Of a stretch of 64,000 nt of DNA, positions 1-64,000 are shown piece by piece. How positions within the stretch are numbered: position 1 is the stretch's first letter; every line of letters starts with the position of its first letter. The stretch comes from a virus (Duplodnaviria; Caudoviricetes). The notes below the pieces were generated by a model. It saw only the letters and a list, made by a program, of their open reading frames with translations, searched no databases and was not told the origin of the DNA. The position numbers and the translations under genes are program-made. Where the stretch lies: positions 144,459 through 208,458 of the IMG/VR virus record IMGVR_UViG_3300015214_000001; one strand, 5' to 3'.

Positions 1-230
1 ATATCACCAATCCACTTAGGATCATAGACCATCACTTCATCTTGGGTATATAAGCGTTGAAACCCACTCATTTTCCAAAGCCAGAAACCTGTTCTTACTA
101 TCTCCCAAGGATAATCAAATGCCCATTCCTCTGGCTCACCGAACACGTCTTGTTTTTTATCATTAGCCATGTCTTTGAACCAAGCCCTAACCTCATCTCT
201 AAAGTCGGCTTGGCTCTTAGCTAGTTTGGG
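1..230 (-). CDS. Tail assembly chaperone, -1 frameshift extension (gpGT-like), truncated by window edge
   Basis: The -1 frame from CCCAAAC (224-230) reads PKLAKSQADFRDEVRAWFKDMANDKKQDVFGEPEEWAFDYPWEIVRTGFWLWKMSGFQRLYTQDEVMVYDPKWIGD and stays open to position 1. Confidence 0.65.
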
Positions 231-655
231 TCAATGGGTTCTCCATCTGTGCCTTTTTGGGTCATTTCTTCCCTGACAGGCTTGTATATCTTCTGTAGAC
301 TAGCAAGAGCCTCATCCCATTCTTCAAGGATATGGTAGGGGATATTTTCAGAGAAATACTCATAGCATATTTCTAATTGCTCACCTTTCTGAACCATATT
401 CCACCAACTCTCAACATTGTGATATTCTTCGGGCAAGTCTGGCAAGACATCCCAGTTAAAGATCATATTTGTTGTAAAGACTAATCGCCACGCATAATCT
501 GTAGCCACAGAATCATAAGCATTTGGGAATGCAAGTTTAATTTGATCCTTGATCCCTTGTAATCTTGTGATTGTCGCAATGGTTTGAAAGGCATTGGACT
601 CAATAGTAATTGCTTTGTGGAAAAAAGTTGCACGTTTGCTCATTATATACTCCAT
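221..655 (-). CDS. Tail assembly chaperone (gpG-like)
   Basis: Lies two genes downstream of the major tail gene; ends GAC CCA AAC TAG with an X XXY YYZ slippery heptamer just before the stop. Confidence 0.65.
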   Translation of the reverse strand: MEYIMSKRATFFHKAITIESNAFQTIATITRLQGIKDQIKLAFPNAYDSVATDYAWRLVFTTNMIFNWDVLPDLPEEYHNVESWWNMVQKGEQLEICYEYFSENIPYHILEEWDEALASLQKIYKPVREEMTQKGTDGEPIDPN

Positions 656-682
656 TACGGCTTATCAGCGGTATGTTTAATT

Positions 683-1120
683 TTAGCTTTCTTTACTTTC
701 AGTTTGTTCAGCATCAACCTGCTTTGTGGTTTTCCCGCCACGTTTCGTCTCGGATGTGCTTTCTTCTTGGGTCTTATTTTCTTCTAAATAAGGCGCAACG
801 GCAGCATCCACAATAGCTAACAATTCTTCTGACAGTTCATCAGAAATGCGAGCGTGTCCAGCAGGAACATAATAGAAGAATTGCCCCTTATGTCCAAAAT
901 AAACAGTTGTGGGCGTTGCTTCTGCTGTAGATTGCGAATAGAAAGCGCCATTGGGGTAACGTGTGGGTGTTTGTGAAATGCGATATTCACCCTTATCTGT
1001 GATTTCTCGAACCCCAATGCGCTTATCATCAATAGTTCTGATACTAACAGTCATTTCAAACTCTCCATAATGAGGCATCAAGGCAAATAACATGATCTGC
1101 CTTGATGCAAATACTAACAA
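683..1120 (-). CDS. Hypothetical tail-module protein (true start probably MTVSIRT, ~1054)
   Basis: ORF between the major tail and chaperone genes; charged C-terminal tail. Confidence 0.55.
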   Translation of the reverse strand: MLVFASRQIMLFALMPHYGEFEMTVSIRTIDDKRIGVREITDKGEYRISQTPTRYPNGAFYSQSTAEATPTTVYFGHKGQFFYYVPAGHARISDELSEELLAIVDAAVAPYLEENKTQEESTSETKRGGKTTKQVDAEQTESKES

Positions 1121-2040
1121 ACAATAGAGCCAGCGCTTGATGAAACATAATGTGTTTCATAGAAGATGCCGATGTATTCCCCACCTGCAAACTCTGTAGC
1201 AGGCGCTAAAGGACTAATTGTAACTGCGGCAGTTGTAAGTGACACTGAATCAGCATCAGCCTTACGACCATTGATGTACGTTTGCAATGAGTCTGTTTCT
1301 GAATCGGGCGGCGCACTAATCGGCGCAATTGGCAAGAATGGTAAAGTAACCGTTTCTGTTGCTTGCGTTGGTCGTGCGATATACCCCACAGTATGAACAG
1401 GGTTATCAGTGATGATGTAAACATTTGGGGCCATGTTATTAGACAATCCCATATCAGTACAAGCAAATGGCAAGCCCCAAGGGAAACGATCACCAGTAGT
1501 CGGCACAACAGTATAGCCTGTAGGCGAGTGAGCTTGGAACGCAGGCCCAGAAGAAAACCCTTTAGGCGTTGCCCAAGTACGCGGCAATAGAATTGAAATA
1601 AATTTATTCGCACCTACCGAGCCAGGGTCTTTTGATTGAATACGGAATACAATTAACATCCATGCCTGAGGCGGTGACGATTCCATAATATTATCAGACC
1701 AGATTGTTTGACGCGCATTTAATGTTCCGTCAACACGACTGCCAGATAACATAGCAGATAAGTCAGCATCAGCAGTTGATAAGGTCATTTCAAAAGTGCC
1801 GAGTGAAGTGATACCATAGACAAATGCACCAGTCCATACATCGCCACCCGTGAAGTCGATCACTGTTCTATCTGGCAAAGTTAATGATGCGTCTGTTGCA
1901 TATCGCACCATATACGGAGACATCATTGTGCCAGGCAACACGCCAGGGCCAGCCGTTCCGTAGTTATAGCCAGCATCATCAACTAATCCAATAAACACCC
2001 TATATAAACCGTGAGCATCACCAGTTCTAATTTGTGCCAT
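1114..2040 (-). CDS. Major tail (tube) protein
   Basis: 308 aa, G/T/P-rich beta-type composition, SD GAGGA; sits between tail terminator and chaperone genes. Confidence 0.6.
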   Translation of the reverse strand: MAQIRTGDAHGLYRVFIGLVDDAGYNYGTAGPGVLPGTMMSPYMVRYATDASLTLPDRTVIDFTGGDVWTGAFVYGITSLGTFEMTLSTADADLSAMLSGSRVDGTLNARQTIWSDNIMESSPPQAWMLIVFRIQSKDPGSVGANKFISILLPRTWATPKGFSSGPAFQAHSPTGYTVVPTTGDRFPWGLPFACTDMGLSNNMAPNVYIITDNPVHTVGYIARPTQATETVTLPFLPIAPISAPPDSETDSLQTYINGRKADADSVSLTTAAVTISPLAPATEFAGGEYIGIFYETHYVSSSAGSIVC

Positions 2041-2126
2041 CTCTTTTATCCTCTTAAAATTAATTAATTTATATCTTTAGGCACGATATGATTTATATTG
2101 TACCAAAGGTTTTAAGGCATTTTTCA

Positions 2127-2148
2127 AAAACGTGGAGTTCCACGTTTT
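2127..2148. repeat. Palindrome AAAACGTGGA-GT-TCCACGTTTT (copy 1, inverted relative to the other copies)
   Basis: Same element at 23382, 44464 and 59063. Confidence 0.85.
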
Positions 2149-2653
2149 ATGGTATGCCTGTTTCGTTATATACGATTTGGTTAATAACCGTTAACTCAAT
2201 AGTAAAGCCCCAAAATGCACCAGCATCTACGCCATCACGAGTATAGAGCGTAACCCCACTACGACGATCTAATCGTGTTCGGTTAACACCTGACAGGCTT
2301 GTTTGTGGCCCATCCAGCAATCCTCGCCTGTTAGCTACCTGCAACATGGGGTGTTCTAAGAAGTAGCGAACAGTTGCCACTGCCACTTCTCTAGCTTCTT
2401 GCTCATATCGTTGACTTTCAGTGCCACTAGGATCGCTATAAGTTTTCCCAATGTAAGCAAGTGAATAGCCTTGTTCTGCGAGTTCTTCACCAGCAGACTC
2501 TTGTGGATACGCCTCATCCTCAATAAAGACGAGCCAACAAGGACGGTTAGCGAGATCAATGTTAGACCTTGTATAGTGATAAGCATTTGTGATGCTTGGG
2601 TGTGCATCAACTAGCATGAGTGCCAATCTTGCTGGAACAGTTAATATTGACAT
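2147..2653 (-). CDS. Tail terminator / tail completion protein
   Basis: 168 aa; P-C-W-L-V-F motif and terminal beta strand (FWGFTIELTV); immediately upstream of the major tail gene. Confidence 0.55.
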   Translation of the reverse strand: MSILTVPARLALMLVDAHPSITNAYHYTRSNIDLANRPCWLVFIEDEAYPQESAGEELAEQGYSLAYIGKTYSDPSGTESQRYEQEAREVAVATVRYFLEHPMLQVANRRGLLDGPQTSLSGVNRTRLDRRSGVTLYTRDGVDAGAFWGFTIELTVINQIVYNETGIP

Positions 2654-2657
2654 AAGG

Positions 2658-2900
2658 TTATCTCTTTTTCACCGTTTTATTGGGGGAATTTAACAACCTT
2701 TGGCTATATGTTTTCAGCAATCGTTTAGTTGCTAAGAGTGTTCCTACAGCCGCTTGTATCTCAGGTTCTCTTTCAGCTTCTTTGCCGAGCATGGCAATTA
2801 CCTGATCGACTGTATCACTAACAGTTCTCACGTTGAAAACTTTTTGCGCTTCTAACTGCCCTTCTAGTTCAGCTTGTTTTACCCTGCTTCTATATGACAT
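2658..2900 (-). CDS. Hypothetical protein
   Basis: SD GGAGG; tightly packed in the operon. Confidence 0.6.
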   Translation of the reverse strand: MSYRSRVKQAELEGQLEAQKVFNVRTVSDTVDQVIAMLGKEAEREPEIQAAVGTLLATKRLLKTYSQRLLNSPNKTVKKR

Positions 2901-2917
2901 AAATATTTCCTCCCGCC

Positions 2918-3868
2918 TTATTCTAAAATCATGGAACGTTGATAAGACTTGATAATTGTTAATACATCGGCTGGTATTCCCATTTCAACACCAACGCTCA
3001 TATCAGAGACACCCAACCTACCGCCTGTTTGCAATACAGCTTCACGCCACGTCTTAGCAACCTGTAAGCAGGCTTGGACTATATCCTCAACAACATTCCA
3101 CCGATGTATTTCAGTCGTTGAAAGATGACTAGTTGCTATTGTCCCATTAACGCCACGAATAACAGTCACTTTCGTTTTGTCAACACCAGTTACTTGCATA
3201 AACTCATCGCCCATCTTTATAAGTCTACCTTCTAAAAACGCACGTTCTCCCCAGTTATCGAAAATAGCATCAGGAGGAACTGTGAATGCAATTTGGCGCG
3301 TGACTGCATCAATGTTGGCGTTTAGTGATCCATTTATTTTTATCCAGAAATCATGGGGGTAAGATCGGCTAGGTCTGCTCTCCGCATATCCCCAAATGCC
3401 ATCTATTTTTATTACACCTTCGTTAACTCTAGCTGCATAAGGATAAGAATATCCCCATCCCCCACCCCATGCTTTAGGGAATTTCAACCCTACTGCATAA
3501 TGTGGTTTTGTATTCAATGGCAACAAATAATAGTCTTTATCGGTTAATAGCTGTTCGCCATTTTTTATCTCATTAATGGCAATGAGGTCAGCATCAACAA
3601 TCAATTCAGCAAATGGAAGTCGTCGCCTAGATAAATCAAAAAAAGAATTAGGGATAGGATATTCCCTAACTTGTCGGCTCGGGAAAAAGCTACGCCTTGT
3701 ATAAGTTTCGATATACCTAGTGGCGTGGCGCAGATAATCGCGTATCTTCTCATCATTAATTTGAGTACGATTATCTTTTAAATTCATGTCCTCAACAATA
3801 CCACCCGTATTGCCGATGTCTTTTGCTTGTTCAAAGTCACTGATAAGTGCATATGTTAGGCTGCTCAT
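2918..3868 (-). CDS. Head-tail adaptor (SPP1 gp15/HK97 gp6-like) with inserted beta domain
   Basis: ATRYIETYTRRSF, GIWGY, DIVQACLQVA and IPADVLTIIKSY motifs; insert GRLIKMGDEFMQVT...VIRGVNGTIATSH. Confidence 0.7.
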   Translation of the reverse strand: MSSLTYALISDFEQAKDIGNTGGIVEDMNLKDNRTQINDEKIRDYLRHATRYIETYTRRSFFPSRQVREYPIPNSFFDLSRRRLPFAELIVDADLIAINEIKNGEQLLTDKDYYLLPLNTKPHYAVGLKFPKAWGGGWGYSYPYAARVNEGVIKIDGIWGYAESRPSRSYPHDFWIKINGSLNANIDAVTRQIAFTVPPDAIFDNWGERAFLEGRLIKMGDEFMQVTGVDKTKVTVIRGVNGTIATSHLSTTEIHRWNVVEDIVQACLQVAKTWREAVLQTGGRLGVSDMSVGVEMGIPADVLTIIKSYQRSMILE

Positions 3869-3870
3869 AT

Positions 3871-4332
3871 TTAACCCCCAGTGACGCTTGTGTGAGTAAA
3901 AAACGCATAGGCGCTAATTGCCCCTTCAGTTCCACCTGATAATCTTGCTCTGAAATAAGTATTTCTAAGTACAGGTATCACGTATGATGTGCCATCAGAA
4001 GGGGTTACTGACGCATTTATTGTCGCTTGATCGCCCATTTCAAACCCTTCTATCGGAAACCAGACCTCACCATCGGGACTTGTTTCAAAGTTAACAGTGC
4101 CATCGTAGCCTTCCAATGTTTCAAACCACACCCATACTGCATTAAAATTGCCATTAGACAGCAACATCCCGTTTAATGGGTGTTCTGGATTTGTTAATGG
4201 AATAGGTGGATCAGGCTGACTGCCATCATAAGGTGTTTCGTTGTGTAATGTAAAAACTGTACCATTTGATGCTGATTTGATAAATTCTGACACGACATAT
4301 CTCCTGAAATTAAAACAGCCGATAGCCGACAA
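3871..4332 (-). CDS. Putative virion structural protein (beta-sandwich)
   Basis: GTVNFETSPDGEVWFP and YFRARLSG pattern; within the head module; true start probably GTG near 4293. Confidence 0.5.
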   Translation of the reverse strand: MSAIGCFNFRRYVVSEFIKSASNGTVFTLHNETPYDGSQPDPPIPLTNPEHPLNGMLLSNGNFNAVWVWFETLEGYDGTVNFETSPDGEVWFPIEGFEMGDQATINASVTPSDGTSYVIPVLRNTYFRARLSGGTEGAISAYAFFTHTSVTGG

Positions 4333-4354
4333 TTTCTGTGGCTATCGGCTGTTT
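4313..4354 (-). terminator. Hairpin AAACAGCCGATAGC...GCTATCGGCTGTTT
   Basis: 14-bp inverted repeat downstream of 4374..5234. Confidence 0.55.
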
Positions 4355-4373
4355 CGCTTAATTGTATAAGCTA

Positions 4374-5234
4374 TTAAGAAACGTTCGGGTTTTCACCTAC
4401 CATAGAAAGGTAGTCAATACTTCCCTCAACTTCACCCGCCGCTAATGTGTGCAATGAACCCCACGGGGTTATTTGTACATTTAAGGCGATGGCTTCTTCG
4501 ATTATATGGATTAAGCGATTGCCAACATAGAACAAAGCATCGCCAGTAGGTGTGATAACAATCCCTAATTGCGTCCAAACATTAAGTTCAACAGGAATAC
4601 CTGTATCATATGCTTGATTAAAGCCATTTCTTGCGGTGTTTAAAACCCAATTAGGACTCGCTTCATTTGGATCGAAAGCGAATATTGTCGCATTATCAGC
4701 CACAGATGTGACTGCATCAACAGAGTGATCTGAGAATGCAAACCCGTCAGTCATAGTAACGTAGTCAGCGATGCCGAACTCAAACACCACATCAGCTAAA
4801 GCACCAACCTTGACGTTTGTATTAAAGTAGATATAACCAGCATCATTGAATGCGCCAGTGTACCAATTTAAACCCGCTGCAATTGAGACATAATCATCTG
4901 CATCTGGGCCAGCTACTAACTTTAATACCCCGCCAGGCTCACCCGACAATGTAGCCGCGCTATCATCACCAACCGTTTGACCAAAACCACCTGGATTGAC
5001 ACTAGGTGAATTAACAATAAAGTGGTCAAATAATGCGACATGGTTTGGTGAACCCAATGCCAATGCAGTTAAACCGCCTTGCCACGGCACAAAAGTTGGG
5101 ATGCCAGCGCGTGCGCCAAAGACGAATGCTTCGTTGTTAGCGTCATTTGCGCCAATTTGCCTTTGAGCGATATTAGAGTTATTTTGTTGCCAATATTTTA
5201 AATCATTTGTTGCCATAATGCCCTCGCTTGTCAT
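4374..5234 (-). CDS. Virion protein with concanavalin/LamG-like beta-sandwich; paralog of 24014..24949
   Basis: Shared motifs FDHFI/FDDFI, EFGIAD/EFGFSD, NATIFAF/NAVTFAY, ALFYV/ASFFV, IDYL/ADYI. Confidence 0.55.
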   Translation of the reverse strand: MTSEGIMATNDLKYWQQNNSNIAQRQIGANDANNEAFVFGARAGIPTFVPWQGGLTALALGSPNHVALFDHFIVNSPSVNPGGFGQTVGDDSAATLSGEPGGVLKLVAGPDADDYVSIAAGLNWYTGAFNDAGYIYFNTNVKVGALADVVFEFGIADYVTMTDGFAFSDHSVDAVTSVADNATIFAFDPNEASPNWVLNTARNGFNQAYDTGIPVELNVWTQLGIVITPTGDALFYVGNRLIHIIEEAIALNVQITPWGSLHTLAAGEVEGSIDYLSMVGENPNVS

Positions 5235-5405
5235 GTCACCTTATTTAAATTGCCTTGACCGCAACCCATACGCGGCGGGTATTGCATCGTCAAGGCAAAA
5301 ATAAAAAGATATAGTTTGCGTTTTTGTGTTTTTGTGTAATTATCTGTGCTTGTTTAATATGGAATTGCAGTCGCCTTCTTAAATTTTAACGACTGCAACA
5401 ACACA

Positions 5406-5870
5406 TTAGTATGCAACAAACACCGCGACTTGTTCGTTATAGGTTTCATCCTGACCGTATTCGCCTGGGTTTCTTAACTCATGGTTAACCACAGATAAGC
5501 CCCAAACAGCAGTGCCACTAGAGAAAACAACACGCGCCTGAACATACTTATAGCCTTGAGCATCAATGAATGCACCAGGTGCAATTTCAATTGATTTCCA
5601 TGCGCCGTCATTAGTCTCATCAACTACAAACGCAGCCTCAGTAATCACCCTTGCATCAGTTCCAGTTGCATCTTTAGCTTGCCATAACTGTACAGCGACA
5701 GTTTGCCCTGTTGTTAATTGGTCAAACCAGAACAAGAAAACCGATCTATTTGCGTTGCCATGAACGCCACCAGTTGCAAAGGGGGATAACCAAGGGCTAT
5801 TCAGTGAACCTTGAGCGATTGGTTTGATTAAAGAACGCAATTTATTACTACCGTCCCAATTGTGTGCCAT
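5406..5870 (-). CDS. Putative capsid decoration/cement protein
   Basis: Directly after the MCP; LWQAKDATGTDA...YKYVQARV motif typical of phage head accessory proteins; SD GGAG. Confidence 0.55.
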   Translation of the reverse strand: MAHNWDGSNKLRSLIKPIAQGSLNSPWLSPFATGGVHGNANRSVFLFWFDQLTTGQTVAVQLWQAKDATGTDARVITEAAFVVDETNDGAWKSIEIAPGAFIDAQGYKYVQARVVFSSGTAVWGLSVVNHELRNPGEYGQDETYNEQVAVFVAY

Positions 5871-5910
5871 TATATTTTAACTCCTATAGACAGTTGTTGA
5901 TAAGATGATA

Positions 5911-5930
5911 GTGGGGCTTTTACACCCCAC
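5911..5930 (-). terminator. Hairpin GTGGGG-cttttaca-CCCCAC after the MCP
   Basis: Inverted repeat 8 nt after the MCP stop; U-tract poor. Confidence 0.4.
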
Positions 5931-5937
5931 TGGTTAA

Positions 5938-8922
5938 CTAGTTCATGCCGATTTTCAAGACTTTCAACGCGGCTGGTTGCCAGACTTGACCGCCGACACG
6001 CGCACGAGCAAGGAACAACACTTGATTTCTCATTGCATAGTAGCTGTCATCGAAGCGTTGGATAGAGAATTCAACGCGCTTGCCAATTAAATAACCTCTT
6101 TGCAAGTCACCGAAGATAATCGGGAAGTTGCCTTCTACTGCGTCATCAGCCCATTCATTGTACACAATAGGGCGACCATATAAGAGTTCAGGCATTTGAT
6201 GGCCATACATGCCGCTGTTGCGATCAAAGAATAAAGGATCGCCATTAGCATTCTTTAATTCCATCAATTGACGACCAGTATCTTGGCTCATGTACCACTT
6301 TGCATTTTTTCTATAACCCGCTGGTAAATGCTGGTACATCCTGACTAGCGCATCAGTGTTGGTCAACCCATAAATACTGCCTGATGGAACATAACCGCCG
6401 ACTGTAGCAGTGCCTAGTGACTCATGACCAGTAACTTGCTCGTTAGTAACAATACCTTGAGGTTTACCTTGCCCATCACCACTCCAGACAAAAGTGTCAT
6501 AATCGACTGCCATAGCTTCCGCAAACGTTTGACTAATGTAGTCTTGCGTGTTGAAGCTCGCGTCCTCTAGCATGTTATTTGACACAACGTCATGTAACAT
6601 TGCTAAGTGGATAGGAAGTTTCAACTGCGAAAACGTGCTGGATTCTGTGCTATGAACTAATGTTGGATCAGCAACTTGCTCATCGCCTGGCCAGCGAACA
6701 ACAGCGCTACCAGCACGACGCGCATCAGTAGTGATAACATTAGGCTGGATTAACGTATCGGACGTTGTAGTACGAGTGCGACATTCTGCTGCCATCGCGG
6801 TAGCAGCCATGATGTTGGTATTCAACTCATCTGCCCAATCGGGAGGAACAGCAAAACCACCAGATGGATCAACGCTACCAAAATAGCCCTTAACTGCTGG
6901 ATCGCCTAACCAAGAAGTACCACGAACATCAGAGTTATTCATTGTGCCTTTAGCGTATAAAATACGCTTTTCTGTTTCGCTCATGGGGTTTAATCCACCG
7001 CGCATCCATGATTTAAACGCACGAGTATAAGCGCCTTCACGGTCTGCCTCATCCGTGATACTTCCAATTCTTGAGAACCCACCGCGCTGATTTGGAGCTT
7101 CTGCTTGTTCAGCTTTAATTGCGCGTTGTCTCCAATATTCAGCGCTATTTGTGTCAACGCTTTTAGCAGCTTTAGCACGATAACGCTTTTCGCCTAATAC
7201 ATCGCTCAAGATGGCTTCATCTTCATCAGACGCAAACCCTTCTTGTTGCTTTAAGCGTTTCAACGTCTTGCGGTAAGCAGCGCGACGCACAGAAGCGATA
7301 GCTTCATCTTCATCGTCACTTCTATAGCCGCCATAAGATGCAACAGCTTCTTCGAGATCATCTTCATCAAAATCTTCTTCGTCGTCAAAATCTTCTTCAA
7401 TCACGTCAATATCCTCATCACGCCATGCACGCCTTTGTGCATTCTTGCGACGCATTGCGGCACGCTTAGAAGCAAGATTTTCAACATCTTCCACTGTAGC
7501 GCCGTCAATTTCAATGTCAGCTGGTTCAATGACATCTGTTTGTGTTTTACGACGTAACGCAGAGCGCTTTCCATTCGCATATGCTTTTTCAGCAATCAGT
7601 TCAACTAATGCGGCATCATCTGTGCGAGCAGCTTCATTGTCATAGCGTAATTCTTCAATTTCGCTACGTAATGCAGATTGGTCATTACGAATTTCATCCA
7701 GTGAAGTCAAGATTGCCTCATTAACATCAGCGTTTCTGCGTGCATAACCACGTCTTGACCTACCATAGCGTTTTTCACTGGCAAAATCGCCTAATGGTTC
7801 TTCATCCCCAACGCCACCGATAGTAGATTCGTAATCCCCCTCAATAGTCGCTTCTAAGTCATTTGTCGCAGGAGCTAATTGCTTTGCGCGTCTCAACGCT
7901 TTTTGGCGAATTGCGCGGTAATACTTGTTGAATTCTTCGTCAAATTCTTCTTCCAGATCAACATCTTTTGAACGTGAAACGCTACGGAAGCGACGAACCA
8001 TTTCTTTTTCAGCTAAATCAGATGCCAGCGCTTCGATTTCTTCTTCTACTTCAACTGACATGATTGCTTCTAATTCTTGCGCTTCTTGATTTTTCCTACT
8101 ACGTGCTGAACGATTAATCTTCATTACAGAACTCTCCTGTGTCATTTCATCTTCAAGGCCAGCTAATGTTTCCTCATTCTCGGATTGCATTTTTGCCAGC
8201 GTTTCGTTAATTGTTTCTTGATAAGCATCTTTAGTAGGCCGATGCGGGCCTGTTCTTTTAGAAGATTTACTGTCCTGTACTCTAACCCTATTCTCGAGTC
8301 CTCTTACAAAGTCAATATCTTCTTTAAGTACCGATTTAAAGGCGCGATATGATACTGATGGAACAAATGTTCTATTAGATTTCATCGCACGCACAGCCGT
8401 CTTACTAGGCTGTGCTGGTGTAGGGGTAATACTTCCCTCAATTAATGGCCATACGGCAATTTCGCCACTATCTGCGATTTTAACAAGGTGATCGACACTT
8501 CCTGAACTCCATCCGAAATCAGCAGATTTAACCATGTCATACACAGCCCGAGAATACCTATCTCTTAAATCTAGCTGTGCAGTAACCCACAAACCCAACT
8601 CATCAGTTACTACAGACTTGATCTTGCCAATCTTTCGTAACCCCGCCTCACCATCTAAGCCATGATGATACAAGACTGGTCTTTCTACAAACCAATCAAG
8701 GCAAAACTCGGTATTAGGGGTGAAATATTCGCCTTGCAAATCTGTGTCTTGAGGCGAACCCCACGAAACAAGATACCCTTCTACGAAGCCATAATTGCCA
8801 TCTTCTGATACATATGACTTAATTGCCTTTGTATCACCCGATTTATGTATCAAATTTGCTTGGATTGTTTGCATGTTATCTTTAGTCTTGTTATTTTCAG
8901 TCATTATGATATGCTCATGCAA
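5938..8922 (-). CDS. Fused prohead protease + scaffold + HK97-fold major capsid protein
   Basis: N-term VEGYLVSWG..DLQGEYF..LYHHG..WSSGS..EGSITPTPA (prohead serine protease); C-term GGFAVPPDW, SGDGQGKPQGI, LYGRPIVYNE, IIFGDLQRGY, ARARVGG (HK97 MCP). Confidence 0.9.
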   Translation of the reverse strand: MHEHIIMTENNKTKDNMQTIQANLIHKSGDTKAIKSYVSEDGNYGFVEGYLVSWGSPQDTDLQGEYFTPNTEFCLDWFVERPVLYHHGLDGEAGLRKIGKIKSVVTDELGLWVTAQLDLRDRYSRAVYDMVKSADFGWSSGSVDHLVKIADSGEIAVWPLIEGSITPTPAQPSKTAVRAMKSNRTFVPSVSYRAFKSVLKEDIDFVRGLENRVRVQDSKSSKRTGPHRPTKDAYQETINETLAKMQSENEETLAGLEDEMTQESSVMKINRSARSRKNQEAQELEAIMSVEVEEEIEALASDLAEKEMVRRFRSVSRSKDVDLEEEFDEEFNKYYRAIRQKALRRAKQLAPATNDLEATIEGDYESTIGGVGDEEPLGDFASEKRYGRSRRGYARRNADVNEAILTSLDEIRNDQSALRSEIEELRYDNEAARTDDAALVELIAEKAYANGKRSALRRKTQTDVIEPADIEIDGATVEDVENLASKRAAMRRKNAQRRAWRDEDIDVIEEDFDDEEDFDEDDLEEAVASYGGYRSDDEDEAIASVRRAAYRKTLKRLKQQEGFASDEDEAILSDVLGEKRYRAKAAKSVDTNSAEYWRQRAIKAEQAEAPNQRGGFSRIGSITDEADREGAYTRAFKSWMRGGLNPMSETEKRILYAKGTMNNSDVRGTSWLGDPAVKGYFGSVDPSGGFAVPPDWADELNTNIMAATAMAAECRTRTTTSDTLIQPNVITTDARRAGSAVVRWPGDEQVADPTLVHSTESSTFSQLKLPIHLAMLHDVVSNNMLEDASFNTQDYISQTFAEAMAVDYDTFVWSGDGQGKPQGIVTNEQVTGHESLGTATVGGYVPSGSIYGLTNTDALVRMYQHLPAGYRKNAKWYMSQDTGRQLMELKNANGDPLFFDRNSGMYGHQMPELLYGRPIVYNEWADDAVEGNFPIIFGDLQRGYLIGKRVEFSIQRFDDSYYAMRNQVLFLARARVGGQVWQPAALKVLKIGMN

Positions 8923-9013
8923 ATTCCTACCTAATAAATAATTGATAACTTATGAGATAAACTATGGTTAAAATAATGTTTAATCTCAATAAAATTTATT
9001 CTAACACACTTTT

Positions 9014-9313
9014 TTAACCTTTTTTCAATGTTTTAGAAGGTTTCACATTGCGATATTTGCGCTTATTACATGGTATATTTAAAGATTTCTCTATGTGTCT
9101 TATCATCTGCAATGTAGATAGCCGTCTTTGTTCAGCATTTTTCTTGATTGCATCAACTAATGCTGGATCGCTTTTATCCCCTTCTGATGACAAATAAGCT
9201 GTAAGTGTTTCGTCAGCGCGTACACTTTGAAGTAAGGCGCGACGTAATAACATATATGTATCTTTATGCTGTTGATCTAAAGGCAACATAATTATCCTCT
9301 TTAGCGAAACCAT
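9014..9313 (-). CDS. Hypothetical protein
   Basis: Packed ORF in the head module. Confidence 0.5.
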   Translation of the reverse strand: MVSLKRIIMLPLDQQHKDTYMLLRRALLQSVRADETLTAYLSSEGDKSDPALVDAIKKNAEQRRLSTLQMIRHIEKSLNIPCNKRKYRNVKPSKTLKKG

Positions 9314-9861
9314 TCACGGATTGTCGCGTTTACTTTTTTCTCGGCTCGCGCTATATATTTTTGGACTGGGATATAAGCAGGTTGGTAGCCAGTAATCTTA
9401 TTAAATTCTTGAATATCGCGGGTATATCGCCTAATAGAGCTTTGGCTTTTACCTAGTCCGATTAAACCAACCACATATTTTGACGATTCGCTCGTGTTTT
9501 CAATTTTTATTGACACGCGACCGTCTCTAACCTTTATTTTATATTCATAACTATCAACAATTTCATTTGTCTGTTCATATGGAACGCCATCCGATAAAAT
9601 TGCCCACCAAACATACCTTCGTTGCTTCTCAGTTGTGTATTCAATAGGATATTGGTCTGGATACATGCGCTTTGGCGGTTGCTTCTTTAATTCACGTATC
9701 ATGGGTCGCACATAGAATACTTCAACGTGTCGGCTTAACTTCCTCAATCGCCTATTTCTTTCTGTCACACTGATAGAACCTAAATTTGATAGGTTCTTTA
9801 GTGATCGCTGTAACGCTTGGGGATTTCTAAAATCAATAAGTATCCTGTGTGCAGCCATCAC
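9301..9861 (-). CDS. HK97 gp10-like / minor virion morphogenesis protein
   Basis: Basic 186-aa protein; EKQRRYVW..PYEQT..IENTSESSKYVVG motif resembling gp10-family proteins. Confidence 0.45.
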   Translation of the reverse strand: MMAAHRILIDFRNPQALQRSLKNLSNLGSISVTERNRRLRKLSRHVEVFYVRPMIRELKKQPPKRMYPDQYPIEYTTEKQRRYVWWAILSDGVPYEQTNEIVDSYEYKIKVRDGRVSIKIENTSESSKYVVGLIGLGKSQSSIRRYTRDIQEFNKITGYQPAYIPVQKYIARAEKKVNATIREWFR

Positions 9862-11000
9862 TTATCCAACCGTTTTATATCTGTAGTATGAAATTCCCTA
9901 GTGCTACCATCATTGAATACAACCTTATATAGCGGTCTGTTGCTTTTACTATCGCGCCTCATACCAATAACTCTGCCATTGCGTTTATCTGATGACTTAA
10001 CCATATCTCCGAGTTTAAAACGATAGCTAGGCAAAATCACCGTAGATGGTTTTTGTTTATGTTCTTCAATCGACTTGGTACGTGTTTCTTGTAAGTTGAC
10101 ATTCTTCTTTTGCCAATAACCGCGTAAAGCATCTAAAACAATTACTGAATCGCTTTTTTGCATTGCAAGATTTTTCCAACTTGCAATTGTATCTGGATAT
10201 TCTTTACTTAAAATATCATTGATCCCTTCAATAGCTTTTGAAACAGATTCGATGTCAAATTGATCTGCTTCAACTTTTTCCAAGTCAGACTTACATAGCT
10301 TAAGCAATTTAATAATTGTGTTCAATTCAGGTATCAAACCGCGATTAATAGTCGCCTTTAACTTATCAATCGCTTTATTTGTAAAGGTTAAGATGTTATT
10401 TCCCGACTTTAATTGTTTGTTGATATTATATACATCAGGAATAAATGCAGATTTTCGCTCATCATCATATGCTTGCTTATCTAACAGCCTAGCTACTTCA
10501 TTTTTCCACTCCCGTTTTAAATGAAGTAATTGAGGCAGAATTTCATCATATATAGATTTAGAAAATACAATAAGTTGATCGCCTAAAGTATTTGCATATA
10601 TAGCAGGGTCAACATCTGTTCCGTCGCTGGATTCCCATGCAATAATGTTGTTTTTAAAATCTTCATTGTGTTGCAATAAATTAGCGCAATTAGTTAATCT
10701 TGCTAATCTTTGCTCTAATTTCTCTAGTCTAGGTGACATAGGATTCGGTATGTGATTGCTGATAGTCCCAAATGGCATATGAGGGTGGTATTGGCTATTT
10801 AAAACAATAGCTAGATCATCAACAAACCTTTCAAAAGGGCAACCTAAGTAAACAGGCATTCCATCAATATCTTCTACTGTAGACTTCGAGCTTGATAATA
10901 CTTTCCCAGTGCTATGTAGACCATTTGCCCATGACTGCACATCTCTAATGGCGCTATCTAATAAATCTATTTGCGTGTTTGAATTGTCACTAATGCTCAT
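9858..11000 (-). CDS. Hypothetical, probable internal head protein with C-terminal SH3/KOW-like domain
   Basis: Helical body; C-term FKLGDMVKS..GRVIG..YKVVFNDG. Confidence 0.5.
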   Translation of the reverse strand: MSISDNSNTQIDLLDSAIRDVQSWANGLHSTGKVLSSSKSTVEDIDGMPVYLGCPFERFVDDLAIVLNSQYHPHMPFGTISNHIPNPMSPRLEKLEQRLARLTNCANLLQHNEDFKNNIIAWESSDGTDVDPAIYANTLGDQLIVFSKSIYDEILPQLLHLKREWKNEVARLLDKQAYDDERKSAFIPDVYNINKQLKSGNNILTFTNKAIDKLKATINRGLIPELNTIIKLLKLCKSDLEKVEADQFDIESVSKAIEGINDILSKEYPDTIASWKNLAMQKSDSVIVLDALRGYWQKKNVNLQETRTKSIEEHKQKPSTVILPSYRFKLGDMVKSSDKRNGRVIGMRRDSKSNRPLYKVVFNDGSTREFHTTDIKRLDK

Positions 11001-11001
11001 A

Positions 11002-14000
11002 TTAACCTCCTAACAGGTCTTGTTTTATCTTTGCAAATATGCCTTCAATATCTGGGGCGCTTTCGACCAATGCCGACTTCACTTTATCAGCTAATACCTC
11101 GTCTATATGAAGTGTCTCAAAGCGTAAACCCTTGTTAATGCCATGTTTCAGCGTTGCTTTACGCCACTTGTTCAGTTCGGCAAGTGCTTTTCGAGTTGTC
11201 TCAACATCTTTAATATCAAAAAGTCTTATTTGTCCATCATACTTGCCACTTGATATATTATCTTTGATTCGTTGCTCGCTCGATGAAACATCGTTAACAA
11301 ATTCTAGCAAATCTGCTTGCATTGGTGGCGGCAATTGATTTACATCAAAGCCTTGCTGATCTTGGATGTATCGGCTTAGTTTATGGAGGAGATTACTTCG
11401 TTCATACCCAATATAAAGCGCGTTCAGTTCTCTTTTTTCAACATCGCTCATCCACTTTTCAGACATATCTTTAACATCATCTTTAACAAATGATTTGCCA
11501 CTATAATCCTCAAGCATAGTTAAAAATGGGACTTCATTTACAACTTCATAATCCCCCCTGCTGACATATAACCCCATAGGACGAATAACCATCGGTGTTT
11601 CATGTCGCCTTACAAATGTATTTGGCGGGGCATATGCTAATGTAATATGTGGTGTAAAATTGCTAATTTTGCTATGTTGTGACAATGGTAAATTTAATGC
11701 CTGCATCCGCGTGATGACAGATGCTTGTAATGCTTTTAGATCATCGGTTAATTCTACCGACGCATATATAACAGTAGCATCTGGGTTATCGAAAATATCA
11801 ATATGAGACACGTAGATATTTAATGGAACTAATTCACTTGGCAATAACCCCATTAGGTGTTTCTCTGCATCACCATCAGCACTTAAGGCATACCCAAGTG
11901 TTATATGGAATGTGTCAGGTCTTTGCCATTCGATAGCAGTATCATCACCTAATTCTGCGCTTAATTGGTCTTGTAGTTCAATCAAGCGTTCTTCATCACC
12001 AATCCACAATGATAAATATAGTTCTTGATTTTCTGACGTGCCGTCAGTTTGAGTTGCTATATTCTCGTAATAACTGCCGTTATCTGTATCAATATCCAAC
12101 GTTTGTTCATCTAGCCATTCTTCAAACTCATCTGTTACACCTTCCACTTCATCGGCTACAGGTAGTGCGCTAGATGGCATAATATCTACCTCTCCACCAT
12201 ATAAAGGTGATAATGGCAATGGATCATTATCGCTGTTGTCAATGACTAGTGTTTCCTCTGCTGCGCCGATTGGCCCATCAGTTCTAAGTGTTTGATTCCC
12301 CAAATAATCATTAAATGTCAATTGGCCGTCTGGTGAACCACCTAATGTTTTTTCTAAAAGCATATCTAACTCATCATCACGATTGCCTTGATGAGTAAAG
12401 CCACTTGGTGGGGTATCTGTTGGCTCAAGAGTTTCATCTGGAATAGCGCGAACGCCATCATTGGCTTCTTCGATATTATCTTTAGACATCAATTCTTGAG
12501 CATAAGCATCATCTAACACATTAGCCACGCGCTTATATCCTGTTGTGGTATTATCTACAGGAATAGATAGTGCATCTTGAACGATGTCGCGCTTTACTAA
12601 ATCATTATTGTAATACTCTAGTATTCTTTCGACACGTTGAGTATCATGGTTCATCAGTTTATCTAACTTGACGCGAACTTCATCCGCATAACCATCAATG
12701 ATATTGTCATCTGGGGGCAATCCTAGCTCTTGTCTTACTTCACTACGTTTTAATATATTACCGCCCCATAATTCCATCACATTGCTGCGCTGTTCACCCA
12801 CTTCATCTATGTAACCATCAACACCCTTTGGCCCTTCTTCTATGTCTAATAGCGAGCGAGCTTCACCACGTTTAATAAGTTTTTCTCGCCATAAATCTTT
12901 AACTTGCTCGGCAAAGTCAGCGCCTCGTTCTAATTCTGATTGATAACCATCTTCAAACTCTCTACCTTCTGGTACTGGCAAATTTAGTGCGCGTAGTGTC
13001 TGCGATTTTAAGGCTAAATCGCTATTCCAAGCATCTAAGGCAAATTGCTTTGATTGTTCAAGGTCTGAGCGATAGCCATCTGGCATACCAGGAGGCAACT
13101 CATGACCAAGCATCCTTAAAACTTCGCTTTTTAAGGCAAGGTCATTTGCCCATAACCAATCGGCATAAGTTTGTTGGCGCTGTGTAGGTAAATTTCCCGA
13201 TGAGACAATCCTATCTAAAGGGGTTAATACACCGTCGTGAAGATACCACCCATCAAGCTCTTTGACTGGTGGCATCTTCATCCGCACTCTAGCTTCATTG
13301 TAAGCCTGTAATTGACTATCAAAGAGGCTTACTTCAACACCAGCCCTATCGTCGCGATCAGCATCAAGTTCCGATATTTCACTTAAATCTATGACTAGCC
13401 GCATCCCATCGCGCAAGCCAAAGTCTCTAGCTAATGCTTCGACGTAGCGTTCAGCTAGGGGGATAACGGTGTCATCCCATGCCCTTTTAATTAAGTCGGC
13501 ATGTCGATCATGAGAACCACCAGAAGGCGTAACTATCAACTCCCTATCTAAGCCGATAGTTGTCGCAATGCCTTCTAAGGCTGTATCGTTCAAATCAGGA
13601 GCGCCAATCTCGCTGGCGCTAATTCCTACTTGCTCAATGCTTAATTTTTTATCTGTTACCATAGCACGCAAACTGGCATCCATGCCTTGCCAGTTGTCCT
13701 CAAATGCACGCTTTAATTTCAGCACATCCGAGTCTGTCATCAACATAGAATCTTCTTCGCCTGATGACACTAAAATAAATGGCATCGCGCCACGAGTAAA
13801 ATACTCTGCCATCCACTGAGCGATAGCAGAGTTAGCTACTGCTTCATGGATACAGACAGAAACCAATGATGTTCCACGAACGGGGTTAGCTGGATTCCAT
13901 CGTGTAACATAAATAAATTCTTTACGTGTTAAGTAGGTTCGGTCTTTTAGAATGTCGCTTGTGGTGTTATAGCGATTAACGTTAACGCCATCAATGTCAC

Positions 14001-14592
14001 CATAGATAGTCGTTATGTTCGCATCCCACATCGGCTTATCTATCACATAAATACCAGCTACAGCGCCATCCTTGTAAGAATAAATCGGATTGCCTTCTCG
14101 ATCTGCTATAACAGCGCGATTAGTTTTTACTTTATAGGCGACAGAAGCTCCATAGATTGATTCGTTCAGCCAAGTTCTTGACAAATACTCAGCGCCATCT
14201 TTGCTGAGTATTTTATTTAAGCGGTCAGTTTCAGGTAAACGCACCCATTGACCATCTTTTTCAATCTCAGCGACAATGTTTACACGCCTGATTAAATTCG
14301 CAACGCGGTTAATAGCCGCGTGCAAATAGACAGACGTTAAATATGCTGTTAAAACTTGGTTTTCAGAATAACCCAAGTTTCCAGCAGAGGCATTAATAAA
14401 TGAACTAATGTGAGAGCTAAAAACATCAAAGCTCTTTATAGATTGAGACGGGTCTATCAGTTTTATACCCCCGCCGCGATTGTCTGTATTATTCTGGTAC
14501 AGAGCAGGGGAGTTAGGTTTTGAATAAGGCTTCTGAGAAGGCTTATTATTATCAAATTGTTGCACCATTGAGGTGATCGCTTTTATAACCAT
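11002..14592 (-). CDS. Portal protein with tandem C-terminal repeats and fused 2H phosphoesterase domain
   Basis: N-terminal ~450 aa HK97-type portal (AYLTSVYLHAAINRVA, RGTSLV, YFTRGAMP, NEARVRMKMPP); two HITL motifs (~11900 and ~11645) of a 2H fold. Confidence 0.85.
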   Translation of the reverse strand: MVIKAITSMVQQFDNNKPSQKPYSKPNSPALYQNNTDNRGGGIKLIDPSQSIKSFDVFSSHISSFINASAGNLGYSENQVLTAYLTSVYLHAAINRVANLIRRVNIVAEIEKDGQWVRLPETDRLNKILSKDGAEYLSRTWLNESIYGASVAYKVKTNRAVIADREGNPIYSYKDGAVAGIYVIDKPMWDANITTIYGDIDGVNVNRYNTTSDILKDRTYLTRKEFIYVTRWNPANPVRGTSLVSVCIHEAVANSAIAQWMAEYFTRGAMPFILVSSGEEDSMLMTDSDVLKLKRAFEDNWQGMDASLRAMVTDKKLSIEQVGISASEIGAPDLNDTALEGIATTIGLDRELIVTPSGGSHDRHADLIKRAWDDTVIPLAERYVEALARDFGLRDGMRLVIDLSEISELDADRDDRAGVEVSLFDSQLQAYNEARVRMKMPPVKELDGWYLHDGVLTPLDRIVSSGNLPTQRQQTYADWLWANDLALKSEVLRMLGHELPPGMPDGYRSDLEQSKQFALDAWNSDLALKSQTLRALNLPVPEGREFEDGYQSELERGADFAEQVKDLWREKLIKRGEARSLLDIEEGPKGVDGYIDEVGEQRSNVMELWGGNILKRSEVRQELGLPPDDNIIDGYADEVRVKLDKLMNHDTQRVERILEYYNNDLVKRDIVQDALSIPVDNTTTGYKRVANVLDDAYAQELMSKDNIEEANDGVRAIPDETLEPTDTPPSGFTHQGNRDDELDMLLEKTLGGSPDGQLTFNDYLGNQTLRTDGPIGAAEETLVIDNSDNDPLPLSPLYGGEVDIMPSSALPVADEVEGVTDEFEEWLDEQTLDIDTDNGSYYENIATQTDGTSENQELYLSLWIGDEERLIELQDQLSAELGDDTAIEWQRPDTFHITLGYALSADGDAEKHLMGLLPSELVPLNIYVSHIDIFDNPDATVIYASVELTDDLKALQASVITRMQALNLPLSQHSKISNFTPHITLAYAPPNTFVRRHETPMVIRPMGLYVSRGDYEVVNEVPFLTMLEDYSGKSFVKDDVKDMSEKWMSDVEKRELNALYIGYERSNLLHKLSRYIQDQQGFDVNQLPPPMQADLLEFVNDVSSSEQRIKDNISSGKYDGQIRLFDIKDVETTRKALAELNKWRKATLKHGINKGLRFETLHIDEVLADKVKSALVESAPDIEGIFAKIKQDLLGG

Positions 14593-14629
14593 AAGTCACC
14601 TGTGACGTTGAGTAAAAAGAAGGTGAAAC

Positions 14630-16666
14630 TTAAACACTTACCGAGAATAAGACTGTTGATTTGAGATTGTCGGCATTTGTGTTTTCAGTTGATGTAGAAA
14701 TGACATTCGATTTGATATATTTAATATCCCCTGTATGTCGATCTGTTACTGCAATCCCATTCAGATCGCCAATGTCCTTTAATGTCGTCTCTACTGCTTT
14801 TTGGTCATCGGCAAATCGCACGACTTCAATCAGGACATAACCATCAGGCGGGTTATCTTGTGGCAAACGATAACTGTTATGCGCCACAGAATCAATCGCA
14901 AGGTCAATAATAGCATCATTAATGTGATGACCTGTGTATTTTTTAATGCCAGGCGCTTCATCGCCATGCGTTGCTGATGGTAAAGTTAAGCAGTCAGCAA
15001 CCTTTTGCAGGGCATTCTCTAATCTATCAAGAGCTTTGTTTTGCCCGTCAATGATTTCCTCTGCGATCATCTTTTTTGGCTCATCAGCATTTTGTCTCTT
15101 ACCTGCTTCAATTAGAGCTTGATGTAAAACAATGCGTGCTGAACCAATACTATAGGTCGCATCTTGTAACGCACGGAAATATTTCCGCTTAGGCCCCGTT
15201 GTTACATTGGCCCATAATGGCAATGCCATTACTTGTAGCATGTGTTTATTTAAAGGGCTGATTAAATTAGCATAGCTAATCGGGTTAGCAGTAATGTCTT
15301 TATGGTCATCCACAATGCGTTTTAGTGTATCATGAACATCGCGGGTAATTTCGATCATGCTATCAATATCATCAGATGATTTAATAACGATCTTATTGTT
15401 TTTACGACTCTTAGTTGCCCCACGACCTCTTGGCTCTAAATCTGCGCCGAGCGTAATTGCCGAACCAGCACTTTCACCCTGCTCATTGATGAACCTTAGT
15501 TCATAACACTTCTGCCCATCAATATCAGAAACGCCAGTTACCTCTGCTAACGTCCTAAACATCTTTGAATAGACTATATCGCCAGGTAAAAATCGTTTCA
15601 CTAAATAGCGATAAGTTTGCGTATCATGTTTATATTGCGTTTCGCGTATGATTTCAAAGCGCAAATCTTCTATTGGGACAGGATCAACCCGACGACCAAT
15701 AACACTAATGTCGCCAGTAACATCCCTGCTAAAATTACGTCTTTCGATGTTAATTGGGGCATTCGCTGTTTTTACCGTCTCATTTCTAACCATCGTGTGA
15801 GAGCCAGATAACCGCTTTGCTTGCCACGCATCACAAACATAATTATCTTTTGCTGAAAAATCAAAGACGACACATTCGCCGCGCCCACCGTCTTGCGCTT
15901 TATAAAAACGGCATGTTTGGCATTGTCTTGGTGAGTCGTCTATAGATAGCCTATAATTAGGAACATTATCAGGCACTGAAATATTTGCGTTGCCATCGTC
16001 AGCCTTAGCTGTAAACTGTTCTTCTAGGACATCATTTGATTTGTTTTTCAGTGTTTGATGTAATTCAGATAAAATCCGTTCGCAATCGGATTGATACTTA
16101 TCAGACTCACCCATAAAAGTGTTATGGGTGTTAAGCACATCACCATAGCCAGTCAAGTGACATTCTTCTAATTCATTGACGACATTATCGACACTAGTTA
16201 TGAGTGCCTCCCACTTTTCATCTTGAGAGACAATGCTTTCATCGCCAATTTCATTTATTTCTGACAGCAACACTGGCAATGGCGCATAAGCAAGCGCCAT
16301 TGGGATATTCATTTCTGCTTCTGCTTTTTGAATAGAAGCCAGCCATCTTTTAGCTGTATCTCGAAAAGCAGTTACAATATCATGATCTTCCTTTTCTGGT
16401 CTATCTCTTATTGTGTCAGAGATAGTTTTAGATAAGTTTAAAAGGACAGGCAAAGCATTTTTTTGAGCATCTAAAGCATATGTGGCATTAGCCAACGCTG
16501 ATGCAATTAATTTGCCTTTAGTTTCTAAGTCCATCGCGCGTTGTCGCAACGGACTATCTTCTGGTAAATGCGAATAATGGCTACTCGAAAGAGTAGCCTT
16601 ATTGCGCGGGTGAGTAGCAAAGCCTCCGCTACTATCTTGGCTAGAATAATATCCTTTATTCTGCAT
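14630..16666 (-). CDS. Large hypothetical (probable head) protein with HiPIP-like Cys4 domain
   Basis: NYR..CQTCRFY..GECVVF..VCDAW; SH3-like segment PGDIVYSK..YELRF. Confidence 0.55.
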   Translation of the reverse strand: MQNKGYYSSQDSSGGFATHPRNKATLSSSHYSHLPEDSPLRQRAMDLETKGKLIASALANATYALDAQKNALPVLLNLSKTISDTIRDRPEKEDHDIVTAFRDTAKRWLASIQKAEAEMNIPMALAYAPLPVLLSEINEIGDESIVSQDEKWEALITSVDNVVNELEECHLTGYGDVLNTHNTFMGESDKYQSDCERILSELHQTLKNKSNDVLEEQFTAKADDGNANISVPDNVPNYRLSIDDSPRQCQTCRFYKAQDGGRGECVVFDFSAKDNYVCDAWQAKRLSGSHTMVRNETVKTANAPINIERRNFSRDVTGDISVIGRRVDPVPIEDLRFEIIRETQYKHDTQTYRYLVKRFLPGDIVYSKMFRTLAEVTGVSDIDGQKCYELRFINEQGESAGSAITLGADLEPRGRGATKSRKNNKIVIKSSDDIDSMIEITRDVHDTLKRIVDDHKDITANPISYANLISPLNKHMLQVMALPLWANVTTGPKRKYFRALQDATYSIGSARIVLHQALIEAGKRQNADEPKKMIAEEIIDGQNKALDRLENALQKVADCLTLPSATHGDEAPGIKKYTGHHINDAIIDLAIDSVAHNSYRLPQDNPPDGYVLIEVVRFADDQKAVETTLKDIGDLNGIAVTDRHTGDIKYIKSNVISTSTENTNADNLKSTVLFSVSV

Positions 16667-16925
16667 TGTTTTTGCCTCGCTCTATATTTAACGACTTGGC
16701 GCGACGATTAGTTTCGTCTTTATCGCTTAATGTTACATCATCACTGTGCAGAATAACTGTATCTTGACTTACTGGCAGTGCTTCGATAATTGCGCCATCG
16801 CTTGTTATTTGAACGCTTTTAATTAAATATTGGCGTTTCTGATATGTAACAACATCATTTGTCTTTAATGGTATTAAGGACATTTTGCACTCCTGACGAT
16901 CTAATAGGCGTAATTGTGCGTCCAT
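16656..16925 (-). CDS. Hypothetical protein (start likely MSLIPL, ~16883)
   Basis: Packed ORF. Confidence 0.5.
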   Translation of the reverse strand: MDAQLRLLDRQECKMSLIPLKTNDVVTYQKRQYLIKSVQITSDGAIIEALPVSQDTVILHSDDVTLSDKDETNRRAKSLNIERGKNNAE

Positions 16926-17971
16926 TTTGCATTAGCATGACGTAAATACAACTCGATCTTGCTTAACGCATCTTGTAAGTTTTCCAATAGATCATATAAT
17001 GGCGGGTAACTCCAACTATCGAGCCTATCAAATGGAACGTTATCTAGTGTGTTGATTAAGCGGTAAGCCTGACCAGCAAAGTCAAATAACAAATTGGCGT
17101 TATCGTTTAATTCTCTATCATGGTAAATAGATGCAATGTCTTTGATTTTCTTTGCACTTACCGTTATCTTGCCTAATAATTCATCAGGAGAATAAAAAGG
17201 CTTCTCTGCTAAGTTGCGATTAATAGAGCGAACAAGGTCAGACATCTCAGTAACGCCCCTTGAATCTAAATCTGCCTTATAGTCATAAGGCTTTTCATTG
17301 TTCCTGACAGCATTAATCGCCTGAGCTACGGCTGCGATTGCCTCATCAAACAAAACTTCTTTGATGCTACTCTTGTAACCAACATTAGAAGCAACATATA
17401 ACTTATGACTAACGTTAGTTAGTAAGTTTTTAATGTCATCGTCTTGTTCTCGGAAGCTAATGACCTGATCCACATCGGCTTTTGTTTGTAATAACGACTT
17501 CACAGGAATACGCTGGTTGGCAGGCATACTCTTGAAAGATAACAGAGACTTCTTAATGCCATCCAGCTTAATTTCTAACGCGCTTTTGACTGTTTCATAA
17601 ACTGCTCGCTTACCATAAATTTCTTGCGCTTGGCGACGTTCGCTGCTACTTAATGGCTTATCAACCCTAGTTTCATCTTCAATAGCACATAAAGACTTAT
17701 AGGCCTTATGCGCCAATTCGCGTGCTTCGTCGCTATTCTTGCCGCGTTTTTGATATGCCTCTTGCAAACTTTTTTGTGCATTAAACACGCTAGGAACACT
17801 CAGTTCTTTATGGTTTTTTAGCTTACCAGCTTCTTCATTCCAAGTAGTAATAGCGTTGATAACATCACTTGGAGATGGCGAATATTGTTCCCAGTGTTTA
17901 AGTTTTTGTTGCATTAAATTACGCAATGTTTTAATGCGTTGGTATCCTTGAGTATGAGTTAAATTTGTCAT
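16901..17971 (-). CDS. Hypothetical helical protein, probable internal head protein
   Basis: 356-aa ORF between TerL and portal, with SD. Confidence 0.55.
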   Translation of the reverse strand: MTNLTHTQGYQRIKTLRNLMQQKLKHWEQYSPSPSDVINAITTWNEEAGKLKNHKELSVPSVFNAQKSLQEAYQKRGKNSDEARELAHKAYKSLCAIEDETRVDKPLSSSERRQAQEIYGKRAVYETVKSALEIKLDGIKKSLLSFKSMPANQRIPVKSLLQTKADVDQVISFREQDDDIKNLLTNVSHKLYVASNVGYKSSIKEVLFDEAIAAVAQAINAVRNNEKPYDYKADLDSRGVTEMSDLVRSINRNLAEKPFYSPDELLGKITVSAKKIKDIASIYHDRELNDNANLLFDFAGQAYRLINTLDNVPFDRLDSWSYPPLYDLLENLQDALSKIELYLRHANAKWTHNYAY

Positions 17972-18032
17972 GTGTACACCCTCATTAACTTATCTAATTA
18001 TTTTACAACATAAAAAACACGCTTTTTAACTA

Positions 18033-19715
18033 TCAGACAACGGATATACCGCCTGCTGTTTTATGGTATGCGTATAGTGCTAACATTAACGACTCTGCTA
18101 GGTCTGGACTTTCACCAATACGCTTCCTAACAACTTCCTTGCGTTCCACTTTAATGACATCGTTTATTGTACGCTCAAACTTAATGGATGTTAGTTGCCT
18201 TCTGAGTTTCTTTGAGATAGGCATTGTTATAAGATCGTCCCCTTCTGGGTCTAATGCTTCTCGCAAGCGCCACCATAATTCGGTTCTCTTATTAAAGAAC
18301 CCGAACAAGCCATCTTTATCTTTTGCTCGAGATACATTTGATCCTTTTATTGGGATAACTCGGTATCCTTTAGATTTTAATTGAGCGATAACGGCAAGGC
18401 CTACCCCAATAGCATCAACAAATATAAAATGCTCTTTGTTGTTATTCATCAATCTAATGATTTCATTGGCTTGTAATATCGGCACTTTCGCCAACTCTAA
18501 TGTCTCTACTTCTATTTCCTCAGTCCACTGAACATACTTACCTGTTATTTTTACTAATGGGGTTATATCTCCACCCATTTCAGAAACATCTAACCCATAG
18601 ACTGGTGTTAACTTGCTTGCTTCCTCAAACGCACCTTCTTTTAATGCTTCTTCATACCTTTTTTCAGCGCGATCAATCCAAGCATCAGGGATTAACTGCC
18701 AAGGGTCAGGCTTAGAAGATAAACTAAAGTCGCCATTTAACATCTGACTTCTAAAGGGTTCAGGCATGTTTTGAAGAACTGCTTCATACTCACCATCCGC
18801 AGATAGAAATGGGTTATCGGATAGTTTAGCTGGAACAAATGTTCTTGACTTAGGCCTAACTGTAAGCACATTGCCGTTTTTTTCAGTGTACTGAAATGGC
18901 TTTCCTTCTGCGCCTTCTGGACTTATTTCTTTCGTTATCTCAACATCATTGCCATCTAACGTAGCAAACCAGCGCAATTCACCAGGCAATGCAGGATTTT
19001 TATGCTTGGGATCAAGCCATGGCGACCACCTACGAATAACCCATCGCCCCTCCGTTGTTGTCGGCGGGTTTCCAGCAACAACAACCCGAACGGGAACGCC
19101 TTCTTGAGCAGTACGCGCCCAACCAATTAAGAAGGTATAAACTTCTTCTGGAATGTCTGGTACTTCATCAAAAAGTTTTAGGTCATGAGGACGACCTTTA
19201 TATTTCTGAGCAGCTAGGAAGTTTGCCGCACTTCCAATTTCTAATACTTTATTGTCAGGTAAACCGACAAAAGACTGAACATTACCATCACGATATTGAG
19301 CCTTAGAGTATCCACTATCTGCTAATACTTGTTTAGCGCGACTGATAAAGTGTTTATGCTCAGGGTATGATCTACGAAAGCAGATTGCATTTTTGTGCGG
19401 TGAGAGGCGGCTTAATGATAGTCCGATCATTAAATCTGTTTTACCCCCACCAGCAGCGCCACCATAGAATAATTCATCAGCCTTGCTATAGAAAGCCATA
19501 GTCTGTGGGCCTTCTAATGGCTTCCATATGATGTTTGTGTCATCGGCGCTTGGTTGAAGCTGGTCAGCAAAAGAGCTTAAGAAGTTGGCAATTAAGTTAT
19601 CGCCTGTTCCCACCATTGACCTAATATCATTCGCTTTAGCAGATTCGTCACTATCATTAGTGGTTTCTTCTTCTAAGGTTTCTTCTTCATCAAACAGATC
19701 ATCATATTGTTCCAT
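18033..19715 (-). CDS. terL: Terminase large subunit
   Basis: Walker A YGGAAGGGKT, Walker B LFDE, coupling motif AGNP, nuclease motifs GLDVS, VDAIGVG and SPDLAESL. Confidence 0.95.
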   Translation of the reverse strand: MEQYDDLFDEEETLEEETTNDSDESAKANDIRSMVGTGDNLIANFLSSFADQLQPSADDTNIIWKPLEGPQTMAFYSKADELFYGGAAGGGKTDLMIGLSLSRLSPHKNAICFRRSYPEHKHFISRAKQVLADSGYSKAQYRDGNVQSFVGLPDNKVLEIGSAANFLAAQKYKGRPHDLKLFDEVPDIPEEVYTFLIGWARTAQEGVPVRVVVAGNPPTTTEGRWVIRRWSPWLDPKHKNPALPGELRWFATLDGNDVEITKEISPEGAEGKPFQYTEKNGNVLTVRPKSRTFVPAKLSDNPFLSADGEYEAVLQNMPEPFRSQMLNGDFSLSSKPDPWQLIPDAWIDRAEKRYEEALKEGAFEEASKLTPVYGLDVSEMGGDITPLVKITGKYVQWTEEIEVETLELAKVPILQANEIIRLMNNNKEHFIFVDAIGVGLAVIAQLKSKGYRVIPIKGSNVSRAKDKDGLFGFFNKRTELWWRLREALDPEGDDLITMPISKKLRRQLTSIKFERTINDVIKVERKEVVRKRIGESPDLAESLMLALYAYHKTAGGISVV

Positions 19716-19733
19716 AACAACTCTCTTGGCTTA

Positions 19734-20513
19734 TTAATCAAATAATGAGCTATAAATGGTTGGTAATTCTTGCTCTATGCTTTCAATATCAACACCTGCT
19801 TCAACTTCATTACTTTGCTCACCATCAATAGCGCTGTTACCTGTTGATTCTTCCTCATCATCTTCGCTTCCACCTTCCTCATCATCGGAAAACTCAAATT
19901 CAAATTCGATCTCAATTTTATCAATCTCACCTGCTTTAAAGCGATCAATCATTTCAGACAAGTTAGGCAATATATCATTTCTTAAATATCTTTGCACACC
20001 AGTTAGTTCAGTGACATATGTTTCTAGGTAGTCTACTAAACTCACATAGCTTTCGTGCGACAACGCATAATGCCTTGTCGCACCTTCAAGCAACTCTGAC
20101 AAATCTAGCGCTGAGACATTTTTATCAGATAAGATGCGTTTTGTCTCACTATCAAAGCGACCTAGTGCATTAAATGAAGCATAGCTGCTATGCAATTTCC
20201 TATTTGCGTCAGAAGCATTCTTTACACAGGCATCCAAATAACGCAGGTAATCACTTAGTCTAGTACGAACCTGATCTGCTATTAAGACCTCTTTTTGACG
20301 TTCTCTATCTTCGATCTCTGATGGGTTCTTGCCACGCCTAAACCAATCAAAAACATTCAGTTTAGCCTGTGTTTTATTAACTAATTCTTCTTTGATCTGA
20401 GCTTTAATTTCTTCTTTAATCTGAGCTTTAATTTTATTTTTATCCATCTCAATCACCTTTTTATTTTTAATATTCTTCTGGTGGTGGGGGCGCAGCGTTT
20501 GTATTTGTGTCAT
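19734..20513 (-). CDS. Hypothetical protein with acidic C-terminus
   Basis: ORF between TerS and TerL; start probably MDKNKIK. Confidence 0.55.
   Translation of the reverse strand: MTQIQTLRPHHQKNIKNKKVIEMDKNKIKAQIKEEIKAQIKEELVNKTQAKLNVFDWFRRGKNPSEIEDRERQKEVLIADQVRTRLSDYLRYLDACVKNASDANRKLHSSYASFNALGRFDSETKRILSDKNVSALDLSELLEGATRHYALSHESYVSLVDYLETYVTELTGVQRYLRNDILPNLSEMIDRFKAGEIDKIEIEFEFEFSDDEEGGSEDDEEESTGNSAIDGEQSNEVEAGVDIESIEQELPTIYSSLFD
20385..20432. repeat. 24-bp tandem duplication encoding IKAQIKEE x2
   Basis: TTCTTCTTT(G/A)ATCTGAGCTTTAAT twice. Confidence 0.85.
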
Positions 20514-21357
20514 TCAGATACTTAGCAATGTCCTTACTTGTACTCGCTAATATTTTATTGGCTGTTTCCATATCGGCATACTTATAAGTCCAATCTTTGA
20601 ACACGCTAACGATAAAGCCTAGCATCGACATCGCTTGTTCAGCGGTCATAACTTGTTTGTTCTGGTTTAGGTGTTTTCTTTCACTTTCAATTAGCTTCTT
20701 TTGTGTTTCCATCAAACGACTAATCTCATTCCAATTCTGGTGCTTCCCTAAACCCTTTGTGATAATAGTGCCGATATTGTTTAAAGCATCTGTCACCTTA
20801 TCTTTTTTGCCTTCACGAGTCGCTTTTAACATTGCATCATATTCTTTTCTTAGTTGTCTCCACGCAGCATAAGTGTCGCCAGTTTCAACATGCTTGAGAA
20901 CATCACCGAGACGCGCAGTAAGGATAGCGATCTCATCACGCATTCCTAGTAACTCTTTATCCTTACGTGCATCCTCATAGCGTTGAGATAAGGCTATGCC
21001 GACCATATCACGCGAATACTTTAAATGCGTAGCGTTGTGGTGAACGATCCCGCGAGGTGTTTTACCCCCGTGAAAGTGACAGCGGTTTCTGTCTGTAACA
21101 GGTTTCTTGCGACAAGGTTTACCTTCGCGTGTAACTGCACCGCATATCTGCTGACCATTTTCATCGTATGTGTAGATTAAACGATCACCTTTGCGCTTAA
21201 CCTTTTTAATGCCAACCCAAGCATCCTCATCAATGGGTATCTTTCGAGGCTCTGATAATACGTCAATTTCTTCTTCGATGTCACCATTGCGCTGTTGTAG
21301 CTCAATGTCTGAGTGAGATTGAGCCAATGTTATGTAGTTATTTACTTCATCAGACAT
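20467..21357 (-). CDS. terS: Terminase small subunit with HGGxSTG-type Zn motif
   Basis: CGAVTREGKPC..RCHFHGGKT..NATHLKYS; upstream of TerL. Confidence 0.75.
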   Translation of the reverse strand: MSDEVNNYITLAQSHSDIELQQRNGDIEEEIDVLSEPRKIPIDEDAWVGIKKVKRKGDRLIYTYDENGQQICGAVTREGKPCRKKPVTDRNRCHFHGGKTPRGIVHHNATHLKYSRDMVGIALSQRYEDARKDKELLGMRDEIAILTARLGDVLKHVETGDTYAAWRQLRKEYDAMLKATREGKKDKVTDALNNIGTIITKGLGKHQNWNEISRLMETQKKLIESERKHLNQNKQVMTAEQAMSMLGFIVSVFKDWTYKYADMETANKILASTSKDIAKYLNDTNTNAAPPPPEEY

Positions 21358-21451
21358 AATGCACCTACTTTAAATAACTAAAAGGCAGCATGACATCTTA
21401 TGACATCACGCCTATCTTATTGTACACAAGTTTATAGGTCATTTTAAAAGA

Positions 21452-21477
21452 AAAAGGACACCCTTAGATGTCCTTTT
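21452..21477 (-). terminator. Intrinsic terminator AAAAGGACA-cccttaga-TGTCCTTTT
   Basis: Hairpin with T-tracts downstream of 21487..21813. Confidence 0.65.
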
Positions 21478-21486
21478 AAGTCAGAA

Positions 21487-21813
21487 TTATTTCAATGTTT
21501 TGTATTGATTGTACCTAGCGCCCATCTGTCTAATACTATGTTGACTGCTTCTCAAGAACTGACGCTGCTTAGGTGATAATTGTAATTTATCTGATTGGAT
21601 AGATCGCAATGTGTCAGTATCCAAAGTTGCGATATTAGCGATGGTGGATTGGATTAAGCCGTTAATAGATGACATTGACGCATCTAATTCTGGCGCTTCT
21701 GCTACAATTTTTCTCAACACCTTCTCTACATTTTGCGCCGACTTCTTCAATTCTTTCATAGCTACTGAGTATTCTTGAGATAATACCCTGCGTTTTGTCC
21801 TATCAATTGACAT
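21487..21813 (-). CDS. Hypothetical protein
   Basis: Packed ORF. Confidence 0.55.
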   Translation of the reverse strand: MSIDRTKRRVLSQEYSVAMKELKKSAQNVEKVLRKIVAEAPELDASMSSINGLIQSTIANIATLDTDTLRSIQSDKLQLSPKQRQFLRSSQHSIRQMGARYNQYKTLK

Positions 21814-21827
21814 GGGTTATAGATACC

Positions 21828-22349
21828 TTATATGAAAATACGGTCTGTTATTGCGTTCTCTACATCACGGTTAAATTTATTTAATTCTTCTCGAACTTTA
21901 CCGCCAATTGCTCCACGCGCATAGCCTAGCGCTTTTGTCATCTCTTGTTCTTGGCTGCGTGTTAGGGTTTTGCTTAATTCGCCAGTTCCATCAGTCCATT
22001 CAAGACCAGTAAAGGGTATATCATATTTGAGATCAGTGAGTTTAAATGCTATTCCATTTCCAATCGGGTGAGAAAAGTTTGCTTGTCCAGTAAACTTGAT
22101 AGTCATTGTTGCACGGTCAGTATTTTCATCATATTTAAAATTAGTGACCTTACCCGTTAACTCATATTCCACATTTTTACCGCCACGCAACTCATACAAC
22201 TCAATGTCGCCACGACTCGCGTCTCTTGCTGTGATGGATTGCTTGTTAGTCTTGACTGAACCCATCAATTTCAATGTCTTAGCTGTTAAATTATTCTTCA
22301 ATCTTGAACTCATCTTACACACTCCGTTAAGGTGATATACGCTTAGCAT
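21828..22349 (-). CDS. Hypothetical protein, paralog of 22359..22826 (start likely MSSRLK)
   Basis: Shared LT..T.K..G..KT and ELTG..TN..Y....DR...TI...G. Confidence 0.6.
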   Translation of the reverse strand: MLSVYHLNGVCKMSSRLKNNLTAKTLKLMGSVKTNKQSITARDASRGDIELYELRGGKNVEYELTGKVTNFKYDENTDRATMTIKFTGQANFSHPIGNGIAFKLTDLKYDIPFTGLEWTDGTGELSKTLTRSQEQEMTKALGYARGAIGGKVREELNKFNRDVENAITDRIFI

Positions 22350-22358
22350 TATATCAGA

Positions 22359-22826
22359 TTATATATGTCCAAATTTATCAACAGATCGGTTAATCTGGTT
22401 TCTAGTGTTATTCCATTCATCTTTACTTATATTTTTAAGCTGGTGATGCGCCATAGAAAAAAGCCCATTTAGAGCATCTGTTTGCTGTTTAGTCGGCTTA
22501 TTCGCATTAGGCGTATAATTGCCGCCAAACCAGTTATCAATAGTTTCTGTGTCGGTAAAACGCGAATTAACAACCAATGGCAACCGATGACCATCAATAC
22601 TAATCCAGACATTCCCTATCCATTGGATTGTGATTTTTAATCGGTCATCCATGAGTGAATAATCATAGTTCGTTGTTGATCCAGTTAGTTCTATATCAAG
22701 TGTATTATCCCAACAAGTCTCTTTAAATGAGATTTGTCCGCGTTGAAGGTTAGACACCGACACATTACGATTAACCGTTTTCGCACCTAAAATCTTTTTT
22801 GTTGCTTGAGTTAGTTTTATTGACAT
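22359..22826 (-). CDS. Hypothetical protein, paralog of 21828..22349
   Basis: Same shared motifs; SD GGAG. Confidence 0.6.
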   Translation of the reverse strand: MSIKLTQATKKILGAKTVNRNVSVSNLQRGQISFKETCWDNTLDIELTGSTTNYDYSLMDDRLKITIQWIGNVWISIDGHRLPLVVNSRFTDTETIDNWFGGNYTPNANKPTKQQTDALNGLFSMAHHQLKNISKDEWNNTRNQINRSVDKFGHI

Positions 22827-22865
22827 ATTATCTCCAGTGGTCTTTTCTTAATGTGCAAAATTATA

Positions 22866-23330
22866 TCATGTGAAAAAGACAACACCATAACTTATTAAAA
22901 AGAGAATAATGTTAAATGCAAATTCCTGATAAGCAATCAATAGCGCATCGCCTTTGTAATTAACAATACCTTGATCCTTAACAATGCTTTCTAACAACAG
23001 ACCTTCAATGTAATTCAATCTATCTTGTATGATTAAATTTTCTCTTGATTTATTTAAGTATTTTAGCTCATCTGAGATAGCAATGATGTCAGTCATTTTC
23101 GCAGGCCATAATGCATATAGTGCGAGGGATATTTGTATCAGTAGGCCAAACAGCAAGAACAGGTTCAAAATGCCTAAGAAGTGGGATGTGATTATCAATA
23201 GCATCGAACTAACAAGCAATGTAGAGGCTTTATTATTATGGGAATTAAAACGGTCAGTAATACCTTGATGTTTATAGCGTAGGATATTTATTAAATCATT
23301 GTTTGCTGTTGGGAAAGTGTTTTTACGCAT
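22866..23330 (-). CDS. Membrane protein, Pycsar-TM-effector-like topology
   Basis: NNKASTLL + 2 TM helices + ALWP + soluble loop + K..L..A + C-terminal TM. Confidence 0.45.
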   Translation of the reverse strand: MRKNTFPTANNDLINILRYKHQGITDRFNSHNNKASTLLVSSMLLIITSHFLGILNLFLLFGLLIQISLALYALWPAKMTDIIAISDELKYLNKSRENLIIQDRLNYIEGLLLESIVKDQGIVNYKGDALLIAYQEFAFNIILFLISYGVVFFT

Positions 23331-23381
23331 AAAATTCTCTCTGATATATTAGTAATGTCAATTATAACATATCAGAGAGGT

Positions 23382-23405
23382 AAAAACGTGGAACTCTACG
23401 TTTTT
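23382..23405. repeat. Palindrome AAAAACGTGGA-AC-TCTACGTTTTT (copy 2, one mismatch)
   Basis: Matches the other three copies. Confidence 0.8.
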
Positions 23406-23925
23406 ATTGCGTGGTTGCAGTATCAGGCTTATTAGCATCGGAGATATGTGATAGGAAGTCTGTCATTAGTAGTAAATGAGCCGCCATTGCGTCCATTTCA
23501 ACAATCAACTTATCAATATAAGCATTCAGATATTGCTTCAATAAAATCATCATGGCATCCAAGTCTTGATACGGAATATCTTCTGCATCTGTGTAAGGCT
23601 TCAAAGGGGTATTATGCTCAAGTTCTAAGGTTGCGCCTCGCTCTACATCCAGGCGCATTGATAGGTGATTATTACTGGCGTTTTTAAGCAAGAAATGAGT
23701 ATCATCAAAAATGAGATTCACTCTATATTCTTTATCTTGACTACGACCAGTGTCAGTCAAGAAGATGACTAAATGGATATATAATCCCCCTCTAGCATAT
23801 CCACGCGCTACCATTTTTATAGTTGGCAACTCGTCATCATTATAATACTTAATAGGTGTAGATGCTGTAACCGATAACTCTAATTTATTCCATGTTTCTT
23901 CTACTGATGTTTTTTGAATTGCCAT
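23404..23925 (-). CDS. Hypothetical protein
   Basis: 173-aa ORF. Confidence 0.55.
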   Translation of the reverse strand: MAIQKTSVEETWNKLELSVTASTPIKYYNDDELPTIKMVARGYARGGLYIHLVIFLTDTGRSQDKEYRVNLIFDDTHFLLKNASNNHLSMRLDVERGATLELEHNTPLKPYTDAEDIPYQDLDAMMILLKQYLNAYIDKLIVEMDAMAAHLLLMTDFLSHISDANKPDTATTQ

Positions 23926-23945
23926 CGTATTTATCTCATGTCCTT

Positions 23946-23985
23946 TACTAAAATAAGCTCATATAACGATGAGCTTATTTTAGTA
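23946..23985 (-). terminator. Hairpin TACTAAAATAAGCTC...GAGCTTATTTTAGTA
   Basis: 15-bp inverted repeat after 24014..24949. Confidence 0.5.
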
Positions 23986-24013
23986 CATATAGCTTATAAT
24001 TCAATGAGCAATT

Positions 24014-24949
24014 TTATCTCATCTGTGTGATACGTATATAGTCTGCATCAAGCATGACAGGATCGCCGTTCAATGTCTTTGCGCTTAACCATACATAGGT
24101 TGGCAATTCTATGCCGATGCTATCTTGAAATGTTGCCACAACAAGATTATTTACAAAAAAGCTGGCATCCGTTTTATCGCCATTAATTGCAATAGCGATA
24201 GATAAGTTAACATATTCATTAGGGATAGGCACGATAGGGTTATTTTGAAATAGCCCAATAGAGCGAGGAAACCCATCTTTAATTGAACATGCGTACCACC
24301 TATCTGATGGTTCAGTGGGGCTATTATGATAAGCAAATGTGACTGCGTTCTGAGTATTGGTTACAACAGGGGAAACTGAGCTTACCAACGTCCCATCGGC
24401 ATTGCTGTGGGTATCTGAAAAACCAAACTCGATATGACAATCAGCAATTTGGTTAACACGAATTCTAGCCTCCAGGTAGATCATTTTAGGACTAGATATA
24501 AATGCTTGAATACTCGTCATTGTCGCATGATTATTAGCCACATTGTCTGTATTAAGTTGCACAACCGTATAGCCTAAATTAGGTTGAGTAACACTGCCAC
24601 CTGATGTATCCGTGAGCCATGTCTCATTACTCAGATTAACACCAATAAAATCATCAAATATACCAAATGAGCCAATCGGCTGAATACCTAACAAGTGCAT
24701 AATAGAATTGACATCGCCAATGGCACTAACAATGCCGATTAATGCCAGCAACTCCGATTCAAGTGTGCCTGATATTTCACCGAGTGATGTAATTCCGACT
24801 GGTAAAGCCACAAAATAATCGCAATTTAAATAGTATATCGTACTGATTGCTAAATCGCCGTAGTTAAAAGGTGTGCCATCAGCATATTGTGATGGAAGAT
24901 ATTTAATTTCGCCATATGAATTACGGTAGCCTAATCTTGGGTCTAGCAT
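24014..24949 (-). CDS. Concanavalin/LamG-like beta-sandwich protein; paralog of 4374..5234
   Basis: Motif correspondence listed for 4374..5234. Confidence 0.55.
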   Translation of the reverse strand: MLDPRLGYRNSYGEIKYLPSQYADGTPFNYGDLAISTIYYLNCDYFVALPVGITSLGEISGTLESELLALIGIVSAIGDVNSIMHLLGIQPIGSFGIFDDFIGVNLSNETWLTDTSGGSVTQPNLGYTVVQLNTDNVANNHATMTSIQAFISSPKMIYLEARIRVNQIADCHIEFGFSDTHSNADGTLVSSVSPVVTNTQNAVTFAYHNSPTEPSDRWYACSIKDGFPRSIGLFQNNPIVPIPNEYVNLSIAIAINGDKTDASFFVNNLVVATFQDSIGIELPTYVWLSAKTLNGDPVMLDADYIRITQMR

Positions 24950-24960
24950 TGTCTATCCTT

Positions 24961-25713
24961 TTACCCTAACCGAACACTTTTCCAACGCACTGAGGCAACT
25001 TCTTTGATCCAATCTTTGAGTGCATCCTCAAATTCAGCTATTTCATCTGCATGGCAAGTCAGAAAAATTTTCTCCATTTCAGAGGTAAATGCTGGTTCTG
25101 CATCTGCATCATCGCTTTCTTGACTAAGTTTCTCTAAAGATGATTCTTTATCACTAAGTAATTCTTGGGCAAGTAAGTGGTGTTCGGCGCGATCATCATC
25201 TGCGTTATATAATGTGTGAGAAAAATTATCAATAATCGCATTAATGTCTCCATCATCAAATGATACAAGGTGTTCACCACCTTCGACCAAGTTTGATAAA
25301 ACGTGTTGTAAGCCCCTGTCATCCCACATCCGTGAAATGTCATATAACGTAAAGTCACCGCCGATCATCGTTAGATTATTGTGGTCAATTGCATAAGACC
25401 ATGCCATTTCTTTAGTTAAGGCATTAACACCAAAATTGATAGGCATTAGCCATTCGCCTGTTTGACGGTCAACGATAATCCCTCTAGGAACTGGTTTATT
25501 ATCTAATTCCATAAGCCGTAATGCAGTTGCGCGGCCATTCCCCTCAATTAATGCGCCTAGTGTCGCATCATAGCTTGGCGGGTCTCTAAATCCATTCTTC
25601 TCAATTGACATCATAATAGCGCCGAGATCATGTTGCTTCGGGTTCTCATCCCACAATGTGGCTTCTGCTACAGGGATATATTTTATCTCTAATCGTTCTT
25701 CGTTATTCATCAT
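24961..25713 (-). CDS. ParB/sulfiredoxin-like N-terminal domain protein
   Basis: WDENPKQHD..SIEKNGFRDP..LIEGNGR..AL..YAIDHN. Confidence 0.8.
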   Translation of the reverse strand: MMNNEERLEIKYIPVAEATLWDENPKQHDLGAIMMSIEKNGFRDPPSYDATLGALIEGNGRATALRLMELDNKPVPRGIIVDRQTGEWLMPINFGVNALTKEMAWSYAIDHNNLTMIGGDFTLYDISRMWDDRGLQHVLSNLVEGGEHLVSFDDGDINAIIDNFSHTLYNADDDRAEHHLLAQELLSDKESSLEKLSQESDDADAEPAFTSEMEKIFLTCHADEIAEFEDALKDWIKEVASVRWKSVRLG

Positions 25714-25793
25714 GGTTACATATCAACCGATTATTTAATAAATAGTTATTGAAATTGTACCATGTGAGTTTATCTAAAAATAAGCAAAAAACG

Positions 25794-25802
25794 TGTTATA
25801 AT
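25794..25802 (+). promoter_or_regulatory. Extended -10 promoter TGtTATAAT with no + strand ORF downstream
   Basis: Perfect TGnTATAAT. Confidence 0.5.
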
Positions 25803-25915
25803 GTTTTTATAGAAAGCAACCTATATAGAGTAATACAGTAGCTTGTTTTCTACAGTTGGGTTTTTGTTTTCTCTATGCTCGTTTTTCATTGTATTTCTTC
25901 CTTTCTTTCTATGCA

Positions 25916-25954
25916 AAAACGCCACTGATAATGCTCCTGTCAGTGGCGTTTTTG
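25916..25954. terminator. Bidirectional intrinsic terminator AAAAACGCCACTGA...TCAGTGGCGTTTTT
   Basis: GC stem with A/T tracts on both sides, downstream of rtcB. Confidence 0.75.
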
Positions 25955-25979
25955 TGTTAAGTGGAAATGATATTATTTT

Positions 25980-27368
25980 CTACTTGCGTTTATAGGTATT
26001 TGGTTCTGCCATTCTAACGATGGTTGGCGTAAACTTCCCTACAATCCTGATATATGGCTGATGAGATAAAACTTCCTTAGCTGACTTATAAACTGCTGGC
26101 AGTTCATCTACCCCACCGCCAATCAAGTAGATGTTATGTTTATCTTTGATGTGTTGATGAACATCAAGTGATCCGAATTTCTCAATAGCTTGTCGCCTGC
26201 TCATTACTCGGCCCGCGCCATGTGACGCGCTGTTATAGCTATAATCCATACTTGCAGATGGTATATGGTCAACAATATACGCGCCTTCTGCCATCGTTGC
26301 TGGAATTACCCCTCTCTGCCCACTAACTAGTTCAGTAGCACCTTTGCGATGAATATATAATGTGTTGCCTTCACTATCTACAATTTCTGACGCAAAGTTA
26401 TGCACACTATAGACGATTGTATGGCGAGTATCTGCTGATACATTTGGGGATATAGCCTCCCATAGTCGCTTATGAACATACGCATGGCTATGACGAGCAA
26501 ACTTTCTAGCAAAGGCCATCATAGCCATATAGTCATTAATTAATTGCTTATCCATAAGAGGAGCAGCGGTAATACCCTTAGGCATTTTGAATTGTTTACG
26601 TGCTACTTCCTCAAAGTGTTTAGCGATAACTGCACCAATCCCACGACTGCCGAAATGAGACAATAACGCGGGACTAGGTTGGTCATCACCTAATCGGCGT
26701 GTATAGTATCCATATTCTACAAAATGATTTCCATCACCCGATGTGCCAAACTGGGTAGGAACTAATTGCTTGAAGGCATTATAAGTAGCGATACCTTCTT
26801 TGGTCACTAACTCTGTGGATAATTCATCTAAGGCAAGATCAAGACCATAGGTTTTATATGCCTCAAGGTCAGGTTGTTGACTATGACCAAAGAATGTGTT
26901 ATTGAGAATTGCATCAACAACAACATCATGCGCTACATCTTCAAAAGACTCAGGACTACTGAAATAAACAGAACAAGCTAAGTCAGCGCTTGCCCATTCT
27001 GGAACAGGATGCTTACTGGCGATTACACCACCAACAGGCATCCCATTTTCCCTTGTGCGATGTGCATCAGGCATTAATGCGCCACCAACAACTGTTTCTA
27101 GCGATAACATGGCATTCATGTCAGCAATTGCCGATGGCTCAATCAGCGAACCACCAAATACGGTCATATCAGGTTTATGTTTATGTAATGGTAAATCTTT
27201 TGGCGCATTATTCTTTAAGAATTGCGCTTTTTCCTTCAACCATACCCAAACATCATCGTAACTATGACCTTCATTAAGCATCTTAAACGGGATGCTATGA
27301 TCTGGAAACTGATGTTTCTTCATGTAATCTTGGATAGCTTGGTTTGATGTTTTATTGCTCATTAGCAT
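25980..27368 (-). CDS. rtcB: RtcB-family RNA ligase
   Basis: MPDAH, ADLACS, GDGNHFVE, HFGSRGIG, HNFA, HRKGAT, SASHGAGR, DELPAVYK. Confidence 0.93.
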   Translation of the reverse strand: MLMSNKTSNQAIQDYMKKHQFPDHSIPFKMLNEGHSYDDVWVWLKEKAQFLKNNAPKDLPLHKHKPDMTVFGGSLIEPSAIADMNAMLSLETVVGGALMPDAHRTRENGMPVGGVIASKHPVPEWASADLACSVYFSSPESFEDVAHDVVVDAILNNTFFGHSQQPDLEAYKTYGLDLALDELSTELVTKEGIATYNAFKQLVPTQFGTSGDGNHFVEYGYYTRRLGDDQPSPALLSHFGSRGIGAVIAKHFEEVARKQFKMPKGITAAPLMDKQLINDYMAMMAFARKFARHSHAYVHKRLWEAISPNVSADTRHTIVYSVHNFASEIVDSEGNTLYIHRKGATELVSGQRGVIPATMAEGAYIVDHIPSASMDYSYNSASHGAGRVMSRRQAIEKFGSLDVHQHIKDKHNIYLIGGGVDELPAVYKSAKEVLSHQPYIRIVGKFTPTIVRMAEPNTYKRK

Positions 27369-28303
27369 CCCCTCAGTTCAGCTACTTTGAATTTAATCTC
27401 ATCTATGAAAAAGTTGTCTGCTGATCCCTTTAAACGGTTGATGCTAAATTCATCTTTGGCGTGGGCTACAAACTCATTATAATCTCCCCATTTGCCATAG
27501 ATTTCATCAGCCAATTGATTGCGCCAAATAATAGCATCCTTGATAGAGACGTTGCCAGTCCTAATGCCCTTAAGTGTTTCTTGTTCATCACCAACCATCG
27601 CAGTTTGCATAAAAGCATCCCCAGTAGTAGAAGCGTATCTGTGACGAAACATTGATACGTCAATATATCTACTGATGCTTGATAAGCGCTCGGCTATACG
27701 TGCAGTGTCTCTTTCACTATCAGCGGATGTCAATATGCTTTTAGCTACGATAATGCGCCGAATAGCATCAGCTAAATCTTTGCGACATTCAACTTCATTG
27801 CCCTGAGAATAATGATAAAATGCTTGAGCTAATTTGCTAGAACGCTTACTAGACAAACACAATGAAGGGTCATCACACCACAACAATAAGGTTTTGCTAT
27901 CAAAGTTTCCTGATCCACCTAGTAACCTAAACACTGTCTTTTTAGAGATCAGCTTAGGTGCTAACAGACGTGCTAATTTTCCCACAGCGTCTTGTTTCCA
28001 AACATGCGATTCATCAGCAAATAAAACATCAAAATATTCTGGTGTCCCCTTGCTATAAATAGCATCAAAGAAATCTGACACAAAATAAGTTGTCATGTCA
28101 ACATTGGCAATTTTACTACTCTGACTTCTGCTGACTGTTTCCCCGCCAACATTTAACAGCTTGCGATAACCTACGGAAAAGAACCCCCGCAAATCAGTAT
28201 CGCTTACCTTTAATGGCAATGAAGATTGATTAACATCATTTTCGGTGATCTGTAATCCATATAGGATACTGCCGACTTTAGTTACTAAATGCAACATTTC
28301 CAT
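27362..28303 (-). CDS. Pol-beta-superfamily nucleotidyltransferase (RlaP/YcgL-like)
   Basis: VGSILYGL...SDTDLRG signature; overlaps the rtcB start. Confidence 0.75.
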   Translation of the reverse strand: MEMLHLVTKVGSILYGLQITENDVNQSSLPLKVSDTDLRGFFSVGYRKLLNVGGETVSRSQSSKIANVDMTTYFVSDFFDAIYSKGTPEYFDVLFADESHVWKQDAVGKLARLLAPKLISKKTVFRLLGGSGNFDSKTLLLWCDDPSLCLSSKRSSKLAQAFYHYSQGNEVECRKDLADAIRRIIVAKSILTSADSERDTARIAERLSSISRYIDVSMFRHRYASTTGDAFMQTAMVGDEQETLKGIRTGNVSIKDAIIWRNQLADEIYGKWGDYNEFVAHAKDEFSINRLKGSADNFFIDEIKFKVAELRGC

Positions 28304-28306
28304 AAG

Positions 28307-28858
28307 CTATTTCAACCTAACTGAAATATCACCAGTAATTGACACTTCTGCACCAGCAAATAACTTTTGCACTGTATCTGCTGGAAGGCTAACGCGATGA
28401 TTAACATCGGCACGGCTTACTAATAGATGGAGGACACCGTAAGATGGGTAATCTTCATCAGTCATTTCTTCTCGATCTTCCCATTCATTCTTACTCAATT
28501 CTGGTAAGACTAAAAACCCTTCTGCGCCTTCACCACCACCACGAATGAACACATCATAAGTCAGATATGATGTGCGCCACATGCGGCTGCTTTGCAAGTA
28601 CACTTTATGAGCATCAATGTCACTTACCTGATAAAGAACGGCAAGTGTTTCTTTCTGCCTATTCATCGAAATAATAACAGGTGGCACTCCAGTTTCATGA
28701 GCCATTTCTAAAGCATCCAGGAATGGACTAGTTACTGAGCGTGGTAGCGTAATGTCATCATAGCCGACACGCAATTGAATATTGCCATCAGCATCTGTTG
28801 CTTTCTTGAGGCGATCTAGCGCCCACGAAAATTGATCGTTATCGTTGGTGTTATTCAT
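28307..28858 (-). CDS. Hypothetical protein
   Basis: SD AAGGAG; first gene of the rtcB operon. Confidence 0.65.
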   Translation of the reverse strand: MNNTNDNDQFSWALDRLKKATDADGNIQLRVGYDDITLPRSVTSPFLDALEMAHETGVPPVIISMNRQKETLAVLYQVSDIDAHKVYLQSSRMWRTSYLTYDVFIRGGGEGAEGFLVLPELSKNEWEDREEMTDEDYPSYGVLHLLVSRADVNHRVSLPADTVQKLFAGAEVSITGDISVRLK

Positions 28859-28956
28859 TGAAATTTCTCCTTATAATTCGTGCAAATATCATATTACCAG
28901 TTCAAAGAATATTGGTCAATAGGGAAGGGATGATCTTAATCACCCCTTTCACACGA

Positions 28957-30426
28957 TTAGCTACCATCACCTAGAATTGAACCATCACTTACTGCGCGGT
29001 TAAATTCGCCATTTAAATCTTTATCTTTCCACATCAAATGAATAGTGCCTTTTTTGTACACACGACAATTGAAGAATTCACTCTCAAACACATCGCTGTA
29101 AGTAGATTGGTTTTTGCGACACTTATCACTATGATCTTTTAGCGCGTCACCGACTGAGTATATGGTTGTTGGATCAACCCCACGTAACCAGCACAAGATT
29201 TTTTCTAAATCTTCAATAGCGGATTTAGACCAGTTCTGGTAAGAGTAAGACCAGCTTATCCCCCATGTATCTACACTTACAGCATAGGGGAAGATATTCT
29301 TCATGGCGATTTTCCATGATTTATTGTTCTTCCAAGTTTCGCCATTTTTCCCATCAATGCTCATCATTGTTTTAGCAACTGCATAGGCGGCCTCTTGCAT
29401 CAAACGGTCTTTATTGAACATAAACGCTTCTAAGACTAGATAGATGTTTTTTACAGTAAAAGCCGTTCTCATACCATGCTGTTGTACTTCCTGTAAAAAC
29501 TTCTGACGATATTCATGTGTGGTTTGTTGACCGAAGCGAGTAGCTTGAAAAACAGCTTCCCAGAAACGAACCTTGATATTTTTAATTTCTGCATTAACAC
29601 TTTCATATCCATCATTCTTGAATTGAACGATTTCGCCAGTGGTTGTTCTTAAGACTTCTTCATAGTGCTTAAGCTGTTTTAATGCTTCAATTGCTCGGTT
29701 ATAGCGTTCAACCAATAGCGTGATGCTATCTGCACGAATAACCAACCCACCAGATACTTCGTCTTGATCGGCAACTGTAAAGTCATCACGGCTATCCATT
29801 TCTTGCCAATTAACGCCCGAGCTTGTTTCTTCCTTATCAGGCTTGTACAGCCAAATAATAACAGTCTCGATATTTGTTTTACGAATTGCTTCTGAAAACC
29901 CACCTTGAACATATTCGCAGTTCCCGAAAATATCAATCAAATCTACTAGCTTTTTGCGGTCATGTGTGGAAGGGTTCTTGACTGCATCCGCGTTCAATAA
30001 TACAACCATCTTGCCGCCTGGCGCTAAAATATCCCACATTTTTAATACGTGCTGCACACCATTATTAAATGGTGGATTTGCCACGATAACATCAATAAGA
30101 AACGGGTCACTTTCAGCCAAAAAGTCAGTGCCGATTACAGTATAACCTTTTGATTCAAGTATTCGACTACGTTCAGGATTGACTTCGTAGACCAACATAT
30201 GTTCAACATTAACACCTGTTCGTTTTAAGTAATCTAGGATATGTCCTTCACCTGCGCTTGGTTCGAGCAGTGAATATTTAACAGGCAATGATCTACGAAT
30301 GTGTTCCCCACGCTTTGTTTCTAGGATAAATGGCGCTACCATTTTTTGAATTAATGGCAGTGGGGTTGGGTAAAACTGTTCTTCATCGTGATACACGTTA
30401 TGCTCCTTAATGTATATTGCACTCAA
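28957..30426 (-). CDS. N6-adenine DNA methyltransferase with DUF4942-like C-terminus
   Basis: FYPTP, LEPSAGEG (motif I), NPPF (motif IV); C-term DLEKILCWL..FESEFFNCRVYKKGTIHL. Confidence 0.85.
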   Translation of the reverse strand: MSAIYIKEHNVYHDEEQFYPTPLPLIQKMVAPFILETKRGEHIRRSLPVKYSLLEPSAGEGHILDYLKRTGVNVEHMLVYEVNPERSRILESKGYTVIGTDFLAESDPFLIDVIVANPPFNNGVQHVLKMWDILAPGGKMVVLLNADAVKNPSTHDRKKLVDLIDIFGNCEYVQGGFSEAIRKTNIETVIIWLYKPDKEETSSGVNWQEMDSRDDFTVADQDEVSGGLVIRADSITLLVERYNRAIEALKQLKHYEEVLRTTTGEIVQFKNDGYESVNAEIKNIKVRFWEAVFQATRFGQQTTHEYRQKFLQEVQQHGMRTAFTVKNIYLVLEAFMFNKDRLMQEAAYAVAKTMMSIDGKNGETWKNNKSWKIAMKNIFPYAVSVDTWGISWSYSYQNWSKSAIEDLEKILCWLRGVDPTTIYSVGDALKDHSDKCRKNQSTYSDVFESEFFNCRVYKKGTIHLMWKDKDLNGEFNRAVSDGSILGDGS

Positions 30427-31271
30427 CTATACAATCGCTTTCAATATCATCTAAAAACATCATTCGCAATTGCTTAGGTTTATCTCTATCGGCTCGCATA
30501 GTTTCTATAAATAATTCTACCAGTGGATAAGGCTTTTTAACACCGTCAATTGTTCGCGTCAAAATGGCATAATCGGCATATTTAGGGTTACTTCTCATCT
30601 TATTCTCCCAAACCATTGCACGCATGAAATTTGGTAAATTGAAATAGATCGCTCCACGCCAATATTTAGTACCAGCTTTAAAACAAGTACCGCCACAATT
30701 GCCAGTTACCATATTACCCAGTTCGCGTTCATAGTAGCTAATCGGCAATTTGATATTATGTTGTTCACAGTATGCTAATGGGTCTTTTATTCGTGGGTAA
30801 AACCAGAGAGGGTATTTAACATATACATTGCGTTTAGACCAATTTTCGATGGGCGCTGGCAATCTTCCGTATGGCTTGTCAGTTCTGGCGCGTTGATACC
30901 GATCCTTCATGTTGTAACCAATCAACATGAAAACCTTATTGTACCCCCCCCATAATACGAATAGTTTCAACATACTGTTGAATAGGCTTTACTTTTAGCT
31001 CAATCGTGCAATTGGCAACACGGCTATTAAATATCATGCCTTGTTCTTCTGATATGTCATAGGGAGTTTTCCCGCTATTTAAGCGATGGATTTTAATCCT
31101 CAATAGGTTTTCAAGGTCACGCAAAAATCTATGATGATCTTCATGCTCTATATTGGTGTCGGCAAATACAGGGTAAATATGTTCATGGGGATATAGTTCA
31201 TAAGCTCTAATTAGGGCAGCTGCGCTTGATGCGCCACTTGACACTGAAACGATATAAGCCGATTTTTCCAT
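30407..31271 (-). pseudogene. PAPS-reductase/PP-loop family gene split by a G8 tract (30944-30951); phase-OFF allele or sequencing frameshift
   Basis: 5' part VSVSSGASS, FADTNIEHED, CTIELKVKPI; 3' part LIGY, YPL, NCGGTCFKAG; G7 or G10 joins them into 287 aa. Confidence 0.8.
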
Positions 31272-31302
31272 GTATATCCTTTATCCTTTTCTATAATAAA
31301 AA

Positions 31303-31339
31303 TAGAACGCACTAAGTTTAACTTGCCTTAGTGCGTTCT
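31303..31339 (-). terminator. Hairpin AGAACGCACTAAG...CTTAGTGCGTTCT
   Basis: 13-bp stem followed by T-rich run on the minus strand. Confidence 0.6.
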
Positions 31340-31365
31340 GTCAAATAAATTATTATTGTTGCAGG

Positions 31366-31566
31366 CTATGTCAAATCTTTAATAACCTGGAAGCTAAGGT
31401 TATCAATTGGCATAATCCATGCACCATCTTTCGCGCTGTTCTTTTGTAGTTCGCGCACGTTAGGGTGAAACGTTTTTCCACCAACGGGATATAATGTCCC
31501 GTTCTTATGGGTAATAAAGCCGATAACGCCGTTTGGCGCGGGTGATGCAATTACTTTTTCACTCAT
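31366..31566 (-). CDS. Hypothetical protein
   Basis: SD GAGGGG. Confidence 0.6.
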   Translation of the reverse strand: MSEKVIASPAPNGVIGFITHKNGTLYPVGGKTFHPNVRELQKNSAKDGAWIMPIDNLSFQVIKDLT

Positions 31567-31617
31567 TTCCCCTCTTTTCTATTTTTGTGATCTTGTACTC
31601 GATCTTAAAAAATAAAA

Positions 31618-31884
31618 TTAACTAAACAACTCACGGATTACAGCATTGCTGACTACGGTGATGCTATTAGATACAGGCAATGATTTGCCATCAATCACTT
31701 GATGCTCACCGCATTCTTGTCGTAAAGCATCGCACGTAAACATGCGAATTGTCGGCATGTACGTAATTCGCACGACTTTGGTACGAAACACGATTGAACC
31801 AAAGAACGGGTCAGTTGTGTTCATCAAGTTTTTAATTGCTGTCACAACTTCTTGTTGTGATGTGACGTTGAATGTATTGCTCAT
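31618..31884 (-). CDS. Hypothetical protein
   Basis: SD AAGGGG. Confidence 0.6.
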   Translation of the reverse strand: MSNTFNVTSQQEVVTAIKNLMNTTDPFFGSIVFRTKVVRITYMPTIRMFTCDALRQECGEHQVIDGKSLPVSNSITVVSNAVIRELFS

Positions 31885-32191
31885 TTTTACCCCTTTAGTT
31901 GGTAGATATACTACAAGGCTACTATGCAGGTTAGGTAAATGTCAACATAAGGTTTTGTTAAGAAATGTTAAATTTAGAATTAATACCCCTATGGTGATGT
32001 TTTCTGATACTAGGTGCAGTGAGTAGAAAACAAATTAGAACAAAAAATATTATCATTAATTCAACGCTTTTAAATGTATCGCATAAGGGCTTGGATTTTA
32101 CCCTCTATTAATTGTTAAGATTGTGTAAATCTTCCCTAAAAATTGGATATTCACCCTAGATAACCACTACCTAAACTGCTATCATATAGGG

Positions 32192-32662
32192 GTGTTGAAT
32201 GATTGTTTTCAACACAGCACGTTAACAACACAAGGGGAAACAGCTATGTCCTATTACTACTTAGATCAAACTAGCTTGCCTATTGAACCGATTAGCTTTG
32301 TGCAAATGTGGTTCATGCGATATATGCAAATGCCGTTAACGGAAGGTCAAGCGGAGTCCATACGTCAAGACCTATTATCCCGACAGGCAAAATTGCTACA
32401 ATGTGCTAACTTTGACCATAAAACAAAGCAATTTGTCGAATGGTGGGAATATCGCACATTGAACAAAGAAGCATTTATCTTAGGCATGTCTAGCCAAGTG
32501 GTAATTCTAAATCGGTCTGTGCTGAGACTAAATAACAATATGATTTACCCATTGTTACGCGCCTCAGTATGGGAAAGCACCTACGAAACTTTCGACAATC
32601 GCTATATATTCAATATTGGCGAGTCGGTTGCTCAACACATCCCTCACGAAAGTTTCGCCTGA
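32192..32662 (+). CDS. Hypothetical protein (start likely ATG 32246)
   Basis: SD AAGGGG upstream of MSYYYL. Confidence 0.6.
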   Translation: MLNDCFQHSTLTTQGETAMSYYYLDQTSLPIEPISFVQMWFMRYMQMPLTEGQAESIRQDLLSRQAKLLQCANFDHKTKQFVEWWEYRTLNKEAFILGMSSQVVILNRSVLRLNNNMIYPLLRASVWESTYETFDNRYIFNIGESVAQHIPHESFA

Positions 32663-32669
32663 TTATTCA

Positions 32670-32700
32670 TACTTGACAGATAGTTACTATCTGTCAAGTA
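32670..32700. repeat. Perfect 14-bp inverted repeat TACTTGACAGATAG-tta-CTATCTGTCAAGTA
   Basis: Between 32662 and the clamp gene; each arm carries TTGACA. Confidence 0.8.
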
Positions 32701-32739
32701 ATATTTTTATCAAACAAACACAAGGAAAAGGAAATAAAA

Positions 32740-35136
32740 ATGTCCAATGTTAATGCAATTATTCACGGAACAAAGTTTAATCGCTTCGTAGACTTAGCCA
32801 AGCGATTAAAGACATGGTATGGGCAAAAGGATATTGAAGTATCCATTTACAATAACAAAGTGTATGTGTCGATGTTTCAAGGCGATTTAGTCGCTATCAT
32901 CGGCAATACATATAATGAGGAAAATCTTTGCTTTTCGTTTCAGTTGGATGAAATCACAAGTAAGATCGCTAGTCTTGCTGATATAAGGTTAGAACTGTCC
33001 GTGCCGATTGATGGTGGTAATGCCACATTGTCAGACAGTGGTGCTACAATCAACATTCCAGCTGTTAAGCCACTAGGTCTTATCAGTAAAGAAATTACCA
33101 GCTATGATGATAGGCTAAATGTGACACAATTCATGACTTTAGATAAAAAGGTTATGAAAGAACTAATCAAGTCTATCTCAGCAACATCACATGAGGTTTT
33201 ATTTATTATTGGTGATGGTTCTAAAGTTCGGTTTATGACATATGATGGTTTGGGCATTTCGCAAATCATTGTTGATGTTGAAGCTCATGAACCGTTCCAA
33301 CGGTCTTATTATGCAAAGCCAGTTTTAACAGCGCTTAAGGGACTATCTCTAAGCAAAGATGTTAAAACAATCAACTTGTCCTTAAATGAAAACGATGGTT
33401 TTCTAGTGTATGCCGATGATGAATTGACATACTTAGTGAGAACCGACCACAATAAAGACGATTATAACCCTGAGAAATACCCATTAAATTTTCAAAGCAA
33501 AATTGACTTTATGATCGTTAATGAGCAAGCGCAATTTGTCAACCTTAACGGAAAGTCAATGTCATTAGCGCAAGTCATCAGCGATAAAGGCTTAGATAAG
33601 CAAACCTGTTGGATTACGGCTAATGCGCTATCTGAAACCATCACAATAGCAAATATTATTGGTGGTTACAATGATGTAACATTCCCTGCATTTGTCAAAA
33701 ATGGGACTGAAATTGCTGTAGGCATTAATGGCAAACTGCTAAAAAGTTTGCTCACGACTTATGGTGACTTAATGTTTAGTATCCGTGATGATGCTCTTGT
33801 TATCACAGTTAATGGTCAAGGTGGCTTTGAAGTAAACAGCATTATCGCACCGATGGCACTTGACTTTAACAATGATGTGGCGCGTAACGTAATTAAGCCT
33901 GTTATGAGTGTGAATCCAGCCACATACATTGACGCGAATGAGTTCTATGCTATTATTCAAGCATTGCTCAACAATAGTGATAGTGGGACGATCTCTATCT
34001 ACAATAGAGATAATGGGTTACAAGTCATTAGTGGCAATGGGGTTAAGTATGAGGTTGGCTTTGTGACAAATAAGCCAATTGAGGGGATGCCAATTAACGC
34101 TCGCGCTAACTCGAATGCGTTCTTCAAACCTAGCGATAAGAAGTCTTTATCGGCAAAGTTTAGCAATCTAACTAGTAGCATGTTGAGCGTGTACGTTATC
34201 GACAATAGCATTAAGCTATATGACGAAAACAATGAGATTATCACATTGCCCTTTTATGTCAATGATGACACCAAAGAAGTTGTTATTACAAACTATAAGC
34301 GTACTGAGTTCTTCAATAGCAAACAAAAGGCAGTTGTCACATTAACCAGCGATGACTTTAGAAATGCCGTTAACATCGCTAGTAAATTCGCGGCAACCGA
34401 TAACAATAGACCTACAATCAATAGTGTGCATTTCTCTTTCCGTAAATCAGAAGTTGAAATTGTTGGCACTGATGGTTATAGGCTGAGTGTAGATACCAGA
34501 AATAACCTAGCGGGTACTGTTGATGCTGATGGTTTGTGCCTTGAGCCTAACGCACTGCTTAATACGCTTAAATCAATTGCTAACGCTTATATCTCATTAG
34601 TGCTGGTTAATGATGGTGATACTGTAGCTATTATCGGACATGATGAACCAGATAACCTAACATCTGACAGTAGCAAAACTATCACCTATCTGTTTATCAT
34701 TCCTGGTAGATTTCCTGATTATTCAGTAATCTTACCTGCTAAATCAAGCATGATCTATTTTGAAGAAATTGAGATCACGTCTGATAAAATCACAAGTAAT
34801 GGTGATAGTTTTGAAACAGTGTTTGAGCGTGCAAATAAACTATCAAGCGACAATCATTTTCTAGGTGTATTCACTGTAAAGAGATATACAAGTACAGTTA
34901 CATTCAGTGTCCCTCATGCCGACAAAAAAGCACAAGGTCATGCTCTATCGCTAGACATCCCCGCGCAAAATATTCATGCTGATTACAATATCGGTGTGAA
35001 TATAAAATACTTGTTAGATGCTGTGAAGTTAAGCGATAAGCACAAACATATGTTGTACTTTAGAGAACAACGCGACTATCTAATTGGTAAGTTTGGAACA
35101 GTTACATACGTTATCATGCCAATGTTGAACGCCTAA
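32740..35136 (+). CDS. Double-length DNA polymerase III beta-clamp-like protein (two tandem beta protomers)
   Basis: Second half: FAATDNNRPTINSVHF..VGTDGYRLS, PGRFPDY, IGVNIKYLLDAV, YVIMPM; first half degenerate: MTYDGLGIS, EKYP, VGINGKLLKSLL, SIIAPM. Confidence 0.8.
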   Translation: MSNVNAIIHGTKFNRFVDLAKRLKTWYGQKDIEVSIYNNKVYVSMFQGDLVAIIGNTYNEENLCFSFQLDEITSKIASLADIRLELSVPIDGGNATLSDSGATINIPAVKPLGLISKEITSYDDRLNVTQFMTLDKKVMKELIKSISATSHEVLFIIGDGSKVRFMTYDGLGISQIIVDVEAHEPFQRSYYAKPVLTALKGLSLSKDVKTINLSLNENDGFLVYADDELTYLVRTDHNKDDYNPEKYPLNFQSKIDFMIVNEQAQFVNLNGKSMSLAQVISDKGLDKQTCWITANALSETITIANIIGGYNDVTFPAFVKNGTEIAVGINGKLLKSLLTTYGDLMFSIRDDALVITVNGQGGFEVNSIIAPMALDFNNDVARNVIKPVMSVNPATYIDANEFYAIIQALLNNSDSGTISIYNRDNGLQVISGNGVKYEVGFVTNKPIEGMPINARANSNAFFKPSDKKSLSAKFSNLTSSMLSVYVIDNSIKLYDENNEIITLPFYVNDDTKEVVITNYKRTEFFNSKQKAVVTLTSDDFRNAVNIASKFAATDNNRPTINSVHFSFRKSEVEIVGTDGYRLSVDTRNNLAGTVDADGLCLEPNALLNTLKSIANAYISLVLVNDGDTVAIIGHDEPDNLTSDSSKTITYLFIIPGRFPDYSVILPAKSSMIYFEEIEITSDKITSNGDSFETVFERANKLSSDNHFLGVFTVKRYTSTVTFSVPHADKKAQGHALSLDIPAQNIHADYNIGVNIKYLLDAVKLSDKHKHMLYFREQRDYLIGKFGTVTYVIMPMLNA

Positions 35137-35159
35137 CAAATATCAGCACAATATTAAAC

Positions 35160-35195
35160 AAAAAGAGCAAGCTATTGATATGGCTTGCTCTTTTT
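35160..35195 (+). terminator. Intrinsic terminator AAAAAGAGCAAGC...GCTTGCTCTTTTT
   Basis: Stem plus T-tract 24 nt after the clamp stop. Confidence 0.75.
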
Positions 35196-35391
35196 GTATT
35201 CTATGGGGGATACAGTCATTATATAACAACTAACTGCATTTGCCTAATCGCGCTAATAATAGAAAATTTTGTTCTAAAAACAAAAAAATCTTCTTGGTTG
35301 TTGAAATTATTTGTTTGTCTGACATAGGGCTTTCTCACAGAGGGGTATAATCAGGCTCATTATACGTTTGTGCTAATGAGCCTGATAGATG

Positions 35392-36336
35392 TTATTCTAG
35401 CATTTGAACGTGTTTAGATGCACCAAAGTCAAGCAACTCATTAGGAAGTTGATTAAGTCTTACCTGTTGCTCATACCACTTGATAACACTTGCATTCCAG
35501 ATCACAGCAGCTAAGTGATCTTCTGATGTATCCTCATTAGCAAATGCAATAACATGACGCAACATAGAAGCATAAACCCTACTAACGTTAATGCCCTTTT
35601 GCCAATTATTGACACCATATTTAGCAGCGCCGACATAGTATAGCCTAGCAACGTGATTCAACGCGATTTTAGGGATTAATGTGTAATCGCACTCTGATGT
35701 ATTATAAAGTTCGGCAAACTGGGGTTTATCGCTGTTATATAGTGCCTGATCGGTAGCGCATCCACCATACCCACTTTGCAAAGTTTTCAGCACATCTAAT
35801 GGGATTAGATGATACATTGGCTTGCCTTGCTGATTATCTCTGTGAGCGCCTGTTGTAAACTCGTCAGTTACATTGCCACCCTTGACAATTGGCTTATCGC
35901 TGTCAAGTTCTAACTGAGGAATCACATCGCCTAGTGTTTTGTTGGTCATATTGAATTGATGAATAAGCTCATCTAGGCCACCATCTTCATAATAGTGTTT
36001 CCAGCGAACCTCTTTAGTCTCAGGGTCAATCCATGCGTGAGATAGAGCAGACCATGAGTAATAACCCTCATTATCCATTGAATACGTTTTCTCATCAGCA
36101 CATGAGCCTTTTATGAATTTCACTTCTCCTTCGGCAATGTCGTAAACCCATAGCGTATTTGTCATTGCTACAATTAAAGCCTCATGCACATGATCGACAA
36201 AAACAGCTATCGGCTTATATTGATTAACAGATTCGTAAGGATATTTCCATTTTTTCTCTGATATGTGCCGATAGTATAGTGAACGATCACGATGCACTAA
36301 CTCATAATCTTTAAATCTTACGTACTTTACTGACAT
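35392..36336 (-). CDS. dATP/dGTP diphosphohydrolase (DUF5664-type) domain protein with N-terminal extension
   Basis: FTTGAHRD..GKPMYHLIP, GAAKYGVNNWQKG, ASMLRH, EDHLAAVIWNA. Confidence 0.8.
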   Translation of the reverse strand: MSVKYVRFKDYELVHRDRSLYYRHISEKKWKYPYESVNQYKPIAVFVDHVHEALIVAMTNTLWVYDIAEGEVKFIKGSCADEKTYSMDNEGYYSWSALSHAWIDPETKEVRWKHYYEDGGLDELIHQFNMTNKTLGDVIPQLELDSDKPIVKGGNVTDEFTTGAHRDNQQGKPMYHLIPLDVLKTLQSGYGGCATDQALYNSDKPQFAELYNTSECDYTLIPKIALNHVARLYYVGAAKYGVNNWQKGINVSRVYASMLRHVIAFANEDTSEDHLAAVIWNASVIKWYEQQVRLNQLPNELLDFGASKHVQMLE

Positions 36337-37356
36337 TCTTGCGCCCCTTGAACGATTGTGTTACAGGATTTAATGCTAAGTCAATATCAAGCCCACCAGT
36401 GCCATCAAATGCCCTTTGACCGATGCAAGATTGACACAGATTAAAGGGGTCTTGATTATCCAATTCTTCTGGCTTAATCGACTTTTGTAAATGCCACCCT
36501 TGAGTCAATCTGTCAGGGTGTAAGGTCATATCTTCTTCATCCCATATTCCTGATTGAACTAAGGCTAATTGTAATTCATATGCCGTTTGAACTAGTTTTT
36601 CACGCAATTGATCTATAGTTTCATACTCTGGACTAACAATTGCGCGTCGTTCACGTTCACCGATGCTCAAATTCGCATAACATTGACATTCATAAGAATG
36701 CTTCATGTAATCAGCATATTCGTTGCGCGGGATGTTAAGTATCTCTATTGCTAAATCGCGTTCTTGAATGTGCCAATCAAAGATGGGGTTAGCTAGAGAT
36801 TTAATGACTTTGCCACGCTTATCCTTTTTAAGCATCATCAAATCAACAAAGCTATTTCGACGTGAGCTTTCAGCTTTCCGTAAGCCTGAAATTTGCATTA
36901 CTTCACTCTGTTTGACCTCTAACTTTTTTGCCACTTGAGAGAATAACTGATCGAGTAGCTTACCCTTCAATTCACGATACATAATAGAGTGATAGGCTGG
37001 TGATGGAAAACCCCATGAAATAATCAATTGCTCATATCTGCCTTTTTGTGGTGGCTTGCCAATTCTTAATTCCCATTGATATAAATTGGCAATATCATAG
37101 ATGTATTGTTTAGTTTCTTTAGCGCCTGTTAGCGTATTAGCCCAACAAGCGCCGACAAAACTATCAGGGAAAGCCAGTTGAGCGATTCTTCCTGCTAAAA
37201 CAGAATCGTGACCACCAGACCACGATACAGCTACGCCTTTAAATTCGTAAAGATGGTATTCTTTGCGAATCCTCTCAATTGTTTCATGTATTTTCTGTTC
37301 TACCCCCCCCGATTTGTTTCAAAGTGGGTTGTATCCTGAACAGTTTTGTTATTCAT
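36311..37356 (-). pseudogene. PAPS-reductase/PP-loop family gene interrupted at a G8 tract (37303-37310); phase-OFF allele or sequencing frameshift
   Basis: ATG 37356 (SD AAAGGG) reads MNNKTVQDTTHFETNRGG then TAG; G9 continues VEQKIHE..SWSGGHDS..GLRKAESSRR..NPIFDW..ECQC (348 aa). Confidence 0.8.
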
Positions 37357-37367
37357 TATAGCCCTTT

Positions 37368-37772
37368 CTAGCTATCAGCTTCAATGTAATAGCCTTCTTT
37401 GTGTACATCATACGCGGGTAAATCAATTAATGACTTACCCATTTCACGGTTTAATGCAGAGATAACTTGTTCAGTATCTCGTGTGACTGGTTGCCACTTC
37501 CCATCACTGCTGAAATCACCTTCATTGAACTGCTTTCTTAATGCAGAGCAATAAAAGCCTGTAGGCTTTAGGTATGATAGCTCACAACAAACGCGATATT
37601 CGCCTTGATCGAACCATATCAAACCTAAGTAAGGTTCTTCTGATAAAATAATCCCATCAATCGCTTGCCTAATATCAGGCAAGGATTGCACTACAATGTT
37701 TCTTTTGGACATTATATCCTCTCTTTTTGATCTATGCACCCCTCTAACGATATAACCACAATTATACAACAT
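37368..37772 (-). CDS. Hypothetical protein (start likely MSKRNIV)
   Basis: SD GAGGA before MSKRNIV. Confidence 0.55.
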   Translation of the reverse strand: MLYNCGYIVRGVHRSKREDIMSKRNIVVQSLPDIRQAIDGIILSEEPYLGLIWFDQGEYRVCCELSYLKPTGFYCSALRKQFNEGDFSSDGKWQPVTRDTEQVISALNREMGKSLIDLPAYDVHKEGYYIEADS

Positions 37773-37842
37773 TCTTAATCATGAACAGATATAAATATAA
37801 TATGAATATATTAATTGTCTGTTCATGGCGCTCATTATGCCA

Positions 37843-38586
37843 CTAGCTAACGATAAGCGCAAGCGTCAAATCATCAATAACGCCATCGGATTCACCACAA
37901 ATAACATAGTCTAATGAATACTGGCTCAAATATAGCAAGTCCTCATATTCATCTTCCCCATCGAAATTAAATTGATCTTTAAAGCACTCATTAATCCATT
38001 CTGACTCATGCCTTGCATAAATCAAAATATCATCCTTGCCTCTTGCCAGATCATTAACAGCATCTATTGTACCTAGTATGTCTTTTGCATTACATAAGTA
38101 ACGATTGCTGGCATCAGTAAATAAAGTCGGCAATAAACCGACTTCTTCGGTGTTAATAATCGAAACATTGATAGGCGCTGATAGAATAATGACTTCTAAC
38201 GGGTTAGGCCTTTCATCATATGTCAAATCTGACCGACGTTGAAAGACATTGCCGCGCCAAAATTGAGGGTCATCTATTCCCTTAGGGAGATTATCAATCA
38301 TGACCTCCCTAACAATTATTGATGATTGATTGCTTATCCACTTCAAATCATCGGAAGGGTTTGACCAATGACATTTGATAACTTTTCGTTCCCACGCGAT
38401 TCCATCAATTTTAGCCTCTACTCTTTCCTCAGTGATCGTTGGGTAACTGACGATATACCCCCTAAGACCAAAGCGTAAAGAAGTTCTGGTTATATCAATG
38501 CCATGAAATTTCTTCTCATCTCTATGTTTAAGCCGATGTTTAGTCGGATTATTTTCATCCCTTTCTATCAGAATTATATTTACCAT
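37843..38586 (-). CDS. Hypothetical protein
   Basis: 247-aa ORF. Confidence 0.6.
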   Translation of the reverse strand: MVNIILIERDENNPTKHRLKHRDEKKFHGIDITRTSLRFGLRGYIVSYPTITEERVEAKIDGIAWERKVIKCHWSNPSDDLKWISNQSSIIVREVMIDNLPKGIDDPQFWRGNVFQRRSDLTYDERPNPLEVIILSAPINVSIINTEEVGLLPTLFTDASNRYLCNAKDILGTIDAVNDLARGKDDILIYARHESEWINECFKDQFNFDGEDEYEDLLYLSQYSLDYVICGESDGVIDDLTLALIVS

Positions 38587-50144: not shown

Positions 50145-50181
50145 TTAAATTTCCTTGTGCTAATATTTAATCGTTAACAGC

Positions 50182-50211
50182 ACTATATATCGGGGGGGGT
50201 AGTTTTGTCAA
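50182..50211 (-). promoter_or_regulatory. TTGACA-18-TATAGT promoter with a C8 tract in the spacer
   Basis: G8 on + strand at 50192-50199. Confidence 0.6.
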
Positions 50212-50230
50212 TAACGATTTTACAATGTCA

Positions 50231-51532
50231 TTATCTCCAACCAGAGATAACTCTTAGCGCTCTCAATAACTCACCTTGAAAACGGTCGTCATCAATTCTA
50301 TATGCCTTCGGTTCTACATCGACACCATTAATTGTCAATAGTCGCCAATGTCGGCAGTTGCCAACGTTGAGAGTAACTGCTTTGCCATCAACATTGGTCA
50401 ATGATAATCTGCCTACTGGCTCTCTATCTGTAATCTGCAAGTGATACTGAGTAGTGATGCACATTTTACTCAAATAGGTAATCCCGCGCATTAGATCATC
50501 AATTGGACTTTGTGCATTATAAAAAAGCATAAGGACTGGCATCAGTGGATTGTTTGATAGTTTAATCAGCTGTTTAGTATGGGGTGTTTCGTACAACCAA
50601 GCTGAGACTGTTCTTGATTCGTCGCTCTTGTGCCAATAAGACAATGTATAGCCATGCTCATTTTTAACTTTATCAACACGGCCATATTGCCAAATGGGTG
50701 ATTGCATTGCAAATGTCATATTAACTTCTTGCATCAGTCGCCTTTGGTAATAACTCGATGCTGATCGGGTGAGCATGTGTCAAGTAATCGGCAAAACTTT
50801 CCTTAGTCATCATATCTACCCCGTCCATGCTGGAAAGCAATATATATTCACCGACTTTAAAATAGCCGATACGCCCTTGAAAATCCTGTGTCAGTTCTTT
50901 CTTCACTTCTGCAATGAGTTGGTCAATTTGTGCTATCTGAAACTCAAGGTCTTGTCTTTGTCGATTATTCTCAATATAGCGCTCAATTAACTCAGCAGTC
51001 ATCACCCCTTCTGGTATGCCATTCACATAATCAAACAGCAACGTTTCACTATGTAGATCATGTGTTTTCTGCTTAACGCTAGTCAGCAATTGAAGATTGT
51101 CGCATTGTGTCAAGATATATTGGATGTGTTCGGGAATATCAAACACATCTTCAATACGTGGCAATAGTTCAATTCGCTGATTAATTTCTTCACTGCTATT
51201 CATTGGTCTATCCCCGTTGTATGCTAATAGAGCTACGGCTTGCGTAACTGTTTATACGATTATAGCACGGATTATGAGCTAATTTTCGCAATATACGCAT
51301 TTAAAACCGCTTCAATATCGGCGGCAAGGTTATCACCGCTGTAGATCAGTTGATCGTCGGCTGACCAGCCGAACAGTCCTTGATTGACTTCATCAAACAC
51401 GCATGGATACCACCAGCGCGACTCGAATTCATTAATCGCAACATAGGCTTTTTTGTTGGTGGGGTTGCGCTTGCCTAGCGCGTTAATCATGCTATCCGCT
51501 AGGCGTTGGCTTGTTTTGATGTTCTCAAACAT
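50231..51532 (-). CDS. Hypothetical genes 50231..~50719, 50721..51203 and 51272..51532
   Basis: Packed ORFs with SD sequences. Confidence 0.55.
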
Positions 51533-51740
51533 AATTTATCCTTATTCTAAAGTTACAACAAACGTTCTATACATTGTGCCATAGGTGCTAAGAAAATATC
51601 AATCCTCAATATTTTTATTGTGTATTTTGCCCTATAGTTTTAGGTAGTTTTTCCCTCAAATTGATAATGTTAAGGGTTATATTTTGTTGTGCATTATGCT
51701 ATATTAGACCTATCGCAAGCTATAAGAAAGACTGTCTAAA

Positions 51741-52904
51741 ATGTCTGCTTTTGAGATAAATAAACGTTATATTCACTCAATGCCGATAGGCAACATATCA
51801 GATACAGGAATAAAGTTAATCTGTGAGTACCTGACAAACATTAGACCTAGTTCTGATGAATTGTGGAAACAAACCAATGTAGACCGACATTTACCTTATG
51901 TTCTATCAGGCTTACCTGATGACTGGTCTTATACTTGGCTAGTAACAGGACGCGGGGAATATGTAGGTACATTCCCAAAAAGAATCGCTAAATATTATTA
52001 CCAAACACACAAGATCAAAATGCCGTCGAGTATTTTATCTCAAATTGGCAATATTGCTAAAGATCATTCAAGTGATATTGCTACCTATGAGTTTGATTTT
52101 ACAGATACTTTTGATTGGCAATCAGGCGATTATGGCGATAGTGGTTCGTGCTATTGGGGTAGCTATAGTTCTGCTAAAGAACTATTGTCTAGTAATGGTG
52201 GTCTTGCCATCAGGTTTTACAAAGACAATCAGGGATATGGTAGGGCTTGGATTATGCCCCATAATGAGTGTTACTACTTATTCAATGGGTATGGCTTACA
52301 ATTAGTATCAATTGCAAGGATTTTATCATCATTCCTTAATTTGTCTTATAAGGCTATTAGGATTAGTGCTATTCGATATATATATATCAATGGCGGTAAT
52401 CAATACGTTGTAGGGGATGTATCGGCAATTGCTGACATTACAAGCTATCATATCAATGTTGATGGCGATATTGAAGATGAGGATAACCGTCAATGTGATT
52501 GTTGTGATGATACATACCACTATGATGATATGTATTATACAGAAGATGATTATTGTTTATGCGAATCATGCTATACACATGAGACAACAACTTGCTATGA
52601 TTGCAATTGCACATATTGGCATGATGATGATATGCGTTTTATTGAGAACATAAATAGTAACGTTTGTGAAAGTTGCTATGAGCAATCATACTCTATGTGT
52701 GATAGTTGTGCTGATTATTTTAGCAACGACGTGTTGACTAATACCAGTGGTGATGATTATGTTTGTGAAAGTTGCTTAGAAGAATATGCACATTGTGAAT
52801 CTTGTGAGCAATTAATCGAATCTAACAGATTGATAGAACATGACGACTTGAATTATTGCGAGTCGTGTTATGCCGAACTATCATTAGAAACAAGCGATGA
52901 TTAA
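51741..52904 (+). CDS. Hypothetical protein with C-terminal tandem CxxC (Zn-ribbon) repeats
   Basis: CDCC, CESC, CYDC, CESC, CDSC, CESC, CESC, CESC in the last ~140 aa. Confidence 0.7.
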   Translation: MSAFEINKRYIHSMPIGNISDTGIKLICEYLTNIRPSSDELWKQTNVDRHLPYVLSGLPDDWSYTWLVTGRGEYVGTFPKRIAKYYYQTHKIKMPSSILSQIGNIAKDHSSDIATYEFDFTDTFDWQSGDYGDSGSCYWGSYSSAKELLSSNGGLAIRFYKDNQGYGRAWIMPHNECYYLFNGYGLQLVSIARILSSFLNLSYKAIRISAIRYIYINGGNQYVVGDVSAIADITSYHINVDGDIEDEDNRQCDCCDDTYHYDDMYYTEDDYCLCESCYTHETTTCYDCNCTYWHDDDMRFIENINSNVCESCYEQSYSMCDSCADYFSNDVLTNTSGDDYVCESCLEEYAHCESCEQLIESNRLIEHDDLNYCESCYAELSLETSDD

Positions 52905-52913
52905 TTAGCTTTA

Positions 52914-52949
52914 AAAACCGTCATAGATTATTATGGCGGTTTTATTTTT
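52914..52949 (+). terminator. Intrinsic terminator AAAACCGTCATA...TATGGCGGTTTT
   Basis: Stem plus T-tract after 52904. Confidence 0.7.
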
Positions 52950-52960
52950 AGTATCACTCA

Positions 52961-53124
52961 GAACAAAAGTTTTAAAAATAAAATAACCCCATTCTGAACT
53001 ATTAGCGAAACAGTTTAGAACAAATGTTCTGATCGTAAAATCGGCGTGATAAAAAGTTTGAGTGTTAGAACAAATATTCTGATTATTAGTAATTTTTTAA
53101 GATTAATTAATAGAACATTTGTTC
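52961..53124. promoter_or_regulatory. Cluster of four GAAC-N4-GTTC (LexA/Cheo-box-like) sites
   Basis: GAACAAAAGTTT 52961, GAACAAATGTTC 53018, GAACAAATATTC 53068, GAACATTTGTTC 53113. Confidence 0.65.
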
Positions 53125-53150
53125 TCGTTTTGCGGCATTACACTGATTGG

Positions 53151-54832
53151 TTAGATCAGTGTAATTTGATTTGAGCCGATACTGCCGATAAGTTGTTGAC
53201 GCAAGAGGGTTAGACGTTGAATTTCATCGTTGATTGCGCCGATACAAACATCGTGTTTTTCTTTTACTTTGACATGGGTTTCCATTTTGTCGATTAGACC
53301 GCTAGACGACGCATAGCGGACATGACGGGGTGTTTGATACTCTTTGACTACAAACCGATTGTGTATTTCTTCATCTAAAGCAGACACGGATAATTGCACA
53401 GAGGGGTCAATCTGAAACTTATCGGCAATAGAACCATCAAGTACATTATAAATATATCCAAGTGATAATCGAATAGCTAGGCGTTGAATTTCTTCGACTT
53501 TGCCCCATCGAGAGTTGATATGCACGCTATATTGACCATTAGCATCAATAGCTACATTAGGATCAACCTCTCCACTTCCCAAAGTAAATGGCAAATGATA
53601 CGCATTATTCACAAGTGTAACTTCCATCGGACATTTGATGAAAGCATCAGGCGATAGTGCCTTGATTTTATTGTCAAGAATAAGCGCATATATATTCGAT
53701 AGGGTGACATATTCTTCTATAAAGAAATAGTAGTGTTGTTGAATTGATCCCACATTCATCAACCAATTCAAATCATCAATCATCTTCTGACACGTATCGG
53801 CTGATACCAATGGATATTGATTGATGAGGTCAATATCTTCATTTGATAGACCAGCTACACTATATGATAATGTATGCCGCCAGCCTCGAGATGGATTATA
53901 ACGCCACACTAATGGATGTATGCCAGTCACCACATATGCTAAACGTGCAGAGTATTCAAAATACCATTCAAGATCATTATCAGAAGTTCCAAAACCTTCA
54001 ACAAACTGCCATATACCATCCTCATGCTGGTAGTGCTTAAGTTCTTCTGTTAGTGTAAGCTGCTTAGTATAGAACCATGACATTTCTAATGGCATTAGAT
54101 TGAATCCTTATTTTGTGTGTCTAACCAGTTGACCAATTTGTTATAAATCAAATCAGGCGTATCATAGAACCCGCGCACACCACCGTAATGATAATGCCCA
54201 AATACATGGGTTAAAGTAATGAGGAATAAGTGCTTATGATAACCCAACAATGAACCATGAAAATCATAGTTAACACCGATGTTTACACTATCGTCACCAT
54301 TGACGATATGGCGGCGCTCAACACTGATAGTTATGCAATCTTCATTAACAATTGTGACCAGACCTTCATCATTAGGATAAAACAGCTTATCAAGTGCTGA
54401 TAGAATGTTAGATGATAAACGAATAGATGCTTTACGTTCAAATGTTAAGTTATCTGGACTTGGAATTAATGCCACAATATCATCTGACTGTGAATATTCC
54501 CTGAAAAAACGTATCAGTTCTGAGATTGACTTATCATCTGCATTTCCGTCCCAGTAGATAATTTTTTGATCTTCATCAAGGAAGTCAAAGCCACCTCTAA
54601 TGCCTTCCAACACACCTGCACTAAAATCTATATCATATGCGTGAATGAATATAGCGCCTTTAAAGTAGGGGTCTAACGGTTGGTACACTGTAATGTCGCC
54701 TTTTTGCCAATTATTATACCCATGTGTCGAGCCTTCTTCTGGCTGGAATTGTTTATACTTATTGAATTCATCAACAATGCGTTCAATAACAGCCTTACTG
54801 ATTGCCACTTCAAAGTAATTTTCTCGTTGCAT
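53151..54832 (-). CDS. Two hypothetical proteins (53151..54095 and 54095..54832)
   Basis: TAATG-coupled long ORFs. Confidence 0.6.
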
Positions 54833-54847
54833 TCCTATTCCTTCTTT

Positions 54848-55210
54848 CTAGTTGTTGTCGCTATCGGCACATTGACCGATAACGCTGTCAACTGCTTGGC
54901 GATGAACTGGGTTTGAATAATACTCATCAGCATTGTTGATAACTCGCTGAATAAGACTTAATCCTACAGGGGTTATTTTATCGGGATTAATAACTAACAA
55001 CCGCTTCACAGCATCGGCGTTAAACGCCCCTACAAGCTGACCAATGGCTTTATTGACAAATGGCGTACAGATTACACGAACATTCGTAAAATCAAGCTCT
55101 ATGGGGCTGTTTTGGTTGATATATGGCGTAATCAGATCGTAGACCTTATCACCAGCATCTAATGTGATACAAAATTCACCGACTACAGCGCCAACGTTGA
55201 TTATTTCCAT
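54848..55210 (-). CDS. STAS-like (DUF4325-type) domain protein
   Basis: GEFCITLDAGDKVYDLI..IELDFTNVRVICTPFVNKAIGQL. Confidence 0.7.
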   Translation of the reverse strand: MEIINVGAVVGEFCITLDAGDKVYDLITPYINQNSPIELDFTNVRVICTPFVNKAIGQLVGAFNADAVKRLLVINPDKITPVGLSLIQRVINNADEYYSNPVHRQAVDSVIGQCADSDNN

Positions 55211-55257
55211 TTTAATCTCTCCTAAATAACCCCATAATGATACATGAATAGTGCTGT

Positions 55258-56714
55258 TTAATCTACCCTCAATACGATGTGTTCTTCAATATATTTTATT
55301 ATCAATGGCAGGTTGGAAGTTGATAGTACAACTGCACCATCTGACAGCACAGAGTCGTGCCAGCGCAAACAGAACATCGGCATAGATTTTTTGTCGATAT
55401 ATAAAGACAGAGCTTCATCTGACACAATACCATCAACAATTGATCTAAAGATAACTTTATGTTGACAGTCAAGTAACGTCAGAAAATGGTCAGCATGAAG
55501 ATCAACTAACTTCAGTTGGTTAATCTCATCTTGAACAGCGGTGAAATAATCGTCTTTCTTCTGATCTCTGATAATTGCTAAGATCAATTTGACAATCTGA
55601 AAACTAACTTTGCTTGATGGGGACATAATTTAATCTTTCGTTACTAGGTTATCTAATGGGCGTTCTATGCGCGTGTTGGCTTTTAGTTGGCGGGATGTGA
55701 TGATATTGGTAGCTAATGTTGTTAAGCTGTTAACTACCCTCTCCTGCGGCCCGCGAAAGTAAATCTTTTCAGGTGTGATTAAATCAGCAAACGACAACAA
55801 CTCACTAGGATTATCTGCCAGATTAATTGCACCAAGCCAACTATCGCCGCCTTTTTCTGCGACGTTCGCAATAACCGCTAATTGTATATAGCTATCACCA
55901 TATAGCGCTATGATTGCATGTTGGTGTTCGTCGGTGTTGGCGCACTCTGTTCCCAAGATTGCTGGATACATTGACATTTAATTATTCTCCCCTGATTAAG
56001 TGTTTTGATAGTGATTGCACGAATACTTCGTTGTGTCGATGTTGCGACAACAACTCGACTGCTGAGTACATTTCATCGCTATCATCTTCTGCCAATAGCG
56101 ACAAACAAAGAAGGTCAAATAATCGGCTATCCGCAGATAAAATCGCTTCTTCAAATTGTTCTACGTTGTTTTTATCGGCGCTCGGGTTATATAAATTATC
56201 TACTAAGCCTTGTAAGGCTACGCGATCACTACTCATCATCTTTCAGCCTTTCTCTTGTTGAGAAGTCAATGTCCCCACGAAGTTCTCTGATTAGTTCTTC
56301 GCTTGTTGCACCATCAGGGAAAAGACCAGCCAATACGCCTCTTGCTTTGCGATAGTCGGCTATCTCTTGTTTTGGCATTTCCCACATGGTTACTTGATCT
56401 TTAAGCACATTCACGATCATCTGACAGTCAGCAGCATCAGCTAGAGCTAGTTCAACAGCTATGCTTGCCTGATCTGTTCTTGGTTGTCTCAATATAATGT
56501 GCTTACTGAGCCTTCGATAGTGCTGAGATGTCCATCGTTTCTTACTAGCGCTAAACCATGTCACCTCAATAACATCCATCCAATCTAGTTCTGCATCATC
56601 AATGTAGTTGACATTTGTTACAATGCCGACGCAACCCTTATCTACATAGGGGATTGATGACGCACATACAACAATGTCGGAAATCATATAGTATCCTGGC
56701 CTGTCTGTTTCCAT
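55258..56714 (-). CDS. Hypothetical genes 55258..55626, 55630..55977, 55982..56239 and 56229..56714
   Basis: Packed operon-like ORFs. Confidence 0.55.
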
Positions 56715-56815
56715 GTATTCCCCTTCTTGTTATGAAATGTGCTACGCCTAAAACAAGACATAGTACATTATAAGTTAGATTTGATTATACTTGGTTTGAT
56801 GGCTATTTACTATAG

Positions 56816-57526
56816 CTATTCATCAATTAAATGATCTGGCAACCAACTGACGGGTTCAACATCCCCAACATAAATGCCAGTATAACCATAACCTGCAAGC
56901 CAAAGACCTACTACTAGCGCGTTGGGGAAATAATTAAATTGGCGCACGTTCATCTCATCATCATCAAAGTTAAATAAATGACAATGATAAGGAAAATCGG
57001 CGGATGGCCAATTAACATGAGATACATCTAGCATTAAGCGACCATACATAATTTGATACTGATTACCTGTCAAGCCAGCTTCTCTGTTGAGGTCAGACTC
57101 ACCATAACCATACCCTTTAACGTGTCTCCAACCCCACATTCCAAACCAGTTTACGGCAGTAGGTTCAGAATGATACATTAAGTTTACTAGCATCGCCATG
57201 ACAACAACAGTTATATCATTGATGATTGTTTGAAACTGCTCCTTGTTAGGTTGTTCAAGTGCGACATTCATGCTGTTAAAACCATCACATCTTTGGAAGT
57301 CTTGGTTCATATGTATGTCGATACGTTCCGAAGAAATAAAAATATTGTAATCGGCAAACATCAATACGAATTGCCCTCTGTCTTTTAAGAACCAACGGAA
57401 ACTAACCCCATCCATATCATTGATAGACTGGATAACACCATCTACTCTCTCATCAGCGATACCCCGATGAATATTCCACAACACATCGAGTTGCTCTTGC
57501 GTGAAACGGCTCTCCGCTTTATTCAT
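56816..57526 (-). CDS. Hypothetical protein, paralog of 57618..58313
   Basis: T.EQ...LWNI at the N-terminus, VGLWLAGY.Y at the C-terminus. Confidence 0.6.
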   Translation of the reverse strand: MNKAESRFTQEQLDVLWNIHRGIADERVDGVIQSINDMDGVSFRWFLKDRGQFVLMFADYNIFISSERIDIHMNQDFQRCDGFNSMNVALEQPNKEQFQTIINDITVVVMAMLVNLMYHSEPTAVNWFGMWGWRHVKGYGYGESDLNREAGLTGNQYQIMYGRLMLDVSHVNWPSADFPYHCHLFNFDDDEMNVRQFNYFPNALVVGLWLAGYGYTGIYVGDVEPVSWLPDHLIDE

Positions 57527-57566
57527 TATGTTTTTCCTCTCGTAAGTTATTTGTTCTGTGAAGTGA

Positions 57567-57593
57567 ATTTTACCCCCCCATTACAAATGTCAA
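57567..57593 (-). promoter_or_regulatory. TTGACA-15-TAAAAT promoter with G7 in the spacer
   Basis: C7 on + strand at 57573-57579. Confidence 0.6.
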
Positions 57594-57617
57594 GGGAGAG
57601 GTAAATCATAGAGGGGG

Positions 57618-58313
57618 TTATCTTACGGAAGGATCATGGCCTTTAGCGTAATCATATCCAGCAAGCCATAAGCCGACTGAAAGTTCTTCGGCACTGCTAT
57701 CTACAACGTGACGCGCAGTAATTTCGCCGTCGTTATTAGTTTCTTCAAAAATATACTTTAGCCAATTAACTGAATAGTCATAAGACACGCTTCTTGATTT
57801 GTCGGCATAGTCCACAGTTACTCTGACATGCTTCGCTTCCGATCCATTAATGCCATATAATTTGTCAGAAACAACTGTTAGTTGCTTCTCGTATCCGCGC
57901 ATCCACTGAACCAAGTCGCGCAATGACAAATTACCAGGTGTCCATGCCTCATCCTCATAGAAGAACATATCTGTAGAACACATTAACGCAGGCAGTCGAA
58001 TGTCAGTCAAAAGTGCCTTGAACACCCAGAATGGGATACCTGTTAAGTGCCAGTCGGCAATATCAAAGCCACCGTCAACGGGTGTAATTATCTTTACGAT
58101 ATAGTAATCCTCTTGGGCAACAATTCTATACTCTGCTGGCCGACCTTCGCTAGGTAATGTTTGAATCACGAAAGAATTTTCTTTCTCGTTGAATGGTTGA
58201 AGCGCCCCATCACTAATAAGCTCATCAAGACAACTATCCCATTTGCTATCTTTGATATTCCATAATGCTTGTATTTGTTCATCGGTTAAAGGTGTAGAGG
58301 TAAACATCGTCAT
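57618..58313 (-). CDS. Hypothetical protein, paralog of 56816..57526
   Basis: Same shared terminal motifs. Confidence 0.6.
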   Translation of the reverse strand: MTMFTSTPLTDEQIQALWNIKDSKWDSCLDELISDGALQPFNEKENSFVIQTLPSEGRPAEYRIVAQEDYYIVKIITPVDGGFDIADWHLTGIPFWVFKALLTDIRLPALMCSTDMFFYEDEAWTPGNLSLRDLVQWMRGYEKQLTVVSDKLYGINGSEAKHVRVTVDYADKSRSVSYDYSVNWLKYIFEETNNDGEITARHVVDSSAEELSVGLWLAGYDYAKGHDPSVR

Positions 58314-59098
58314 TATTCCTTTTCTGGTTTTTGTCTTGGGTCGAATACCTTTATTTTTTGGAAATTAGCATCATAAAACGCTCTAAGTAAGCGCTCTAAG
58401 CCTTGAGTAGTTGTACAAGAGCGATATTCGTACTGAGGGTTACTTATCGACTTCTTTTGCCCTAACATATACCTTTTGGGTTCATACCAGCCGACAATGC
58501 GCGGCTCATTACTACCAATCCCCTCAGCGATAAGTGTTAATGAATCTGCGACGATAATATCATCTAAAAATTCAAAACTCAGCATCTTTTGATTAGGGCC
58601 GACAATATGCGGCGATAGCACAACGTGGTAAAAGGTATTGTATCCTAGCAACTTACTCTTTAATGCGCGTTCTCTTTGCTCAAGATCATCATGCTTGATC
58701 CCTAGTAGCAAGTCAAAAATACAATCGAATTTCCAAGTGTCAAAATTTCTAAGAATATAGGAGGTTTCCATAGGGCCAACCATATCATCTGTATATTTAA
58801 TGACAACTTCGTCTGTTTTATTGCCGATTGTCAAGGCGTTACTATCGCGTGTCCATGTGACATAATAATCACCTAGCAATTTAAGGCTGAACACTTCGCC
58901 AGATGAAGTTACTTCGCTTGTAAAATCTGGTCGATCAGCAATCCATTCCTTGAAAAACACTTCTCTGCGTGTCACATCTTGATACGATATGTAATCGGCA
59001 AAAATACTGTGTGCATCAATGAGCTTCATTATGCTTGATCCTAGTAAACTACAGAAAGGGGTAAAAACGTGGAACTCCACGTTTTTGTTAATAGACAA
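58313..59098 (-). CDS. Hypothetical protein (start likely MKLIDAH, ~59029)
   Basis: Long ORF; the annotated N-terminus overlaps palindrome copy 4. Confidence 0.55.
   Translation of the reverse strand: MSINKNVEFHVFTPFCSLLGSSIMKLIDAHSIFADYISYQDVTRREVFFKEWIADRPDFTSEVTSSGEVFSLKLLGDYYVTWTRDSNALTIGNKTDEVVIKYTDDMVGPMETSYILRNFDTWKFDCIFDLLLGIKHDDLEQRERALKSKLLGYNTFYHVVLSPHIVGPNQKMLSFEFLDDIIVADSLTLIAEGIGSNEPRIVGWYEPKRYMLGQKKSISNPQYEYRSCTTTQGLERLLRAFYDANFQKIKVFDPRQKPEKE
59063..59086. repeat. Palindrome AAAAACGTGGA-AC-TCCACGTTTTT (copy 4)
   Basis: Perfect copy immediately after the stop of 59088..60005. Confidence 0.85.
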
Positions 59099-61229
59099 AA
59101 GGCGCTTGGTGAGGCTTAATATTCAATTGTGCCATCAATGATCCTAATTCAGGCAATTGTTTGACGTATGTTTTATCAGATGTCTTGACTTCATACCACA
59201 CCCCACTACCTAACTCTTTCCTTTTAGTGATGGTGATGTTGGTATCGGCAACTCTGATTGGCTTATTGTCAATCAACACTTCCTTTGCCCACCAGTTCCA
59301 GAAGATATAATTCAGGTTTGCTGGTGTAATCGGATAATCATAAAATGCAATTTCTGTTTCATCAGCAAACGCAACTACATTTGACTGACCATCTTCAATC
59401 GCGCTTTTCTCACTGGGTCTAATGAGGTAATCAACTTCTACTAAGTTTCCGTCAATGGGGTCAAATAATAGTTGTCGATTAAATGGTGGAAAGTTACGGG
59501 TTTCCCACACCGTATTTCGCTTGACCTTATGCCATAACGGATGTAATACGCCATAGACCGCATTAGCGTCTTGAAATGACGCAGTATTATTTAATAGCGT
59601 AATAAAAGCTGGCACTCTTTCCCATTCATATGTCTTTTCAGAGCGATATTTACTGATTAAATGCTGTGCATCTTTATACGCAATAATGCTCTGGATTAGG
59701 TTCTCACGGTTGCTAATGGGTTCTTTGCTATCAGATGTGCGATCATATAATAATCGGTCAACTGATACATATAACTCATCGCCAATCGTTATCCCGTGTC
59801 CAGCATTTAATACCGATAAGAAATCATGGTAGACATCGGCATTGACTTTATCAAACTGGACATCCTCTCCATATGTTGCGATCAATGTATCCTCATATTC
59901 CAACCGCAACTCAATCTCATAGCTATCAACTAAATATATCTGATAGCCCTCGGGCCATGTCCAGTTCTTGCGCTGCTTTAAAAAATCAATAAAGTTGTCG
60001 TTCACAGTGAGCCTTTCAATGGTGCGAACATTTGTTTTAGGTGCTTATTTTATCAGGATGTCTTACTATCTATTAATGTCAACTATAGGGGTGAGCAAAG
60101 CACACTGAATACTGTTCTTTATCAGCGTGCTTTGTTATCTAGTCCTTAATGGTAATTGTCTTAATACCAGTCCATTTACGTCTTACTCGTGGCTCATAGT
60201 CTAAATGCACCAAGAGTTGCAGATCATCGCTATCTTCATAGTATTGGTCAAACAGATCAGAGTTAAATAGGATATAGTGCAGATGGCCGATTGTTGTTTT
60301 AATTGCTCCATCCGCAAATTGGCTTGTTAGTTCACGGAACGCACTTAGTTCTTTCTCTAACCGTTCACCGCGTGCAAATTGCTGATAGAGCATAGAGAGG
60401 CTACGCATGAAGGTGAAATCCCTTGATAGTGCCTCTTTGCTATTACCGTTAAATCCCCATCGCAGATCAACTAGAGGAAATTTACTGTTATCCTTCTGAG
60501 CTTTCAATACGATGAAAGCCGACACAACCCCTTTGCTAACTAAATTTGTTTTGTCGTCTAACTCTATGTGACAAGAATATGTCATATCATCCACGCGCTT
60601 AGTATTCCAAGCCTGAATAATATTAGAGCGCTTCAACGGATATGATGAGTTCTTGATCCAGAATGTCCGAATGCCCATATCTGTTCTAAATACTGGGCTA
60701 CGCAGTTTCACATTGCTGCCTTCTGACCATGTATTAAATCCATTTGTTAATGTCATTGTTGACCTCCTTTTTCACTTGTTAAGGGTGGGATTTGCTTATG
60801 AGCCACCATGCACTTAATGATCGTCTCTCTGTGGTCATCAAGATAACCAGCTATATCATCAGCGTCATATGGAGAGAAACGGCTTTGATGGACACTAGCT
60901 CTCACAATAATGTTTTTAGCAATTGGTGAAAATTCCACCAAGCCGACATAGAACCCGCGATGGTTAGTCAGTTGAGCCTCACGCCAACCATATACCATCA
61001 GCTTAGTTTCCTTGTTATGTCGATGCGCTAAAAACACAGCATACTGGATGTCACTATTGCTATTCATAAAGATGGTTGGAGCTTCATCTTTGATGGTATT
61101 CAGCGCGGAGCAATAGATATTGTTCTTGATTGCATATTCAGTTGGTGTCCATTTCTCATGATTATCTTCATAATCATATAGCTTTTGAATTGCTTCAATG
61201 AATTTATTCTTGTCGTTAACTCCTAGCAT
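59088..61229 (-). CDS. Hypothetical genes 59088..60005, 60139..60756 and 60753..61229
   Basis: Long ORFs with SD sequences. Confidence 0.6.
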
Positions 61230-62087
61230 GATCTTTCTCCTTTACTAGGATATATTGCACATGCAGAGGGGCTAACACAAATGCGCCACCTTTTGCGGGT
61301 GCGCGATAGTACAGTTCATTTGTGCGCTCAAAATCTATTGCCGATACAAGCCCAAACATGCCACTGTCATACATGCACTGGGAGCTATGATAAAGAACGT
61401 ATCCTTCATCAACTAAATTGAATATCTCATCACGAGACATTAATTGGCTATTATAGTACGTTGTATTTTCAGTGTAGCTGGATCGCTGACCAACTAACGC
61501 ATATTTGTTTTGTTGTTGGTTAGCAACGTACAACTCGATCTCAACGCAAAGAAAACCATCATCTTCTGATGGAGCGTGATAGCGCCACACCCCATCTAGG
61601 TGATCCCACTCACGCCAGAACATCAAGACAGTTGTTTTAGTCATGACTACAGAACAGTCTTGATTAAAACGTACTGGATGTCGGCATGAGCATTGTCATC
61701 AGCATCGTATAGCTGGTTGTCAGCGACATTCGCAATGCGATCATGACTGATACCTTGAGGATCATTAGCTGAGATGCTCGGAAAGAATAGCATAACATCT
61801 GATGGGTTATCAATAAGGTACTTGACGCTATAAATACCCCACCCCATATCTTGAAGGTCTCTGACTTCTTCATCAGACAAATCAGCAATTACGTATTCAT
61901 CTGATGATAATGGGCCAGTGATTTTAACTGGCAATAACTTCACACCAAGATCAACAATATTGAAGCGTGCCGATAAGTTGATCTTCTCCCACTTGACACG
62001 ATGGCTACACATGAACGTGTATGGCGCGGAATATTGCCATCTGCCTGTCTTGAGGTCTGCCATTCGGTTGACCAGTAATACGCGCAT
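61216..62087 (-). CDS. Two paralogous hypothetical genes (61216..61644 and 61647..62087), DUF4177-like
   Basis: G.W.Y.AP, L.D.G(Y/W).(L/I)Y and QY(I/V)L(V/I)K shared. Confidence 0.55.
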
Positions 62088-62088
62088 T

Positions 62089-62538
62089 TCATTTCCCTTT
62101 CAGTTTATTTAAAAATTCAATAACGCCTAATTTAACTGATAATACCATATTATGCGTATTTGCAACACGGTAAATTATGATATGAATTTCACCCTTCCCT
62201 TTACCAACCCCGCGATCAAGCGCAGCGCCAATACGCACAATCTGACGATCATCAACAAATGCAATTTCATTGAGCGCGTCTAATACTGCCTTGAGCAGGT
62301 TATCTATATCGGCATTGCGGCGTGTCTCTTGGCTAAAGCCGACTTCAATCCCAATGTCATATGGTGTGGGTTCTAAACCAAGTTGCGACATTGCGCTTTG
62401 TGTCATCAGTTTCAAGTAATCTTCATAGTCTTTTGTGCGTTGTGGCGTATAAGCGCGTCCATTTGCTACGCGAGGTCTGCCTTTGGGGACTGGATCAATA
62501 TTGATTGTTAACGCAAATATTATGTCTTTGAATCTCAT
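62089..62538 (-). CDS. rusA: RusA-family Holliday junction resolvase
   Basis: PVPKGRPR..YTP..T..YE; ADIDNLLKAVLDALN..FVDDRQI. Confidence 0.9.
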   Translation of the reverse strand: MRFKDIIFALTINIDPVPKGRPRVANGRAYTPQRTKDYEDYLKLMTQSAMSQLGLEPTPYDIGIEVGFSQETRRNADIDNLLKAVLDALNEIAFVDDRQIVRIGAALDRGVGKGKGEIHIIIYRVANTHNMVLSVKLGVIEFLNKLKGK

Positions 62539-62620
62539 ATGTAACCCTCAATTAATTACAGTGGATATATCAGTAGATTGCCGACATATCCACCACAACA
62601 TCAACTGGGTTTATTTTACC

Positions 62621-63418
62621 TTACTTGTCAACATATGGGAAAGACATGATATGGTTAACTAAGGCATAATAGACAATATCAGGTAAGTTGTCGGCAAAAT
62701 AAAAAGGCTTATCCGTTACTGGTATATATATACCTAGATTTCCTGATCCTACTATGCCCTTAATGCTGAAACTAAATCGTTTATGACGATGGGGCAGATC
62801 GACATCATAATCGTGCATCACTCTAACATCATCAGCCTCGAATAAGATATGATCTTTCAGAGATAACACATCAACGTATTCAAGATCGCGGAAAAAACGG
62901 TTAAACTTACGTTCAACTTCTGCATCGCGCGGAATATCATAGCGCTTACATACGAATGGTGGAGCGTATTTTTTACGGGGCGCTTTAGCCTTATCGCCTT
63001 TCACTAGATCAACTAGAAACCAGTAAACCGCGTCTTTTGTTGCGGCTGAAAGGTCGCCGTAATCTCCTAGTAATATATTTGGCGCAAAAATATTATCGTC
63101 AGTGTCAGTAAACGAATGTGTCGATTTAACAATATTGCCTCCGCAAGCATCAGCCATGACGAATTCAAGAAAAGTCATTGTCCCACCGTATAAGGTCGCA
63201 CTCTGAATAATTAGTATCCCTAATTCACCAAACTCACCTAATCGCTTGATAAATCTATGTGTCTCAAGCCCTACTATCGGTGATAAAGATATAACCTTAT
63301 CGCCAAATGCTATTTGACCATGTGACGCTAACGGGCAACTTTCAACTAATGCTTTCAGTTGCTCGTCTATGGTTCTGTTGCACTCAATTAATCCATAATA
63401 CCCTGTTTCTTTTGACAC
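62621..63418 (-). CDS. Hypothetical protein
   Basis: 265-aa ORF. Confidence 0.55.
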   Translation of the reverse strand: MSKETGYYGLIECNRTIDEQLKALVESCPLASHGQIAFGDKVISLSPIVGLETHRFIKRLGEFGELGILIIQSATLYGGTMTFLEFVMADACGGNIVKSTHSFTDTDDNIFAPNILLGDYGDLSAATKDAVYWFLVDLVKGDKAKAPRKKYAPPFVCKRYDIPRDAEVERKFNRFFRDLEYVDVLSLKDHILFEADDVRVMHDYDVDLPHRHKRFSFSIKGIVGSGNLGIYIPVTDKPFYFADNLPDIVYYALVNHIMSFPYVDK

Positions 63419-63485
63419 TGCTAAAAAAATGTTCGTTGTCTTGAAACCGCATTTAACACCTCATAGAATATTTGATCTATAGCGT

Positions 63486-63512
63486 ATTCTCCCCCCCCGA
63501 ATATTTTGTCAA
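63486..63512 (-). promoter_or_regulatory. TTGACA-15-GAGAAT promoter-like element with G8
   Basis: TTGACAAAATATTCG8; near-duplicate of the 63871 element. Confidence 0.5.
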
Positions 63513-63590
63513 ACCGTTAATATAACAAAAAAGCCGATAGACATTTCTCTATCGGCTTAATCGGCTTTGAGTGAAACTGTGGAATAAGGC

Positions 63591-63845
63591 TTAAACCCCA
63601 GTCTCGTATCGCGCCCACCGCATCAAGCGTGGCGCGACTTTAATTCCCTCCTGTTCAGCAACAACGACAATCGCCATTGCTGCGGCTTCACGATATGATA
63701 CTGCTTCATGGAACACATGGCTATCAACAATCAATTCAACGCGACGGTTGCGCTTATTCCAGCGTGTGTACACATCGCCTGATGTTGCTGTTTCAATCTT
63801 GCCTAAAATTGCTTTAACTGATTTCTCTTTCATGTGTAACTCCAT
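63591..63845 (-). CDS. Hypothetical protein
   Basis: SD GGAG before MKEKSVK. Confidence 0.55.
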   Translation of the reverse strand: MELHMKEKSVKAILGKIETATSGDVYTRWNKRNRRVELIVDSHVFHEAVSYREAAAMAIVVVAEQEGIKVAPRLMRWARYETGV

Positions 63846-63870
63846 ATGTTCCTAATTAACTTATACTCTT

Positions 63871-63898
63871 ATTTTACCCCCCCCCGAATATTTGTCAA
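63871..63898 (-). promoter_or_regulatory. TTGACA-16-TAAAAT promoter with G9 in the spacer
   Basis: C9 on + strand at 63877-63885. Confidence 0.65.
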
Positions 63899-64000
63899 CA
63901 GGTTTTTGTTATGGAATTGTCAAGATAAATAAAAACAGCCTATTCATTGATAGGCTGTTCTGACTGCAATAGGCTGTTGAAAGATATTACTTGCTTTCCA

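Follow-up and report, generated by a model that had tools for sequence, protein, structure and literature searches.

An uncultured, circular 208-kb landfill phage carries numerous long runs of G or C, raising the question as to whether these are accidents of its sequence or switches through which its progeny could be varied. A first-pass annotation of one 64,000-nucleotide stretch of the phage record (the window) had singled out seven G/C runs of at least seven residues and proposed that they form a contingency system; the coordinates and lengths it gave are accurate, and the window contains no further G/C run of this size. We have examined the tracts both in the window and across the genome and conclude, at a probability of roughly 0.78, that they are simple-sequence contingency loci that change length by slipped-strand mispairing.

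The tracts are strongly over-represented. The window holds six G/C runs of eight or more, where a first-order Markov model expects ~0.17 and an order-3 model expects 0.7 (a maximum of 3 in 60 simulations), in keeping with the earlier claim that well under one should arise by chance in 64 kb. For runs of seven or more the order-3 model expects 2.8 and reaches 7, so the excess in the window rests on the G8/G9 class; this model was trained on the window itself, and its expectations are inflated because the training sequence includes the tracts. Run-length counts over all 208 kb yield 41 G/C runs of at least seven, and the 38 of at least eight compare with 3.6 expected genome-wide under an order-3 model (a maximum of 6 in 20 simulations) and 0.3 expected by extrapolating the decay from G3 to G5. 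The genomic spectrum of lengths is bimodal (G5, 51; G6, 10; G7, 3; G8, 28; G9, 9; G11, 1), and A/T runs of at least eight are depleted (2 seen against 23 expected). These patterns bear on the possibility that the tracts reflect non-adaptive mutability, in which a polymerase or repair bias makes G runs that survive in dispensable genes, the disrupted genes being young pseudogenes. Drift of this kind predicts a smooth decay in length, whereas the observed counts dip at G6-G7 and peak at G8; the purging of A/T runs also speaks against it, as does a control set of 11 unselected viral records with only three runs of at least eight in 502 kb.

Sixteen of the 41 tracts lie in genes and 18 in the spacers between -35 and -10 elements, with seven unclassified, so that pure G/C repeats are found where one unit alters a reading frame or a promoter spacing. 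The absence of G runs of seven or more from the 30 kb of structural genes, noted previously, is borne out, with the first 30.9 kb of the window containing a single C6 and nothing longer:

1-30300, unstranded: mostly virion and packaging genes (terminase at 18033-19715), without a G/C run of seven or more

This segment is part of a 41-kb tract-free structural block of the genome (0 tracts against 8 expected, P 3e-4), and a 38-kb replication block has two. This placement fits a restriction to non-essential, environment-facing genes, with methyltransferase, PAPS-reductase-like and fibre genes enriched.

Three tracts in the window lie inside genes, two of them PAPS-reductase-like and one a C5 methyltransferase, as the first-pass annotation had reported:

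30944-30951, minus strand: G8 tract in PAPS-like gene 1, out of frame; in frame at G7 or G10
30407-31271, minus strand: PAPS-reductase/SspD-like PP-loop gene 1 (Pfam PF01507; PADLOC SspD, E 3e-13)
37303-37310, minus strand: G8 tract in PAPS-like gene 2, after codon 15, out of frame; in frame at G9
36311-37356, minus strand: PAPS-reductase-like PP-loop gene 2 (PHROG 424, E 3e-11), 348 aa at G9
48856-48864, minus strand: G9 tract in the C5 methyltransferase, in frame at G9
48603-49541, minus strand: C5 cytosine methyltransferase alpha ORF, 312 aa (Pfam PF00145, E 1e-49)
48668-49360: nested alternative-frame ORF in the C5 methyltransferase

The first PAPS-like gene, directly upstream of an N6-type methyltransferase/DUF4942 gene (28957-30426), is split into ORFs of 111 and 188 aa, with the SspD match falling on the N-terminal half; at G7 it would encode one 287-aa protein, and its full-length homologues are 278-292 aa long. 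The second begins with an ATG preceded by a ribosome-binding site, 12 bases past the upstream stop codon, and adjoins a dGTP-diphosphohydrolase-domain gene (35392-36336); its homologues are 321-333 aa long. Both tracts are G8 in all five assemblies in which each was seen. PAPS-like homologues from other phages lack the tract. The proteins have a PP-loop PAPS-reductase-like domain with conserved cysteines, five being invariant in four homologues; they score below the NCBIfam cysH cut-offs and match BrxP weakly in addition to SspD. No DndC/SspD partner genes (cysteine desulfurase, DndD/E, SspB/C) occur among the ten proteins scanned with PADLOC. A predicted structure of the family was discarded, the AlphaFold model being poor (pLDDT 57) with only weak PP-loop matches in Foldseek. 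Their sequence similarities suggest that the PAPS-like proteins may act in DNA modification.

Tracts occur in four of the seven methyltransferase genes of the phage (all three C5 enzymes and one of four N6/N4 enzymes) and in both PAPS-like genes, such that DNA-modification-type genes, with ~5% of the coding DNA, hold 6 of the 16 coding tracts (binomial P ~8e-5). The proposed enrichment in these genes is thus upheld, and within the window the tracts are indeed confined to DNA-modification genes and promoter spacers; genome-wide they are not, since three fibre genes, a helicase, a DUF6610-GNAT fusion and genes of unknown function also carry them, and the system is wider than had been described. 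Ten of the 16 coding tracts are out of frame, and all ten genes read through without a further stop once the frame is corrected. The in-frame share (6/16) is at the chance level, as non-adaptive mutability would have it, and the on alleles of most off genes have never been seen: both PAPS-like genes and two of the C5 methyltransferases are off in every assembly, so their on alleles are unobserved, and the three tract-bearing methyltransferases other than the one in the window were seen in one state only. Sample B, described below, also contains a 13.4-kb deletion variant that removes the window C5 methyltransferase, and such genes are therefore dispensable. The off genes have nonetheless acquired no second lesion, and the tracts hit four of seven methyltransferases and occupy one fixed site in 13 of 15 perfect promoters; we regard non-adaptive mutability as unlikely.

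The intact halves of every split gene could also be explained if the off genes were expressed by programmed recoding on the G run, whether by slippage of RNA polymerase or by ribosomal frameshifting, with changes in DNA length being secondary; slippery heptamers can arise where T follows a run of G. The required shifts differ from gene to gene, however, three of the coding tracts appear in the message as runs of C, promoters hold 18 of the tracts, and the DNA lengths do change, making this explanation barely credible.

Contingency loci should vary in length, and we have therefore compared tract lengths, at the consensus level, among assemblies of two landfill samples (A and B) made with three pipelines including JGI and Logan; the window itself probably derives from sample A, which leaves only two samples in the comparison. 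Tract length differs between assemblies at 9 of the 36 tracts compared. In sample B, 8 of 33 tracts differ over 105 kb that contain just 4 substitutions and in which 0 of 96 A/T runs of six or more are changed, a length polymorphism far above background at the consensus level in these two samples. Variation was seen at 7 of 9 G9, 2 of 24 G8 and 0 of 3 G7 tracts (Fisher P 3e-4), although the greater variation of G9 is partly regression to the mode. Logan assemblies of the two samples, made with one and the same assembler, differ in length in both directions. Frame state changes between assemblies in two genes, the helicase, which is whole (480 aa) in two sample B assemblies and split in the third, and the window C5 methyltransferase, whose tract at 48856 is G9 in sample A assemblies and G8 in two sample B assemblies. 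Translated at G8, the alpha chain becomes a 290-aa hybrid without its motif-X end (motifs IX and X being assigned by eye), and the nested chain terminates at the tract; the frame of this methyltransferase thus depends on the tract, and both alleles are seen. The arrangement of alpha and nested chains resembles that of M.EcoHK31I (PMC2836561). The differences between samples support the slippage-type hypermutability proposed earlier.

Could the lengths be fixed and in frame, with the calls in error? Within a sample the assemblers give discordant lengths at three tracts, JGI being the longer in all three, and at all nine differing tracts the window's assembly is the longer one, so a pipeline effect may contribute; the circular contig is also cut inside a tract. 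The first-pass annotation had allowed that accurate reads might reveal fixed in-frame lengths and 17-bp spacers, with long-read homopolymer errors producing the frameshifts. Long-read error is excluded because the assemblies, from two samples, are of short reads (HiSeq 2500 2x150), and they retain both the frameshifts and the off-optimum spacers; at 27 of 36 tracts, both PAPS frameshifts included, all three pipelines give the same length. Nor would a single systematic miscall suffice, since the corrections needed vary in sign (+1, -1, +2) and no one bias restores all frames or 17-bp spacers, while A/T runs never differ. An artefact of sequencing or assembly is already largely refuted and very improbable.

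The four remaining window tracts follow a TTGACA, as had been noted, with spacers of 18, 15, 15 and 16 bp:

50182-50211, minus strand: promoter-like TTGACA-18-TATAGT, with C8 (50192-50199) on the promoter strand in the spacer; upstream of the operon holding the window C5 methyltransferase
57567-57593, minus strand: promoter-like TTGACA-15-TAAAAT, with G7 (57573-57579) abutting the -10; upstream of ORF 56816-57526
63486-63512, minus strand: promoter-like TTGACA with a 15-bp spacer and imperfect -10, with G8 (63491-63498); upstream of ORF 62621-63418
63871-63898, minus strand: promoter-like TTGACA-16-TAAAAT, with G9 (63877-63885); upstream of ORF 63591-63845

For sample B the Logan assembly gives the last tract as G8, and the cut point of the circular contig falls inside this tract. 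Only one of the 18 tract promoters in the genome, which include 13 of the 15 perfect TTGACA/TA(A/G)AAT promoters, has a 17-bp spacer. The same promoter layout is present in small-genome bacterial MAGs, at 4-25 copies.

The tracts share a flanking context, as the first-pass annotation also recognized. A pyrimidine lies 5′ of all 38 runs of at least eight (~62-66% for G3-G5 runs) and TA follows 31 of the 38 (11-15% for G3-G5 runs). Stop codons or -10 boxes are insufficient to account for the TA, because the flanks track the G strand even in genes and promoters in which the run reads as C, with TA retained in 4 of 4 such cases. These strict flanks, the strong mode at 8 and the adjacency to the -10 box would all suit a protein recognition site (operator, stoperator, nicking or recombination site) whose length changes are incidental. 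We consider this quite improbable, as ten copies break reading frames, lengths vary between samples, and no interrupted G-rich copy, of the type usual in operator families, was found in any promoter spacer of the genome; neither the fixed length nor the degenerate copies at equivalent positions expected of operators or stoperators are seen. Simple slippage does not predict the strict Y-Gn-TA context either. One tentative suggestion is that it marks a sequence-directed mutator, with the runs targeted for length change by some factor of phage or host origin or through a context preference of the phage DnaE or primase; were this true, the methylome, host range and accessory transcription of a single phage would be under ~40 switches that can be combined.

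In the contingency-locus model that we favor, the nascent strand would slip on a G7-G11 run during replication to gain or lose one base, with population lengths hovering around G8-G9. Slippage in coding tracts would flip the reading frame on or off, presumably reversibly, while in promoters the run, abutting the -10 box, would set the -35/-10 spacing (15-18 bp, mostly one or two steps from 17 bp) and so tune the expression of operons of small genes of unknown function. The outcome would be a mixed population differing in methyltransferase sets, fibres and accessory-gene expression, and the altered DNA modification could benefit the phage against restriction and modification-dependent defences. 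Searches of IMG/VR and JGI contigs with methyltransferase, DnaE and capsid/protease sequences and with exact promoter patterns turned up no close relative, and terminase and SSB gave only distant matches for host assignment. The window contains neither tRNAs nor members of Rfam families, and the genome has no MutS domain.

Descriptions of phage contingency loci are recent and mostly concern single genes or minority alleles that are rare, and some 40 long G runs in 208 kb, over most strong promoters and more than half of the methyltransferases, would constitute a bacterial-style phasome. Campylobacter jejuni has about 30 tracts in 1.6 Mb, and the density here would be roughly ten times greater. 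This virus probably varies its offspring at random, as some pathogenic bacteria do, and existing reads would allow phage bet-hedging to be tested in nature. The tracts further point to small genes of unknown function that likely serve host conflict, and where a phage assembly shows genes split at G runs, these should not be written off as errors.

Several known systems share parts of this design. In Fletchervirus phages of Campylobacter, poly-G tracts within receptor-binding genes are hypermutable (Sorensen et al. 2021, as reported in PMC12633550 and PMC11868660), and in these accounts G7-G12 runs frameshift fibre/RBP genes at a glycine linker; CP81 and CP30A, however, have only two runs of at least seven each, with a 5′ A and no TA, whereas the 41 runs here are mostly in promoters and DNA-modification genes. 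The phage contingency loci T2 agt and T4 rIIA (Gomez, Barrick, Waters 2025, PMC12633550) include slippage in a DNA-modification gene, agt, that hedges between opposing restriction systems, and agt is an experimental precedent for the model of the first-pass annotation. Those loci are A runs, default on and mostly in ORFs, with rare minority alleles (~7e-4 of agt reads; PMC12633550), whereas in the landfill phage pure G8-G9 tracts shift in their majority allele, the default state is off in 10 of 16 genes, and nearly half of the tracts sit in promoters. A poly-G tract, mentioned in PMC12633550, lies in bpm, the adenine DNA methyltransferase gene of Bordetella phage BPP-1, and inspection of the sequence shows it to be a G8 run with C on its 5′ and T on its 3′ side, but it is the sole such run in a 42-kb genome and affects one enzyme and no promoters. 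At the Neisseria meningitidis porA promoter (van der Ende 1995, as cited in PMC5084427) a repeat between -35 and -10 alters their spacing, and bacterial phasomes and phasevarions include phase-variable methyltransferases at many loci per genome; these, unlike the present case, are bacterial systems. In the open-access phase-variation literature we met no phage for which promoter-spacer switching is reported as a genome-wide design. Fletchervirus, BPP-1 bpm, T2 agt and porA are precedents, and what is new is the scale, the use of promoters in a phage, and the Y-Gn-TA context.

The source record is circular, 208,458 bases long with a 123-base end overlap, and the window is its final 64 kb. All seven poly-G runs that the first-pass annotation reported in the window are present, and its claim that structural genes lack them also stands, the first 30.9 kb of the window being without any. 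The whole genome contains 41 G/C runs of at least 7 (three G7, 28 G8, nine G9 and one G11), a count that leaves out a duplicate run at the contig end; G5 and G6 runs number 51 and 10. For runs of at least 8, an order-3 Markov model predicts 3.6 and extrapolation from the G3-G5 decay gives 0.3, and three are found in 502 kb of 11 viral records chosen solely for having a methyltransferase homolog. A/T runs of at least 8 number two, against 23 expected under the order-3 model. The G/C excess is real and bimodal in length. The first 49 kb of the genome contain 23 of the runs, and the 41-kb structural block is free of them.

The phage is present in two landfill runs, recognised by contigs of equal length: sample A (SRR6484323) and sample B (SRR8449813). 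Assemblies were allotted to the samples by alleles in common; JGI 3300028603 is from well LW2 (2017) in a landfill series of Southern Ontario that was sequenced on Illumina HiSeq 2500. Because the window's own assembly groups with sample A, that sample is not independent of it. In consensus contigs, rather than reads, nine of 36 tracts differ over the 119 kb compared, each by one base.

Tracts differing in length between assemblies
Genome positions 1253, 13085, 13641, 15414, 33423, 36159 and 123532
Window positions 48856 (C5 methyltransferase tract) and 63877 (promoter tract)

For sample B the comparison spans 105 kb with 4 substitutions: lengths differ at 8 of its 33 tracts and at none of 96 A/T runs of at least 6. 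The window's remaining five tracts, including both PAPS frameshifts, have one length in every assembly seen. For the helicase, two sample B assemblies (ENA and Logan) give an intact gene and the JGI one gives a split gene, suggesting alleles at near-equal frequency in the reads. Since the window's assembly is the longer in all nine differences, and JGI the longer in all three within-sample disagreements, pipeline effects may contribute. A purely technical cause is nonetheless very improbable, as one pipeline yields unlike lengths in A and B, the A/B difference at 15414 runs in the opposite direction, and no single bias would restore all frames.

Other variation was also seen. Three of the four between-sample substitutions (genome 116660-117589; L016:6661-7590) are non-synonymous and fall in the C-terminal part of one fibre paralog, the sole one without a G tract, suggesting selection on host binding there. 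Sample B has a 3.3-kb skip joint at depth 9 (L012:16173-19520) and uneven contig depths, which point to further deletion variants in the small-gene region.

Sixteen runs lie inside genes, six in frame and ten out of frame, where tract length would set the reading-frame state.

Genes carrying coding tracts
C5 methyltransferases: three of three
N6/N4 methyltransferases: one of four
PAPS-reductase-like genes: both
Helicase adjoining an N6 methyltransferase: one
DUF6610-GNAT fusion: one
Fibre-like genes: three, at a glycine linker
Genes without family match: five

The first-pass restriction of tracts to DNA-modification genes and promoter spacers therefore holds for the window and fails for the genome, where the last four classes also carry them. 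Even so, the enrichment in methyltransferase and PAPS-like genes is real (P about 8e-5). PAPS-like gene 1 (30407-31271, tract at 30944) gives at G7 a single 287-residue reading that aligns end to end with four homologs of 278-292 residues; the run, absent from all four, falls in a variable loop. In PAPS-like gene 2 (36311-37356, tract at 37303; homologs 321-333 residues) the start codon is joined to the PP-loop only at G9, with no in-frame ATG, GTG or TTG between run and PP-loop. An SspD match (E 3e-13), a weak BrxP match and nearby methyltransferase and dNTP-hydrolase genes suggest that both act in DNA modification.

The window C5 methyltransferase, with motifs assigned by eye, holds a nested second ORF, as in M.EcoHK31I, whose beta chain, from another frame, contributes motif IX (PMC2836561). 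The run lies in the overlap, and allele translations keep both chains at G9 only; G8, the length in the sample B ENA and Logan assemblies, yields a 290-residue hybrid lacking the motif-X end, and the nested chain is cut short. Recoding, by which frames would be recovered in expression at such runs, is scarcely credible. A 13.4-kb deletion variant with 10-base microhomology (window 40088-53490, genome 184546-197948) removes this gene and about 25 others. It is the form in JGI 3300028603; sample B Logan contigs break at the same points and the ENA assembly retains the region, and therefore both forms probably coexist. In an unrelated provirus of 57 kb, the C5 methyltransferase homolog likewise contains a G9 run (L003:10496-10504).

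Seventeen runs occupy promoter spacers, flanked by TTGAC(A/T/G) on one side and a well-matched -10 box on the other; the spacing is 15 bp in six, 16 in five, 17 in one and 18 in five; window 63491 is one further such run with an imperfect -10. A run is present in 13 of 15 perfect TTGACA/TA(A/G)AAT pairs at 15-18 spacing. These promoters head clusters of small unknown genes and, from consensus and gene context, are presumably early. Tract length would set the -35/-10 spacing, and at the modal length nearly every promoter is one or two bases away from 17 bp, a putative default-low design.

Seven runs are unclassified. At genome 81620-81691 (L014:14620-14692), nested G6/C6/G8 inverted repeats in a 508-residue gene, with flanks unlike other tracts, are possibly an origin or hairpin element. 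A 223-base repeat (93% identity; genome 47559-47781 and 76894-77116) is common to a 360-residue gene and the primase-helicase gene.

All 38 runs of at least 8 have a 5' pyrimidine and 31 are followed by TA, as are 13 of 16 coding tracts. A -10 box or stop codon does not explain the TA, because all four tracts that a gene or promoter reads as C runs keep it as well. Flanks that promote slippage, a targeting factor, or an origin of the tracts in promoter-like copies could account for the context; that the tracts are instead protein-binding sites, to which such a shared context might also belong, is quite improbable beside their varying lengths.

We favour slipped-strand mispairing, with a probability of roughly 0.78, by which lengths would settle near G8-G9. 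The phage genome includes a DnaE gene of its own, and a search of it found no MutS domain. Mutability without adaptive value is judged unlikely. Slippage may bring a benefit against restriction and modification-dependent defence, to judge from the gene classes and the precedent of T2 agt (PMC12633550).

The TTGACA-G7-11-TA(A/G)AAT promoter also occurs in 4-25 copies in small-genome bacterial MAGs (G006, G007, G008, G046 and G010; pieces L212-L241), mostly uncultured Clostridia including Candidatus Caccopulliclostridium, at spacings mostly of 15-16 and seldom 17. Many copies precede a paralogous family of membrane-anchored proteins of 300-500 residues, a candidate antigenic-variation repertoire. 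Gut viruses have the same layout in single copy (G7-G10). In one near-identical viral family (many IMG/VR contigs of 25-49 kb, L023-L069) a common promoter varies from G7 to G10. Two copies of another phage's gene have an interrupted run in one and a pure G10 in the other (L018:11502, L019:4803), a possible instance of tracts of this kind arising or becoming locked.

Every single element has precedent; for their combination in one phage, with poly-G loci by the dozen in promoters, methyltransferases and fibres alike, a search of mainly open-access literature turned up no description. Poly-G fibre switches are known from Fletchervirus, where CP81 and CP30A have two runs per genome, compared with 41 here, and lack this flank context. 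BPP-1 has one G8, in its methyltransferase bpm, with a 5' C and 3' T. The T2 and T4 contingency loci are A runs (PMC12633550), and promoter-spacer repeats are reported for Neisseria (work cited in PMC5084427).

Follow-up and report, generated by a model that had tools for sequence, protein, structure and literature searches.

A single bacteriophage gene was found to encode two clamp-fold protomers joined head to tail in one polypeptide, and structure models and domain-wise sequence tests give its domain order as I-II-III-I-II-III. The gene lies in a window of 64 kb, the whole stretch of DNA that was analysed, which contains the capsid, portal and terminase genes and ends a phage record of 208,458 bp that is complete and bears direct terminal repeats. 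The protein is real and an unusual version of a known machine, and the case for it rests on a single gene without relatives and on a ring whose closure we infer. We regard it as an even call that the protein is a natural ring with one gate and one docking pocket, loaded by the loader of the host. The fuller proposal, to which we give a little less than even weight, is that it represents the first natural monomeric clamp (1x6), with one gate and one pocket, which the phage, alongside its normal DnaN, uses on its own DNA as a single-client ring that does not mix and is hard to unload. The gene, its two protomers and their domains (d1 to d6 in order along the chain) are located in the window as follows.

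32740..35136, + strand: tandem beta-clamp gene, 798 aa, 88.5 kDa, 2397 bp
32740..33861, + strand: protomer 1, residues 1-374, three clamp domains with a degenerate docking pocket
32740-33075, + strand: d1, protomer 1
33121-33450, + strand: d2, protomer 1
33502-33855, + strand: d3, protomer 1
33862..33912, + strand: inter-protomer linker of about 17 residues (375-391), with boundaries estimated from alignments
33913..35133, + strand: protomer 2, residues 392-798, identified by models, hhalign and Pfam
33916-34263, + strand: d4, protomer 2
34327-34710, + strand: d5, protomer 2
34762-35127, + strand: d6, protomer 2

The original prediction of two head-to-tail clamp protomers in one chain is supported by structure models and by domain tests. 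In alignment-free Atlas models, residues 1-375 (N-half) and 393-798 (C-half) match DnaN at TM 0.76 and 0.81, respectively. Three clamp domains are found in each of these two segments, which gives the six domains per ring of the clamp superfamily, and the clamp-domain fold is repeated along the chain as is usual for that superfamily. The fusion claim depended on the fold of the N-half and survived on this point. Besides the TM value, an AF2 model of the N-half, built on a forced DnaN alignment and thus partly circular, has a pLDDT of 79, with values of 51-60 in residues 240-275, which cover the connector between d2 and d3 and the first helix of d3. In the VIA comparison this model matches 1vpk with Z 25.6 (rmsd 4.2, 344 aligned residues) and solved beta clamps with Z 23-26 over about 340 residues, values that share the partial circularity of the model; every VIA row with Z of at least 11 is a clamp or processivity factor. 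Whole-chain models are of low confidence (AF2 from the single sequence, pLDDT 32; Atlas, pTM 0.49), so closure between d6 and d1 is what we infer, and the secondary structure of the AF2 model shows the repeated clamp pattern. A complex prediction of the N-half with the C-half gave a score of 0.00, which counts neither for nor against.

Clamp HMM matches had been expected in both halves. They were obtained with Pfam in the C-half, whereas the N-half lies below all Pfam cut-offs and was detected by a custom DnaN profile. The Pfam matches are PF02767 and PF02768, and only PF02767 passes its cut-off, in a scan restricted to the C-terminal part (27.8 against 27 bits); the combination of PF00712, PF02767 and PF02768 above cut-off that marks a canonical DnaN is therefore not found in this protein. 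The custom profile, made from 45 DnaN proteins selected solely for resemblance to the C-half, gives the N-half 11.3 bits, compared with at most 5.5 for 1000 shuffles and 5.7 for the best unrelated phage ORF. By hhalign the N-half is aligned collinearly with DnaN (E 5e-4), and the C-half is matched with a probability of 99.6 and also matches PHROG 947. Homologues fit the C-half much better than they do the N-half. Tested singly against shuffles, d2 reaches z 6.7 with DnaN domain II, d3 6.1 with domain III, d4 4.8 with domain I, d5 45.6 with domain II and d6 16.5 with domain III. The remaining domain, d1, is not significant by sequence and was assigned by structure only. Each of d1-d4 retains just 1-7 of about 20 conserved positions, and the surfaces touched by the other loader subunits have therefore drifted.

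All eight clamp motifs named in the original prediction are present, SIIAPM starting at nt 33838 and YVIMPM at nt 35107. Three stretches of the second protomer correspond to the docking pocket of E. coli beta.

34468..34485, + strand: pocket motif T577-L582 (E. coli beta T172-L177)
34711..34722, + strand: pocket motif F658-Y661 (E. coli beta F241-Y244)
35116..35124, + strand: pocket motif M793-P794-M795 (E. coli beta M362-M364), followed by the free C-terminus

The residues that we take to form the pocket were chosen from beta-peptide structures. In the C-half, 19 of the 20 pocket positions carry the consensus residue of the homologues, and the pocket matches E. coli R152, T172-L177, F241-Y244, N320, Y323 and M362-M364. 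In the N-half, T172 is replaced by Y, R176 by G, F241-P242 by K-D and M362 by A, and the R152/L155 loop is absent. This position-by-position comparison bears out the earlier view that the pockets are asymmetric and only the second is conserved. One landmark used for that view is probably in the wrong register: EKYP was taken as the counterpart of GRFPDY, and a gap-free alignment continued from the preceding strand sets residues 239-242 (KDDY) against 658-661 (FPDY). Judged from the sequence, the pocket asymmetry stands despite the probably misplaced landmark. In a canonical DnaN every protomer has this hydrophobic partner pocket, set between domains II and III, and here it is found in the second protomer only. 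This intact pocket is located between d5 and d6, beside the proposed d6-d1 interface, and sequence conservation is concentrated in d5-d6 around it.

The position of the pocket can be compared with what is known of clamp loading. When the E. coli clamp is loaded, one interface opens and the other remains shut. Delta occupies the canonical pocket of the protomer that contributes domain III to the opening interface, the second pocket binds only gamma3, through a less extensive contact, and the second protomer's domain I turns mobile (10.1101/2023.07.20.549978; PMC11044049). For the tandem clamp, d6-d1 would be the only interface free to open; the surviving pocket adjoins it, and d1 is the most diverged domain. 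By analogy, this layout of pocket and gate is suggestive of what a loader-opened ring would need, and the reverse asymmetry would aim the loader at the tethered joint. As evidence for a gate the pocket asymmetry is suggestive only, because it may have a simpler cause, namely that the linker, continuing from the C-terminal residues of the first pocket, just blocks that pocket.

The charge pattern also agrees with the clamp superfamily, being acidic overall (pI 5.26) with basic DNA-facing helices. With helix limits taken from the models, the inner helices of the whole chain contain 25 K/R and 14 D/E (p=0.006). The pattern is strongest in the degenerate half, where the counts are 15 and 5 (p=0.0015) and the net charge is +10, compared with a median of +3 for typical DnaN protomers. 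These basic inner helices argue that the N-half is still shaped for facing DNA.

The phage possesses a second clamp gene, which encodes a canonical DnaN of 381 aa (genome 61315-62460, minus strand), and elsewhere in its genome a DnaE-type polymerase in which QMSLF, a clamp-binding motif, occurs at residue 944. Of the earlier description as a dedicated phage clamp, the clamp fold holds and the notion of a sole phage clamp does not, since the canonical DnaN is also encoded. Clamp-loader subunits were not detected in the phage genome, PF13177 and PF06144 being absent. The sole AAA match was rejected as a loader, as it sits in a protein that is RadA/Sms-like by its zinc finger and Walker A. The gene set therefore comprises two clamps and DnaE without a detectable loader, and this combination with a normal DnaN points to the tandem clamp as a second, specialised clamp. 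The canonical DnaN shares 48-56% identity with DnaNs encoded on Anaerolineae chromosomes and falls within this group in a quick tree, so these sequences indicate that the host is probably an Anaerolineae bacterium. The canonical dnaN gene adjoins a RecJ-like gene, called by sequence, and a ribonucleotide-reductase-like gene is close by. No relatives of the phage itself were found with its terminase, DnaE or capsid as query.

In the explanation that we favour, the gene would have arisen from two dnaN-type units in tandem. Within the ring, d3 would pack on d4 at a permanently tethered interface and d6 on d1 at the sole gate. The linker of about 17 residues is similar in length to the inter-domain connectors and is compatible with a ring that would close around DNA. 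The DnaX loader of the Anaerolineae host would put its delta subunit into the surviving pocket beside the d6-d1 gate, open this gate and then load the ring on DNA. Such a one-chain ring would take one client at a time, would be unable to form mixed dimers with host or phage DnaN and would need no dimerisation at low concentration. It would also be poorly unloaded by analogy with one-cleft E. coli beta, which is loaded and stimulates Pol III with its single cleft but is impaired in unloading (PMC2685083). As a canonical DnaN is available to serve the phage DnaE, the likeliest role would be a specialised, long-lived platform on phage DNA for a single client. Candidate clients are a polymerase, repair or modification enzymes, or clamp-dependent transcription.

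An unlikely but serious alternative is that the protein, whether or not it forms a ring, is a decoy or sink, which is not loaded productively and whose one pocket captures host clamp partners or delta, slowing host replication or repair. Such a role would fit the focus of conservation on d5-d6 around the pocket, the presence of a canonical clamp in the same phage and the lack of a detected loader; half-size phage clamp homologues, moreover, keep the same d5-d6-equivalent part (PMC3201878). Two domains would do for a decoy, however, and the four extra clamp-fold domains, exactly six in total, are left unexplained, as is the basic character of the inner helices in the degenerate half. DnaE and DnaN of the phage would also depend on the same loader.

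The isoelectric point speaks for the favoured ring and against an open arc. Low pI goes with ring-forming, loader-dependent viral clamps, and the value of 5.3 is within the ring-forming range, unlike that of loader-free factors (PMC3201878). Factors of the UL42/UL44 type combine a raised pI with the lack of a loader, and here the loader is absent but the pI is 5.26. We thus consider it quite improbable that the protein is a C-shaped or spiral loader-free DNA-binding factor like herpesvirus UL42/UL44, or that several chains join head to tail into larger assemblies, even though no loader was found in the genome, d1 is the most diverged domain and the N-half has more basic helices than typical protomers. 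Exactly six domains and a linker of suitable length are, besides, what a closed ring requires.

Several known systems resemble the tandem clamp in part. Both halves display the three-domain protomer fold of the bacterial beta clamp DnaN (E. coli 1MMI/2POL, T. maritima 1VPK; PF00712/PF02767/PF02768). Like the bacterial DnaN dimer, the tandem clamp has six domains in all, is acidic with basic inner helices and has the canonical pocket residues, in its second half. Unlike the homodimer, it is one chain with one pocket instead of two, shows 11-22% identity, and would have one non-covalent interface instead of two. A canonical DnaN is a homodimerising protomer of about 370 aa, whereas 798 aa and two dissimilar protomers are encoded here in one frame. 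The tandem clamp would work like a beta clamp yet falls outside canonical DnaN, having one chain and one pocket. Phage DnaN homologues, full-length and half-size (PHROG 947; PMC3201878), are also phage clamps, often without a phage loader; they have three or two domains, the half-size ones only II and III, whereas six are present in the tandem clamp.

Single-chain clamps have been engineered from E. coli beta (PMC3763527) and yeast PCNA (PDB 3K4X, PMC2824762), with six domains per chain and one openable interface. These constructs were closed or loader-active (PMC3763527; PDB 3K4X, PMC2824762), and a linker of 11 residues suffices for E. coli beta (PMC3763527). They are laboratory-made from identical copies, whereas the tandem clamp is natural and its halves have diverged past BLAST detection. 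The one-cleft E. coli beta+/betaC heterodimer (PMC2685083, PMC3022782) likewise has one working pocket per ring, and with it the clamp can be loaded, Pol III is stimulated and cells are viable (PMC2685083, PMC3022782). Unlike the tandem clamp, it is non-covalent and engineered, and either interface can open. The nearest natural precedent is VP1 of Haloarcula californiae icosahedral virus 1 (HCIV-1; PMC4958249), in which two tandem clamp protomers are found, the first degenerate and the second conserved, as here. HCIV-1 VP1 differs in being of the PCNA type, so that its two copies make four domains and not a whole ring, and in its size of 1608 aa, with HhH motifs and about 1000 further residues. 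Its PCNA copies are at 3472-5290 of locus L094, the first with an HhH insert and the second matching Haloferax PCNA with E 5e-28.

The two halves fail to detect each other by BLAST, and the duplication or fusion is therefore old. An origin by recent duplication of the dnaN that the phage carries was rejected on the basis of a quick tree, in which both halves form long unplaced branches and the phage's own DnaN nests in Anaerolineae. Word-indexed protein searches revealed no full-length or N-half relatives, and an exhaustive phmmer search returned only ordinary DnaNs, matching the C-half. A weak search of proteins of 703-2005 aa against the DnaN profile gave no double-length relative. No full-length relative was found in viral and metagenome contigs and GenBank phages, two detectable clamp places occur in 0 of 131 GenBank phage records, and among the best 50 viral fold matches only HCIV-1 VP1 is double length. 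A double-length DnaN was thus absent from the protein, contig, phage and structure collections searched, mostly by methods that would miss divergence like that of the N-half. As no full-length relative was found, conservation and dN/dS do not enter into the evidence for the tandem clamp. Long DnaN-like frames in Anaerolineae genomes proved to be single protomers with other extensions, P0032 was rejected as a tandem clamp because it is a zinc-ribbon fusion, and no tandem clamp genes were present in the neighbourhoods of the three top matches. Divergent DnaN-like proteins fused to zinc ribbons or C-terminal extensions (P0032; L090, 3519-5348; L091, 3484-4938) were observed in mobile-element-like contexts.

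A further alternative is that the protein is an exapted or decaying duplicate, with the clamp fold reused in a non-replicative role, for example as a virion or ejected protein, or with an N-half that is simply drifting. We give this reading little credence, since the fold and the charge pattern are kept at 11-15% identity and neutral drift would not preserve them. What speaks for it is the virion protein HCIV-1 VP1, in which the first clamp copy is likewise degenerate and the second conserved, the long branches of both halves, which are not placed with the phage's own DnaN, and the status of the tandem-clamp protein as a singleton. The 2.4-kb frame is nevertheless intact, with a ribosome-binding site and a terminator, and the gene is not part of the head/tail module.

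In reviews, ring clamps are either dimers with three domains per subunit or trimers with two (PMC9690074, PMC11044049). No natural single-chain clamp was found in the literature, as far as it was covered, and one-chain rings are known there only as engineered constructs. If the favoured ring is true, the series would be completed from a trimer of two domains and a dimer of three to a monomer of six, and a natural one-chain ring would demonstrate a viable 1x6 architecture under selection. As an asymmetric clamp that needs no engineering, it would allow tests of the toolbelt model and of the need for the second pocket in unloading. It would also test which surfaces a bacterial loader needs, as four of the six domains have lost almost all conserved residues. 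The question also arises why one phage should carry two such dissimilar clamps but lack a loader.

The reading frame of 798 aa at 32740-35136 on the + strand was confirmed, and the following elements surround it.

32157..32185, + strand: sigma70-like promoter candidate with extended -10 TG, a consensus match only
32246..32662, + strand: upstream co-oriented gene, 138 aa, no known family
32670..32700, no strand assigned: 31-bp perfect palindrome with 15-bp arms and TTGACA inside each end, unique in the genome, a T run after it on the + strand
32728..32732, + strand: Shine-Dalgarno-like AAGGA preceding the start codon
35158..35197, no strand assigned: bidirectional intrinsic terminator-like hairpin, z -6.7 and -5.5

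It can hardly be credited that an assembly error joined two adjacent genes, or that the internal start Met388, located where a DnaN N-terminus would fall, yields separate subunits, because the gene shows 0 nucleotide differences among three independent assemblies (ENA, JGI and Logan) and, in a scan of in-frame start codons, only codon 1 has a Shine-Dalgarno-like sequence, Met388 and every other internal start being without one.

The gene had been regarded as its own transcription unit, which is not plainly so, as the 138-aa gene lies upstream on the same strand with the 31-bp palindrome in between. The clamp gene comes second in a short unit on the + strand, which consists of the promoter-like site, the 138-aa gene, the palindrome, the clamp gene and the terminator, and the two genes are probably on one transcript. 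Promoter-like sites are as many as in shuffles, so the candidate at 32157-32185 is weak. The palindrome, with a hairpin z of -4.9, is a candidate for a weak terminator or attenuator, or for an operator. TAATAT is found 20 bp past its + strand TTGACA, an arrangement resembling a long-spacer, dyad-containing promoter; for a MerR-type reading of the palindrome with this 20-bp spacer, no MerR gene was found. The hairpin at 35158-35197 separates the clamp gene from a convergent dGTP diphosphohydrolase gene. Among the neighbours are a methyltransferase-like gene, PAPS-reductase-like genes and the dGTP diphosphohydrolase gene; these are on the opposite strand, and nothing links them to the clamp. PAPS-reductase-like genes occur on both sides of the clamp unit (window 30407-31271 and 36311-37027), and the one at 30407-31271 appears split into two overlapping frames.

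Further observations concern the phage genome at large. The JGI assembly 3300028603 is without a 13.4-kb block (window 40088-53500), the junction being at a short sequence common to both ends, TCTTCGACTT, which suggests a natural deletion variant or an assembly variant. A dispersed and conserved palindrome, ACGTGGA-NN-TCCACGT, is flanked by A and T runs and present in 14 copies genome-wide, with those in the window at 2130, 44471 and 59067; it is probably the site for a dimeric protein. An RtcB RNA ligase gene is coupled to a nucleotidyltransferase gene at 25980-28303 of the window.

Follow-up and report, generated by a model that had tools for sequence, protein, structure and literature searches.

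G-run-bearing candidate promoters ahead of ORFan units in an uncultivated landfill phage

In Neisseria meningitidis, porA, fetA and opc are controlled by homopolymers between the -10 and -35 elements, and slippage in the spacer homopolymer changes both the spacing and the expression level (PMC2791445). The homopolymer switches described in phages lie inside genes, in receptor-binding proteins and the T2/T4 contingency loci: Campylobacter Fletchervirus phages carry hypermutable poly-G tracts (Sorensen et al. 2021, Cell Rep 35:109214), and the 2025 preprint that covers the contingency loci of T2/T4 phages does not contain the word 'promoter' (bioRxiv 10.1101/2025.10.21.683753). The T4-type phages RB49 and phi1 have promoter-early stem-loop (PeSL) cassettes, whose strong sigma70-like promoters and stem-loop terminators recur in pairs in a plastic early region, flanking small ORFans; homopolymer runs are not reported there (PMC2839356). 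The phage described here shares with porA, opc and fetA a G or C homopolymer inside a sigma70-type -35/-10 spacer, with Fletchervirus and T2/T4 the slippage-prone homopolymers that would diversify progeny, and with the PeSL cassettes, at two of its sites, the pairing of promoter and terminator. It differs from Neisseria in having about 20 such candidate promoters ahead of cytoplasmic ORFans, instead of single bacterial surface-protein genes. Whereas the Fletchervirus and T2/T4 devices are frameshift switches within genes, the runs described here lie in promoter spacers, although the phage also has coding runs, as in its methylase gene; and, unlike RB49 and phi1, it is unrelated to T4.

The source is a circular 208-kb contig of an uncultivated landfill phage with an HK97-type capsid; the window analysed, a stretch of 64,000 nucleotides, is the contig end, and coordinates refer to it unless given as genome positions. 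Across the 208-kb genome there are 41 G/C runs of at least 7 nt, with about one expected. Counts by length are 51 runs of 5, 10 of 6, 3 of 7, 29 of 8, 9 of 9 and 1 of 11; with expectations extrapolated from the decay of run counts (about 0.6 runs of 8 and about 0.1 of 9), runs of 8-9 are in roughly 50-fold excess. A/T runs show no excess, the longest being 8. The first base of the contig falls inside a run. A blastn search against phages gave no match, nor did the specific cassette pattern in IMG/VR; protein-based locus searches returned nothing close, the distant loci retrieved lack the runs, and a virion protein has just 8 homologues, at identities of 37% or less.

A preliminary description of the window had reported four TTGACA/-10 pairs separated by C8, G7, G8 and G9 tracts, and all four are present as described, on the minus strand, as candidate sigma70/sigmaA-type promoters. 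Their -10 boxes are TATAGT, TAAAAT, GAGAAT and TAAAAT (sites 1 to 4 respectively) and their spacers 18, 15, 15 and 16 bp, so that the claimed absence of a 17-bp spacer holds and the anatomy bears out a -35/-10 distance set by the homopolymer. The sites lie in intergenic gaps of 86, 91, 172 and 155 nt, and ORFs preceded by Shine-Dalgarno (SD) sequences start 31-72 nt downstream in the same orientation. At sites 3 and 4 an intrinsic terminator immediately precedes the promoter, a PeSL-like pairing among ORFans; no clear terminator precedes site 1 or site 2.

Site 2 (57567-57593) reads TTGACA (57593-57588), 8 nt, G7 (57573-57579) and TAAAAT (57572-57567), and the first gene of its unit, a 236-amino-acid (aa) ORFan (56816-57526, minus strand), starts 46 nt from the run behind the SD sequence GAGAGGAAA. 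At site 3 (63486-63512), TTGACA (63512-63507) is followed by AAATATTC, G8 (63491-63498) and GAGAAT (63491-63486); the final G of the run is the first base of the -10, and the T at -12 is missing. The first long gene of unit 3 is an ORFan of 265 aa that starts with GTG (62621-63418, minus strand), after which come rusA (62089-62538, minus strand; RusA, PF05866) and more ORFans as far as a terminator at 59060-59087. Site 4 (63871-63898) matches 11 of 12 hexamer positions and comprises TTGACA (63898-63893), AATATTC, G9 (63877-63885) and TAAAAT (63876-63871). A minus-strand terminator lies upstream of it at 63932-63961, and its unit holds a single gene, an 84-aa ORFan (63591-63845, minus strand), bounded by promoter 4 and, just ahead of site 3, by the minus-strand terminator at 63531-63558 that closes the unit (a stem of 11 bp and then a T run). 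Sites 3 and 4 have in common the element TTGACAAA(A)TATTC-Gn, as had been noted. Site 1 (50182-50211; TTGACA at 50211-50206, 18 bp, TATAGT at 50187-50182) likewise matches 11 of 12 hexamer positions, and its architecture is unlike that of sites 2-4: the promoter strand carries C8 (50192-50199), which lies 4 nt from the -10. It sits between the ORFs at 50231-50776 and 49563-50144. The latter, a minus-strand 193-aa ORFan that starts 47 nt from the run and is preceded by AAGGAAA, is followed by a C5 cytosine DNA methylase (48603-49541, minus strand; PF00145, E = 1e-49), which, together with rusA behind site 3, agrees with the earlier proposal that the ORFan-led units contain both genes. The ORFans that head units 1 and 2 and the one in unit 4 yielded no Pfam, PHROG or PADLOC family. 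A plus-strand reading of site 1 (G8-TAGTTT) was rejected as the main one: it lacks a -35 and no plus-strand gene follows, whereas the minus strand offers TTGACA-18-TATAGT and a gene.

The four sites belong to a larger class. Seventeen of the 41 long G/C runs form one promoter family, TTGACA followed by 7, 8 or 10 nt and G7-9 abutting TA[A/G]AAT. Sites 2-4 are members, site 1 is a variant whose promoter strand carries C8, and the whole class comes to about 20 promoters genome-wide. The 17 canonical members are confined to one arc of about 62 kb of short ORFans, and none of the 18 neighbouring products looks like a signal peptide. Their spacers measure 15 (n = 7), 16 (n = 5), 17 (n = 1) and 18 bp (n = 4), so off-optimal spacing is a property of the class, with 17 bp in only 1 of 17, rather than of the four sites. 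Runs are almost always 8-9 long whether the gap is 7, 8 or 10 nt and do not compensate for it; the quantity kept in the phage family is run length, not total spacing. The two tract-free promoters with 17-bp spacers that had been set against the four sites do exist (42789-42761, TTGACA-17-CATAAT; 47988-47960, TAGACA-17-TATAAT), but the contrast is weak because consensus promoters free of the tract are about as frequent as chance predicts: TTGAC[AT]-N14-19-TAnnnT has 57 tract-free matches against about 44 in shuffled sequence, beside 16 matches that bear the tract.

Run lengths also differ between assemblies. Over 20 kb, the window and the Logan contigs of two landfill sequencing runs, both possibly source samples, show no substitutions and two indels, both in G runs. 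At site 4 the window has G9 where the contigs of both sequencing runs have G8, and in the run inside the methylase gene (48856-48864) one of them (the X2 contig) has G8 against G9 in the window; since contigs were compared and the sequencing runs may be source samples, assembler or homopolymer error is possible at G9 versus G8. One of the four promoter runs thus differs, those of sites 1-3 being identical in the assemblies compared. Elsewhere in the genome, otherwise identical paralogous cassettes differ by G8 versus G9 alone, for example those at genome positions 10729 and 13641. The earlier view of the four sites as spacer rheostats stands in part: site 4 does differ by one G between assemblies, but the four are members of a class of about 20 and site 1 is built differently.

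The architecture is not confined to this phage. TTGACA-N7/8-G8/9-TA[A/G/T]AAT is widespread in bacteria, including small-genome Clostridia and other uncultivated bacteria; at least 120 contigs from metagenomes contain it, as do at least 120 from reference genomes. Copies reach 12-37 in a bacterial genome of about 1 Mb, with none in the reversed control. The genes downstream are enriched in signal-peptide or lipoprotein paralogues (115 of 197, against 274 of 1,820 control ORFs; p = 2e-38), and orthologous copies show a one-G difference between samples. The bacterial families thus have the same architecture as the phage family but head secreted-protein genes and keep gap plus run at 16 across lineages, that is, a 16-bp spacer with compensation, unlike the uncompensated 15-18 bp of the phage copies. 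Such families of G8-9-run promoters upstream of surface (lipo)protein paralogues have apparently not been described before.

We favour, at a probability of roughly 0.55, a reading in which these are early promoters for the host polymerase whose slipping G run sets each ORFan unit independently. Sites 1-4 would act as sigma70/sigmaA-type promoters for host RNA polymerase, each serving a small, presumably early unit of a large phage of lytic type. Members of the class consist of TTGACA, an AT-rich gap of 7-10 nt, a G8-9 run and a -10 touching the run. Replication slippage at eight or nine Gs would yield progeny with one G more or fewer at single promoters, moving the -35/-10 distance among 15, 16, 17 and 18 bp and altering transcription of the unit. 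With G at -14/-13, the end of the run would probably serve in addition as a partial extended -10, which would account for its contact with the -10 and for G being on the coding strand. About 20 slippage-prone promoters, one of them differing by one G between assemblies, probably amount to random variation in the output of single early genes, much as some bacteria vary their surface-protein genes, and if early ORFan units were set separately and reversibly in this way, the benefit would be bet-hedging. As judged from the letters, the rheostat reading of the G runs is plausible. A 15-bp spacer is poor for E. coli sigma70; with seven phage promoters at 15 bp and bacterial copies at 16, the true optimum of the design may differ. 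An account of G-run promoters at 15-16 bp by helical twist lacked support and was dropped.

The strongest competitor, which we nonetheless regard as unlikely, is a fixed promoter element: a structural or recognition module with a G8-9 length held by selection, recognised by the host's polymerase or by a regulator of phage or host origin, slips being deleterious and switching non-adaptive. All 17 canonical promoters have the run in contact with the -10, and in 17 of 18 cases the coding strand carries the G, irrespective of genome strand; neither feature is needed by a pure spacing device, so the run may be a promoter element. In porA, too, the run touches the -10. A fixed element would further suit the finding that hardly any consensus-grade promoter in the genome lacks the run, the narrow length range, and the uniformity of the bacterial copies (G9 in 33 of 35 in one genome, G001; G8 in 21 of 21 in another, G002) with gap plus run at 16. 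Against it, similar runs in coding sequences break frames: the methylase run leaves the gene in frame as G9 and out of frame as G8, and as G10 meets an immediate TAG stop. A run that interrupts the coding frame, as in accessory genes, makes sense there only through its mutability. The inverted run of site 1 sits off the -10 and still within the spacer, lengths vary between assemblies and between paralogues, and the bacterial copies head multigene surface-protein families, in which phase variation is classically found. No RNA-polymerase element is known to require eight Gs, which also counts against this explanation.

It is less probable still that the run is a passenger, spread with a mobile PeSL-like terminator-promoter cassette by recombination in a hyperplastic early region and reflecting common descent, not function. 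Cassettes are alike over up to about 60 nt (site 4 and genome position 33423 share TTGACAATTCC-TAACAAAA-CC...TTGACAAATATTC-G9), many copies follow a repeated terminator, AAAAACGTGGA..TCCACGTTTTT, and the adjoining genes are ORFans, all as common descent would have it. In many members, however, the hexamers and the run are the sole likeness, with unrelated gaps of three lengths, and a G8 that was neutral would erode, yet there are hardly any runs of 6-7. Nor was any joint supported for recombination between cassettes (deletions or mini-circles); the single joint seen, from 44837 to 63509 in X2, was rejected, having only 21 nt on one side and no cassette at its far end. An artefact of sequencing or assembly, or a chance meeting of runs and hexamers, is scarcely credible: homopolymers are prone to error and the contig starts within one, but three assemblies agree on run positions throughout the 20 kb compared, the runs hold a fixed register within a 29-nt motif, and their excess is about 50-fold.

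If the slipping-run reading is true, a phage with a homopolymer switch in nearly every strong early promoter would carry such switching over to a graded setting of early and host-takeover genes, one unit at a time, and consensus genome sequences would hide a large regulatory diversity among virions. More tentatively, TTGACA-N7/8-G8/9-TAnAAT could be a distinct and widely shared stochastic-switch module, which would serve surface-protein multigene families in many uncultivated bacteria and which this phage would have taken up for about 20 early units. Virions would then each have a combination of early genes of their own, some strong and some weak and perhaps directed against host defences, a combinatorial bet-hedging by transcription and not by frameshifting; we hold this to be possible, though somewhat doubtful. 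The bacterial survey suggests that the module is a common phase-variation device, overlooked until now, of uncultivated bacteria from the gut and the environment, in which it could be searched for directly by pattern. In IMG/VR, controls for the position and strand of the run, all with small counts, gave no locus with C8 abutting the -10, two loci with G8 abutting the -35, two new ones with G8 placed 4 nt from the -10, and five with G8 abutting the -10.

Sequence inspection bore out all four promoter candidates of the preliminary description, on the minus strand and with hexamers, runs and spacers exactly as claimed (window coordinates unless marked as genome): site 1 (50182–50211), TTGACA-18-TATAGT with C8, read on the promoter strand, at 50192–50199; site 2 (57567–57593), TTGACA-15-TAAAAT with G7 at 57573–57579; site 3 (63486–63512), TTGACA-15-GAGAAT with G8 at 63491–63498, the last G being the first base of the −10; and site 4 (63871–63898), TTGACA-16-TAAAAT with G9 at 63877–63885. 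They lie in intergenic gaps of 86, 91, 172 and 155 nt, respectively, each with an ORF start 31–72 nt downstream, and strong intrinsic terminators precede site 3 (63558–63531) and site 4 (63961–63932). An independent consensus scan of 46–64 kb, the spacer range of which (16–18 bp) sites 2 and 3 fall outside, placed sites 4 and 1 within the top four promoter matches.

The window is the final 64 kb of a single virus contig of 208,458 bp (39.5% G+C), the ends of which overlap by 123 bp, starting within the site-4 run; the genome is therefore circular or circularly permuted, at about 208.3 kb. No nucleotide match was found among deposited phages and no close relative in IMG/VR. The genome carries genes for a portal and for a capsid of the HK97 type. 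Of the 994 aa specified by the capsid gene (5938–8922, minus strand), only the last 300 have the HK97 fold, and the 1196-aa portal protein (11002–14592, minus strand) has a C-terminal 2′-5′ RNA ligase/LigT-like domain. The adjoining 678-aa protein (14630–16666, minus strand) belongs to no Pfam family and has just 8 homologues, at no more than 37% identity, in 5.8 billion proteins; it carries invariant Cys and YxCDAWQ motifs.

Lengths of G/C runs are bimodal genome-wide (51 of 5, 10 of 6, 3 of 7, 29 of 8, 9 of 9 and 1 of 11), with fewer than one run of 8 expected from extrapolating the decay of shorter lengths, and no A/T run is longer than 8 although the genome is 60% A+T. TA, often TAG(A), follows 31 of the 41 runs of at least 7, including coding runs without a −35 (30944, 37303 and 48856). 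One promoter design is common to 17 of the 41 distinct runs: TTGACA (a 5/6 match in two copies), a gap of 7, 8 or 10 nt that is frequently AATAWTC, and G7–9 contacting TA[A/G]AAT. Sites 2, 3 and 4 belong to this family. Site 1 is non-canonical: its run has the opposite orientation, with C on the coding strand, and stands 4 nt away from the −10. It is probably a real variant of the design, because a perfect TTGACA and a TAnnnT flanking a run by accident are very unlikely.

All family members fall in one arc of short genes that extends from genome position 202 kb over the junction to 48.6 kb, where many are preceded by a repeated terminator and some are arranged divergently, back to back in pairs. 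The terminator is a palindrome, AAAAACGTGGA(A/G)(C/T)TCCACGTTTTT, seen at 59060–59087 and in many other genome copies across the early region, often directly upstream of G-run promoters. No Pfam, PHROG or PADLOC family was found for the first gene behind any promoter tested; the genes fit host-takeover or accessory functions, presumably expressed early. Matches to TTGAC[AT]-N14–19-TAnnnT comprise 16 that bear a tract and 57 that are tract-free, against a shuffle expectation of about 44 for the latter. The earlier interpretation is partly supported, but the tract-free 17-bp promoters that it set against the homopolymer-spaced sites offer a weak contrast, the tract-free matches being close to chance. 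For practical purposes, the consensus-grade promoters of this phage are the ones that carry the run.

Spacers in the family measure 15 bp (seven promoters), 16 bp (five), 17 bp (one) and 18 bp (four), and the run is 8–9 long at every gap length, so that compensation towards a fixed spacing is absent: the run itself is conserved, rather than the total spacing. It touches the −10 in all family promoters, and 17 of 18 promoters have G on the coding strand (about 1e-4 by a two-sided binomial test, for copies that are not fully independent). This bias holds on both genome strands and therefore follows transcription, not replication. A pure spacing device needs neither feature; on a simple reading, the last Gs would serve as a partial extended −10 motif, with a G at −14. 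The main rival explanation, which we consider unlikely, takes the G run as a fixed element of the promoter, with no adaptive switching. We slightly favour (probability about 0.55) a class of early promoters in which a slippage-prone run doubles as a promoter part, so that each transcription unit would be tuned stochastically, one by one, through its own run.

Bearing on slippage, contigs of two landfill runs, possibly the source samples, differ from 44001–64000 by no substitutions and two indels, both in G runs. Site 4 is G9 in the window and G8 in the contigs of both runs; the second indel lies in the gene of the C5 cytosine DNA methylase (48603–49541, minus strand), the second gene behind site 1. 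Its run (48856–48864, minus strand) is G9, in frame and with the C-terminal GNAV motif kept, and is G8 in the covering contig of one landfill run, X2 (depth about 8). At G8 the gene is out of frame, and at G10 it meets a TAG stop at once. Sites 1–3 have equal run lengths in all three assemblies. Otherwise identical paralogous cassettes differ solely by G8 versus G9. This evidence, genuine though limited, makes the runs the genome's most mutable positions, or at any rate its most ambiguous ones. Separately, contig depth in run X2 rises abruptly at 53491, from about 8 to about 27, and the left part is fragmented, which suggests two phage variants with a common right-hand region.

The module recurs in bacteria. 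TTGACA-N7/8-G8-TANAAT was found in at least 120 contigs of a metagenome collection and at least 120 of a reference-genome collection; among the matches listed, runs were mostly G9 or G8, and orthologous promoters of different samples showed a one-G difference. With a looser pattern, five small uncultivated genomes of about 0.9–1.3 Mb, one of them a Rickettsiales MAG and the others Clostridia MAGs (G001–G005, that is L170, L146, L169, L147 and L222; loci L265–L277), yielded 37, 21, 12, 13 and 12 copies of TTGACA-N7/8-G8/9-TA[A/G]AAT, against 0 in a reversed control. Their spacers are mostly 16 bp; in G001, 33 of 35 copies carry G9 and one carries G10 (17 bp). The genes they head are paralogous and start with signal peptides or lipoboxes: by a crude classifier, across all loci fetched, 115 of 197 first downstream ORFs looked secreted, versus 274 of 1820 control ORFs (p = 2e-38). 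The corresponding count was 0 of 18 for phage proteins downstream of G-run promoters. Such a setting is the one classically associated with phase-variable surface antigens; nature therefore uses this architecture where stochastic switching would be expected. We found no description of multi-copy G-run promoters of small bacterial genomes in the literature searched.

In Neisseria, expression of porA, fetA and opc depends on homopolymers in the −35/−10 spacer (PMC2791445). In phages, poly-G tracts occur in receptor-binding genes of Fletchervirus (Sorensen et al. 2021, Cell Rep 35:109214), and homopolymer runs of T2 and T4 are contingency loci in a 2025 preprint that does not mention promoters (bioRxiv 10.1101/2025.10.21.683753). 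The phage shares with porA the homopolymer in the spacer, and with the PeSLs of T4-type phages (PMC2839356) the cassettes of terminator and strong promoter around ORFans; its design would thus act like a porA-type rheostat set in PeSL-like cassettes, and is a candidate for phase variation, the functional hallmarks of which are frequency, reversibility and an effect on expression.

Two further features adjoin the promoters. In the leader of the unit behind site 3 (63384–63452, minus strand), a good SD, GAGGTG, and an ATG open an ORF of just 22 codons; the 265-aa gene has an SD-less GTG start, which this short ORF overlaps. Between the two is a T7 run, and with one T fewer the ATG and the long ORF would share a frame. 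Another conserved box, (G/C)TATAA(G/A), which could be the start region or a further promoter box, of late type, lies about 5 nt past the −10 at 63856–63870 and recurs in five other cassettes (genome 10729, 31322, 42044, 48612 and 30789), sitting further downstream of the −10 in the last.
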